A stretch of DNA of 62,037 bases, counting the filler, from Perkinsus olseni (taxonomy: Eukaryota), in assembly GCA_013115125.1 (NCBI GenBank). It is 3 parts of 3 records of this genome, joined end to end, with 100 filler letters (N's around TTAATTAATTAA, not from the genome) between each part and the next. Parts side by side here need not be neighbours in the genome. Positions count along the whole stretch, not along the records: positions 1 to 20,655 come from JABANN010000571.1; positions 20,756 to 41,408 come from JABANN010000572.1; positions 41,509 to 62,037 come from JABANN010000574.1. One strand, given 5' to 3'. Below, one piece after another: positions 1-62,037 of the stretch. Numbering within the stretch: position 1 is the first letter of the stretch; each line of letters starts with the position of its first letter. The notes beneath the pieces are model-generated. The model was not told where the DNA came from. It searched no databases and saw nothing but the letters and a program-made list of their open reading frames with translations. A program made the position numbers and the translations under genes.

Positions 1-539
1 CATGCAACTGCACGCAGGATGATTGGCCATAGTTCCTCGCTGATCCGATTTAGTGACGGGATAATCCGCAGCCCTCCTGAGTATCTTAGTCTGGAGCGCA
101 TAGTTCCGTTTCTGTTCAAGAGAAGGCTCGTCTATAGGTGTGTATACTGCAGAGAAGGACCATCCGTATGGCGGCTATTCAAACAAGCTGGACTGCCCGA
201 TGCAGCATGACACTATTGCACTCATTGGACTCACGATGACGGAGTCCGTCAGACGAACACCGAATGAAAGAGGAGTGCCATGCGGAGACGTTGCCCTGAG
301 CATTCGTGACTTGGAAGTTATTGTTCGTGTGCCGATCGCCTGCATCAATAAAATTCATAATAGGGACTTTTTTTGGGAAGGGCGACTCACCTATAGGATC
401 GTGAATAGTAACGCGGGCCCTTAGGGTGCATTCACTCTCGTTCCCACCAAAATTGTCCGAATTTTTCCGATGGAGGATCAGGCGCGGCGAAGGACTTCCC
501 AGATGTTCTTATACCGCAAAAAGCCGAGGCGAGGAGACA

Positions 540-830
540 TTGTGGACTGAGACGCATGAAGATTCTGGATGAATCTGAGATCCCCGTCAGTTGGATGGTG
601 GGAAGCTATCGATGCCTTGCAGCCGATGGATGGGTCAGGGCCCTTTGCTGCCCTCAGCAGGAGCAGTGCTGTAGGGGGGATAGTGTCCCTCATCATTGCA
701 TTAAAAATGTCGGGAATAATATAATGGTGTCTCACAGCATCTAGATGCTGGAGTTGTCGTGTTGAGTCAATGGTCCATCGCATTTCGCCCATCAATTGAT
801 CCTTGCTTGCCAGATATGCGGCGATGAAGC
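540..830 (+). mobile_element. possible degenerate hAT (DUF659-like) transposase relic
   Basis: Broken frames give CLAADGW, IKNVGNNIMVS and HFAHQLIL, which resemble the hAT DGW and CxAHxL motifs. Stops are present. Confidence 0.3.
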
Positions 831-1288
831 CTGCATTTCTACTGCTTCTACGCATGGTGCATGATGAGAGTGCGACTGTAATTGTCATCATCCGATCAAT
901 CGCGCACTGACCGAATGAGTGTAGAGTCGGAGTTCATTGTTGAAAGCAGACCATTGATATCCCTCACGGCCGCTTTGGGTTTAAGCTGCCGTCCTCTCGC
1001 TCCGTGCGCCAATTTGGTTTCTGGCCTAAAGGTTCAGATTATTCTACCTACTTTTTCTCGCAGTATATACAGTCACCGAGTCGTTATGCTCGAGAATGAC
1101 GAGGGTTGGCCTAGAAAGGCACTCGTTCCTCAGCCACAGTCCACCGAGATCATATTAGCATAACATAAGAGTTGTCATGATGACAGTAAGGCACATTGGA
1201 AGCATCAGTTGGTGTCCGTGATGGCGATCTTCGCGGCCAACAGCATTACCCTAGGTGCCGTAGTTCGCTCAGGTTACTTGTTCGATGA

Positions 1289-4200
1289 ATGACCCATTCT
1301 ACGGAGCTGGATCCAGTATTACAGCGTCTTCAAGGTGACTGGATTGGCCTGCCTACTACGGCTGCCATCAGGGTCGAGGGAAGAAAAGTTAATTTCAACG
1401 GCGTGCCGCTGTTGGGCCGACTTGTTCGACATTCTGATGGTCGAGTGTCCATCTCACAGTGGGTTGCCTACCCTGAGAAGGAGGACCGACCTGATGAGGA
1501 GTTGACCTGGTTCATCATCTCCAAGCAAGGCCCGGTGGAGAGTACGAGGTGGGTCCGGTCTCTGCCCCAGGCTGGACACGTTGATGAGCTCAGTAGAATG
1601 AAGAGGTCCAGCTCTTCGTTCCAGCTTCGCCAGCCAGGTGGAGGAAATGCAAGGGAGGTTGAGAATGCAAGAGTGGAGGTCAGGACATATTCTAGCGGCG
1701 TGACTGCCGGGGTGCCAGTATCACCAAATCGATGGACTCTGCGTGCGGAGAAGCTCGGGCGAGACATGACTTGGCTGAAGGATTTTGTGGAGAAGATACT
1801 GGTGTCGATCGGGGCGGCGACGAAGTTGGAGGACGTATCGCAGGCGGTGGTATCTTGCAGCGGCCTTGAGTTCATTATCTGGCGCTTGAGCGTTTCCATC
1901 AACCGTGTGAGGGAAAGCGGTAATGGTATCGAGGAGAAGGTTCGGGGGCCATACATCTCGGGGACCCTGTGGAGGCAGATGGATGGGCAGGTGGAGAGCG
2001 CAGCGTTGTTGCTCTGCTGGAAAGACGGCGTGTTCTCATGCAAGAAGTTGTGGGTTCAATCCCAGAAGAAGGATGGGAAGTTGTGTCTCCGCCTTCATCA
2101 TTATGAACTTTCGTCGTCCACCCTGCGAGAATGGCACCGCGGGGAGGCCTCACTGGAAGACGACTGCACCCTCAAAGTCATGCGGCCCACCCGTGAACTT
2201 GCCGAAGTCGTCCACACCAACGTTCAAGCTAACTCCTTCCATCTCGGGAGGTATCTGTCGGGTTTGGTCGATGACTGCCGTACGGTAGACCGGACGCGAT
2301 GGCTGCTGAGTCGGTGGTATCATGACCATGTCGCGGGCACTGGTGTCCATCTCGGCCTCTTCGATCGTTCGGGGTCCTTCCTCGGCGTATCTGAGGTTGA
2401 ACGACGACCTCTGCGTGATGAGGTTGTTGGCGTAGTTGAGTACTGGCTGACCAGAGATGCCTGCGGCAAGGGCCTAGCTCAGAGGATGTTTCAAGCCACT
2501 ATGAAGTATGCTGTGCAGGAGCTCGGTATCACAACCTTCCATCTTGACATCCACCCCGACAACACTACCTCAGCGGCGACCGCTATGAAGTCGGGTGGGA
2601 AACAGGCAAAGTCTCGCAAGGAGTCAAGAGGACAGGGCGGTCGATACGCTGTGACGAGCACTCAGACATTCGACGTTTTCAAGATAGACGCCCGAGGAAT
2701 GGGGCCTTTGTGTGGCAGCATAGAGGCGAGTAGAAGATTTTGGATGGGACCGTGGGTGGACAAAAGAGTGGCGACAGAGAGGGAGAAAATGAGGGAGCTG
2801 AAGAGGACGGTATTGCATATAGGTGAGGAGCTTGCCAAGGTGAGTGTACAAGGTGGTCAAAGATTCCCTGATCGCAGAATGAGGGCCCTCCCGCCACCGC
2901 GGCCCATTCGTGTGTATCAGGATGAGCGGGATTTCGAGAAGTTTGGCCTGAGTGTTAGCGACCGTCGCATGAGCACGGCCAGGGCGTTTATAGAGTGGCA
3001 GAGGGGCATCACTGAGGCTCAAACCCAGCTCTCCAGTGTAGGCTTCTAAGGGTCGGTGGCGTTGGTAATCGGCAGTCGTAGGTGGAGCGGAGGATCTCCA
3101 ACGACCAAGAGACCATCGACCGATTAACGATGAGAACGGAGAGGCTCAAGGAGAGCCAAGGAGAGCAGCTCCGTGAGATCGAGCAGGTGAGTCGATGCCT
3201 ACTGGGGTACGGTGACGGAGTCCACGATAGACCACATCTAGGCTTTCTGGGCTTCCATACTGGAGCAACTTATCATTTATTTTCTGCATTTCTAAATTCA
3301 TTTTCGACCACTAAGTATCTCACGCCGTAGTGGATATTTTCCGAGAAATTTGGAAATGAGAGAATGTCCATCAGGTAAAGAAGCCCAGAAGTGATCTCGC
3401 CGAATTGGAGCAGAAGAGGCTGATGGTGGAGGGTAATATTATCGAGCTGGAAAGGAGACTTTCGGCCTCAAAAGAGTGGCAGAAATCACTGAAGGCGATC
3501 GTGGATGCTCCGCGTAGCATACCTGAAGCAGATGGACCCTCTCGGCGCGCAGTGGTCGCTTTGGAGAGAGTAGAGTCTCGGCGAGCAGCGCTGGTGGAAG
3601 CACGGCAGGAAGGGGAGGAGCAGTCCGTAAAATTGGCGAATTATGATAAACTCCGCTCCGCTGCGAAGCTCGTCGAGAAGCTGACTGCCGCATCTTCGGT
3701 GTCTTTCGATTGCAAATATCGGGCCGACAGTCGGGCCCGCGCTGTCAGTGCGGACAGGACGAGCTCGACCCGAGCCGGGCGGGGCAGCTCTGTACGGCGC
3801 ACGAGAAGCGCAGAGCGGCAGTGGTATTACCCTGATGTCCCTCATCCTAGGACCCTTGGGGACTGGTACTATTCACTTGGCATCCCAGTGGTTGGGGACA
3901 ACGTTCTCGTCTCGTGCTTGCAGCGAGGGTTCAGCTCAGCCGACAACGAGTTTTGGTTGGTACTGGTAGTTAGCTCGTATCAACAGGCCTGCCAAGGCCG
4001 CCGTCGGGTGTGGTTGGAGTTCCTGAGGGAGATCCATGCCGGAAAAGTGCCAGGAAAGCAACTTCGGTGCTCGGTCCTGGACCTCAGTACCGCCGGCCAT
4101 GAGAGTCGAGAGAAGCTAGCATCGTGGCTGGATCTTGGCCTCTTCGACCTTCCACAGCTCCGCCTGCTGCGTGGCCAGGATCGCTTCGTCTACACTGGCG

Positions 4201-4304
4201 AGGCTGAGGTTGAGGCAGTATGTCGTTTCCTCGACCACTTGCCACCCCCAGTGAGTGTCGAGATACCCCCGCCATCCAAAGGGAAAACAATCGGTCGCTT
4301 CTGA
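1289..4304 (+). CDS. multi-domain protein: RimJ/RimL-like GNAT acetyltransferase + coiled coil + thioredoxin-like fold
   Basis: Exons 1289-3037, 3082-3186 and 3375-4304 join in phase 0 through GT-AG introns, with a probable extra in-frame intron at 2840-2920. GNAT motif VEYWLTRDACGKGLAQRMFQATMKYAVQELGITTFHLDIHPDNTTS. Trx-like C-terminus FWLVLVVSSYQQACQ...LPQLRLLRGQDRFVYTG. Confidence 0.7.
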
Positions 4305-4649
4305 CGAACCATGCTCGTGGCGTCGCCGTCGCCGTCGGCAGAGTCCCTTGACTGGGCGATGTACACTTCTGCTGTTGCTGCTCTTGCCGGGACTCTCCTC
4401 ACCTGCTGCTCTCTGGGCGTGTATTATTAGCGCTCCTCGTAGAATTTGTCACATATGGTACCGACTTTTGTTCACTTAAGAAAAAAGAAATACCCACCTG
4501 CATGAAACACGCTGTAGCATCGCCCTTATCGTCGATTAATAGGTAAGAAGCCGGCTTGTGTTTGTAGTATAACAATGACCAAGCATAATAGAGCAAGAGT
4601 CTTCACCCTAGCCGACCCGATAGTTGAGTGAGCTCCTGTTTACTTCTAT

Positions 4650-7600
4650 ATGGCTGTTTCAACGAACCATTCGACCTGTACCAAGGACCCAGCAACTACC
4701 TCCAAGAACACAGAATGCGTTAGAGTTGTAAGCCAGGCCACCGACCCGGTCCCTGCGTAACCACGCGCTGGGGCTGTATGGCACAAGATGGTGATGATCT
4801 GCAGGTGATCCGCTGCCGGCCTATGTCCGAGCAAGAGCTCGCGGATGGTCGCACGCAGACGGTGGAGATGGACTCGGCGTACCACTTGGTTACTGTGTAC
4901 AAGCCCACTGCAGCGGTGAGTGACTGAAAGCACTCGGTGATCTATGGGCGGTTATCAGGGCCAGAGCGAGAACCGAGAAATAGCGAAAGAGTTCACCTTC
5001 GATGCTGTTTATCCACCAGCATCAAGGCAGTCCCAGATCTATGAGGAAGCGGCCTACCCTATTGTTGAAAACGTCCTTGAAGGATACAACGGCAAGGAGC
5101 TTCGATCATCATCCTCTGCCGCGATCGATGTTTGTAGGGACGATATTCGCCTATGGACAGACGGGTACAGGGAAGACGCACACCATGGTGGGCCCTACTG
5201 GGGGCAAGAAGAGTAGGTCGGGCAGGAAGGCACTGCCGTTGTTGTCGGCTGGTGCTGCTCAGCCGATCAGCACGGTATGATACCGCGGGCTTTCGAGCAT
5301 TTGTTCAAGAGCATCGATGAAAGCGGCGGACAGGAAATAAGTTACTTGGTCCGAGCTAGCTTTCTGGAGATTTACAACGAGGAGATCCGCGACCTGTTGT
5401 CGAAGAACCCCAAAGAGAAGTTGGAGCTCAAGGACAATCCGGTGAGAAGATTAAAGCCCTGCTCGTGGTGGTGGAGGAGCATCATTTAAAGCAGGACACC
5501 GGTGTCTACGTGAAGGACCTACAGGCCTTTGTTGTCAAGGGCGTTGACGAAATGCGCCAGGTTAGTGTCCCTCTCGTTGCACCCTCAAGCGGTTCGACTG
5601 AGGTCTGAGCAGGTGATGGCAGCTGGGCAAAGGAACAGGTCGGTGGGCGCGACTCTGATGAACGTCGAGTCTAGTAGATCGCACTCGATCTTCACTATCA
5701 CCGTAGAGACTGCGGAGATGAGAGCGGACGGTCAGGGGCACATACGGTGAGCCGCAACTAAATCGATTGCATGTGACGGCCGCCGCGTCCTTGTCTCTCA
5801 ATGTAAGTGTCTGCGTTGGGTGTCAGGGTAGGAAAGCTGAATATGGTTGATCTAGCGGGCTCGGAAAGGCAGTCTAAGACCGGCTCAACAGGTAAGGACG
5901 GGCTTCGGTGGATGTCGCCATCACTGTGCGCTCAGGCGATACGCTTAAGGAGGCGACGAAGATCAACCTATCGCTATCGGCCCTCGGAAACGTCATCTCG
6001 GCTCTTGTGGACAGTCGGTCTACCTTCGTACCGTACAGGGACTCCAAGCTCACTCGACTGCTGCAAGTGAGCGCGTGCAGTGACTCATCTCTCTGGGCAT
6101 ACCTTTTTCGTAGGACTCCCTGGGTGGCAACACTAAGACTGTGATGGTGGCTAATATAGGTCCAGCGGACTACAATTACGACGAAACGCTCTCAACCTTG
6201 AGGCGCGAAGCAGCGGCTGCTGTATTATTCCATTCGGACTGGTTCCGGTAGGTACGCTCACCGGGCTAAATCTATCAAGAACAAGCCACGCATTAACGAG
6301 GATCCCAAGGACGCCATGATAAGGGAGTTCCAGGAGGAGATATGTAACCTGTCACTGCGCCACGCGTATTCCAAGTACAACGACGAAATCTCGTGGTGAT
6401 CATCATCGCTGTGCGTCGATCGTGGCGACCACTCACTATGTATTCGGTTGGTCGTTGGAAGAGCTTGAGACCTGAGTGAGCGGCGTGTCTTACTGGGACG
6501 AGTATCGGAGATTCGTTTTTGGTGGTCACACGGTGGAGCCTGCTGTATATCCTGTTCAGCGCGACTAAAGTCGCAGCTGGCGGTGCAGTCTGGCATGATG
6601 GCCGAGGGCGGTGGTTCAATCCCTCGCGAAGTAACCGTCGAAAAGGTCGTCGAGAAGGTGGGGATTTTCTGCTTACTATTGTGCTGGTTAGTTGGTGTCT
6701 CGTCCGACCATCGGCTGTCAGTCAGGTCGTTCATGTCCAAGGGCCGAGCGAGAAAGAGATCGAACAGATCAAGCATAACATGGCTAAGGAGCAGCAGGAG
6801 GTCCACAAGAAGTTTGAAGAGTGAGCCCTTGGCACTGCCTCCCTCCTGAGTTATGGCGCTGATGGCTAGAGAGCGGCAAAAGATTTTGGCGGAAAAGACA
6901 AGGACGGAGCAAGAGCGGCAAAGCTTGCTGTCCGAGCTCCAGCGGAAAGAGGTGAGACTTTTGGGTTTCTAGTTGATTGTGGCCAGGAAACAACCACTCG
7001 TGTGCATCCGCAAGCTTGATAGTCGTAGTTCTTGGTTTCTTTAGGAGCAAGGAGAGAAGCAGCGGCAGCAGCAGGTGCAGTTGTTGGATAAATTGAAGCA
7101 GATGGAGGACAAGATGTTGATGGGAACAAAAGTAACTCGTACGAGCTCACTGCTCCCGTCCTGTGAGCACAGCAGCGTCTTCTTGCTCCACCGGATCCGA
7201 CCCGATGACTAAGATCTGGCGCCGCCCATCTTGCAGCCGGGAGGTGGTCATCCTCGCACCACTAGCATAAGCTTTTCTAGTTCTGGCTCCTAGGGTCCCC
7301 TTAGCTCTCTGAGCGGCTAATTTCTCTGTTAGGCTTCTGGCTTCTTACGGTCGGTTTTGCCTGAACTCAGGTTATTCAGCAGGCAGCAGTTCAGGAAAAA
7401 GAGTTGAAGAAAGCAAGACGAGCTCTCGAGAAAAAGAAAGAGGACGAGGAACGAATTCGCGCCAAAGTCCAACGCGGGGCTGGTGGATGAAACTCGACGC
7501 TGGCGGACTGCTGTTTCTGAGACCCGTAGCTTCAGGTAAGAGAACAAGAGGAGGAGCGCCTTCTTCTAGCAGAGAAGTACGAGGCTAAGGATGGTCAAGT

Positions 7601-8636
7601 TCTCAAGCTCACAAACAAAGTGAGATCTGCCACCTCGCTGAAGTCTCACAGGCCGTCTGTCGTTTCCAGTTGGAGAAGCTCTGGCATAAGTATAAGAACG
7701 CTAGCGCAGAGGTCGATGACCTGCAGAGGTAGGGATGTGCTTTCCTGCAGCGAGAACTCCCTAAGCAAAGTGTGGTCGTTCATGACTCAGGGAATTTCAA
7801 CAGGAGAGAGAAGATATGTTGGAGTCCATTCGAGCGTTAAGCAAGGAGCTCAAGCTCAAGTCCCTCGTGATCGACTATTTCATCCCTCCAGACGAGTACG
7901 TTTCGCTGCATCCGAAACACGCCGGTGGTGAACTCAGTTCACTGAACTGAAGAGCGTCTCAACCGAGAGTGCTTGTTAGGTACCAAAGAATAGTAGATCG
8001 TGCTCAGTATGATCAAGTGGAGGATTCTTGGGAGATCAGCCACATGGAGATAGCTGGCAATGCCCAATCGAAGCGGCCTGGATCGGCTCTCGGGTTCAAA
8101 CGACCGACGGCAGAGTTCACGCGGGTTGCTCGGCAGCACTCGGCTGACCCTAGGTGAGCTTCGCGATTTCGCTCTCGCGGCAGTTGGATTTGAACGCCTT
8201 CGTCTTTTAGATTCCGAAGCGAGGGAATCCTGCAGACCGACTTGTTGGCCACTGAACGGCTCACACAAGCTGGCGAAGTCGACCCTTCCCAACCGATGAA
8301 CAATGAAGTGCTGAGCGCCATACGGAGTGGTGAGGAGGGAGCCCGTTCCTCCTCATTGCCTTGTACTTGCCTGCCAGGCCTCGACGAGAACGACTATGTC
8401 CCCAATGCGAGCGTCTATTTCTCGTGAGCGAGCCGTGGTTGATACTACTCGGAGCTTCCTCGTCATCAGATACGCCGAAGTGACCGCTGAACGGCCCCGA
8501 TCGGCGAATCGGTCCGCACCTCGGCCACAGAGTGGCACACGTCGCCCTGGTTGGTACCTTTGCGTCTTTTTTTGGTGGCCTGGTCACATCCTCAGGCACG
8601 GCAAGTCGCCACGGGAGGACAGGGGTTCTTAGATGA
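4650..8636 (+). CDS. kinesin-2 (KIF3/FLA10-like) motor protein, about 20 short introns
   Basis: Spliced motifs [35 protein letters not shown] (P-loop), [55 protein letters not shown], followed by a coiled-coil stalk and tail. Confidence 0.93.
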
Positions 8637-8844
8637 CATGCTTTAGGGGGCCATGACGCGTCTCAGATGATTAGTGTCCATTCGAGAGGTTACATTGTAG
8701 TTGAGTTAGGACTATGCCGGGTGCCGGGGTCGAACCTGGGTGTCAGGCCTCTGCATGCAAGATGCCTGAAACCGTTTCGCAATCGCGCCCCAGTGATTAT
8801 AACTGATGGCTGCGTTCAATACTCTCAGCAATGAGTAGAAGAGT

Positions 8845-10746
8845 ATGGTTAGATTCCTCAGTATTGTTTGTGGACTCTTTGACATGGCCCGGAGAACATC
8901 ATCTGATTCCGAGCTCGTCGCCCGTCAACACTGGGAGTCCCTCGCCTGGACTGAGTACGACATGGACACGAAGTTGAACGTGTTGAAGCAAGTTCTACCA
9001 GCGGACGTTGTCGAAGGCACCGTTGCAAGGTCGCCGAGAACTACTTGTTCCGTGTCCGGCATCTTTCCTTTGGCTCAGGTTCTTCTATCACAGTGAAGCT
9101 GTCCCCCACGTGTTGGTTATGGGTGGACGATCGAACCAGTTCACCTACCACGATGAATCCGTCCTCTTTGACACTTTCAACGAGCGATGGGTATTCTCTG
9201 CTCCTATCCTCGAGAGGCCAACCGTCCCTTTCAGATGTCCGCTGGTCCTCTTCCTGAGGGGTTCAGTCGAGTCGGGGCTGGCTCCGCTACGCTGCTAGAT
9301 GGACGCATCCTTCTGGTCGGCGGTTACACGGACAGTGTTACTAGCCCTACCGACAGATGCGACATGTATGCTTGTCAAATACACAGTTCTCGGTAGAGCT
9401 TTCTCCTCAGATACGATCCCGAGACGGGCATGTGGTCTCCTGCGGCGCCGTTGTCCCTTGGTCGTTTCGGCCTCGGCGTGGCCACCATCGCTAACGGGTT
9501 CGTGTATGTCCGAGAGATGAAGCTGAGCTGAGCGTATCGAGGTATCCTGTAGATACGCTGTTGGTGGCAACACAGGACTGCATGGTCCGACATCTGTTGT
9601 GGAGTATTACGATCCCGAAGGGGATGTTTGGCTACCCGCTCCGCCACACCACCAGTTACCCTATCCGACGGCGGGAGGGCGCCTTGTGGCGTCTCATGGA
9701 GGAGCGATGTGAGTGGCATTTAATGTCAGGCAATCTGGGTAGACGATGCTCTTCAGGTTGCACGTAGTTGGGGGTTGCAGTGACACCTTCACGGCTTCGG
9801 AGAACGTCCTTACTTTGGACTTGGTTGCAGATTTCGAACACTTGGAAAAATTCCGCAGTCGGACGCCGGTGCCATGGCGGTGCTTCGGCCATCACGCTTC
9901 GTCTCAGGATCTGGCGTGAATCTTCCGCCCGTGACCGGCCGATGGACTGTCACTCACGAACTCAGAAGCCGGCGTGCTGCCGCTGCTGTCTGTGTGGACG
10001 ACGATGATAACCTGTGAGTTACCCTCCCTATTCTGTGTTGAGCAGGATTACTGTAGGATTGTTTCTGGTGGATTCACCGAGCCAGGCAGTGTCGAGCGGG
10101 AGCTTTCTACCGTAGAGGTTATCAACTTGAAGGACATTGAGGCTCAATCTCGCATTGTTGGTGACATGGCACACAAACGAGGGGGATGTGAGTTCAGCGG
10201 GTTACTTCTAGTTTCGTCCCTGTGCTGATTTGCTCTCCTCAGGCGTTTCTGTTCATGTTCCGGGCATCGGTGCTGTCGTCGTTGGAGGCGAAAGCACCTT
10301 ACATGGGTCTCCGTGTCGTGTGCCTCCTTCTCCCGATTTATTTGTCAACCACGAAGAAGAAGATTTGTGTCGCATGGGCAGCCCACCTCGGCCACCGTCC
10401 CCCAGAAGCCAGTCGAGAACAACGTTGCAGGTGAGTTTGTTTTCATTCGCTTCCATATGGCTCTTCATTCCTTAGAATGAACCTTTCACGCCTGTCCCTA
10501 ATCGTCAAAGGCCCCGTAATGACAATGCCGATGACATCGTCTCACCCGTGGTACTTCCCACGTCTGAGGTGCGCTCGCTAGTATCTCTTGTCCTGCGATG
10601 AGATGGACTGTCAGATCGTGGGAGTCGGCAAGTGGTCCGTGCTGCCGCTCATGCCCGAAGAGCGTACTGCTGCAGCTGTTGCGGTCGTTTGGAAGTTGCC
10701 GAGGGGCTTCTTCTACAAACCGCTGGTAGATTTGCTCACCGTATAA
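8845..10746 (+). CDS. Kelch-repeat protein (multi-exon)
   Basis: Repeated GG...W units: VLVMGGRS...FDTFNERW, ILLVGGYTD, YDPETGMW, YAVGGN...EYYDPEGDVW, IVSGGF, VVVGGE. The last exon ends LVDLLTV* at 10746. Confidence 0.8.
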
Positions 10747-11449
10747 TTACTCTCACGTACACAAATATATGGCGCGAAGTAACCTGCTGGTCTCGCTCGT
10801 ATACGTAAGGCATCTTGCATGAGCAACAGTGAACATTTCCACTGTGATTTAAAGCCCGTTGTGTTGGTTGGGAACATAAGTAGTAGTCTTTTCCACGTTG
10901 CAGCCCAGTTGTTACTACAGCTCCCTGGCAGCTGACTACCGTGTATCAGAGATCACTAATCATAAAGATGGGGTTAATGAGTTGTTTGCGATTTCTAACG
11001 TCGGTCTTGCCAAGGCGGTGAAAGCGGGTAGATTTCGGGCGCTACTTGATCGTGTCGCCTAGCTTCGACCACTTGACTCGGACGGTTAGACGAATTGATT
11101 GTGTGCAGTTATCAAGAATTGAGAACAAGTTGAAGGGAGCGGATAGGGTCGTGAAAGAGTGCGGCGCGCGCCCGTGGAGAGAAGAGACACTCTTGATCGA
11201 CTGACTCATTAATCGGACGACTCCGGTAGCGACTCTTGAGGTTGGTTTGAATTCGAATCTAGCGCTAGGAGTTTGGAATCGCTCTGTGGGTGCGTGAATG
11301 TAGAACCTTTTTCTGTTCCTAAGATAGGAATCCTATCCTTCTGATTCTCGGACTGTGACATAATCATCGCACTATACTGCTCGCTCGCAAACTAGGGGGG
11401 CGCTTGATCGCTTGCATGCTGAGGCCAGCGAGTGAATGTGTATATTTCA

Positions 11450-11522
11450 GCCCAGATAGCTCAGTTGGGAGAGCGCCAGACTGAAGATCTGGAGGTCCTC
11501 AGTTCGATCCTGGGTCTGGGCA
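11450..11522 (+). tRNA. tRNA-Phe(GAA)
   Basis: Full cloverleaf with GCCCAGA/TCTGGGC acceptor, anticodon loop CTGAAGA and T-loop TTCGATC, followed by a TTTT terminator. Confidence 0.97.
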
Positions 11523-11801
11523 TTTTGGTTTACGGGATGGTGTAAGTCCTCTTTTCTTGGACGGCTCGTACCCCTCCTTACCAAGATCGGACCTTGGTCG
11601 GAACAGTCGTCAGCCCAAGCGATGATCAATATTGGCGAGCAATGAGAGTGCCCACGGATCCATCAAGAAATCCAGCGAAACCTCCAATGAGGTATGATTG
11701 TGTGAGAGGGACAGGAGACCCGGAAGAGAACTTTTGGAGGGAAGCAGCGGGGCAATACGAAGGTTGGCGGCAACGACCTTGTCCTCCGTTAAAACTTTTG
11801 T

Positions 11802-11873
11802 GTCGCTATCGTCTAGTGGTTAGGACGTCACGTTGTGGCCGTGACAACCCCGGTTCAAATCCGGGTAGCGACT
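11802..11873 (+). tRNA. tRNA-His(GTG) copy 1
   Basis: GTCGCTA/TAGCGAC acceptor, anticodon loop TTGTGGC, T-loop TTCAAAT. Confidence 0.95.
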
Positions 11874-12099
11874 ATATTCCGAGCGAGTAAACCTCGTATA
11901 CTCGCTCGAAGTGGAGTGTTTGGGTCACCTTTCGATCAAAGGCTTTCATGGATGTCTGGAGACTCACTCTGTGGATGGCAGTCCTATCTACAAGGAATGG
12001 CAATGCGATGCTTTTTACATAATGGAGACTGAAACCGTTTCGGCGGAACGGTTTCGTGAGGCAGTGATAGCGCTTCTACTGGATGTGGAAGGCCAATTG

Positions 12100-12420
12100 A
12101 AAAATGCTGTGGTGTGCTGCTGCAGTGATGAGCCCTCCGGTAGCAGTAAGACAGGGCTCGATGCCATCAAAACGTCAAACCTAGCTTCAAAATGTTCAGG
12201 GGAGTCCCCAAAAATAAAAACCAACCCTGACACTGCGTGTTTGATCTGAGAATGGGCGCGTTAGTGACTCAACGACTCTCAGATCGTTGGCGTACGGCGG
12301 ATAGAACAATCAGTTCCAGGGATACACGCGCTGCACGATGGCATAGCCTGGGACGGTGGATTCTGTAGTACAGAATGGTCTCCAATTTTCTCCTCTTCAT
12401 ACGATACCTATAAGACGAGA
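12100..12420 (-). pseudogene. degenerate third MAPEG copy
   Basis: Frameshifted homology to the last exons of the MAPEG genes: YRMKRRKLETIL...PGYAIVQ vs YRMTKGSLKAIL...PSYAVVQ, and FDGIEPCLTATGGLIT vs LDDIKSHLVAGGGLIA. Confidence 0.6.
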
Positions 12421-12818
12421 AACTGTCAGGGAACGCCTGATACGTACTTGCAGGCAGTGGCTGGCAGTGACTCTGGACTCCTGTGACCAACACCGTTACT
12501 GCACCCCACATCGCTGAGTGGATCCACCCGAGTCATTCTGATCATCAGAAATTCTGATTCAGAAACGGATGATACCCTAGGAGAGGAGCGCTCGACAGCA
12601 GTGCCCTCTGTAGCGGGCATATGTTAATGCGACGGGAGTCACTCTTTTGTCGCTAGGTCCAACACTATTTGCCTGATATGGAAGATCGAAGCTGACTGCG
12701 ACGGTTGAGGACGCGGCGTCAATATCACCCCGTAGCTCGATCCTTCCGCTGAAAGTAGACATTGGAAGCGCAAATACTCATATGGGTCTGACGGGACTTG
12801 CTTGACGAACTGCACGGA

Positions 12819-12890
12819 GTCGCTATCGTCTAGTGGTTAGGACGTCACGTTGTGGCCGTGACAACCCCGGTACAACTCCGGGTAGCGACT
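12819..12890 (+). tRNA. tRNA-His(GTG) copy 2, T-loop variant (possible pseudogene)
   Basis: Identical to copies 1 and 3 except that the T-loop is TACAACT instead of TTCAAAT. Confidence 0.8.
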
Positions 12891-13126
12891 TTATGATCCA
12901 AACTGTTTACAGCCATGATTCAGCCATTGGTCGATAGAGAACTACGAGGAAATGTCGCGCCGTTTTCGAAGAGCACCAACACAGAGCTTCACAACCGATA
13001 GAAACGGAAACCGCTCCCTCAATCCGGTGTGAGGGCGCAACCACAGAACAAAAACTACTCAAAAACTCTGCGTACGGCTGCTGGGGATAATTTTCTCTAG
13101 CCGGCTTGACACCAGGCTGAGGGATA

Positions 13127-14246
13127 TCATGCTTCCTTCTGATTTTTATCCCATACTTCGCAGTGCTTTCTCTGGCACATAGCGACCCCCAGCGTGAATA
13201 AGTTGACAGCGATCAGCCCTCCGCCAGCGACAAGATGCGACTTGATGTCATCGAGATCGAACGCCACTTGCAAAATCCTCTGCGCGACCTCTGAGGTAGA
13301 GAGAAGAACAACCGCTACATTCTAATCTTCATAACGAGCAGTCTGAGTCGTAGTCGTGACGAATGAATAGAGCGAATACGGGGGAGAGAACCCGAGGCTG
13401 TCCAGATGATCATTCTCGTGACACACTACAGCACATTTATACACAGTTACACCCCTGCGTCGCCAGAGTCATGATCGCATCTTTGACCCGAACCCAGTGT
13501 GGTTCTCCCTGCCCTGAAAGTTACTGAAATAGAGGGTTTGTACGACGGCGTAGCTCGGTAATGTGAACTTCAGGATAGCCTTCAAGCTTCCCTTCGTCAT
13601 ACGATACCTGTGGGGCAAGCAAACCGTGGGAGAAGAAGAACCTGACATGTATTCAACACTAATGAGTCATTAGTAATGACCGACGGAGTGAGTCAAGCAC
13701 GGCGAGTGTTGCGAGACCCTCGACACCGGTCCTAAACTTACGTGAAGCCGTACATATGCCTCAAAGCAACCCAGACGGCCCCGCATGTAGCCGCAAACCC
13801 TGGTAGTCCACAGAGTGCGCAGAGCCACATGCTAAAGAGCATATGGTTACCTACGAGGCTCATGGCTGTACAGCCGCTCACTACGGACACGTCGTTTCTC
13901 CCGCCAAGTCCCGAGAGCCGAACTCGAAGACGCACAGTCGGGGCGCAAGAATCTACCATACTGTTCTCAGCTTGATTCATATGCACCCTCATGGCCCGAC
14001 GCAGTGGATCCGGCGCCCCTTCGGCTCCTTTCGGGAAGCCCCACTTGAAGTAGTTGCCTGATTGAACAAGATGATGAAACATGATGTTACATGGGTCTTA
14101 CGACTGGCACCAACGCAGATAGCGTCAACCATTCCATATTGTATCAGCCATCCGATGGTAACCGCACTGGGAGCCCAGAAAGTTTTGATGAACTCAGTAG
14201 AGAAAGTGTCCAGGTTAAGACGCCCGTTAGCCGCCAGGATAGACAT
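13127..14246 (-). CDS. MAPEG-family membrane protein (microsomal GST-like), copy A
   Basis: Spliced MSILAANGRLNL...GASRNYFKWGFPKGAEGAPDPLRRAMRVHMNQAEN...AATCGAVWVALRHMYGF...WDKNQKEA*. The RxxRxHxNxxE motif and TM spacing are typical of MAPEG. Confidence 0.75.
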
Positions 14247-14969
14247 TGTTGCACAAGCACTATAAAGATGGAGACCAATTGATGTGTTCTCGTACGGCGG
14301 AAAAATCTGCGATCACAGTTTGAATCGGGCGGGGATGGCCGCGCGTCGCACCTCTCGGATGCTGCACATCAGCCAACCGAATGACATTATCATTCACAAC
14401 CCAGAGGCTTCCCTCCAGGGAGTCCGATGGAACTGATGAGGGTTAGAGTCATCATAGACGCCTACGACTTCACGTGGCTGCACGCAGCACGCATGCACAA
14501 AGAGAGGCAACGTCCACTACTGTATGCTCAGTCGCGCACTACAACTCAGTACAGCGTGGAGATATAGGAGAGGGCATAAAGAAGTGTAAATCCAGCTTGC
14601 CGCAGTGACTACGGCGGGATGTGGTGTGGAAGGGCACGGCGCGAAGCCACGGTCAGCAGTGGTTATCGAGGCCTACTCTAAGAGGACTGAGCAGAGGCCC
14701 GAAGCAGAATTGCGCTCATCCACCTTGAAGATAGTCCGTGGACATAAACCCAAATACTGGAGTATAAGTCTGATAGGACCGCGCTGTTGAATTGAGCAGA
14801 TCTTAAACAACACCCCAACATCATTGTACGAAGGAAAAAGATGCTTAAAGCTATCTATGTGCCACTAAGGCACGAGAGAAGTGTTCTCGGGCCTAGTACG
14901 TCGCATACGGCTGTTGAGGAGGATTGCACCTCCGACGTAATCGTGCCGACGTCCAATAAAAAATCCTGT

Positions 14970-16110
14970 TCACTGTTCCTTCTTCTGGCTCTTATCCCAT
15001 ACTCCACAGTGCTTTCTCTGGGATATGGCAGTGCCCAGCATGAGCAGGTAGGCAGTCAGGACCACTCCTCCAGCACCGATGTAGGACTTGAAGTCATCGA
15101 AATTGAACGCAACTTTTAGTATCCTTTGCGCGATCACTGAGAGGTGAAGAAAAAGCGTAATGATGGGCGTGGGTTAATGTACGAGTACGAGTATTTCTTG
15201 TGAGTAAGACACTGAAAATCACCCCCCCCGGAGAATCCAGAAGCGTGGAAATAATGATGGCAATGATTAAGGAGTACCTTCTAAGGGAGATGGTTTTGCG
15301 ATCAGAAGTCCCAGTGGTAAACGACACGGCCCCTTCACAGCCGCACGAGACTTCCACGGCGGTTCAATCAACTGCGGGCCCAAGTCACTCCGCTCCGACC
15401 AGCCCAGTCGTTACTGAAATAAAAAGTCTGCATGATGACGTAACTGGGGACGGTGAACTGCAGAATGCCCTTCAAATTGCCCTTCGTCATACGATACCTG
15501 AGGGACAAGAAATAGTGACAGCAGCCCGGCGCGAGAACACCGCCCATGGCAGGACCATCGGTGATAGTGTCACTTCCATTGGCGATCGTGAAGGGTCATC
15601 CAAAGCGGAGTTGTGGAACTCACTTGAAGCCGTACATACATCTCACCGCGACCCAGAGGGCTCCGAAGGCACCGGCAAACCTCGGCAGCCCACAGAGTGC
15701 GCAGAGCCACATGGTGAAGAGCATGTGATTACCTACATGTCAATAGAGCGCCATGCCCAACTCGCGAAGGCATTTGACGCCGATGAAGGACTCCTTCAGA
15801 AGGAGGCCTATCTTACTGTTCTCAAGTTGATTCATATGCACTCTCATGGCCCGACATAAAGGCTCTGGTGCGCCCTCGGCTCCCTTGGGGAAGCCCCACT
15901 TGAAGTAAGTACCTGGGCGTACGAATTGAACCCCCTTCCCCTTGCCAGAGTCTCATGGGTCTTACGACTGGCACCGATGCAGATGAAGTCTATCATGCCG
16001 TATTGTATCAGCCACGCGACAGTGACCGCAGTGGGAGCCCAGAATGCCTTGATGAACTCGGCAGAGAAAGTGTCCAAGTTCAGATGCCCGTTAGCCGCCA
16101 GGATAGACAT
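14970..16110 (-). CDS. MAPEG-family membrane protein, copy B
   Basis: Tandem paralogue of copy A with matching intron positions; RAMRVHMNQLEN motif; ends WDKSQKKEQ*. Confidence 0.75.
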
Positions 16111-16648
16111 TGTTGCACGATGACTGCAAGGCTGAAGAACTACCATTCGATTCGCTCGTGTTTCAGATGGAAAACGCCGGCGCGACGACGTTACGTTCTC
16201 AGCTACCAACTGGCTTCCCGTAGAATAACTTCGAGTCTAGAGTTAGCCTCCTTTGTCTACGCTAACCCTACAGGAGATAACGTAGACAATACGTCGGTCC
16301 AGCCCTCCCTCTCGGGCGACACGACAGGGCGGTGAACGAAGAGGCCACCGATCGGGGGCCCCTTCAAACCTGCCGTCACACGATCGATGATCCGTTCGTA
16401 TTCATGGGCCGCCAGAGGTGCTGTCTTTGTCCTTCCGTCACACCTTGGCTGAGAGACCATCAGTGACTTGCGGTCCGCCACTTGCGCGCCCCAAACTCAA
16501 CGAATGAGATATATTCCCCTGAGATCTCGTGGATCAACCATGCTCATCAGTACTACACGCAACGATAGACAACTGTTCTTCCCCAGACAGTAGTGGCAAA
16601 AATAGAGGAAGGATGGCGCGAATAACCCCCGTACGGAACTTCATCAGA

Positions 16649-16720
16649 GTCGCTATCGTCTAGTGGTTAGGACGTCACGTTGTGGCCGTGACAACCCCGG
16701 TTCAAATCCGGGTAGCGACT
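16649..16720 (+). tRNA. tRNA-His(GTG) copy 3
   Basis: Identical to copy 1 and runs into a T-tract. Confidence 0.95.
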
Positions 16721-16853
16721 TTTGCTGCGGCCTGCGCGATTGGCGAACCTAAATCCTAGGATACACCAATCTGCCTTGACTACGGCTTGGCTCACACCTA
16801 ATCGTCCCAAACCTAAACTCAACGACCAGTGCGACAGAAACAGCAACCGTAAT

Positions 16854-19776
16854 TCAAGAGAACACCAGTCTCCGCGGGAGTTCTTTCACAGCTCGATTCT
16901 GAGAGAAAACACTCTGCTGAAATCTGCTCAGCCTCGAGAGGGCCCCAAAAATTCACCTCCCGATGAGCCGCCATGTACGCATCGAGGATACCCCCGGGGT
17001 TGGATATCCGATTCTGATCAATGTTAACCTCCTGAAAGACGTGTGACGGAGTGAGTCCGACTATCGAGGTCACCGAGACCAAACATCGATTACAGGACGC
17101 GACCACTGGTCGCCGAGCAGCCACCAGCCGGTCTCACTGCCACACTTACGACGTTCTGCATCATACTCTCCGACAGGAGTATTGCCAGGCGCTGGAAGCC
17201 CCAGTCACATATCCCATTGCACGAAAGATCTACCTGACGGCGATACAGCATAACAGGAGGCTACAACAGTCATCAGTCGAGCTGAGATCTCGCGCATAAG
17301 CCTACTGACACACGAAACGAGTGACCGCGGCAATTGAGAGTACGAAGGAGAAAAAAGATCCCGTGGAAAGAAAGCGAGACAGAATACTCGGATGAAGATT
17401 TTGCACGGACCCCAAGGGCTGATATTGCTCCTCATTTGAGAAGAAGCCGAATCGTTCGATGCTGGACAAACCTTCAGTTTTTGTCTCGGTTGCATCACGG
17501 ACTGCATGTACTCCAACAGATCCGCCAAACCCCTCGTGGAGAGTCGATTGTTCGATAACTGTGGCAATAAAATGGGGTATTGGTGTGCAGAGGAAAGCCT
17601 GCGCCCAGAGACGGTACCCGAACTTCGTCCTCTGGCAAGACTGACGCTTCTAACAGCGCCTCTAGAATGGCGCTCAGCTCTGCGTCGGTGAGGTCGAGAT
17701 TGCTGAGATCCAGTACTCGTATCTAAAAGCGAGAGCCCCATCATTTCTGATGTTGAAACAAGGGAGAGCGTCGCACTGAGAGATCCCCATCAAAGCTCTC
17801 CCCACCTTCCCTAACGGTGCGCGATACCATTCTATTCAACGCCATCTCTCTAGCTTAATCATCTGCGAGGTAAGATTCCACACCATAATCTCCCCGTCTA
17901 TCTGGCGAAGACATGCCCCCGCCAGCCCGTCTCACTTGCACCTCATCCTGCTGCTCACATAAACGTTCAATGGAGCTACATACTTCCTTCAGGGTATCCC
18001 CGATCGTGTCGAAGCCTTCCGGCTTCTCCAGGAAGAGCCGTCCCTCTTCAATTGAAGGCGATAGAACCCGAGAAGACCCACTCCACATTCAACCAAACCA
18101 ACCTGTTCGCATCCCTATGAAAAATACAGCTGACCCTCAGATAGTCTAAATTCGTAAAGAGTAACTCTAGCAGCGCGGAGGCAGACCGTTTGCCGCAGAC
18201 GAAGCCGCCTAGCAGGGAATTCGCGCGCTGCCTCAGATACCTATTCCCTGAGACACGCGTCCCTCGGCATTACCGTGGAACAGTTACTTCCACCATTGAG
18301 AAAAAGAATAGCAACTCATCAACCATTTCCCTACTAGAAACGTTAAAATGGATTGACCAAATGTCTACGGCTAGCTCCAGAGTGACGAGGACACATCGCC
18401 AGTCCCAGCGTCGTGGCAAATTCAATTTTTCACTTTCCTACAGAATCGCTTCAACTTGCTCGAAGCCTCCGATTGACCCTCACTCGGGCCGCCTTCGTCA
18501 GCAAGAGAATCGTGACGGCTCATCGAGTAGACTTTGGAGGGATCCGAAGGCGGAACGATAGCTGAGCAGAAGCGACCAAATGCACGAAAGACAGGGTTGA
18601 TGCCGCTGAGCATTAGTGAGCCCACCTCCGTCACTATGACCAGGAACATCAACCTTCGATCCGAACCAATCGTCCCAAGCATCGTTGCCTTCCACATATT
18701 TCTTCTTAGCTGAAAGGAAGCCATCTCGAGGATCCTTTTCAGAAGGGCCGTCGGTAGCCGGGTTCAACAGAAGTGCTCTGAAAACTGACCTCACCAATAG
18801 TACCTTCGCTATGCTTTCCAAAGTCGCTGTCCTCATCAACGGCAGCAAAACCCGACGCTACACTATCGTAAGAGACTAGATGGCCTCCAGCAGGATAGGA
18901 CTCGTTCAATGTCTGAGATGGAAAATCTCTCCCAGATGCCCTGAGCGGTTCTGTCGACAAAGATCTGACTCGGTGAACTGCGGCGTTTACGGTTGATTCA
19001 TCCAGAAAACAATTCATTCGCTCCCAAAGTTGTCTACTAAAAACTAGCCGCGATGAGAACGTCGAATTACGCGGAATTCGCGCTGAGAGCATTTGGTAAC
19101 TCCCTCACCTCAGGTGCTGAAGGCTGTTTTCGCCCAGAATGGTCCGCCGGGGTAGACCCCTGAGGTACACTCCAAGTGAGTCCATGGCGCCTTGGCGATA
19201 ATAACTACCTCTCCCAACATTTCCTGTAGTAGCGAAGACCACGATGCGCTACTCGAAGTGGGACCTGTTAACAGCACGTGAGTCGCGCAATGGCCCAGAG
19301 GGAACTTACTTGGTGACGACTCATGAGGTGAACGAATAAAAGGCGCCGCACGGGGTGCCTGTGGGGTTTGCGGATCTGAGATTCAACACGTTATGAACTT
19401 GCCACTAATGGTTTCACTATTGGAAGCAGGTCAGACTGTCGTCCAGTTCAACGCGATCTGATCTCGTTCCCTTGGATACTACATCTTCCAGCGGTCGTAG
19501 TCTGCTCGCTCGGCCCGGCCGGTCCTGCTGAGCTGGGCAGTTCGTCGTCTTGGGCCTGTCTAGCGAGGCACTCATCGATGCACGGTTCCAATTCGGCATT
19601 GTTATTGAGCAGAACCTGATCAGCCCGAGAGGTGTCGTACTTCCTTTCTATCGACACTGTCGCTACCTCGTCTATCATCTCGACTTTCATCTCAGGGAAC
19701 ATCTCCTGCAAAGTCTTGAATGCTTCAGCTAGTGGCGAAGCTACCACTTGTACGTACTCAGCGCCGGGAGTGGGCC
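16854..19776 (-). CDS. multi-exon gene(s) with N-terminal CUE domain and C-terminal RNI-like leucine-rich repeats; start and exon set uncertain
   Basis: AFKTLQEMFPEMKVEMIDE|VLLNNNAELEPCIDECL is CUE-like. LSNNRLSTRGLADLL, VDLSCNGICDWGFQRLA and EVNIDQNRISNPGG are LRR-like. The last exon is NRAVKELPRRLVFS*. Confidence 0.55.
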
Positions 19777-20655
19777 TAGTTCAACAGAGAACGAGATCAA
19801 CGCCTTCATGCATGGAGCCAAACAGTGGGGTGAGCGCGTGATTCTATTCCCCGCTTAATAAACGTATTCCGAAACTCAAAACCAATTCTGTAATCTATTC
19901 ATTATCACGTACAATGCGGTTCCAGTGTCGATTGTCGATTTCAAAACTAGTTTAGTAAGCTCTTCCATGTTGTGATATTTCCCAAGCCCCCGGAGGCGTG
20001 AGCCTGCCGAACCTCTTACTCAGTCAAAGGGGCACTATTAGAAGTCGGTGGCGGAGCATCGGCGGCTTTCTTCGACCTTCTGAACTTTCGACTGAGCATC
20101 ATGGATTTAATCCGATAAAAACTGAGGGATTGGGCGCCACGTTACTCCGTTCATATATGCTCTGATAGTGTGCTACTCAGAAGCTTAGGTCTCATCTAAG
20201 CTACGTGGAGAGAAACTGCCCGACTAGGGATAGAACCGAAAGCCTACCGTGTACGAGTCGAGCATAATTTCGATTGGAGCAGTCGAGACGTTGGAAAAGT
20301 TAGGTGAACTGGCTACTCCAAAAGTGAATGACACGTCGCGTTGGTGACACAACCTTTGTGACGCGGACTCGCGATGAGAGAGCAAGTTGACGACTGACTG
20401 CAGGCTCAAACTTTTGGTGATTCACGACTTTGTAAATATCGATTTCGGCCATCTAGTCGTGGATGAGAACCTCAGCAGCAGTTTTGAGTCGGCAGTAGCC
20501 ACTTGAGCGGAATGGGAACCACCGGAGGTAATAATATTCTTTGTGTGGAAGCTCTTGGCTATGTTGCCAATCTGTTGTGTGAGGCTGTGAGAGAACGATA
20601 CTAAAGCAATTGTATTGTGTGCGGTTCTGTCTCTCTGTGTGGCTCTGTCTGCCGT

Positions 20656-20755
20656 NNNNNNNNNNNNNNNNNNNNNNNNNNNNNNNNNNNNNNNNNNNNT
20701 TAATTAATTAANNNNNNNNNNNNNNNNNNNNNNNNNNNNNNNNNNNNNNNNNNNN
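20656..20755. other. assembly gap with TTAATTAATTAA stop-codon linker
   Basis: 100-nt N block with a central six-frame stop linker at 20700-20711. Confidence 0.97.
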
Positions 20756-22146
20756 TGTGCACACAATATAACACAGCATCTCTCCGCGCCGGTTTTAACC
20801 TAGATAAACTACTCGTTTATCCGCTGAAGAGAAAAAACGCGATGTGATATAATTTTGTGGAAGGGTTCATTTTTCAACTTATCTTGGCAAGCGAAGTACC
20901 CTCGCGGGGTATAAGCGAGTGACCGGCGGCTCCATCGACCCTGTTGACTTGTCCCAGTCCGTATCCCTGACCTCATACTGGACGCCGTTCTCACCGTAGT
21001 AAGTCAAGAAGTCACGCCGATCAGTGCTGCCAAACGCGAGCGCTCTTCGATGCTCGGTCACGCACTAGAATCGATCGGCGAGGGACCCCCTTCGGCCGAC
21101 GACGAGGTTGTGAGGACGGTCGTTTTACTGCGAGAGAGCGAACCACTTTCCGATCTTCAAGCTTCGTGTCACACGAATCGTGTGGCTCCAGGAAACCATT
21201 AGAGCTTGGAAGAACCTTGCCGGGCTGAGACAAGTCATAAGATATACAATTGTGATAGATCATCATCTTTGAAACACAGTCTACGAAAGTAACCGAGAAT
21301 AGGGGTAATGAAGACCTTGAGCTCGCTACGTATTACTCAGTACGGCGCGCCATATACAATGATTGAGGTATTGCTTATAGCACGGTGCTATTAGCACCAC
21401 GCTGCCGCTACTACCTGTGTCCGCATTGACGAGGATCCACCGCTGAATGGATCCTGGAGCCGAAGTACTCGCAAATATCAGGCGCTCAGGGATGATCCTT
21501 TGTACGAGGACCAATAGCTCCTTGCAGAGAGTCCGTCTCTAGCCGCTCTTGGATACAGGGCATGCTCATCTGAGAAACTCGTGAAATCAGAAGACTAGTT
21601 TCGGGTACGAACTTCGGCGTTGAAGAATTAGACTATTTTCGACACGCTCATCTCCAAATCCGGTAGCATTAGTGTGCGAGCTGCCTCTATAGCTTGCCGG
21701 ATACACTCGTTCTTCTTTTCCAGATCGTTGCAAATGCGCCGAGGATCAAAAAGGCGAAGCCAAGCTATTCTTTTCACAAAGCGGTGTTTCCTGATGTAGG
21801 AGATAGAGCGACCCGCGCCACTCAGAGGTGCAAGTCCGAATAGCAGCGCTACCTTTTTCGAATCTCTCGTATAGCTTCGCCAAGAATGCTCTCAGTGTGC
21901 AGGAGTTGATCAAAGATACCATCTACTCTGCATACAGCATCGAAGAGAGAATAGTCCGCTGCTTTCAACTCGGAGTCTGCAGCCTCAATTTTGCTGATGA
22001 TGATGTCCAAGGCTTGCTGCATCTCTGAGAGGCAGTCCATACTCAGGGGGCTTTGGGTATCCTTGTGGCCTCGTAGGCGGGTTCCGCTCGTTCGGGATCT
22101 ATACTGAAACGGGAAAGTTGCACTGTCTCAGCCTGGGACATATACG

Positions 22147-22680
22147 ATGACGGGCGAAGCTCTCGATAAACTTGTTGAACTGGGCATCGACCTCGGTCAA
22201 GTTGTCGTTATTTTTGACGGAGCAGCTGCTCATGGAAATTTTCATCAAGTTATTGAGAATAAGGGGCGCCATTCCTCTCAAGTTAGGGCCGTACAGCTCT
22301 GCTTTGAATGCGATCGAGGGAGCCTGGACAGTCATTAAGAGCCAAATTCGGCAAGAGATGGCGGAAAGGGTGCCTGAGTTGGTGGCAGGCCCACCTGGGG
22401 GAGGGATATCTATGGTGAGTCTCTGCGATACGGTAGCTGCTCTTTTGCTCTTCTCACAGTTTCTCACTGTCAGACTCCCACGTGAACATGTGCGATGCTT
22501 CATCTCGTTTTAGGCAGAATTTAGGATGCAAGATATGGCAAGAAGACACCGATATGCCGTAAGTTACGGCCCGTAACTATCCCTACAGCCGGCGGCCTCT
22601 GTGCACATGCGATTGGGATGTATGGAAAACACGTCCGTTGGTACATAGAATTCTGTTTCACACGCTGCATGATACTGCAT
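22147..22680 (+). mobile_element. IS630/Tc1-like DDE_3 transposase fragment (frameshifted)
   Basis: VVVIFDGAAAH is followed, in another frame, by LGPYSSALNAIEGAWTVIKSQIR (PYSPxLNPIExxW motif). Confidence 0.75.
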
Positions 22681-22907
22681 ACATACCATGCCTCGTTGTC
22701 AACCGCTGGTGGCAACCACAACTTGTGGTCCACAAGTCACCAGATGCATGCTAAGAGTTTCTTCTAACATAGTACGTCGCATATCTTGGCGCGGGTGTTC
22801 GCTCGCCCTCCAAAATTGAACTTACTAAACGAGAAATAGACCTTTAAAAGGTGTAGTTAAGTTAACTAAGTTAACCATTACATAATCACCATTAATGACT
22901 TATTCAG

Positions 22908-23492
22908 TTACTCGACTGCCTTCGCAGAAATGATCTTCTCCTGGTCGCAGGCCTTGATGACGGTCACAATGACGGTCTTGCCCTCGTTGAAATCGTTCTG
23001 GATCTGCTGACCAACTTCATCAACACCACTTTCGTTCTTAGGAAGGTCCATATCGTCCTTGGTGGTACCGTCGTCGGTAAGAAGAGAGACGGCGCCGGAT
23101 TCCTCGATGTTCAGCAGCTGGTACTCAGCGCGAACAACATTAGGGGCCTGACGACGAGCACAAGTGGAGACAGATTTTAACGCGTTAATGCTAAGGTTTA
23201 CCTCCATGTTGTGAGAAGTGGGGCAGATATCCTCATACTTCCTTCCCGTAAAGATATCGAGGCCCGTGATGTTAGCCTTAGCGTGTCCGTGTTTGCCGGT
23301 CTTAGAGGTGGAGATGTCCACAATCTTGCATGGCTTACCTGATGGAAAGAGTAAAAACTGATAGTAAAAGAGGGAAGACTTACCCTTGAGCATGACGAAG
23401 CCACCCTTGCGGAGGGTACCGGCCTGCTGAGGGGCAGTATGGGAGGCACCGGCGTCGGCCTGCTCGAAAGTTGGCTCGTCTTCAGAGGACAT
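22908..23492 (-). CDS. eIF5A: eukaryotic translation initiation factor 5A
   Basis: STSKTGKHGHAKA hypusine motif. ATG at 23492; introns at 23339-23383 and 23148-23201. Confidence 0.97.
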   Translation of the reverse strand: MSSEDEPTFEQADAGASHTAPQQAGTLRKGGFVMLKGKSSLFYYQFLLFPSGKPCKIVDISTSKTGKHGHAKANITGLDIFTGRKYEDICPTSHNMEVNLSINALKSVSTCARRQAPNVVRAEYQLLNIEESGAVSLLTDDGTTKDDMDLPKNESGVDEVGQQIQNDFNEGKTVIVTVIKACDQEKIISAKAVE

Positions 23493-24559
23493 ACTTAAGC
23501 GGCAACACGGAGGAAACAGCACACCCTTAAAACGACCATCTAATCCACACACGCCCTCAACCTGACGATAGTCTGTGTACCATGAACGAAGTGGCGAGTC
23601 GCTCCTCCCTTCATAGCGCAAGGCTATTGGGCCTGCAGAAGGCACACCTTGTAATCGATCGCGCTACTCACGAAAGCGCTCGCCACAAAATTACCGAGAT
23701 CATTTCGCTTCATGGGGGGTCGGACTCTGCGACCCACAATCTTGGAAGTGAATTTCACCTTCTTAAAATCCATTCAGACTCGATTCTCTAGTTTCAGAAC
23801 TAGTTTACTGACAGGGTGCCCGTCACAATCTACTCAACGCGATGAAAGGCGCGGACCGTCGACAAATGGCCGCTGTCCCCAGCAGCCCGTAGCAGTTGTT
23901 ATTTTTGCTGAATGGCAGTGGACTTGGACCGAGTCCGCGGTCGTCGACTCTCCTATAACGTGACCATCGTTCCTTTATCGTTGGATGGTAAATCGCAGAC
24001 CGTGCAAGACGTAAGCGCACAGAACCGGGCACGTGGAGCCGACCTCCTCAGCTCCGGGCGTTCATACACTCTTTGCCGTTCGGAACGTCGATATACACGG
24101 CCCGAACGCCGGAAGAATGGGACTACTGTATTTTACGGGAAGAACAGCCCAGGCTGGACACCACCCTGAAGGTTTTCTCACACCTTTACCGGTGCTGTTG
24201 TCGCCGTTTCGCCGACTCGCATGACATCTTGTCAGATCGCGAGAAGGCCTGTCCATCCCCGGGCAGATCAATCGGTTCTTTTACAGTAGCTGCTGCCGAG
24301 CTTACGGACGACTAGTGGGGGAAGATCTCCCTGAGCATCGGGTAAAACGGTGAATCGCCAGCTGCAGAGAAATCTTAGTTCGCGCGTGGATTGGCCTCGA
24401 AAGCCGTTATTCCTCACAACCAATTCGTCGAGGGCGTAATTCGCAAGTTCCATATGTTCGTCGACGATACTCTTATAACGGATACCTGTTATGGGTAATA
24501 AGATTTTGAGACGAGGAAAATTAATAATGTATTGTTCAACATCGGAGATGTTAGTTTTA

Positions 24560-25200
24560 AAGCGTTGAGCAATGGTTACCTGATTGTATTACTTTATATA
24601 CATCTATTTACTATTAATACATTAGTAATCAAACTACAAATTACTAGTTCTAACTAGCCTTCTACAACTACTGTACATAATAATACATAATAGTGATCAT
24701 ACTAACCAATAAATATTATTGCATCATTACATCAGATAATTAAGTATTATTTACTTAATTATTTTTTTTCTATTTACTATAATATCATAGGCTTGAGATG
24801 AATATATCAACCATTCGGGTCTGTAGTACGCCCCATCCATATTTATAAAGACACCTGGTTGATGAAAATAGGATTTAAGATGCATAGACGAGGACTGTTA
24901 ATTTTACGCGAGTGACTGTATCACCATAATACGGTGGAATAAACGTGCGAATTAGTTGTTGTTCTGGTACTGATGATAAGTATCTTATTTTAGACGGCAC
25001 GGCTGGTTGCAGCGCTGAGCGGCGAATGTGGGTATTGCCCATCCCCACTGGCAACAACTTGGCGATGGTTTGATGTCTTCAGGAAGACCGGACTTTATAG
25101 AACTCCTGATGACGGTAGTAAGACGACGGGTTGATGCGATGAGCTCGGGCTCCATCCTGTATTGGGAAGTCTCTGTGAGCTTCGAGTTGAATTTTATCGG
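24560..25200 (-). mobile_element. possible Penelope-like retroelement relic with AT-rich tail
   Basis: RAHRINPSSYYRHQEFYKVRS and FIPPYYGDTV resemble the PLE RT C-terminal RAxRIC...E and LPY motifs. An AT-rich block lies at 24560-24790. Confidence 0.4.
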
Positions 25201-25430
25201 AGTGTAGTCGATAGAATTGATTACACAATCGTTGTTCTGAGCGTAACGAGAAGCAGAATGAATGAACCGTATTGGAGCTTCAATTCTATGCTGTGGGGAA
25301 GTCCCGGCCTACTTCCTCGTGGCCGGTGGTAACAGGCCTCAGCACCAATGCTATCCGCGGGGTGGCAATGACGCCTGACCGCTGGGCGGTCTTTGAGCGA
25401 GAATGAGTAATCGCCAGAATTTATTACACA

Positions 25431-26010
25431 ATGCGTCGTTCCGAATGTAACGATTGTATAATCAGATGTTTCGCGTGTTTGTTGTTGTTGTTATCACTCA
25501 GAACACCCTTCGTACTGCATACAGTCTGAGCAAGAACAGAAGGACACTCGATGGCATCTCGAGGATTACGTCTACAGCCAGAGGAGATTCAGCCAGGAGG
25601 TGATTCTCATCGTTGCGGGACTGATCGGAATTCTCATTCTTCAGCCACCGGAAGTGCGGCAGGCTTATCGTAACTTCGCTAAGGACGTCCTCTGGCGGCG
25701 AAACGACGAGGGTGATCTCAAACGACTGAGCTACGAGTTGGACGAACTGGAGTGGAGAGAGGGTCGTAAATCTGTTGTTTTTGTAATGATCTCGCGTGTT
25801 GTCGGTTTGCCAAGGAGAGCGTCGTGGGCAGGTCCAAGCTGACGCGATGGACTTCCTCTGTGAGAACGCCGGGACGCAAGGCAAAGTCACGACTGAGCAG
25901 AAGTCCGCTCGAAAGTCGGGTATGGTGTGGTATGGAATGACGAGCAAAAATTGTTATTTTTTTCGTAGCTTATCCGCCGGGTAATGCGCTGCTTCTGAGC
26001 AACTTCGCTG
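25431..26010 (+). CDS. hypothetical small multi-exon gene, model uncertain
   Basis: Exon-like segments bounded by GT/AG (e.g. AYRNFAKDVLWRRNDEGDLKRLSYELDELE). No family recognised. Confidence 0.3.
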
Positions 26011-27859
26011 CAGCAGCCACAGCTTATGCAACGCGAGGAAGACCATTCCTACCCAAGTTGGTTGGAGGTGAGTGCACTCGCCGCTACCTTCCTCGGCACG
26101 CCTCCCACTCAGGAGCTACCTTGCTGGGCTGGCTCTCGGTGGGAGTCCTCTGCCGATCGGTCTGTCTCGCCCATAATGCCCTTACACGCATGGAGGTCAA
26201 ATTCGGCGATGCAATGGTGGCCGAGGCTAAAGCCATGGATGGATCGAATGATGTTGTCGATTGAAGTGTTTCTGCACTACCCTTAGGAGGGCCTGTTGTT
26301 GCTCAGCTCTTGCTTGTCAATTAACAGATGGCATTCTTTTGTTCTACTCGGATACATCATCTAGTATCAGTGGTGGTGTTGTTGTACATAGAAATATCTT
26401 TGGTGCATCCTCGTGGCAACGTCACTTGGTCCACGACTAGTTGGTTACGACTATAGACGTATCACACGGTTCACTAGCGTCAGTTCTCAAGAGATGGTCG
26501 CTACCGTATGAACCCTGTCTACTAGACCCCGTTCGATGCGCTTCGTTGACAGGTAGGGTATGTCAGGTAACGAGGGAAACTCTGCTGCCGATGAATCATG
26601 GCAATGGTGGTACTGCTAAATACCTTGGAAGCACGCTCCGGAATAGGTCACCGTAGTTCTCAACCACTATTCTCTCGTCACTATCAACTCATCGTGGATG
26701 CCATCAAAAAACGTTGCGGTGATCAGTAGGGATGGATTATCGTCTAGGTCTGGCTCGACACGATTGTCTATCTCGCAGATGGTGACCACCCGGCAACAGC
26801 ATGAATCGGGAGTGGAGGCAAGTACGTCCTGTACCTGGATGCTGTCACCAATATGACCTCGAGCGACGGTCGTTCACGTTGTGATGACTGAAGGACAGAA
26901 CTAACAGCTGTTACCTGGTGAATCTTTCTCTCCCTGCATTTTTGGCTACAGCTGTCTTATCGCACCGGCATCTACTTGGCCAGATTGAGACTGTCCTTAA
27001 TAACGAGCAATTCATGACTTAATTATCACGTCTTCCTGCTCTAAGGCTTCGACCGGCTTCTTCTGCGTCTTCCTCCACCCTCACGGTCAACGTCCCAGCA
27101 TCTACTTGGCGTTGCGCCGTGATTCTACTTATCATTCAGTATTGTGGATGGGTTCCGAGAATGAATGCATCCCAGTACGTTGATGAGTTCGGAGCGAATG
27201 GGGTGCACTCTCTCGAGCCCGAAAACGCCGCGGGTCCGAAATTTCAGGGGACCAGTTCGAGCTTTAGTGATCGGTGTGGAATTGAGTTGACGTATTGCAT
27301 TCTGTCCCCGACTAGTTACAGTTGCTACAGTCTCCCGTTTCAGGACGCAGAGAGTCTACATCCCTTCTACGACGTCGCGGTTCTCAGTGTGTACCAGCAA
27401 AGTTGCCCTCTCGAGTGAACGGGAGATTACTTTAGAAGTTTTCGACGATGCCGCCGGGTAGGGACTGTGGAAGTCAGACAGTTCTGGTCAGCCTAGCATC
27501 AAGTCTGCTTCACATTAGGATCCGATCCCATCGTCGTCAATGCGAGCGACACGAAGGTCGTGGCTCACGATGATCTACCAGAGAGGGAGGCGAGCCATGG
27601 TCCAACGAGCGTTGCAGGTGAGACACTCATCGTAAGAGTGTGTCAGTCGGGCCGGTTATGTATCAGATGCCTCCGCGGGGAGATGAAAAGCCGAGCAAAC
27701 CACAGACGGGAAATTTCAGATGAATTTCGTTACCAGTTACTCGTTGTGAAGTCTCAGCTCAGCTGAGTCAGCTGGCCAGAGTCCTGAATTTCTCCTTTAC
27801 CGGATTTCTGGCTTCACCGGTGAATACTTATCGCTTTGTCTTTTCCAATCGCAATCTTT

Positions 27860-28560
27860 AATGAGGCGGCTATTTGGGTCCGTCGAGCTACACCAGTTAC
27901 CAAGAACCTCAGATCATAACGAACGCTCGCTTTGAGCCGTCCAGCCGTCGAAGAGCCACTCGCGATGCCAGAGAGGCCATCAGTGCCTGGCTGGATAAGG
28001 GATGATCATCATCATGTGCGGGAGACTACCATAGTCGGACGATTGTAGTCTCCCGAATATTATGTTTGAGATTGCGGGGTTTCTCGAGACGCTGCCATAC
28101 TATTGAAGTGTAGGCATTGAGTAGGCCAAGTCTAGGGCTACTCATTCTCTACACTGACGGCTCCTTCACTGAGAGCACGAAGCGGGGTGCCAGGGTGGGC
28201 GCTGCGGCTGTCAAGATGAGCCGGACGAAAAAGAACTGTATCAAAGCTGCATTCTTCCCAAGTATTGCAAAATCTACCAGGCTGAACTCACGGGCATGAA
28301 GGTGGCATTCGAACATATGCAGGTGTGGTGAGTGGATAGGCAACTGTCACGTGTATATACACGTGAACTCCCAAGCCGTACTCAACACCATGCTTGGCGG
28401 TCATGAGGGAACTCACTAAGGAAAAGTTTAAGATATCGATTAGCTGGGTGAATGGCCACAGGGGACACGTCGCAAACGAGTCAAGTGACTGTGTGGCGGG
28501 ACAGGCGCAACGGAAGGGGCAGGCTCTCAGACATCGAGTTTTATGGATACTTGGAGAGGC
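27860..28560 (+). mobile_element. non-LTR retrotransposon RNase HI relic
   Basis: ILYTDGS, IYQAELTGMKVA, VYIHVNSQAVL and ISWVNGHRGHVANESSDCVA occur across shifted frames. Confidence 0.8.
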
Positions 28561-30240
28561 CTTAGACTGATCGTGAATTGGATGGGAGGGCAATAGTGAA
28601 GAGAACCGGCTATGAGATCTGCGAGTGTCGTCTTGACGCCGTCAAGTTGACGGTTTTGGATGCCCAAGTCGCAATAATCTGAGTGCCAAAGTCGAAGCTC
28701 CTTTGGAGAAGTTTGCTTGTTCTTGCGTTCAGCGTCTCGTTTTGGAGCTGATGGTAAAATTGGAGCTCGAATGTTCATCATTCTCCGCGTTCATGAGTGT
28801 CGTTCTGAGTCATTAACTCAGGTGATTACTTCATGTCGGCGCATCGGGTGCGGAAAGGAATGGCCCTGCTAAGGCGAGGCTCACCAGGTCTAAACTCCTC
28901 CGACTTTCTCTTGCGTGCTCTACAACGGTCCATTGAATGGACCCCATTCATCACATCTTCGCGGCGTGTGCAGGAGCGAAGCCAACGGAGGAGTTTCAGG
29001 ACGCCTTATAAGAGCGGGTTTACTGACGTGAGTGAGCCTCACTCAGTTAGGCTTGCTAGGAGATGTTACGAGAGTTGATGGAGAGCATTACGACGTTCTC
29101 TCCACGAGAGCAGGGACCTACCCTGCTCGCTGTGGCGATGAAATGCACAAGCGCGTGTTCGTATTGACTGCTGTGACGGTGGTCGAGGTCGATGCCTGAA
29201 GGTGGTTATCCACTAGGCATCCTCCGGCTTGGTGACTACTGTTAGCTCGACTCATTTGGCCGTTGCGCTGCGAGGCTCCCACAACTCGATCCGGCTTCAC
29301 GATTAGACATTGCCTTATCCGTATGACTCTGTTGTGTGGGCTCCTCCTACGCGACTCTCGTCATGGTTCTCCAGCTTTTATTGATTGAGAGAAGGCTTCC
29401 TTAGTGGCTCAATCCCTTCACCGTTCCATGTCGCGGAGTCCGATGTATCATTCTAGTAATCTCTATTACTTGCAGCACATAATGGAGCCTGGCATCATCA
29501 CGTTGTGGCACATGTACTGTCTCAAGACGCATCGGGGTCGGATGTCACATTTGGGATGGGTAATGACGTAGTTTTACACCGCCAAACTCGCCGATCGTTG
29601 ACAGCAGGTAGCTCGTCCCAGAAGAAGAGGTGGGCGAAAGGCTCTTCATCTGTTAGCGTGAAACTCATCGAGAGATGGTGATCGCCGCTACGAGATGATC
29701 ATCCTTCCGGAGATGATATTGCATGCATCTCAGTAGAAGCTTGTTCGATCAGTCAAGATGTCGTTGGATACCGCCAGGTGTCGCACGATCATCGTTTAAC
29801 GGTGGAATCAGGATGTTACTAAAGGTCTCCTGAGGCGAGCCACTGCAGCGCCTCACGCATAAGGTATGAGCAGCCACCGAAGGCCATAGTTGAAGAAGGG
29901 TCCACCCCTCGACCGTCGGGGTTCGATGGAAAATGAATAGCATGCATAGAGGAGAGAGGGAGTTCAACATGAGTCTCTCCGCTGTTGTCATGCTCGTGTG
30001 CCAGGATTCGAAGGTGATCACTCTTCAGCAGTGTGCACGTACATGATGTAAGGTACATCTTTCCGTTTCCGTTGCCGCTGAGCGTCTTGCATCATAGCAG
30101 AGTCTTTACAGTGCACTCCTTGTATTCTAGTTGAGTTGGTCGAAGTTGCATTAATTAAACGTGTAGATGACAATTTTTCTGCTCTTCACTCTGCTATGCA
30201 TCGTCACACCAGCAGCAGCAGCAGCAGAGAAGCTCCAGCC

Positions 30241-31821
30241 ATGTCCCGCCGGCATCGACTCAGCTACATGCAGTTCTCCACAAGTAGTTCGTTCGCGTAT
30301 GCTCTAATGCCCTTATTGCTTCTTGGTCGTTGTATCAGGTGAGCACGGAAGATCCCCACGTCAAGACAGCGGATTACCATGATGAGCTCGAGGCTGAGGT
30401 GAGGCCTGCACTCTCCCATCGTGATCGTAACCTCAACCACCACAAGCTGCTGATTCGGACAGCGTGTCTCCCACGCCTGACTACGATCTTGATCATTAGC
30501 TCTGGGTCCACGAATGATAGAATTCAGGTCAGCAGGAATGTGGAACGGAAACTTGCAAAGGAACGACGCGAACGTGCAGAGACAGCCGAAGCTGTCAAGG
30601 CGAAGTTCGCCAGTGTTGTGGATAAAATAGACGAGAATGGCATGGCTGTTGTCAAAAGCTCTACCGTGAGTGTCTGCCGGGATGATCGCAATATATTTTT
30701 ACTCTCCTCAGAGATCCGTCACGGAAACGTTGACGCCGAAGAGGCTTCTCGACATCACAGCCGTTGTCGCTGACTTTGCCGATCGTGCGGTGGGTAGATT
30801 CGACGATTACGCCCGGTGAGTGCAGGGAGGAGCTGCCCGTTCCCTACCGCTCTCGCCGTCTCTAGTGGTTGGCCTGGAGCAGAACTGATGATTATGAGCA
30901 GTCTTCGAGACTTCCAGTGATTCTTACTTGTGTGATCAGGCTACACGATAAGTCTGTTGGGAAGTTCAGCGAGTTCGCCCTTCGTCGACCATTTTCGGTG
31001 GAGACGATCTCTCCCGTCCTCAACAGTGAGAAGTGAGTCCTCTGCCCGTCGGAAATATTTTGGCAGCTCGAGCTGTGATATTATTTCCCTTTGGGTATGA
31101 GCTGCAGCTTTGAATTGAACCCGAGGTCTAATGCAGGGTAAAGAGACGTTAGAGCCAACTAGACCATCGCAACTTACCAGTCGTTTCCGGTGCTCTCCTC
31201 TAGAGGCTGACCCCTTGGGGGTGACTTCTGCGAGGTTCGCGGTGCGAGGTTGCGGCTTCGGGAGGTTCGCTGAGTTTGATTGCCCTGCAGGTACGAGTAT
31301 CTTCACAAGGCATCTCTTTGGAATGGGATTGCCAACGCGTAAGTCTACTTCAGCTGCCCTGTGGTACGCTGAAGGGAAGGGTGGCCTGTTGCTAGGTACT
31401 TCACTCGCCACTTCAACCAGTCCAAGGTGACCAAGAGTTTGATAACAGCAACAATAGTCATGCCGAAGGCATTGGTAATTATACGGAACTCGTTCGCGTG
31501 CAGCGGTATTACCCTCAGACCAGCCAGTGGAATCTTACGGAGGCGTGGACGAGCAGGAGGCTAGATGATGACAAACAGTGGAATCGGGTCCCTCGTGGGA
31601 TGTTAGTGAGTTGCACGCTGGAAGACTCTGCGAGTTCTTCAATCTTTCCGAGCTTCACGCTCACGCGAAAGGTCCACAGTGTAACCTGCTTGGCGCACTC
31701 ATCTAGGTGGTTATCGTTCCACTTGATGATACAACCGATTCAAGTGAACAGCTGGAGCTCCTGTTCGGGGACGGAGAGAGCCTGTTTCCCCAGATCGCTG
31801 TGGGCGAGGTTCTCCTTCTAG
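30241..31821 (+). CDS. hypothetical multi-exon gene, boundaries uncertain
   Basis: A series of phase-compatible GT-AG exons (VSTEDPHVKTADYHDELEAE|VSRNVERKLAKERRE...|RSVTETLTPKRLLD...). No family recognised. Confidence 0.4.
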
Positions 31822-32379
31822 GTAGGTCTTACCTATTAGTGGAGGCCTATCACGTGGACGGCTGGGCCGCTGGATAGCAGCTCTTTAGGGCCCGGAACCA
31901 AGTATCGCATACGAGAAAACAGCGGGCCGAGGCCGTGGCAATATCTTACAATTCACTACTCGAAGTCTCGGAAGGGCCTGAGGAAGCTCTTCTCAAAATC
32001 CTTCGGTGGGGCAGCTGCTGTTGAGTCGCTTCACTCGTCCACTTGAAGAAAATTCGTGCTGATGTTTTCCAGGGCCCGATCCTCTCTTCGACGACGAAAG
32101 CAGTGTTCCGTCTGGGGTAGTGACTTACGAAGATCTACAAGAGTTCCATGGGCAGCAAAGCGCGGGAAAGCAGGCATCACAGGAGAGGGTGAGTCGTCTC
32201 GGGTGGTCTGCTCTCTCGATATTACCGAGGGTAATACCAACACCGTGACAATCTCATCGCCCATCTCCATGTGCCACATAGAGATGGGCACCTGGACCAC
32301 ATGACCTCTGTCCAGTGGTAAGTCACCACAAGCCATGTGACGAGATGAGCCGTTATGATGATAGGACTTGTACAAGTCT

Positions 32380-33360
32380 TATCATCTGAAATTGAAGTGT
32401 CGATAGTTTTTGATTCCAGTGACTACAAACGCAGAGAAACACATGGACTTACTCAGTGCACTATGGGGAACACGATCGTGAGGTCAAATTTTGTATGTAT
32501 TGAATCCCACTTCAGCCCCACTCACGGCCAGCCGTGTTGTCCGAGTTGACGGAATCAAAATCAGTTTCCCCTTTTCAAATGGGTGCTCTTTCCTTGACCT
32601 ATCCATCTCTGGTCTCAGCGACGCATCTCACGTGGCCACACTCATGGCCGTTAGACGAATCAAGTTGAGAACTGTGCCACAGAGCCTCTCCCCGAGAGGC
32701 TCTCGGCGATGCCGAGTCGACACAGTATGTGATGTTCCGGTACCACAATCGGAGGGCGTTGCTGGTGTGCGGCCAGGAATGCTGCCTTGAAGAAGCGACT
32801 CGGCCATGCCTCGCATAGCCGTAAGTTGGATTTAGTGGCTTGGACACAGGCGGTGGGTCCGAAATTACATGTGCAGGGTGCCGCTATTCACCAACCTGAG
32901 GAAGTCCACCCCGTGCCGCATGTGTATCGAACCGAAGGAGTTGAACCGATTCAGTTAGAAGGCTGGGAATGATAACGTCGTTATCATAACGATGTGGACA
33001 TGAGTCTCCCTGGTCGAATCTTGGGGCCTCCGTGGGAGGAGCCGGGAAGAATCTGAGCGGCTTGGAAAGACTAAGATCGGTGTGGAAGGAAGACTAAAGA
33101 CATCAATGTATTCCACGAGAATATCTGACCTCTGGACAAGTTTCGGTGCTTTCTGTAAGGGTCTTACACTTCTCTGTTGGAACATGATTTGTTGGGGTCA
33201 CTACCCCGAGCTGTACAAGAGAGCGAAGATTGTCTTCATTGACAAACGCAGGGGCGAAGGGACCCAAAGGCTAGAGCCCACTCGCGCTAACCTCATGCAT
33301 GGCCAAACTCATCGAGGTAATCATCGCGGACAGCGTTCTCAGGAAGTCTTTGCTGCATGA
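32380..33360 (+). mobile_element. LINE relic (APE C-terminus to RT N-terminus)
   Basis: YVLNPTSAP and NGCSFLDLSI resemble the APE end. GHYPELYKRAKIVFIDK and LTSCMAKLIEVII resemble RT domains 1-2. The sequence is frameshifted. Confidence 0.7.
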
Positions 33361-33756
33361 TCTTAGTGGCTCAGCCTGAGCCTCACACCATGATGCACTG
33401 TTCTATTTGGATAAGCTAATCGACGATTGGCAGCAACAGCCGTTGCCGCGTTGCTTGATCGCATCGGGCCCTATTAGGGCCGCCCTAAGCGGTTTACATT
33501 CAGCTTGAATGATTCAAGCAGCTCCTCTGTTTTTCTGGTCGAAACGTTAAGACTCCATTCGGGATTTTTTTCGAAACCATGCTTTTGCGTTTGGGATCCC
33601 CACGAGAAGTGATCAACCTTTGCCTCCTATCGGTTTTCCTTAGGGTGTCCTCGGACTCGCCTGCGCGGAAGTTTTTGGCTACGCAAAGTTGGTGGCGACC
33701 TGTTTTCTCGCTTTGACCAGCTTCTGCATTGACGCGATCGACTATCTGCCTAGTGC

Positions 33757-34560
33757 TTGCATCAGTCCCTAGTGCCCGAGAAGCTGCCTATTCGCTTGCA
33801 TCAGGAAGTCGTCAAGTCGGCTGCGGCTACTTTCATGGAGGAAGGAATGGTGATGCTGCAAGGAGCAACAGCGGGCCTGAGTCTGGACGAAGCCAAACAT
33901 GCAACTGAGAAAATAGAAGTGAGTGGCAGTTTTCTACCCGTTTTCTGGGAGGATCTCTCGCTCAGGAATTCTCTAACCGTGCTTTGCAGCGGTATATGTA
34001 TTACTTCTATACCGCTGCTAAACGGAACAAGACCGATGACGAAGTTTTGGGCCATTTCTATGACGTAGGTGCGGTATCATGTAAATGTGAAATGATAGTT
34101 GCATTTCAAGAGAAGAGGCGAACGGTCTCAGGCCGTCGCTAAATAGCCGGTCTTTTTTCAGGCGTAGATTCCGTTACAGTGATAAATCATTGTCGAGACC
34201 TTGTGTGTAGATTGGCTTCCGTCACCGAGGCCGCGTAGAGGTCGTTCCACCGAAGCTCAATACAAATGGATTCCGATCAAAGCTGAAACAGAGTAACTCA
34301 CTTACCTTGTGCGTTTCTTGACACCTTCCGGCTATATTACACTTCATCGGAAGCACGTCCTACGGCCATTTGATGAGCCTTCCAATCGAAGCTGAAATGT
34401 CCAGTGCATGAGCTTCCTGCTCAACCGCGAGCTTGGTGAAGTACGTCGGCTTCTTTCAGAGCTGTTGTATCGCCTCGTGGACGAACTCTTCAACGGATCT
34501 TTCGTGATGGGTCCAATTGTCGGAAAGATAAGCTTTCCTAAGGAGATGTGCGAGGTAAGT
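33757..34560 (+). pseudogene. exon-like fragments of an unknown gene, probably decayed
   Basis: GT-AG bounded segments (EVVKSAAATFMEEG...KIE|RYMYYFYT...), with stops in later segments. Confidence 0.25.
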
Positions 34561-37500
34561 TGTCACTCAGCGGTTCTGGTCGCCTTCCAGCAATTGGAGC
34601 ACCCGTGACGTGGCCTTGAAGTCTTCCTCAAGCATTCTGAGTCGAGTGGGTGTCCACTCGAAAGAGAAAAAGTTCTTATGAGTGATAACTTATCAGACAC
34701 GATAACTCATAAGTTATCACAGTATTTCTGTGGTTCGTGTCTGAACCGCCGCTGCAATGCAATTGCCTTTGTCAGCCCTGGCGAGAATGGGCCACAGAAT
34801 GGCTGGATGGGTTTGACACAGTTGCTGAGAGTCCTCGCCAGCACTGGTTCCGCCGTGAGAAAGGCTTCACCAACTCGGACGATAAGTAACAAGGATCTAG
34901 ACTCTACTGAGCTCAAGGGTATCCTGGCGGATCAGCTGCACCCGACTGAGCTGTTTCAGGACTCGGGAGCGCAGGAGAGATCGAGTTAGCGGTGTCATCG
35001 TGACGATACCCCTGCTGGGCTGGCAGGGCGGCGAGGTCGAATTCATGGCTCAAAGTCAGCGAGATAAAGTTGCCGGCCAATTTCACGTTTGGCATGCTCC
35101 GGAGAACCCGGCAGCCGGCAGGTGAATACACTTCGCCGAGAACGCCATCCATCCACCAAGCCACAGTGGCTCAGCCACTGTTCCGCCGCGAAACTTCCGC
35201 GGTAGCCGCGGCGCGGTTCCTGTGGCCCACTGCGCTACGGGTCGCTGATTCCGCTTGAATGGGCTGCGCTGGTCCTACGGCTGTCTGGACTCTAGGGAAC
35301 CTGTGGTCTCAGCTCATAGCTAAGGTCGCGCACGATGGCCTGAGTGTATTGTGTAAATTGCTTGATACGGTGTATTTACAGTGTACACATCAGGCGCCTC
35401 GTCAATATATCCATGGGCGCCGGTGATGCTTTATTCACCGATTCGAGGCTATTGCATAGACCAACAGTCAACTCTGGTGCAACTCCAGTACGACCATCGT
35501 TGCTACCTTCTCTGCATACTATTTCAGGTACCAACTTTGGAGCTTTTTTTCGCTAAGTCAGACGCGGCGTTGGAGAGAATCACGATGCTCGGTACTTCGT
35601 GGCTAGTAAGACAGTGTTGGGGAATTTTCGGTCGATGCGGCATTCGAAGTGTTCATCGCTGACTTCTTCCATTCTCGTATACAATCTAGCTAGTCTCTCT
35701 CTAGTCTAGTCGATACCCTCGCCCCAATGACTCTGGGCGATTCGTTCGTCAGTTCCGAAGTAGTTGATCGCGCGGTGCCAACTCGGAGGTTCATGTATCC
35801 CTCGAGTTTGAGCGGAGATCGTTTCCCAGTAAAATGCTATTCCTCCGCTAGGTCCCAAAGAAAGAGTACCAAAAGGCAGTCGCTGAGCAAGAAGAGCTCG
35901 AGAACGCCGCAGAAGATGTGTAAGGCGGTTCATAGCATCCCCGGATGGAGTGGTAACCGCTCCGAGCTAATCTAGCCAGTCGCCAGGGAGCCTCGGAGAT
36001 TGCTTGTTTCAGTTCCTCTGGCTCCAGCGTCTCCGATGCTCAACTAGGTAATTCTATGCCGGATGAGTCCGATGTGAGCTCGCGTTCTTGCGAATCCCGG
36101 CTGAACACCCTCCCAAAGGTCGACGGATATGAGGCATATATCTCACGACAAGAAGAGGCTCTCAAACGGGTCTTTGATACAGCTAAGGATATCATGTCCG
36201 AGGTCGGCTCTTAGCCTTACGCAGTAGCTACTAAGGATGATATTTCTCAGAAGCTCTCCCAAGAAAGGCAGAGGCATTTCGAGCAGCTCGCGGAGCTCCA
36301 GTTGATGAAAGGCGAGCAAACAGGCGAGCAAGAGAGAATACGGTCTGACACTTCGGTGATGATGGTCGTCGGCGAATGAAGTGATAGACAGGTTATCAGA
36401 CAAGAGAGTACAAGCTATGACAGACTACATCGATCAAGTTATGCGCACGCCACCGAGCGACCATCTCAGTAGTAGCAGGAGGTCTCGTTGGTCTAGCAAT
36501 CACGCTGTTGAACTAAGATTCACGAGTCTTGTTAGTTCAGACGACAACACTCTCAGGTACTACAGGTGCTGAGGGTGTTATATAAAAGATCGCTCATGTT
36601 TGATGCAGTATAAGAATTGTCGCTGTGATGATCTTTCTCTGAGTTGTAGTACTGAGGATCCTTGAGGCCTCCAAGCCGGGAGCTACAGCAGTTTCGCTTG
36701 CCGCGATTTCCATTCGCTCTGCGAAGGGAGGAGTATTCGGATAACCTCTATTAGCTTGGAGGATATCCAAATATTATTCGGTTAGGAGTCTCCATGTACT
36801 TCATTCCCCGCCTCGGACGGTTAATCAATGCGAGCCAAGCTGAGGAGCTAAGCGGGTTTGCAAAGATCTACAAAAGTTCGGTAGACAGGAAGGCACAGAC
36901 TAGCTTCAAAACCCCCTTCTACTTGCCAGAGCTTTCGACAGCTTGGAGACCTCCCACCGACTTCCGGTCGCTCTCGGCGTCGAATGATTATCCAAATGAA
37001 TTCGCTCGAGTCCCTTTCAATCCACCTAGTCAGTGTCTCCTGCGAGCCTGTGTTGCGATATTGCTGGCAATGCAAACTCCAGTCCGAACTTCGGACGGGT
37101 ATACCGTTTGATCAGCTGGGTATCCAAGGATCTCATGATCCGCTTTTCGGTTTCACTTCCCCCGCGCCCGACGCGTCACTTAAAGTGACTCACTTTCAAC
37201 TACCCCGCGTCCGACGTGGCTTGTCAGAGCGTTCCCCGCATGTTCATGCTTAACGACTCCGCGGCGGAGTCTCCGCCTCTGAATTTTTGGGGTACACGTC
37301 GAAGCTTGTGTACGCATACGCACCGGATCATGGGGCGAGCGTGACGTGGGTTGCTCATTGAAGAACGAGATTAGTGCTATAGAGCGCACTAATCCCGGAG
37401 AGGAAGACTCCTTGAGTTTTTCGGCCCTCCCGCCACTCCCTCTAGCCCTCACCATCTCCTTGCCACCTGCGGCCGCTCTCGTCCGTTTCTTGTGCTCTCC

Positions 37501-38867
37501 TGCACTCGTCCTAGTACCCGCCAGCTCTCTGGCTCACGTTCGCCGCTTCTCCCGGGCCGCTTTTTCACCGTCCTCGGGGTGCCCCGACTACTCCTTCCGG
37601 TCTCCACCGTATATTCCTCCCTACCTCTTGCCCGTACCCGCCATCTTGCGGCCGCCTCAGCCGCCCACCTCGCATGGTTCTGTTGGGTTCCGAGTCGGAA
37701 CTTCCGACGCGGCGCTTCCGTCGCTCGTCCCTCGCAGCGCCTTGCCCATTCTTCGCCACCTCGGTTCCACTCAGTTCTCCTCTGGGTTGGTGCTCTTCCA
37801 CTTTTCCCTTGCTCACCTGACTCTGCCTTTTCGTGGGGGAACCGCGTCAGATTCGAAGGGAACAGCAGGACCGACCCGCTCGGTCCGACTCAGAGCCTGA
37901 GTCTGGCTATGGCAACGCTCTTCTCTGGACGTGGGGAAGAGTCGAGCTTCTGCCGATATCCAGACTCAGTGAAAGCACCTCCCAACGATCAAGCACTTGC
38001 TGAGCCCTTGGATCTCGGTAGGGTATTTTCGGGTTTATCAGCCTTGGGACTCCCAAGTTGGGAGCAGCTCCCAAGGCTGAGAGGCTTCTATCCCTAGCTC
38101 CCTGGGAGCTTGAACCGAGCTGATATGATGTTTTCAAACCAGAGTTGTGCGCTTGAGCTCCTTGGACCTCGCATCAATGCAGGAAAACAGGTACTCCGCA
38201 GAGTTCCCTCAGAGAGATTGGGAACCAAGATGGATCAGTGATCGATTGTGCGATATTTTTTTGTGTTATCACTAGCAAGGTCGCGTCGAAGATCGAGCGG
38301 GCTAAAATTGTAGAGCATGGGGTAGAGTCTACCCGATAGTCTTTCTACAGAGCCGTACACTGTACGGCGTTGAGTGCACAGCTCGTATCGCCATTGTAGG
38401 CCGCGCGGTACCTGTAAGTTACAGGCTGTAACTTCTCAGACGTGGGATGTGATCGCAGTTGCATCAATCTAGCAACACTCGCAGCTGAGCTGCTAGACGT
38501 GTAACATAAGGTCCGGGGGTATTGGGCTGCAGTGGAGATCGTTTAAACCGGCGATACGCTTAGTCTCATACAGTGAACAGTCCACCTGGCAGTAGGACAT
38601 GCCGCTGGGTCGTGGTTTTCTGGGAAATATGCGAGGGAGATCACGCAGAGATAAAAGGAGAGGGCAATGAAAAAGTGCGATCTTGTGCGGCCCGGGCAGC
38701 TCTCCGATGGAGGTCCTCCATTGGAGGACGCTCAGTTACTAGCGCGCATTCTCTACTAACAATATTACCTCCTTCACAGTGAAGGAGTGACTCCGCCATT
38801 GCTAACAGGCTGTGAGCAATGGCGGAGTGAGTCACAGCGCACGGCTCAGAAATGCTACTCAGCAGCA

Positions 38868-38959
38868 TAGTGTACGAGTGTACGGATGCGAGGAGAGAAC
38901 TAGTATTTAGTGTACGAGTCGTGTACGGAACGGAAGTGTAGTACACTTAGTGTACGAGT
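38868..38959 (+). repeat. three TAGTGTACGAGT copies at exact 40-bp period
   Basis: Copies start at 38868, 38908 and 38948. Confidence 0.85.
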
Positions 38960-39627
38960 TTTCGGAGTACGAATCGTGATACACCCACGACGGGTAGAGG
39001 CTACGGTCAGGCCTCTACCCTCGCTGCCGAGGCACCGAGCGCTACACACTAAAAGCGTAATTGAGTGGGCGCAGTGGGCAACTGAAGTGGGCGCAATTGG
39101 GTTACCTCCGTTGGCGGCACAGGAGCTATACGGCCATACTGTGGATACAGGAGAATCTCTTGTATTCTCAGGAGATCTCGCACGGATTGGGGCTGGGGTT
39201 GGGGCTCTTCCGAATACATAGGGCTTCGCGTGGTGGGCCTTCTTACCCACCGGATCCTCAGAACCCTCATCTCCTGAGTAGATGCCGTGCTCCCGGGCCA
39301 TAGCAAACCCAACCGAACGACCACAACTACGACTGCTCCCATTGCGGCAATGGCATTGCCAACGCGGTGGCCGCTATCAAAGAGCGCTACCTCAAAGCTT
39401 TGGAGAGGTTGAGCCGGGCCTAGCTAGTAGCTAGGCCCAGCCCCACAAACTCCTACAAGATCGACGATCTCGGATCGTACTTCTCTCCTCTCCAGTGGTG
39501 AAAGCTCCCACTTACAAGACGGTTGATGCTGAACCGTCGAACCTTTCCGGCGACTCTATGGCAAAAAGTCGTCTATTGCTAGTTATCAAAGGTCCGTCGG
39601 CAACATCGTGGAGAACCAGGGACACAA

Positions 39628-39934
39628 CAGGGTGGCCCAAAAGTGGGAAGAATGGATCATTCTTCCCATTCCCGGGAATTTCCGGGAATTCCCGGGAATA
39701 TAGCCGGGAAGAAAGAATGCATTCTTCCCCATTGAAACAAGCCCCCCAAATTTTTTTCGCGCATACCCGCCCGTACTCGATCCTCCCTCAAGTCAAACCA
39801 TTGGAATGAAGCACCTAAATACCCGGGAAGAATCTCAAACATTCTTCCTGGGAATATTGAGCATTCTTTCTTCCCGGGAATTTCCGGAATTCCCGGTAAG
39901 AAAGAATAGCATTCTTCCCCGCTGGGCCACCCTG
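39628..39934. mobile_element. hAT-type MITE (307 bp)
   Basis: Perfect 12-bp TIR CAGGGTGGCCCA. 8-bp TSD GGACACAA at 39620-39627 and 39935-39942. Many subterminal GGGAAGAATG/CATTCTTCCC and CCGGGAAT repeats. Confidence 0.92.
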
Positions 39935-40053
39935 GGACACAATTGTCACTAGGAAAAGTGGCTTAGCCCTCAGGGTTACTGGAGGCTCAGACATCAGCCC
40001 GATAGGCTCGGCTATGGAGGTTCAGGCAACGACTTCACTGTGAGATTCACAGT

Positions 40054-40600
40054 GTGAATGAGGCACTCAAGTTTCTCCCGGAGAGGATGATCTCCCTAGC
40101 GGACACCAAAGACATTACCCCAGATAAGATCATAAATGATATCACTTGCCATATGCCCTCGGTCGACACGGATAAATGGAAAGCGATCGAAGCCGAAAGC
40201 AATACTCTGAGCATGCCGGCCTCAGACCGTAACCTCATCATGAGGGAAGGCTACATCGTCATCGACTCTCTCCGGCTGAGGTGTAGAGAATCTCTACTAG
40301 AGATCCATCAGGGCAAGCTGCCGTGGACCCCTTGCTTCCCCCAAGGAGAAGAAGTCCTGCCTCACCTGTGGTGGCCAACATGAAAAAAGGGATTCACAAG
40401 GGAGATCTGATGTGGATTGACCGTGGGCTAGGCATTGACTGAAGGCATGTATTCCAAAACGTGCGAGGATCTCGCACGCCAGAGCGAACGCACCATCGCC
40501 GTCCTTAAAGAGTGTGCTGTGCTCGAAGCCAAACTCGAATCCCGGGAGCATCATCCGCTACCACTGGCAAATCGCCCCGGAGATACCACCGTCTTCCGTC
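40054..40600 (+). mobile_element. Ty3/gypsy-like pol relic (integrase zinc-binding region)
   Basis: RESLLEIHQG...LWWPT and PLPLANRPGD resemble the integrase H2C2 region and following linker. Stops and frameshifts are present. Confidence 0.5.
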
Positions 40601-40849
40601 GTACCACCACTGGCAGATCGCATCGTCTTCCACACCTAAGTTATGGAAGCATTGCATGGTCGGCGTCTCAGAATGCCTCGTGAAGAACAGCGTTGTCGTC
40701 TATCATGTTGAACTGTGTCAGATCGTCGTATCCTCGAACATGTGCAGATGAGGCGTTCGAGTCCGATTGCCATTCGAATTCATGTGGATTCTCAAGCCAT
40801 ACTGCCAGTTACACGCGAGAAAAGATCAGTAAGATAGACTGTCACTTTT

Positions 40850-41400
40850 TATACCTTTTTCTGATAAGGTGTTTCTAGAAATCTCATATGTTCTGTATTT
40901 CTTGATAACATAAAATTTATATCTGTCGGCGTTACTATCATCTCCCCTAAAGCACTAACCATGGTCATGTTCGTCGAACATTGTTTGAACGTGTCCCTGA
41001 AGGCACCAAGAATTCCTATGTGTGCTTTCTGGGCAAGGTTGCTAACTTTATGTTGGGAAGGATCCCACAAAGTCAACAGTTGACCGTCAACTCTTTGCGA
41101 CTCGTCACTTTGACTTTAGCTTTGTCCTACACAACCGACGCCTTGGTTCAACTCAAGACTTGATCTGCCCTAGGAGCTACTTCACGATGATAGGTGGGAT
41201 GTTGCCCACCAGTTAGTACTCGGGTCCTGAGTGGTCAGTCTAATACCGACGTATCGATGTCTATATGCTCATGGGTACCCAAGAATGAAAACTGGGTCTC
41301 AACTCCGACGACTGCACTAATGCTCTTGGCGAGCTGGTAAAACCTCTGGTCTCCGAGATGGGGCAAGGCGCGGTACCAAGCTAGCGTCGGAAAGGTCGAC
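40850..41400 (-). mobile_element. possible LINE RT C-terminal relic
   Basis: FSFLGT..IDT and LWDPSQHKVSNLAQKAHIGILGAFRDT resemble the YLGVxxD and QRxAxRxITGAFRTT motifs. Confidence 0.35.
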
Positions 41401-41408
41401 AGGACCTC

Positions 41409-41508
41409 NNNNNNNNNNNNNNNNNNNNNNNNNNNNNNNNNNNNNNNNNNNNTTAATTAATTAANNNNNNNNNNNNNNNNNNNNNNNNNNNNNNNNNNNN
41501 NNNNNNNN
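41409..41508. other. assembly gap with TTAATTAATTAA linker
   Basis: 100-nt N block with the linker at 41453-41464. Confidence 0.97.
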
Positions 41509-42527
41509 GGGAAATACAAGAAGGGGCCGCTCAAAGGCATACTACGGTCGGTGGTTGGATATGTGAACGATATCAACGCCTTGACTGTGGACATCTCATG
41601 CCGGAATGCTCTCGCGACTCTGCAGTACAGAGCCCGGATGCTACAGGTTGCAACGAACGATATTCGGCAATAAAACTGCACCTTGCCGCATAGGCTCGTT
41701 TGGAGAAGGAAGTGGGAAAGGACAGGCCTGAGGAGGAAGTCAACGTTCTGGCTGATAGTGAACCGGTGAGTGAAGACAATGCGCTGTCTACATAGGTGGG
41801 CCCCCGCGTTCCGTTACTGATTTGCAACCTGGCTTTCTGTCACCTGAGCAAGATCTGTAGGAGTCTGCAACCGTCGTTGCGAAGCGAGAGAAATTCGAAC
41901 GAAGGATGCTCGCCGATAGTGCAGAAGTAGCCGCATCTCTGGAGTCTTGGCAGGCTTCTCTGGAGGAGGAGGTGAGACGGACAATCATCGCGTGCAGTTC
42001 TGACCTCTGAGGGCGCTACAATGCAGTAGTGTCGTTCAGCTCTCGCATAGACTCTCATCGATATACGAGGACGTTAAGGAACGGGTGATGGTTCCTATCG
42101 AGGCTAAGGCAGCTGCTGTTGAGAAGTGAACACGGCCCTTCCCATCGTCGTTGTGGCCTCTCCACTGTGCCTCAGGATTGTCTCGGGTTGTGGAGTCTCT
42201 AGGACAGAGCTGGAATGTCGACTAGCCCGTACCGCAGCACTGGAGCAGGCCGCTGACGAGCTCACAGTGAGTCGTCCCGGGCCCCAGTCTGGGCATTGAA
42301 CACACTCTTACACGCAGGTGAGGGCAACGAGCCTTAATGCGAGAATGGTGTGGAAGAAGCATATTAAGTCGGCCCTTGAGAGCACGCAAGACACCGTGGG
42401 GAACCTCGTAGAACTGGTCAACTCGATCGGACGGATGTCACCCGTGAAGGCAAGTATCATATCGCAACTTCGGGCGGAGGACCTGTACGACAGGTGCACA
42501 AGAGGGTTTGTGAAGATCTGTGCGTGA
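41509..42527 (+). pseudogene. 3' part of a multi-exon coiled-coil gene with disruptions
   Basis: GT-AG exons ending ...RGFVKICA*. There is an in-frame TAG near 41691 and an apparent frameshift near 42070. Confidence 0.35.
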
Positions 42528-43694
42528 AAGCGGAAACAATTATCCGAAGCATGAGAACGGAGGGAGAGAAGATTCTGTTGATGGCCCCACAGGTGCCTCA
42601 GTGTGCTTTCGGCAGACCTAACCCTCCTCCCCACGGTTGTCTGTTCCTTGATCTATGAATCTCCGGGGTTGCTTGCCAGTCGAGAAGCCGAGAGAATGCG
42701 GAGCACCGGACAGCCGAGGGCATGAGTCATGGCACCGAACTTGATCAACATCTGAAGAATGTCAGGCCGGCTTCGGCGCATACCACTCGTTCACCACCAG
42801 AACGTGCCCTTCTGAGCAGGTTCGGTCATTGGAACGTGCTCTAGCCATGAAGTCGGAGGCTATTCTGCGACCAGCAGCGGCGTTAGAACGGCCTTCATCT
42901 GCCATGAAAAAGAGTACCTGATTATTTAGCGCCCGGCCGAATCCTGCTCACTCAGGTGGCGATATACCCCCATCGTTGAAGTCTCCACAGGGAGGCAAGA
43001 TTCTATTCGAGCGGAAACGCAGTCGTCCGAATGTGGAACCTCCGGTCACGAGTGACTCCGACGTGATCGGAGGCAAGCTTTCTCTCTCTGAAGGTCGACT
43101 TGGATCCAGCTTTCTCCTGCAATGCCCCCTCTTCCCAGGTACACGTGTGTCCCCGCCGAAGGCGCCGCCACATGTGCCGCATGTGTAGAATTTGGAACTT
43201 TCTCCTCGTGCAGCGAATCAGCGTTTGCGTTGATGGGTACAGCCAGGAAGTAGACGATCAAAACACGGCTTGACTGATTTCTCGAGATCTCATCATGGGT
43301 TAAGCGAGATACACCTTGGAAGAAAAAGCTCGTTAAGGAGTTGCAACCTTCGTGTGCCGTCGATTTGACCTGGAAGAGTCCCCGAGGTATCCAAGGTTGG
43401 ACAGACATCGGCAAACTTTGCGGACGCGCGTGCGTGCAAGATACTTGTGTGTTTCTATGTTCTTGGTTGTAGTGAAGCACCCGTTCTTCTACGGTGCGCA
43501 CGGGGAGCGGCGTACACAGCTTACGCGTGGATGTTGCAACGCTAGCGACATGATCCTGAGCTATGTCGTCTGGGATTCATATCTTTCGCCGTCCCATCTA
43601 CGAGGATACCCGGCGTCTCGGGCTCGCTTTCCAGTCGCCTGCTTGGTTGCGCTTTATCCCTGTTCCACCATTTCAGTTCGTTCAGTTCCTTAGG

Positions 43695-44243
43695 ATGCAG
43701 CTCTTCCCCGCCAACCTGGTAGACATTGCCGGCGGCAGGGAGAACGTGCTAGCGCTGGTCAAGCATTTCTACGACTTGTCTTTCCGCGACCCGATTCTTG
43801 GGGTTCTTTATAATGACAAGACTGAGCCTCACCACGAGATGTTTTGCAGATGGTTCTTTCATACCGCTGGAGTCGAGAAAGAAGGTCCCTCTATCCGTAA
43901 GGTGAACGCCTCCCACAAGAAGGCTCAGCACTGCCCTCTGAGATTGGATGCCCCTCCAGAGGCAGGATTCCGAGGCGATGGGTTCACGAGGAACCAACGC
44001 AATCGTTGGCTACTGATGCAACTGAAGGCCTGTGAGGATTTCAATATGCCCCTCAACTTCGTGAGACCTTATATCCATGGCCTATGTGCTTTCATGGGTG
44101 TGTACGGTCCCTTCACTGAGGCACGTCCCGGCAGCAGTGGCAAGTGCCCGATGAGAGCATTCGAGGCGAGGAATGCTATCAACGCCCCAGCAGCGGTTGT
44201 GAATTCTCAGAGAGGGCCTTCCATTTGCCCAGTTGTGCATTGA
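43695..44243 (+). CDS. truncated (2/2) haemoglobin-like protein with C-terminal Cys-Pro motifs
   Basis: GGRENVLALVKHFYDLSFRDPIL (GG...LVxxFY, B10 Tyr), candidate proximal His in VNASH, and FTRNQRNRWLLMQLKA (G-helix Trp). A pyrimidine tract + AG lies directly before the ATG. Upstream exons cannot be excluded. Confidence 0.75.
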   Translation: MQLFPANLVDIAGGRENVLALVKHFYDLSFRDPILGVLYNDKTEPHHEMFCRWFFHTAGVEKEGPSIRKVNASHKKAQHCPLRLDAPPEAGFRGDGFTRNQRNRWLLMQLKACEDFNMPLNFVRPYIHGLCAFMGVYGPFTEARPGSSGKCPMRAFEARNAINAPAAVVNSQRGPSICPVVH

Positions 44244-45596
44244 TATATCTCAAAAAGATCATCCAGGTTGCCTTTCCCGGCCATGATCGTAAGCAGCTAC
44301 AGTCTGTCCTCGCTGTTACAGGGCCTCGCAATTTTTCTCGCGAACTCAGAATCGCTCAGCGAGGCCCGTTACGTGCCATAGCGCATGCGAGTTTTTCACA
44401 GTCTATTATAGTGTATCACTGATACAGTTGAGGGGTCGTCCAGAGCCCTAGTCGTAGTAGAACAGAGATAGTTGTCGTATCATACCTTCTGTTTCCGTTA
44501 GACGTCGATTGAGATGATCGTTGAGGTCAACTTTTTGTTAGAGGCTAGTTACGCTACGTTCGCCGGAGCTGCATCGGAGGTTATTAGGATTATATAAGTG
44601 GTGGTTTGTGTTTCCAAGTTGGTTCAGGCTATTTTCTCGGAGGTTGAGTGAGATTCTCGCAAGCAGAACAGGGCGATCTTCGTTCTAAGCGGCATAGCGT
44701 GCGCTACGTCTAACACTGACAATACCGGTAACGCCGACAATGCGCCCCACATACTACAGTAAAAGTACGAATACAGATGGTATGCCGATGCGTAAGATTT
44801 TTCATTCTCGGGAAGCCTCCATGGTGTAAAATTAGAGTGACAGCCGGCGCCCTTTGTGCCGAGAGACGTGGCGATTATACTATGTACAGTACGATGGGTA
44901 AGGAAGTTTCAATCGATGGTATGCGGCACGACCTGCATTTCGTCAACAGTCGAAGATACGTTTCCTAGTCCTACGTCAGATAAATATAACGCTGCATTTG
45001 CTCTCAAAGACCAGCATTGTCGTAAACCGACGCCTCTGGTGAAAGATGGTAATGAAGATCTAAACGAATTGCAGATCTCGACTCATCAAAGAAAAAGAAC
45101 ATCTCACCAACGCTAATACGTTGTTCCGGAAAATTTAATTGTGAATCATACCGCCAATACTGAGGATGCGATTGGACGTTTCGAACCCCCGCATGAATCA
45201 GCAACCATCTCCCTAGGCAAGCACCTCATCAGAAAGAAGCGAAAAAGCGAGTCTGTCAGTGTATGGCGCACCATCGTCCCCAAGTTGGTCGACCTCGACG
45301 ACGATATGTTAACATGTCAAGGTGAGCACTGTATTTTCACTCTGAGGGCTATGCTCCTTTCACCAACAGACCCTATTCAACCAGCTAAACTCATCACCAC
45401 ATAAACGTATGTCAACGATAGTCTAACTGAGCCGAACTGTCGAAGTTAGACTATGAGCTCACTTTCCATACTCGCACGTGCGATTTACGCAATCATCACC
45501 ACTCGCTCAGTTCAGAACCACTTTTCAACTCAACACTCACATTCGAAAAAATCTTAGACTCACGAGGGTAGAACAACAAAGACTTAAAATACACGA

Positions 45597-45654
45597 CAGC
45601 AATCATCAGGAGCGGCCGCGTCGCAGCAGTTTATCGCTCCAAATTCATTCGCTG
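45597..45654 (-). promoter_or_regulatory. SECIS element (type II)
   Basis: CAGCGA AUGAA UUUGGAGCG AU AAA CUGC UGCGAC GCGG C CGCUCCUGA UGAU UGCUG: AUGA/GA core, AAA 11 nt after the core and an apical mini-helix, about 90 nt after the stop of the UGA-containing ORF. Confidence 0.88.
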
Positions 45655-45743
45655 AGTGAACGATTTTCCCACACAACAGACGAGGAGAAGAGGCACAGAG
45701 CGCATTAGTAATTCTATCCACATCAACACGTTAGATTATAGGG

Positions 45744-46556
45744 CTAATTTCCAAGTAGTGGCCGTTCATTATCACGTGTACGAGATGATCCAAATATCTC
45801 GCGGAATTGTTGAGCAAGCTTCCTAGGCAGATCTGTGTACCAAGCAATACCGACAAACATGAGGATGCAGCCAGCCCATGTAGCGAAGAGAGTGAGCCAA
45901 ATACCGTAGACCGAATAGGATCCGTCAGGATTGTACATGGGCGCGTCCACGCCTAGAGCATTCTCCTCGGTGACGAACAGAGGACCAACACCAACGTCAG
46001 GGCAGCCGTCCGTGACACCACGAACCTTCTCAACCTCGTACGCACAGTCATCAAAATGGAACTTGACAACCTTTCCCGAGCTGGGGTCCGTCATGAACCA
46101 GTTGTTAGAGTCCAACAGGACATGACGGGTTAGATCAGCCATCACACCCACAGTAGCTAGAACCACACAATAGAATGGTCCCCATTTCTTTAAGTGAGGA
46201 GTGATGTTACGTCTCTTTGACTTAGTACCAGCATAAACGAATTGACATAGATTAGTGAAAATAGCAAGATTAAGACCGAAAGTAATAGTGTGGGAGAAAC
46301 CGTTGAGGCCAGCCGTACTGGCTAGACCGAGCAGCCCGAAGACCAACACCGGCCAGCATCAGGCACCAACCAAAGCAGGAATCGACACCAACAGGGTGAA
46401 GATCGATACCAGAATAGGTCTTCGTATGGACTCCTGTGCAGCAGGCGAGATGGTGATGGCGGTTAAGGGCTCTTCGGGGCCATCTCAGGCGCTGCATTCC
46501 TCCACATCGGAGGGACGCGGAGCCCCCAAGGGAGCCTCCGTAAGAGGTTGCGCCAT
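45744..46556 (-). CDS. membrane selenoprotein (MSP-like), 270 aa, Sec24 and Sec66
   Basis: One intronless frame from ATG 46556, broken only by TGA at 46485-46487 (ECSA-U) and 46359-46361 (IPALVGA-U-CWP). It has several TM helices and a SECIS in the 3' UTR. Confidence 0.88.
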
Positions 46557-46929
46557 GGACTACGACAAAAAGAACGCTCTCTCAAAAGCTTAACTGAAAG
46601 CAGAGTCAAGTTCTCGATAATGATATTACAAGGCCACCAATGACTTGTTGGACTACGACCGTTTCGAGCATCTTCTGAGTGCTGCAATTGTGCGCACGCC
46701 AAAGATTATCTGAGAGAGGTTAGCGCCCGCCCGCTGTCACCACACTAGTGTAACACAAAGCAATCTCGTGTAGGTGATAAGAGCTCTATGACATACGTCT
46801 GGCCAACTGCGATGATGACCATCATCTTGAAACGCTGGTCGAGCAGCACTCTCAGTTACCAGACTCCTACGCTCCTCTTCTTCAGCCTTCTCTATAGTAC
46901 GACTGCCGACGATGACGTATGGCATTATT

Positions 46930-47078
46930 TTAATAGGGATTAGATCGGCCCGCATCACCACTTGAACTCGCGCCTGTTACACAAGACTGCCAATACAATT
47001 AGAGTTAGCGCTGGGGTACCTCCTCCCGCCGAATAGGACTGCTGCTGGGTCTGCTGAGCCTCCTGAGTCTGCTGAGGC

Positions 47079-47109
<31 letters not shown>

Positions 47110-49005
47110 GCTGTTGCTGTTGGTTTGCCGCTACAGCCATCGCTGCATAATAAGCAGCGTAGCTGAACAATAGGCTTTAACTCTATAGCACAGTCCGTCA
47201 CAACACTCACGGATCAGCCATCTGGCCGCCAGCCTGCCCTCCCTGCTGAGCCTGGAGGCTGCTGTAATACGCTGCGTAGGGGTAGTATGCCCTGAAGGAG
47301 GGGACAACTTCGAGACCCCCGAGACTATCTCATAGTACGCCTGCTGAGCCGCCATGCCTGCCCATCCCTGTTGCATGGCCGCTTGGCTGTAGGCATCATA
47401 GCCCTGAGGCTCGGGAGACTGCGGAAGAGAGGAGTGTCACAATACAGCGGTTAAAGCCGGACTAGAGACGCTGAACCCAATACTACGCCCCAGCCTCTGC
47501 CCTTCCCCTTTCCGCTGCCATCAGAGCCTCCCTGCCGTTGGGAATTCCGCACTTCAACCTGAAAACCGCCAATAAAGAAACCACCACTCCCGATGGTACA
47601 AACCCATCGACCATCGATCATATTATTCCCGTTGATAGCGGCGTTGACGGCATCCTCCGAGTCGAAGGTAACGAAACCGTACCCCTTCGATCGGCCAGTG
47701 TCCCGATCTCGCCTGAGGTAAGGCAAATGCTCTACACAGCGGAATGGAGGCTCCCCGAGGCAGCGTACATAGCTATGCAGTCGACGATGTTGCCGTATTG
47801 GGAAAAGTGCTGATGGAGACGCTCTGAAACAGGACCGACCCCTGCTTGCTCGGGAGCGAAGCATTTGAGCCCTAGATCAAGATGCTACAACAACCAACCT
47901 GTATCGCACTCCTGCGGCAGGCCTCCACAGAAGACCTTCATGGGGTCATCACCACCACGACTGAAAAAAAGAGGAATAACATTCACCGCGCAGACCCTAG
48001 GTAGTACCGAGCTGGACCGCCGCTCCTATCACCGCCATAACCTGACAAATATGAATCAAGGAGAACGCAGCCCACATGCATGTTGTAGAGCTATGCGGAC
48101 GATGACGAGCTGCACACAGGCAGGCTCGCGAGAGAAGTCAACCTCCCAAGCGACACGGGTTTGCTACTGTCATGTAACGAAGAACTCATTACCTCCTCTG
48201 TGGGGATCCTTAGGATCTTGTGATCGGTTAACATCCACATGTTTGCCGTTCAACTGATGTGGGCCGCTCGCGAGGCAGTTCTGAAGATACTACGATCTCA
48301 CTATGACACTGGTCTTCTCTGAGTGCGGTCGCCACTCCCGCGCGAAGAAACGTGATCCCCCGATCATCACTACCTCCACCTCCCCGCTGGTAGAATACGT
48401 TACAAATCCGAAACCTCGGCAGCGACCGGTCATCTTATCGGTCATAACGATCGCTCGTTCGACGTGTCCGAATTGTGAGAAGTACTGATGGAAGGCGTCG
48501 TCGGTGATACCCTCAGGTATACCACCAACGAACAGTTGCTGAGAAGAAGCGAGCAATGCTGCCAACTCGTGGACAGCTAGTTGAGCGACTCAAGCACTGA
48601 AACGGCCCAGTCGAGTTCACTTGCAACACAGGGCGATGCTAAACATACCGAGATTAGACTCACGCTTCGATCTTCAGCTGCTCTATCGCCATACTGACCG
48701 CCATAGCCCTGATAATAACTGTAATATGGTCTCTGCATAGTGAACTTACACCCGAACTGAAGGATGGCCCTCCTTGCTCGGCAGCCTTCCCGCCCAGCTG
48801 ATTCGTCAAGGATGCTGCAGTTTTAGCGGCGATCGCGGCTGCAGCAGCAAAGGGATCCTGCTGACCTAAAGGTTGGACAACAACGTTTTCTCCATGCAAA
48901 TCTTCAATACATTATCAAAACCTTCCGGACCGTACCTTGCGAGCTGCCCCCTGCGGCCGACTGAGGAGGCCCGGAAAAGTTACTGCCAGGGTAATTAGTA
49001 GCCAT
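46930..49005 (-). CDS. two-RRM RNA-binding protein (hnRNP A1/Musashi/DAZAP-like) with Gln-rich tail
   Basis: RRM1 LFVGGIP...RGFGFVTY and RRM2 KVFCGGLP...KGYGFVTF. It has a polyQ tract and ends GRSNPY*. Confidence 0.88.
47078..47121 (-). repeat. (CAA/CAG)n polyglutamine microsatellite
   Basis: TGT/TGC run on the + strand, inside the RRM gene. Confidence 0.9.
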
Positions 49006-51206
49006 TGATATCTTCTAACTCAGCAAGGCTGATTGAACCTCATCCGATCGACACATTCCCCGATTGAGCGCTGGGACCTGCTGCCTCGTGCAACGCTCCA
49101 TGACGGGGCCCAGTGTTATTCCGTCAGGGGCCGCGTGAAAAAGACTGTGGTGAGTCAACGGATTTCACGCGGGAAGCTTTGTTGATAAGCATACCTCCTA
49201 GAACAGTCCTAGAGCGGAGGTAGCGCCTACCGGGTCCAGGCTCTCGTCGTGGTGGACATTCTTCGCAAATCCAAACTGTATGCGAAGAACTCGCGCCCGC
49301 CATGGCGAGCGATTCGACAAAGTGTTTCCATCCCTGCGCTGCGTCTATTCCTAATTACCCCAGTCTATTATCAGGCCCATTGCACTGAGCGATCGAGAAT
49401 CCGAAGCACTAACTGAATTCGAATTCCGCCAATGACCGCCTTAGATGAGTCGAACTTCGTCGGGGTGTCGGAAGTAACTTCAGACCCGTCTGAATGACTC
49501 CGTCGCTCGCTGGGAGTACATACAAGTTCACCAGTCTGGAGCCTGCTTTCTGCTCTCGGCTGCGAGCAGTTAGCGGTGGCTAAGCTGCTTGAACACCGTG
49601 TGCTACCTGTTAAGAAAGACTCCGTGTCCTATTGGACCGTCCACTTTGGACACACTTACAGCACTGGTAAGCGGTTGCCAGTGCTGTGATGTTGGCGTGG
49701 CGATTCGACGAGACGGAACACCGCATCAGCTGCTACTAGCGGGCCCCCGGGACTTTCAGAGTAAGAGTCGGTCCTCGATTAGTGAAGAGAAAACTCCATC
49801 AGCAAGATTGATTCTGAAATTTTCCCTGTATTAACAACGTGTAGACAAGTACTCGGTTATGAGATCTCTAGGTTAATTCGGGACTGTAAAGTGCAGAGTA
49901 GCGAACGCCGCCTCGCCGCGTTGACAGGGCAATATACCCAAGAGAACAGCACTTACATAAAGGCTCATCTTACTGATCACAACATCGTGGACGATAGCCA
50001 ACTAGTACACGTCGGCACGTTATTCGAGTGTATAACATCAGACTTCGTTATTCGAATAGTTTGACTCAAGTAGGATCGTCGAGCTCATGTGGCTCACGAA
50101 CTGCCGACGATCAATGTCGGAAAGATCGGCTGTTAGAAGTGAACCCGACTCGAGTTACCGGTTTGGTTGCCCCCCCCTACCAGGAGGCTCCGCAGTGCGA
50201 AGTTCGCACGTAATAGGCTAGCAGTGCTAGCACTACTCGATTGCATTCTTGCTGCTCCCTCGCTCAAATTTTAGTTGCTACATATGAGATTACTGACTTG
50301 CCCTGCGAATGGGGCCGCGATGGGTGCCGACCTCTGTTGTGTCCGCGCGAGCGCGTAGGACAGCGCATGAATAATTGCCGATCGTATGCATGTTATACGC
50401 GCTTCGGGAGGGTTTCCGAAGCCCTTCACACGAGGTGGTGTAAGTGTGCTGCTGACGAGGGCTGACTCAACCGCGCTTCCTTTCGTTATTGATGGCTGCT
50501 CCATCGGACTCCTCCTCCTGCAGTGATGCTTCTTCGTTGCCGAGCTACTACTGTATTGGTTCATCTATCAACACTGGGCGATCCGTAGAGAGCAGTAGAC
50601 AACCGGGGCTGGAGGTAGCTGATTACGAGCGTCCCCGTGAGGGTCTGGGACTGCAATTGATCACGAGCATGACTTCGTCGCTTTAGGCGTCCGTGTATGT
50701 GGGAAGGCCTGATCGAAGCCCTCTGCTGCTCCGAGAGTCCATGAAGTGAGGCTTGGGAATGGGGTAGCCCTTGTTGTGATGCATTCGGCTATAGAATTCC
50801 GAAGGTCGGAGCTGCCATACTACGAGACACATAGTATGAGTGCTCCTTCAGAGCGGTTAGCCATTCCAATGAACCTATGTTACCATGGCGCACGAATGAG
50901 GTCACCTGGCATCACATGGTATCTTTCGAAGTTCAACCTTCGCTCTGTGACCCCCAGACTGGGAGGGACTCGGATGATCGGTGAATAGCTCGAGGAACGC
51001 AATTAAATCTTGTGGAAGCCTCGAACTCAAGACTCACGAGACGGGAAATGATGAGCTAGTCAGAACTGTCGGTTGCCTTGGGAGGAGAGAAGTTAGCATT
51101 GAAAGGTACACCACGCAACAGTCGACCAGCGCATGCGATCTCTGAAATGAAGGGACAAAGAAAAGTTTGACATTTGACGAAATGAAAGATCAGGCTCTCG
51201 AATGAG

Positions 51207-52097
51207 CTAGGCTCTGAACCTAAGGCTCACCTCGTACAACGAAGAAAGATTGATGTAACCCCAGTGGGACACATAGTTCGCCGCCTCCACCGCAACCTCA
51301 CCGTAGTGATGTCTCACTGCGGAAACTCGTGCTCTGTTGCAAGCCCTCCTGCACACCTGAGCTATCCACTCTCCTCGCGCGCTCAAGTCGCGATGCATTC
51401 CGTAGTTGCCTCCTCCTGATGTGTCGTAAATAAGATCTGTTTTCAGCTTGAAAGTGTTGCTTCCCTGGCCGAAAAGTGAAAATTTGACCTCAAGGATAAG
51501 TGCGAAGGTCATCAAGTGCTCAGTTGCTGACGCATGTAGCAGGCATATGTACGGTAACTCCGTGACGTCGGCAAGAGGAACCCTGTCAACAATAGAGACT
51601 GTACCATCCTCGTTGACTGGCGTGTCGTCAAACCGTAGATGGACCAGAGTCCCCTCGAAAATATATATTCCCACCGAAGAGAGCTCCACCCCCAACCAAG
51701 GTGGATTGTTTTTAAGCAATAGGGATAAGGAGAAGTTGGCGTACTTGTTGGCGCCGTTGGGCAGATGAAGGAAATCTTTGGGCGGATCAGCCAACCACGA
51801 GGGTGCCGGGCCCAGATCAAAGCCTCGCAGCTCCATCTCCCATCTTGAAATACACGCTTCAATGATATAATTCTTGGAAACCATGAGCCCCAGGTTGAGG
51901 GCAGCGTACAAGGCCATGCCAGTCAGAATAAGGGGCATAACTATATGGAACGCCTTATCCCCGGGGGTTCCAGACTTAAAGAGACTGCCGAATGACGGAG
52001 GTGAGTTGAATGTATCCTCGCCAACATCAGCAGTATAGTCGGCGCTGTGTTGCCATACATGGGTGGTCTGCGGCAGGCATCGTTCGGTTGGGGGCAT
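51207..52097 (-). CDS. intronless single-TM protein of unknown family (LEA_2-like strand pattern possible), paralogue 1
   Basis: Open 296-aa frame. The start MPPTERC was chosen by alignment with paralogue 2. A TM segment is followed by NFSLSLLLKNNPPWLGVELSSVGI. Confidence 0.65.
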   Translation of the reverse strand: MPPTERCLPQTTHVWQHSADYTADVGEDTFNSPPSFGSLFKSGTPGDKAFHIVMPLILTGMALYAALNLGLMVSKNYIIEACISRWEMELRGFDLGPAPSWLADPPKDFLHLPNGANKYANFSLSLLLKNNPPWLGVELSSVGIYIFEGTLVHLRFDDTPVNEDGTVSIVDRVPLADVTELPYICLLHASATEHLMTFALILEVKFSLFGQGSNTFKLKTDLIYDTSGGGNYGMHRDLSARGEWIAQVCRRACNRARVSAVRHHYGEVAVEAANYVSHWGYINLSSLYEVSLRFRA

Positions 52098-55000
52098 AAC
52101 AACAAAATGGGGAACCACCCTGATCGACCACTTAGAAGTATTCAACGTCCTCGTCATTGCATGCCGATGATTGAAAGATGACCACGTCTCGTGTCAACAC
52201 AGATGGCCCTCCGAGAGAAGTCGGCCGGCGTTCTGATAACTAGCGACAGGCACGAGCTGATGAACGTCATAGCCCTTCGTAATACAAGCCTGAACGATTC
52301 CCTGCTCGGGGACAGTGCGTGCGTGCGGGAGCGGTGTCACGGTCGATGCCGGATGTTATTCGGCGTCAGCCACACGGCGAATGGCACCGCCTGTGGTTTA
52401 GCGCGGTCTGTCGCGCAGGGTATTCTTCATTATTCCACTTCCACAACCTTTGTGCATGGATTACTGTTAATGTAATACTGTAGCTGGGGCGTCCTTTCTC
52501 ATCAGCTTGGCTGGAGGTTCCAGCCAAGATCCAGCCGGGAACCCCCTGCTAGCTTCCCAGTTGTTGATGAGAGTCTATCGGAGACATGGACTTTAGGACA
52601 CCACAGGTTTCTTCGGCTGGCAGGTTGCCAGTGGCAACAGATCCCAGTGCCAAGTTTTTCAGACAGGACCAGTATTACCAACTGAGTTCAACGCGGGTAA
52701 CTCAGTGAGTTACCTTGACGGGAGCTGCTCCCGGGGAGCACTCCCAATTGATTGAAAACGAGGGGTCCCTGGACATTCATAAAAGAGTCCATATCATGAA
52801 TCACTCATGATGAGTGCAAGGGTCTAACCAGCGAGGACGCCGTCGGAGGCTGTTGCATGTGTGAATTTGAACACTGTGTGAAGGAGTGTCCTCAAAGGCA
52901 CTGAGATCGATGCGAGATATCGCCAGACTTCCGGCACGGCGGCTCCGGCGCTTCCTAGCCTCGCCACATGTCGCGCGGCGACTGCGATGATGTGACGCCA
53001 CCTCGGGTGGATAGGAGGCTCCCTTACGGAAGGATGGACTGGTCGTGGCCTTCAGCCTTTTGAACGCGTCGAGGAGCGGAGACGCACCACTGATGACAAC
53101 CTGGGACTTGAAGATGAGGGACCCGTCCGAGGATCTTCCACTTCAGAAGGAAAACCACGATGTGAGTAAGGTGCAGAGATTGCGTCTCACCGCTAAGGAT
53201 ATGCTCTTTGGCAGGTGAAGCTGGCAGCTGGGGGGATGTTAACTGGCGTGCAGGGAGAGGGCGAGACTGGTACAGGGTGAACAAACTGAGGTAGGCAGAG
53301 CGACAACTTGCCAATCAGTTTATCATGACAATGTGGTATCGTCAATATCCAAATTGCGATAGTCGTTTGTGATGTTGTAGCGCATCTTCCTGACCCGAGA
53401 TCTGCGTAACTATCATCTTCACTGCCATGGTTTATGAGCGTGATTTTGGGCCCGAACCTCAGGATTCGTTGCCTAGCCGAGCGAACTTGTCCTAGCAAGA
53501 ATAGCGACAAAGTCAGCAGAGAGAGGTGCTCGCGAATCGAATCGATTCGTATTGGACCATGTCGTTGCTTGACTATTCATGCACCTTCGCTTCTCGGAGG
53601 GCAACGCTTGGGCGGGTTGTAGTACGATTCTTCTCGCTGTTATGCGGAGAGTCTCAGCTCGTTGCATCAACCCCGGAGACAAGTCGAGTATCGTCAGAGA
53701 TCGGGCGGTCCGGTGTGCTCGTATCCGGGCACCAGGACGATCTACTACGGCGATAGGCCGACGAGGTAACAACGCACAGGCGGGACTTATGTCGGTGCGA
53801 TATCTCCCCGATGCGATGCATTCTCATAAAGCTGTCTGATGATTTCCCGGTCATCTCTTATCTTCGAACCTTGCGAATCACGTGCTCTTCGCTCGAGAAT
53901 CCACGTTCATTTGCGCACGATTTACTCGTGATGAGTAGCTCACAAGCGGTCATCGCTACCCAACTTGGGTAACCCAAGTCCCAAAACATTGACGAACATT
54001 CTCACAGTGATGTTCAACTCGCAGGTGTAGTTCGGAACAACACAGACGAGCGAGCCGCAATCTTTTCCCTGCTGAGGTAGTAGCAGCCCGCAGCGATTAC
54101 AGCGACTCAAGTTAGACTCAAGAAGAGTCACTCCAGGTTAAATCCCTATCTCCTATATCGAGTCGGTCGCGGCTCAACAGGTCAACGCTCCGCGGAAGAG
54201 TGCCCTTTAAACTGATGTTCGCTCAGATCACGGACATTGAACTCCGTCAGAGCATCACGAGGGGACCGCTCGCAAACTGCGGAAGGCTGTCATGGTAGTG
54301 TTGAATACACAAGAAGCGTCTTCCCAGCCGCTCACTGCAGGGAGGCAGCGCGGTAGAAGATCGGCCGCAGATCTGAGATCGCTTGTTCAGAATGTCCGCC
54401 AGGACCTCACCGAACAGGTAGCTTATCACGTTGGTCCTGGGTCGGCAGCCGTGGCCGTGGAACGCCAGATTCGAGCAGTGGAGAGGCGCCTCGAGGGCAT
54501 CGAGCAGGGTAGCATATCACCTTGAGTTCGGCAGGAGTGCACTGAGTAGATGACTGCTCAGACATCGGGACTGGCGGGATATCGGCGAAGGGGACCTTGA
54601 CGAGGAGCGGAGATCTGAAGGCAAATGATTTCTGCTGCGAGGAGGAAGCGCATGCCATCGACCTAGGGCGTACTCTCCAGGAACAGGAGGAGCGGGTAAA
54701 CTGCTCGTCCCAGACCGTAGTGGAGGTCTCGAGTATGATTTGTTGGCCAACCAAGCTTTGGGCATAGGTGCTCCGTCTAGTTGGTCATATGGTTGAGCAT
54801 CTGATCACAAGTGAAACACGTGAAGCTCGGATGATCAGAGAGGCGGCTGGGGTAGCGTTTGCTGGTTGCTCGCAAAGCGCGGTCCTCACCCACAGGTAGA
54901 GTCACGGTCACGTCCTCCCCAGGGCCAGCTTAAGGTAGTGACGGCGATCAGGCCCTGATCATCAGGGCTAGTCTTACCTCTCGGTACTCGTCAGAATACT

Positions 55001-55399
55001 CCCCAAAGCAGCCGTCCTGGCCATCAATTGGCCTGTGAAAGGCCATCCAGCTTGGGCGACCTACGCAAGAGTATCGATGATCTCCGTCCTCTGACTGGTA
55101 GCAACACCACGGAAGTCTGCTCGACGGCAGCAGAGACAGCTGTGAGCACTCATCTGCCCGTATGTTAGCGCCCATCGATCATCCCTTCCATCTAGATCAG
55201 GGCTCCATTCCTGAATCGAGAGACTCGCTCGGACTTCTCTCCTGATGGGGCAGTGGGCGGGGCGCACCTCAAAGGCCGTTATCCTGCTGACGGAACCCGA
55301 GTATCACAGTCGATAGTAAATGCATGGTTGGCCCCTAGGTTTTCTCTCGACTATCCACTATTATATAGTATAATTGGCCACCCTTGTGGGGCTAACACC

Positions 55400-56000
55400 G
55401 CGCCTTCGTAGTGTCGCTACCTCCCTCGCGCAGCGTGAGTGACCAGTATGACTCTAGCAATGAAAAATCGCCATCTCACGTCATCGGCAAGTGTAGCAGG
55501 CGGCAGGGCTGTCGAAAATCTCTCCGGCAGCAAGTTCCTTACTAAGGAACTTGCTGAAGGGGAGATAAGGAATCCTTGGGGATCTTTCGTGAGAGCGGGA
55601 ATATCGTTGCTATGGACGCACTGAGCGCAACTCCGAACGGCAGTGAGGTCGATCCGGTTCAATCGACATACCCCGGTTGGAGAGGCAAGATTTGTTCCCT
55701 ATGGATTGAAGATGATTTGTCGCGGCAATCATTATCCTCCGGTTGCAAAGAAATTCCAGAGGTTAGTACCCTCAGTGCTTGGAAGGTACGTTCAGTTCGG
55801 GAAGTTTTGAGAGAGGGTGTTCAGTTCTCACGAGAACACACTTGGTTAGGGCGCAGCGCCATACGCTTCCTTCAGCTTGCGGATGAGAAGGCGCCGCCGG
55901 GCGAAGATGGTGACGACACGCCGCATGAGGTGGACACTGACTTAGCGGATCTGGTAAACAAAAGCCGGCGAAACACTTCGCGATTTTATCGGTACCGGTA
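55400..56000 (+). mobile_element. possible Ty3/gypsy RNase H-integrase junction relic
   Basis: SGNIVAMDALS resembles GxxNxxADALSR. The surrounding frames are broken. Confidence 0.3.
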
Positions 56001-56568
56001 GCTGAAGATGCGCGCCCGCCTCGAGGAGCAATTGCAGTTGATGGATTCTTGATACGCGGGAAGCATGGGGGAGAGGTGATGACCATAAATCGCCGTCTCT
56101 CGACTCGTCCTGTTGTGTTCACTACGCATCCTCCAGTTCCGCTGTAGGAATCGATCCAGCTTTGACTGCCGATGAACACTAAATGCTATCGCGGAAATCC
56201 TATCATGCCCCGAGCTCGACGGTTGGTCGACGAAGAACTCTGTCCCGTTGAGGAGCGCCCACCTAGAGCATACCTAGGTAACTGAAGTAGCCTATGCGTT
56301 ATCCGAATCTGTGGCTGTGCTCAATAAAAGGTCAGCTCAACAACTCAGAAATGTTGAAACTGGACTGTATATTCCTGAGTCAGCAATGGTGACAGGAACC
56401 CACTCTCGAGACTGTCTGAGACTTGGGACGAAATTTACAGTCGGCAGTCTCAGCCTAACAGAAGCCCTTAAAAGCCCAATAATGGTATCGATGGATGAAA
56501 GAATATCAAACCCCAGTCATCGAGACGTGCAATTCCATGTCGGGCGACCATAACATCAAAGACTACGG

Positions 56569-57453
56569 CTAGATCAGATCCGCGTCGTATAGCGAACCCA
56601 AGCGGATAGAGGTCGAAGACGATACGTCGTCTGACGCCAGTACTACAATCTTCCCGGTGTGATGCTCTGCCGTTGGCAATGCTTCCTCATAAATATGCTC
56701 TCTGCAACCTCGAGCTATCCACTCGCCCCACGGGCCCAGGTTATGATCCTCAGTGTAGTTACCTCGCAGTGATAGATCGTAAGTAAGATTTGTGCTCAGC
56801 TCGAAGGTGTTACTCTTCCGTCCAAACAATGCGAATCTGGCCTCGAGCACAAATTTAATAGCAAGCGTTCTCACCATCCCCGGCGCGTAGTGAAGGCAGA
56901 GGTACGGCACTTCAGAGAGAGCTGACAGAGGGACCTTTGCTGAAATGGAGATCGTACCCTCTTCGAAGGCCGGCGAGTCTTCGAGTAACAGATGCAACAG
57001 GTCTTATTCGAAGAATAATATTCCCACCGAAGAGAGCTCCACTCCCAACCAAGGTGGACTGTTTTTAAGAGAGAGAGACAAGGAGAAGTTGACGTACTTG
57101 TCGGTGCCGGGGGGTAGGTGAAGGAAATCCGTAGGTGGATTATCCAACCATGCGGGTTCTGGGCCCGTATCAAAACTTTGTAACTCCATCTTCCATCTTG
57201 AAATACATGCTTCAATGATGTAGTTCTCCCAAATAATAAGACTGATACTGAGGAGGACGTAGAAGGCTATGCCATGCACGATGAGTGACAAAATCACACA
57301 AAACACCTTATCTACAGAGACTCCAGATCGTAAGAGACTCCTGAGTGACGATAGCGAGCTTCGTGTATGCTTGCAAGCACCAGCCTCTGCGGTAAAGCCG
57401 TAGCTGTCCCGTTTATGGGTAGTGCGATTTTGACATTGTTGGATTGTGGGCAT
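56569..57453 (-). pseudogene. paralogue 2 of the 51207-52097 gene, with one in-frame TAA
   Basis: Colinear with paralogue 1 (NYIIEACISRW, PPWLGVELSSVGI). TAA at 57004-57006 replaces a sense codon and the frame continues to 56569. Confidence 0.7.
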
Positions 57454-58349
57454 AGAAAACTGAAATCATGTCACTCTATTCCACTCGAGGACCTTTCGGC
57501 CTCAGTCATGACGGGATGTAGTGAACTTCTCGTCTCGTTGTTGTCCCTGCCTAGCGGTCCCTCTGGCATCGCAGGTGTGTTTCCCGGAGGAAACCCGGTC
57601 GCCAAAAACCCATGGCCACCCATTGGTATACCAGTCCGAAGCCTGATGAGCCTAGTGGTAACAAGACGAATGAGACGCGTCATCTGAACTGGGCGGCCCC
57701 CCAGCAGGCACACAGGTGGCACTGCCAGTGGCAGCCTGCCACAGCACATGTAATCGGAGACAATCTCCGAGGCACGGGTCGAGCACGCGTCAACGGCCTC
57801 ACCAGCTGTGGTCTGGCGTCACGGGCGACAGTGCTGTCAGTAATAACAATCTCGCCGTTTGTATCAACGACACTAAACTCGCGGTATCATCGAGTGCTAT
57901 GTGAATGATATCTTCTGGCGTAAAACCGCGGAGCTCAACGTGGATTGAACAGGGAGCGAGAGAATGCCCCCTCCTGTGTCCATATAAGACGCAAGCTATT
58001 GAGCAGCTGGGTGCTACAGCAAGCTAGACAACTGTCCCATACCAGCTACCCGGCCTTTGAATTGTGGTGCTGATTTTATGACAACGTTGTGGCGCCTATG
58101 CGCTACGCAGGAGCTGCCACCTTAATCAGTACTACTCACCTGTTGACTATCATCGCTTCAATTACCTTTTCTGCTACTGCGTATCATTAGTCTCAAGAAA
58201 ACCGTCTGACCGGCTCACTATGCGCCTTGCGTTCGCGTGCATGAGAAATATTCATTGAGTACAGTATGCGTTCTAGGCTAGAACTTGCGCTAGGCTGGTT
58301 TTCGCTTTAGAGTCTCATTATCGATCAACTCCCCTCACTGAGGGGCCCT

Positions 58350-59011
58350 GAGGGTGTCTGAGAATCTCACCTAATTTTTCCGGCCACTATATTTTCTCGG
58401 AAAGTTTCCTGAATGAACTTCTCGAACGTGAGGAAATTTCAACGCCGGAGACCTGCTTCATCATCGTGCACAGCTCCTTAAAGCGTGAGATGGGTTCCTT
58501 CGACTCTACATGTGACGTCAAGACATGTGAAGTGGGAGGAACATAGCTATGTGTTCGGCCTGGTCTGCACACTGGAGCTGCACTGGTGGATTCTCCACAA
58601 TCCATAACTACGATCTGACGACATATGATATGTCACCTAACTCAAATTTAGAAATAAGTATTCCCATGGAGAACTTTTCCGCCCAAACCAGAATGTCCAC
58701 TAACTCGCAACCCTCGCAGAAGCATTTTGGAGAGATTGAAAAGCCCCTTTTCGCAAGACCTCTGAATCCCCAGGATTACAGGCTTCGTTCCAACTACACC
58801 GAACGGAGCCCTCGGTCCCGGAGCCCTATCGGTGTTCGCGAGAGGCTCTCGCCGAGAGTCGAGAATGCCTTGGACCTGGCTCGGAGCATCCGATTCGGCA
58901 TAGATACCGTTTTTCGCAAATTTCAGGAACTCACGGAAATTTCCGGAAAATTTCCAGGAAAGATTCTTCGGAAACTTTCCACGATTTCGGGGGTACTCTT
59001 CAGACACCCTG
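58350..59011. mobile_element. degenerate non-autonomous DNA transposon, hAT-like
   Basis: Inverted termini (g)AGGGTGTCTGA / TCAGACACCCTG with GGAAA/TTTCC-rich subterminal regions. No TSD was found. Confidence 0.5.
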
Positions 59012-61399
59012 TTTGCTTTGCTGACGGCACGAAATCGCGAGCTGAAAAATCGCTTCACTGAAAATCGCTGCAAATTGACAAAATTCGCTTCACTGGTCCA
59101 TGAGCATCCTAATCCATTCATCCTATTGGACCGTCCTTGGTTAGGAGCTCCGAATTTCTTGGAAGTCCCCGAACAGCCGGCATTAGTGACTAGTTCCCCA
59201 GCACTTCTGGGACGCGAGTGCTCCTAAGCGGGTGCGGGTCACGCACTGCGTGATGTTACATCACTGATGTGCCGTGCATCACGCTTTTTCTTTCAAGTGA
59301 GTGAATTAGTAAGGCCTGTCCAGCTGTCTGCACCAGCTGGATACGCAAATTCAAACAAGGGAGGAACCATTTACGGGGAGTATAAACGAGAATGCTTTCG
59401 AGGCTCAAAATTTGGGCTCCCGCCGTGAAGTCGATGAGCCAAGGGCACTTCGGAAGAAACGTACTCATTGAGCGCTCCCAGTGCCAATGGCAATGTCCGC
59501 TAGCAATGCCAAGTGCGGTCCGATTGCATGGCGAGGAAGTTGTGATGCACGATCCCATGGAACGCATACAGAAACCTGGAGAAGCTAATCTGAATCGTGC
59601 GCTCTACCGCGGGAATCGTAGGACCTCGTAGTCTTGCTATGACTCGACCACAGGAGGAGGCTGCTGCTGCTGCTGCAATGAATGAGCGTTAGGGACTATC
59701 CATGAGAGCTATGAAACGCGCTGTTCCATCCTGTGAAAGCGCTCAGCTCTACTCCCAAAGGTGCTACCAACGCCAATGTCAAGACTACAAATTTGCGCGG
59801 CTCTAGCTGTACCAGCTAAAGGTTGCTAGGCTAGACTTCACATGATCCTCTCGGAACCCAGGCGACCAGAAGAGAGTTTCTTCAAGACACTGCAGGGTGC
59901 AATGTGCCACAGCAGAGGCTCTCAGGTTGGAAATGGCAGATGAGCATCAGGTGAGCAACAATAGCACAAGAACATGATAAGGGGCATCATCAGTAGCATA
60001 CACGGATCGTGGCAACGTGCGTTGCTTGCTTGTCAAGAGCCTCTCGAGCTTCTCCTTGAACGAGCATTCACCCGTTCTCTCATCTACTTGCGTATAACGG
60101 ATTATACGTGTGATGCATGACACGACTATGGAATCCATAGTCGTGGAATCCATAGTATGGATGTGCAGATGAGGGCCTGTATGGGAGAATAGTGGAGGCC
60201 AGCGGCAGATCACGACGAAGCATGTCTCACGTCTGTCTGCTGTGCCGGCTACGCTGACGGGACCTCGGTTGCACCTCATAATGGATTGCGTTTCCTCTGC
60301 GTTTCTGTTGGCACACACAAAATGAGATTCTCATCGTGGACGTCGTCACCCGCCGTATAAGGAATGATAGAAACTTAAAATTAGCCTTCGTGAAAGTTTC
60401 GAATCCGACGCTGGGAACCGGTTTCATCAGTCTAGCACGAATCTATCTTGGTTCGCGAGGCATCAGTCTAGGCAAGTTCGTAGAGCCCGGAATGTCGCAC
60501 TCAGACACGGGGCACGACAAACCTGAGTCAGGTTACCTGACGCACTATCTTTTTCCCGCCCCCAACAGCTGCATCAATCCCCTCTCGACTAAAACACAAG
60601 CGGTACATTAAGACGTTCTTTCCAAACTGGTTAAATGTGTGAAGGATGTTTTACATACAGCAAGGCTGGCTAAGTTGTGTGGAGTTATTCAACATGTCAG
60701 GCCTGACAAGGCGAACAAAATGAATGCTATTAGTCTCTGAACTCGCTGAGACTCACTTATTAAGGCTGACTTTAACGGGTTACTGCAGCTTTACTCCCGA
60801 GTCATCACTGATGACCCGTCATTATACAGGGGCATCGGAGGGGAATGTGCGGGCTTGGTGCAACTCGAAGGTTGAACGCGCTGGACGGATGCCCGATGAA
60901 ACGGTCCGAGAAGTTGCACTAGATGTTGATGTATGGTGCATTATACATCGGAGTGCTCCTTCTTACGGCCGGACCCTGAGAACATCCTGTGACCGAGGCC
61001 AGATTTTTCGTGCAGTGCTAGGTTGTGCAAGTTACTGTGTGGACGCACATTCTCACAGGACTTCTACTCGTGTAATGTACTTTCTCAGTCTAGCCGGGCA
61101 AGATCGAAATCAGTGGGTCACTAGGGACGTAGTTTTCCGAAGCTAAATTGCCCAATTCAAGCTTTAAGCAACTCTCGGCAATGATGGCGAGCCACAACTT
61201 ACTCCGTGCCGGAAGGACCCCCGATGAGATTGGTATCCCGCCGCTCCAGCTGATCTGTGTTGCTGATGGCGTAATAGGTTATACTCCTACACATAGGAGG
61301 ATCGTCGCAGAGCTGCTGCTGATGTTGAATACCCTTACCGTTTGTTTCCTTATATGCCTTATCTCGTCAGCTATCGTAGCTAGTTCGTGAAGTTCCTCA

Positions 61400-61680
61400 T
61401 GACTAAGGCCAGGCTCTAAGATGACATCTCCCGGCACCGATTGGCAATCCGAAGTGTCCGTGGGAGCGCCAGCCTGATCAGCTAGCTCGCATAACCGCTG
61501 CACTAGGTCTCTTTTGCCACCTGAGTTCAAGTGAGTCGTCGGAGACTGTCGCGACGCGGCGTATCTTACCGTCGGAGGCAATGCCCTTCTGTCTGCAAAG
61601 TGTACGCAATTGTCCCACGCGCATGGCCCCGAACTGTTGATGAAGGTCAGCCATTGGAGTATTGAAGTACTTCTGCAGCA
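61400..61680 (-). pseudogene. tandem SAP-domain relic, possibly retroelement-derived
   Basis: MRVGQLRTLCRQKGIASDG and, in another frame, LNSGGKRDLVQRL match the SAP consensus. Confidence 0.45.
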
Positions 61681-62037
61681 AGCACTCTTCGTGAAGGCTG
61701 GTGAAGGCGAAAGCGGACGTACGTGATGGCGTTGAGGAAATGCAAGAGAGCAAGCGTTTACTACGACGGACGTTCCGTTAAAAGATGACTCCTTCAATTG
61801 ATGAGGGTATCTCTTCGGTTGAAGTCCAGATCGGATGAGGAAAGTCGAGTTCGAACTTTTCAGCTCGTTGTGGACTACTTTGGCGTAAGGGTTACATGCT
61901 GACGAACTAATCGATCAGGCGGGGACTGATTTAGGGCGAGCGAGATTGTCATACTCGTTGTGTGGGCTACATCGAATCTCGACAACCTGTGTTGTCGAAA
62001 ACGCGCTGTCCAGATGAAGTTGACGCATACTATTGGC

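What the first reader, a model, noticed from the sequence alone, without database searches (positions are those of the whole stretch)
13659..60541. Recurrent sequence-independent 22-bp scar: N1-7 + revcomp(N1-8) + N2-8
Seen, exact copies with the implied 8-mer: 13659-13680 (CTAATGAC), 22854-22875 (TAGTTAAC), 27753-27774 (CTCAGCTG), 33467-33488 (GGCCCTAA), 38411-38432 (CCTGTAAC), 39339-39360 (CCATTGCC), 52719-52740 (CGGGAGCA), 60520-60541 (AACCTGAC). One-mismatch copies lie at 11316, 40038, 57721, 58331, 59232 and 59250. Each exact copy fixes 14 bases, so chance occurrence in 62 kb is negligible, and none lies in a recognised exon. Known: hAT transposases make 8-bp TSDs and leave hairpins on the flanks that open into palindromic P-nucleotides, and Ac/Hermes-type targets favour nTnnnnAn (6 of the 8 have T2 or A7). 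Inference: both opened hairpins carry revcomp(TSD) and rejoin through that 8-nt microhomology. This gives one stereotyped +14-bp footprint instead of variable NHEJ products, suggesting MMEJ-dominated repair and a readable record of past transposition.
Basis: partly seen in the sequence, partly recalled or inferred. Interest (0 to 1): 0.82.

Follow-up and report, generated by a model that had tools for sequence, protein, structure and literature searches.

The report
Transposon excision scars in Perkinsus DNA
The non-coding DNA of a shellfish parasite is dotted with identical-format 22-base scars, most likely left each time a cut-and-paste jumping gene of the hAT type left a site, and this stretch also holds a small element of the kind that could have made them.

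Summary
Confirmed and understated. There are 25 exact copies (reader: 8) and 65 with at most 2 substitutions; controls give 0-1. The signal occurs only at k=8 with one base lost per side. The DNA is Perkinsus, best hit P. olseni.

The scar is the product expected when the two flank hairpins of an 8-bp-TSD hAT excision open and anneal through the inverted 8-mer. Apex bases are complements (25 of 31 exact-core sites; none identical on both sides), and targets favour T2/A7.

The window also holds a 307-bp element with perfect 12-bp inverted ends and an 8-bp duplication, which two divergent runs skip. At two sites that are plain here, those runs carry hairpin footprints. Contigs from two studies reproduce the scars.

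Not shown: a hAT transposase, that this element made the scars, or a plain-versus-exact-scar allele pair. About five long variants exist. The sister species is scored as having Ku70, Ku80 and Lig4, so loss of NHEJ is not the cause.

The scan found this scar before in other pieces of this genome (25 notes). No note returned by my look-ups describes a candidate donor element.

The parts
7928..7949 (.). exact scar (8-mer GTGAACTG), inside an inferred GT-AG intron 7896-7979 of a kinesin gene
   Evidence: intron inferred from frame continuity
13659..13680 (.). exact scar (CTAATGAC)
15784..15805 (.). exact scar (TGAAGGAG)
21163..21184 (.). exact scar (TTCGTGTG)
21377..21398 (.). exact scar (ATAGCACC)
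22556..22577 (.). exact scar (GCCGTAAC)
22715..22736 (.). exact scar (ACCACAAG)
22854..22875 (.). exact scar (TAGTTAAC)
27753..27774 (.). exact scar (CTCAGCTG)
28632..28653 (.). exact scar (CTTGACGG)
28966..28973 (.). plain 8-mer GTGTGCAG in the window; runs X7 and X8 carry a 12-nt insertion here that reads as a scar with 2 bases lost and 1 changed
   Evidence: (table 4)
32971..32992 (.). exact scar (GATAACGA)
33467..33488 (.). exact scar (GGCCCTAA)
37175..37196 (.). exact scar (GTCACTTT)
37256..37277 (.). exact scar (ACTCCGCC)
37687..37708 (.). exact scar (GTTCCGAC), inside a 742-bp insertion that a contig of X7 and of X8 skips
38043..38064 (.). exact scar (CTTGGGAG); an X8 contig spans it with only 1 gap letter
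38059..38110 (.). long two-hairpin variant (8-mer TGGGAGCT, centres 37 apart), overlapping the 38043 scar
38411..38432 (.). exact scar (CCTGTAAC)
38707..38728 (.). exact scar (ATGGAGGA)
   Evidence: not covered by the listed X1/X6 pieces
38785..38833 (.). one-sided long palindrome with a 1-nt centre (24-nt arms)
38934..38955 (.). exact scar (AAGTGTAC)
39339..39360 (.). exact scar (CCATTGCC), in a decayed non-LTR retrotransposon
39620..39627 (+). left 8-bp target-site duplication GGACACAA
39628..39934 (.). 307-bp non-coding element with perfect 12-bp terminal inverted repeats (CAGGGTGGCCCA) and subterminal CCGGGAA/GGAAGAAT repeats; candidate non-autonomous hAT element; multi-copy; skipped by X7 and X8
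39935..39942 (+). right 8-bp target-site duplication GGACACAA
40283..40304 (.). exact scar (GTAGAGAT); the single 8-mer encodes the C-R-D seen in intact P. chesapeaki and P. marinus homologues
40834..40841 (.). plain 8-mer ATAGACTG in the window; runs X7 and X8 carry a long two-hairpin footprint here (31 letters between the joints)
   Evidence: (table 5c)
52719..52740 (.). exact scar (CGGGAGCA)
53957..53978 (.). exact scar (TACCCAAG)
54946..54967 (.). exact scar (GATCAGGG)
55518..55579 (.). long two-hairpin variant (8-mer TTCCTTAG, left arm 24 nt, centres 30 apart)
60126..60162 (.). long two-hairpin variant (8-mer CTATGGAT, centres 22 apart)
60520..60541 (.). exact scar (AACCTGAC)
28010..28064 (.). 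one-sided long palindrome with a 1-nt centre (27-nt arms, decayed)
237..59890 (.). decayed scars (starts). One substitution: 237, 11316, 12544, 17099, 18180, 28928, 29030, 30038, 32685, 33497, 35158, 35180, 35197, 40038, 40967, 41071, 50188, 51208, 52617, 52795, 57721, 58331, 58838, 59232, 59250. Two substitutions: 4789, 11928, 12029 (12036 overlaps it), 38320, 38353, 39457, 49631, 50820, 50944, 52461, 53916, 56372, 58620, 59396, 59869

Best explanation
Each scar marks one visit by a hAT-type cut-and-paste transposon. (1) Insertion duplicates an 8-bp target N. This is shown here for the element at 39628-39934. (2) On excision the transposase nicks one base into each flank, and the freed 3'-OH attacks the other strand, capping each flank with a hairpin whose apex is the complement of the base next to the element. 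This is established hAT chemistry; the 1-nt offset is recalled from Hermes work. (3) Host enzymes open each hairpin on its 3' side, at least 8 nt and sometimes 13-27 nt from the tip, giving long 3' tails: N1-7 plus revcomp(N) on the left and its mirror image on the right (inferred). (4) The tails pair through their perfect 8-nt complement, any flaps are trimmed, and two 7-nt gaps are filled and ligated, giving N1-7 + revcomp(N) + N2-8, a net gain of 14 bp (inferred). About nine in ten detectable footprints are this product; the rest keep longer inverted arms. Scars arose steadily over a long time and persist where a 14-bp frameshift is harmless. Whether step 4 runs through Ku/Lig4 or through a Pol-theta-type route is open.
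For: Only k=8 with 1+1 trims is enriched. Palindromes with a 1-nt centre and 7-nt arms: 67 against 4.0 expected, while those without a centre base are not enriched (4 against 2.9); centres 7 apart: 31 against 0. Apex bases are complements at 25 of 31 exact-core sites and identical on both sides at 0. This matches the Ac/Ds rule that P-nucleotides centre on the complement of the base next to the element (PMC5873905, passages). T2/A7 bias p=2e-5; Hermes prefers nTnnnnAn (PMC6900584, passages). The only element in the window with an 8-bp duplication and a 12-bp inverted end has perfect ends. X7 and X8 skip exactly 315 = 307+8 nt there, and six X7 contigs join its end to other flanks. Two plain 8-mers carry hairpin footprints in X7/X8. 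Gap arithmetic gives net +14 in listed divergent pieces at 34784-35008 (X7 and X8) and 39280-39469 (X7), and a 14-letter loss in an X8 piece at 36936-37282 (letters not shown). Three long variants have both hairpins on the same 8-mer; background 2 of 3000. X1 and X6, from two studies, span 17 and 16 of 18 exact scars with no gaps.
Against: No hAT transposase domain was found in the window (frames read through stops were scanned only for 38756-41155 and 57300-61949), and none could be sought genome-wide. The element is not shown to have made any scar. Its skip in X7/X8 is flagged 'between: not known'. No exact scar was seen letter by letter against a plain 8-mer, because 163 indels were not displayed. 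The frame test on retrotransposon homologues did not favour 14 at any of four scars, since other indels intervene. The target bias is weaker than strict nTnnnnAn: both positions match at 8 of 50. Ac footprints are described as heterogeneous, so the uniformity needs an extra cause that is not identified.
Confidence: 0.8

Rival explanations
1. The maker is another flank-hairpin transposase with an 8-bp duplication, such as a MULE (Muta1-like) or a relative of the Dada/Kolobok/P group, not a hAT.
For: Muta1 forms flank hairpins and makes 8-9-bp duplications (PMC5499845, passages). P. marinus has many Dada elements, whose transposases are related to hAT and MuDR (PMC3706591, passages). No transposase was tied to the scars here.
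Against: k=9 gives 0. Muta1 excised precisely in more than 90% of yeast events and has inverted repeats over 100 bp. Dada makes 6-7-bp duplications inside tRNA or snRNA genes, and those examined lack terminal inverted repeats. The element here has short CAGGG ends and an 8-bp duplication.
Confidence: 0.08
2. A domesticated or hit-and-run hAT-derived nuclease makes most scars, with few lasting insertions, possibly disabling other mobile DNA.
For: Scars outnumber elements about 65 to 1 in this window. The decay classes are flat, which suggests steady production. Scars cluster in mobile-element remnants. Domesticated hAT proteins that make hairpin breaks exist (Kat1, PMC4763223, passages).
Against: The scar needs a prior 8-bp duplication, that is, a real insertion. 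A filled, polymorphic element exists. Selection against frameshifts explains where the scars lie.
Confidence: 0.07
3. Replication template switching or fold-back synthesis at breaks, with no transposon, writes a forward-inverted-forward triplication.
For: The geometry can be drawn as two template switches (inference). The 60133 variant contains a short re-copied stretch that suggests re-priming.
Against: Such events have no fixed length (general knowledge), whereas k=6, 7 and 9-13 give 0. The T2/A7 bias and the fixed apex polarity point to an enzyme with an 8-bp stagger.
Confidence: 0.04
4. Library or assembly artefact.
For: Only assembled contigs were laid, not raw reads, and one run may be the window's own source.
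Against: Runs from two studies reproduce the scars at the same places. Scars decay by substitution and avoid host ORFs. Proteins called in two other P. olseni assemblies read through the 40283 scar (P0010, P0011).
Confidence: 0.01

Closest known systems
Ac/Ds (hAT) excision footprints in plants, S. cerevisiae and C. albicans (PMC5873905, passages read)
   Same: 8-bp duplication, palindromic P-nucleotides centred on the complement of the base next to the element, and microhomology at most joints.
   Different: There the footprints are heterogeneous (28 types in 128 clones in C. albicans, mostly with arms of 3 nt or less). Here one two-sided product that keeps the whole inverted 8-mer makes up about 90% of detectable events and is fixed at roughly 1 per kb of natural DNA.
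Hermes (hAT) cleavage chemistry (PMC6900584, PMC4763223, PMC10368747, passages read; the 1-nt offset is recalled from Zhou et al. 2004)
   Same: Hairpin on the flank, nTnnnnAn target preference, and subterminal repeats near the ends.
   Different: No transposase was found here, and the target bias is looser.
V(D)J coding joints and Transib/RAG
   Same: Flank hairpins are opened by the host into P-nucleotides.
   Different: RAG cuts at the signal-flank boundary and Transib duplications are 5 bp (recalled). The pattern without trims gives 0 at k=6-11 and 2 at k=5.
MULE Muta1 (PMC5499845, passages read)
   Same: Flank hairpin and 8-9-bp duplication.
   Different: Long inverted repeats and mostly precise excision in yeast. 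No 9-bp class occurs here.

Membership tests
hAT excision footprint | Built on an 8-bp target duplication | tested here: met
   k=8 only, 25 against 0
hAT excision footprint | Palindromes centred on the complement of the base next to the element (flank hairpin, 1 nt lost) | tested here: met
   25 of 31 exact-core sites complement/complement, 0 identical/identical; 1-nt-centre palindromes 67 against 4.0
hAT excision footprint | Target bias towards nTnnnnAn | tested here: met
   43 of 100, p=2e-5; both positions in only 8 of 50
hAT excision footprint | Orthologous allele of a scar is a single 8-mer | tested here: inconclusive
   Seen for one degenerate and one long footprint; +14 and -14 by gap arithmetic; no exact pair displayed. 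C-R-D agrees at 40283, but the frame test was negative
hAT excision footprint | Same site seen filled and then scarred | tested here: inconclusive
   The filled site 39620-39942 is skipped by 315 nt in X7/X8, not seen as a scar
hAT superfamily (element 39628-39934) | 8-bp target-site duplication | tested here: met
   GGACACAA on both sides; skip of 307+8 in X7/X8
hAT superfamily (element 39628-39934) | Short terminal inverted repeats with subterminal repeats | tested here: met
   12-bp perfect ends, CCGGGAA and GGAAGAAT repeats; the likeness of the CAGGG start to hAT ends is recalled
hAT superfamily (element 39628-39934) | Cognate DDE transposase with the hAT domain (PF05699) and CxxH motif | not testable with these tools
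   The element is non-coding; no genome is held; no such domain in the window frames scanned; the end pattern is absent from metagenome and viral contigs
MULE | Long (>100 bp) inverted repeats, 8-10-bp duplications of mixed length, mostly precise excision | tested here: not met
   12-bp ends; no k=9 or k=10 scars; criteria
Dada | 6-7-bp duplication inside tRNA or snRNA genes | tested here: not met
   Scars use unrelated 8-mers; the four tRNA genes are full length; criteria
Repair in a lineage lacking c-NHEJ | Absence of Ku70, Ku80 and Lig4 | tested here: not met
   P. marinus scored 1/1/1 in Table S1 of PMC6635534. This is a published score for the sister species; P. olseni, Artemis and Pol theta proper were not tested

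The most novel reading that the evidence does not exclude
A low-copy or domesticated hAT lineage has roamed the Perkinsus genome steadily for a long time. A dedicated route that opens hairpins far from the tip and anneals them converts nearly every excision into one +14-bp frameshifting scar, even though Ku and Lig4 are present. The result would be tens of thousands of datable marks and a genome-wide mutator that also disables other mobile elements.
Probability: 0.15. Interest if true: 0.85.

Novelty: new variant of a known kind. Interest (0 to 1): 0.6.

Why it matters
Cut-and-paste excisions normally leave variable marks that cannot be recognised without the element, so past transposition rates are hard to read from a genome. 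Here each event leaves a self-identifying mark that needs no reference. It gives the target 8-mer, and it can be dated by its internal mismatches. This makes three things measurable in a wild genome: target preference, excision rate through time, and hairpin-repair outcome. It also supplies many +14-bp strain markers. It shows that one repair product can dominate in a genus that apparently keeps c-NHEJ, which bears on how hairpin ends are opened outside vertebrates. The chemistry itself is known.

Tried and rejected
Whole-genome scan: no genome is held.

Plain-versus-scar comparison in window paralogues (13136-16138; 51257-52098 against 56595-57454): about 70% identity, and the alignments were too broken or did not reach the scars.

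hAT transposase remnants: none in 206 of the 207 stop-free frames of 85 aa or more (one frame touching an N run was left out). None in read-through frames of 57300-61949 and 38756-41155. The rest of the window was not scanned that way.

Short NHEJ-type footprints (0-3 P-nucleotides): at background. An apparent excess of 6-bp tandem duplications (47 against 12.7) fell to 19 against 11 once microsatellites were removed; 7-bp: 8 against 2.9.

The element's end pattern gave 0 hits in metagenome and viral contigs and no look-alike among earlier findings.

Frame restoration at four scars in the retrotransposon remnant: 14 was not the best deletion length at any of them.

Homologue searches for ORF 15164-15856, ORF 40078-40380 and ORF 11869-12246 found nothing.

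Loss of c-NHEJ as the cause: contradicted for P. marinus.

Papers not held: Yu 2004, Hickman 2014 and 2018 (ids taken from reference lists), and Lazarow 2012, Colot 1998, Yuan and Wessler 2011 (ids recalled, may be wrong).

Full report
OBSERVATION. The window is three contigs joined by N linkers (1-20655, 20756-41408, 41509-62037). A globin-like ORF matches Perkinsus olseni at 95%, P. chesapeaki at 78% and P. marinus at 82%. The pattern N1-7 + revcomp(N) + N2-8 occurs exactly 25 times at k=8 and 0 times at k=6, 7 and 9-13; controls give 0. Allowing substitutions and removing overlaps gives 25, 25, 15 and 31 sites with 0-3 changes, against 0, 0-1, 0-1 and 7-15 for off-geometry controls. So about 65 sites are secure and some 20 or more further ones are decayed. 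The flat series fits steady production better than one burst (inference). Density runs from 0 per kb (23001-27000, 41509-49500) to 2.6 per kb (36801-41408); 0 of 50 scars lie in six long host ORFs, 4.6 expected. For that count I trimmed one ORF end that a one-substitution scar overlaps. At 0.8 per kb over roughly 42 Mb of contigs the genome would hold some 3x10^4 scars; this is an extrapolation from one window.

NOT AN ARTEFACT. Eight DNA runs from two studies hold the stretch. I laid 4 of the 8 on 21100-41099. X1 (study P1) and X6 (study P2) span 17 and 16 of the 18 exact scars there with no gaps and 0-2 differences per piece. These are contigs, not raw reads, and one may be the window's source.

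GEOMETRY. hAT transposases cut the non-transferred strand first and hairpin the flank (PMC6900584, passages). Ac/Ds P-nucleotides centre on the complement of the base next to the element (PMC5873905, passages). With the nick one base into the flank (recalled for Hermes; the primary papers were not held), the left hairpin reads N1-7 then revcomp(N), and the right one revcomp(N) then N2-8. Overlapping them by the shared 8 nt gives the scar exactly. Three tests agree. (a) Palindromes with a 1-nt centre and 7-nt arms number 67 against 4.0, while 0-, 2- and 4-nt centres are at background, and centres lie 7 apart 31 times against 0. (b) Opening the hairpins on the other side would give N1-8 + revcomp(N2-7) + N1-8. 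Of 31 sites with an exact core, 25 have complement apex bases on both sides and none has identical ones on both sides. The tails were therefore 3' extensions (inference). (c) Targets favour T2/A7 (43 of 100, p=2e-5; both in 8 of 50), a loose form of the Hermes nTnnnnAn preference.

A CANDIDATE DONOR. A search for exact 8-bp direct repeats enclosing 12-bp inverted ends with at most 2 mismatches found one element, 39628-39934 (307 bp). It has perfect ends CAGGGTGGCCCA, the duplication GGACACAA and subterminal repeats. A relaxed search found only this one again. The divergent runs X7 and X8 join 39618 to 39934, a skip of 315 = 307+8 nt with 9 ambiguous letters, as expected for the plain site, although the tool flags the letters between as not known. 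Six X7 contigs attach its end to other flanks, and X1/X6 show an internally deleted relative, so it is a multi-copy family. It sits inside a decayed non-LTR retrotransposon whose intact relatives are known from P. chesapeaki and P. marinus. That it is hAT rests on its structure only; no transposase was found.

ALLELES. At 28966 the window has a plain 8-mer, while X7/X8 have a 12-nt insertion that reads as a scar with two bases lost and one changed. At 40834 the window is plain, while X7/X8 carry both hairpins opened about 18 and 13 nt out and joined end to end. Listed X7/X8 pieces show net +14 at 34784-35008 (a piece 13% divergent, possibly a paralogue), net +14 at 39280-39469, and, by arithmetic, a 14-letter loss in 36936-37282, which holds two exact scars. 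Their letters were not displayed, and 163 indels were cut from the table. Other scars are shared with X7/X8 (38043; 35158-35218 in one haplotype), so formation spans the split. At 40283 the single 8-mer encodes the C-R-D of intact homologues, where the scarred copy reads C-R-E. However, a deletion-length test at four scars did not favour 14, because other indels intervene. No exact scar was seen letter by letter against a plain 8-mer.

HOW UNIFORM. Of 90 palindromes with a 1-nt centre and arms of 7 nt or more, 79 lie in scars and 11 do not (controls 2-11). Three are long two-hairpin variants on one 8-mer (38066, 55542, 60133; background 2 of 3000). Two more, found with mismatches allowed, are one-sided with 24-27-nt arms. 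Short P-nucleotide footprints are at background. Precise excisions and plain deletions would be invisible. The long variants show that hairpins can be opened far from the tip. The standard scar is then best read as long 3' tails annealing at their only perfect 8-nt complement, followed by trimming and fill-in (inference).

REPAIR ROUTE. Table S1 of PMC6635534 scores P. marinus Ku70=1, Ku80=1, Lig4=1 (I read passages of the main text and table rows; Artemis is not scored). [quoted passage not shown] Loss of c-NHEJ therefore probably does not explain the uniformity. Distal hairpin opening, for instance without an Artemis-like tip cutter, is my preferred cause and is untested.

PRIOR KNOWLEDGE. 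Footprints of this family are known for Ac/Ds. Ten searches of the open-access library returned no description of this scar in Perkinsus or of a genome-wide uniform hAT footprint. Key yeast and Ascobolus footprint papers were not held and may show this product as one class. This scan has noted the scar in 25 findings on other pieces of the same genome. Two of those listed say no element was seen, and no look-alike of the 307-bp element was indexed. These are AI notes, not independent support.

VERDICT. The feature is real and abundant, and it works like a hAT excision footprint (0.8). It is a new variant of a known kind. The transposase, the link to the 307-bp family and the repair pathway remain to be shown. 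Interest 0.6.

Noticed in passing
window 37283-38024: A 742-bp insertion with a 5-bp ATTTT duplication and a pyrimidine-rich interior, skipped by contigs of X7 and X8. Possibly a solo LTR. It carries an exact scar.
   Followed up: partly
window 39300-40670: Decayed non-LTR retrotransposon (CCHC ORF; the intact relative P0012 has endonuclease and RT domains), interrupted by the 307-bp element and several scars.
   Followed up: yes
window 38440-38990: Very high contig depth in all four runs (up to about 14,000 against about 84 in X6), with repeated TAGTGTACGAG units and no Rfam match. An unidentified high-copy repeat.
   Followed up: no
window 26968-27110: A short high-depth insert flanked by a 13-bp direct repeat, with many loose ends at 26981. 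It may be a retroposed fragment.
   Followed up: no
window 11450-16721: tRNA-Phe and three tRNA-His genes; between them lies a decayed tandem duplication with a unit of about 1.86 kb and no homologue found.
   Followed up: partly
window 22151-22510: Remnant of a Tc1/IS630-type DDE_3 transposase, E=8e-4, next to three exact scars.
   Followed up: no
window 58900-59100: A run of GGAAATTTCC-like and CGCTTCACTG repeats that resembles the subterminal region of another DNA transposon; no ends were found.
   Followed up: partly
window 51207-52193 and 56569-57465: Two paralogous genes of unknown function, about 70% identical. A one-substitution scar overlaps the stop end of the first, beyond where the paralogues align.
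   Followed up: partly
window 1289-3049, 4941-8400, 22908-23663, 43560-44243, 47451-48589: Host genes: GNAT acetyltransferase, kinesin, eIF5A, globin-like protein and RRM protein.
   Followed up: no
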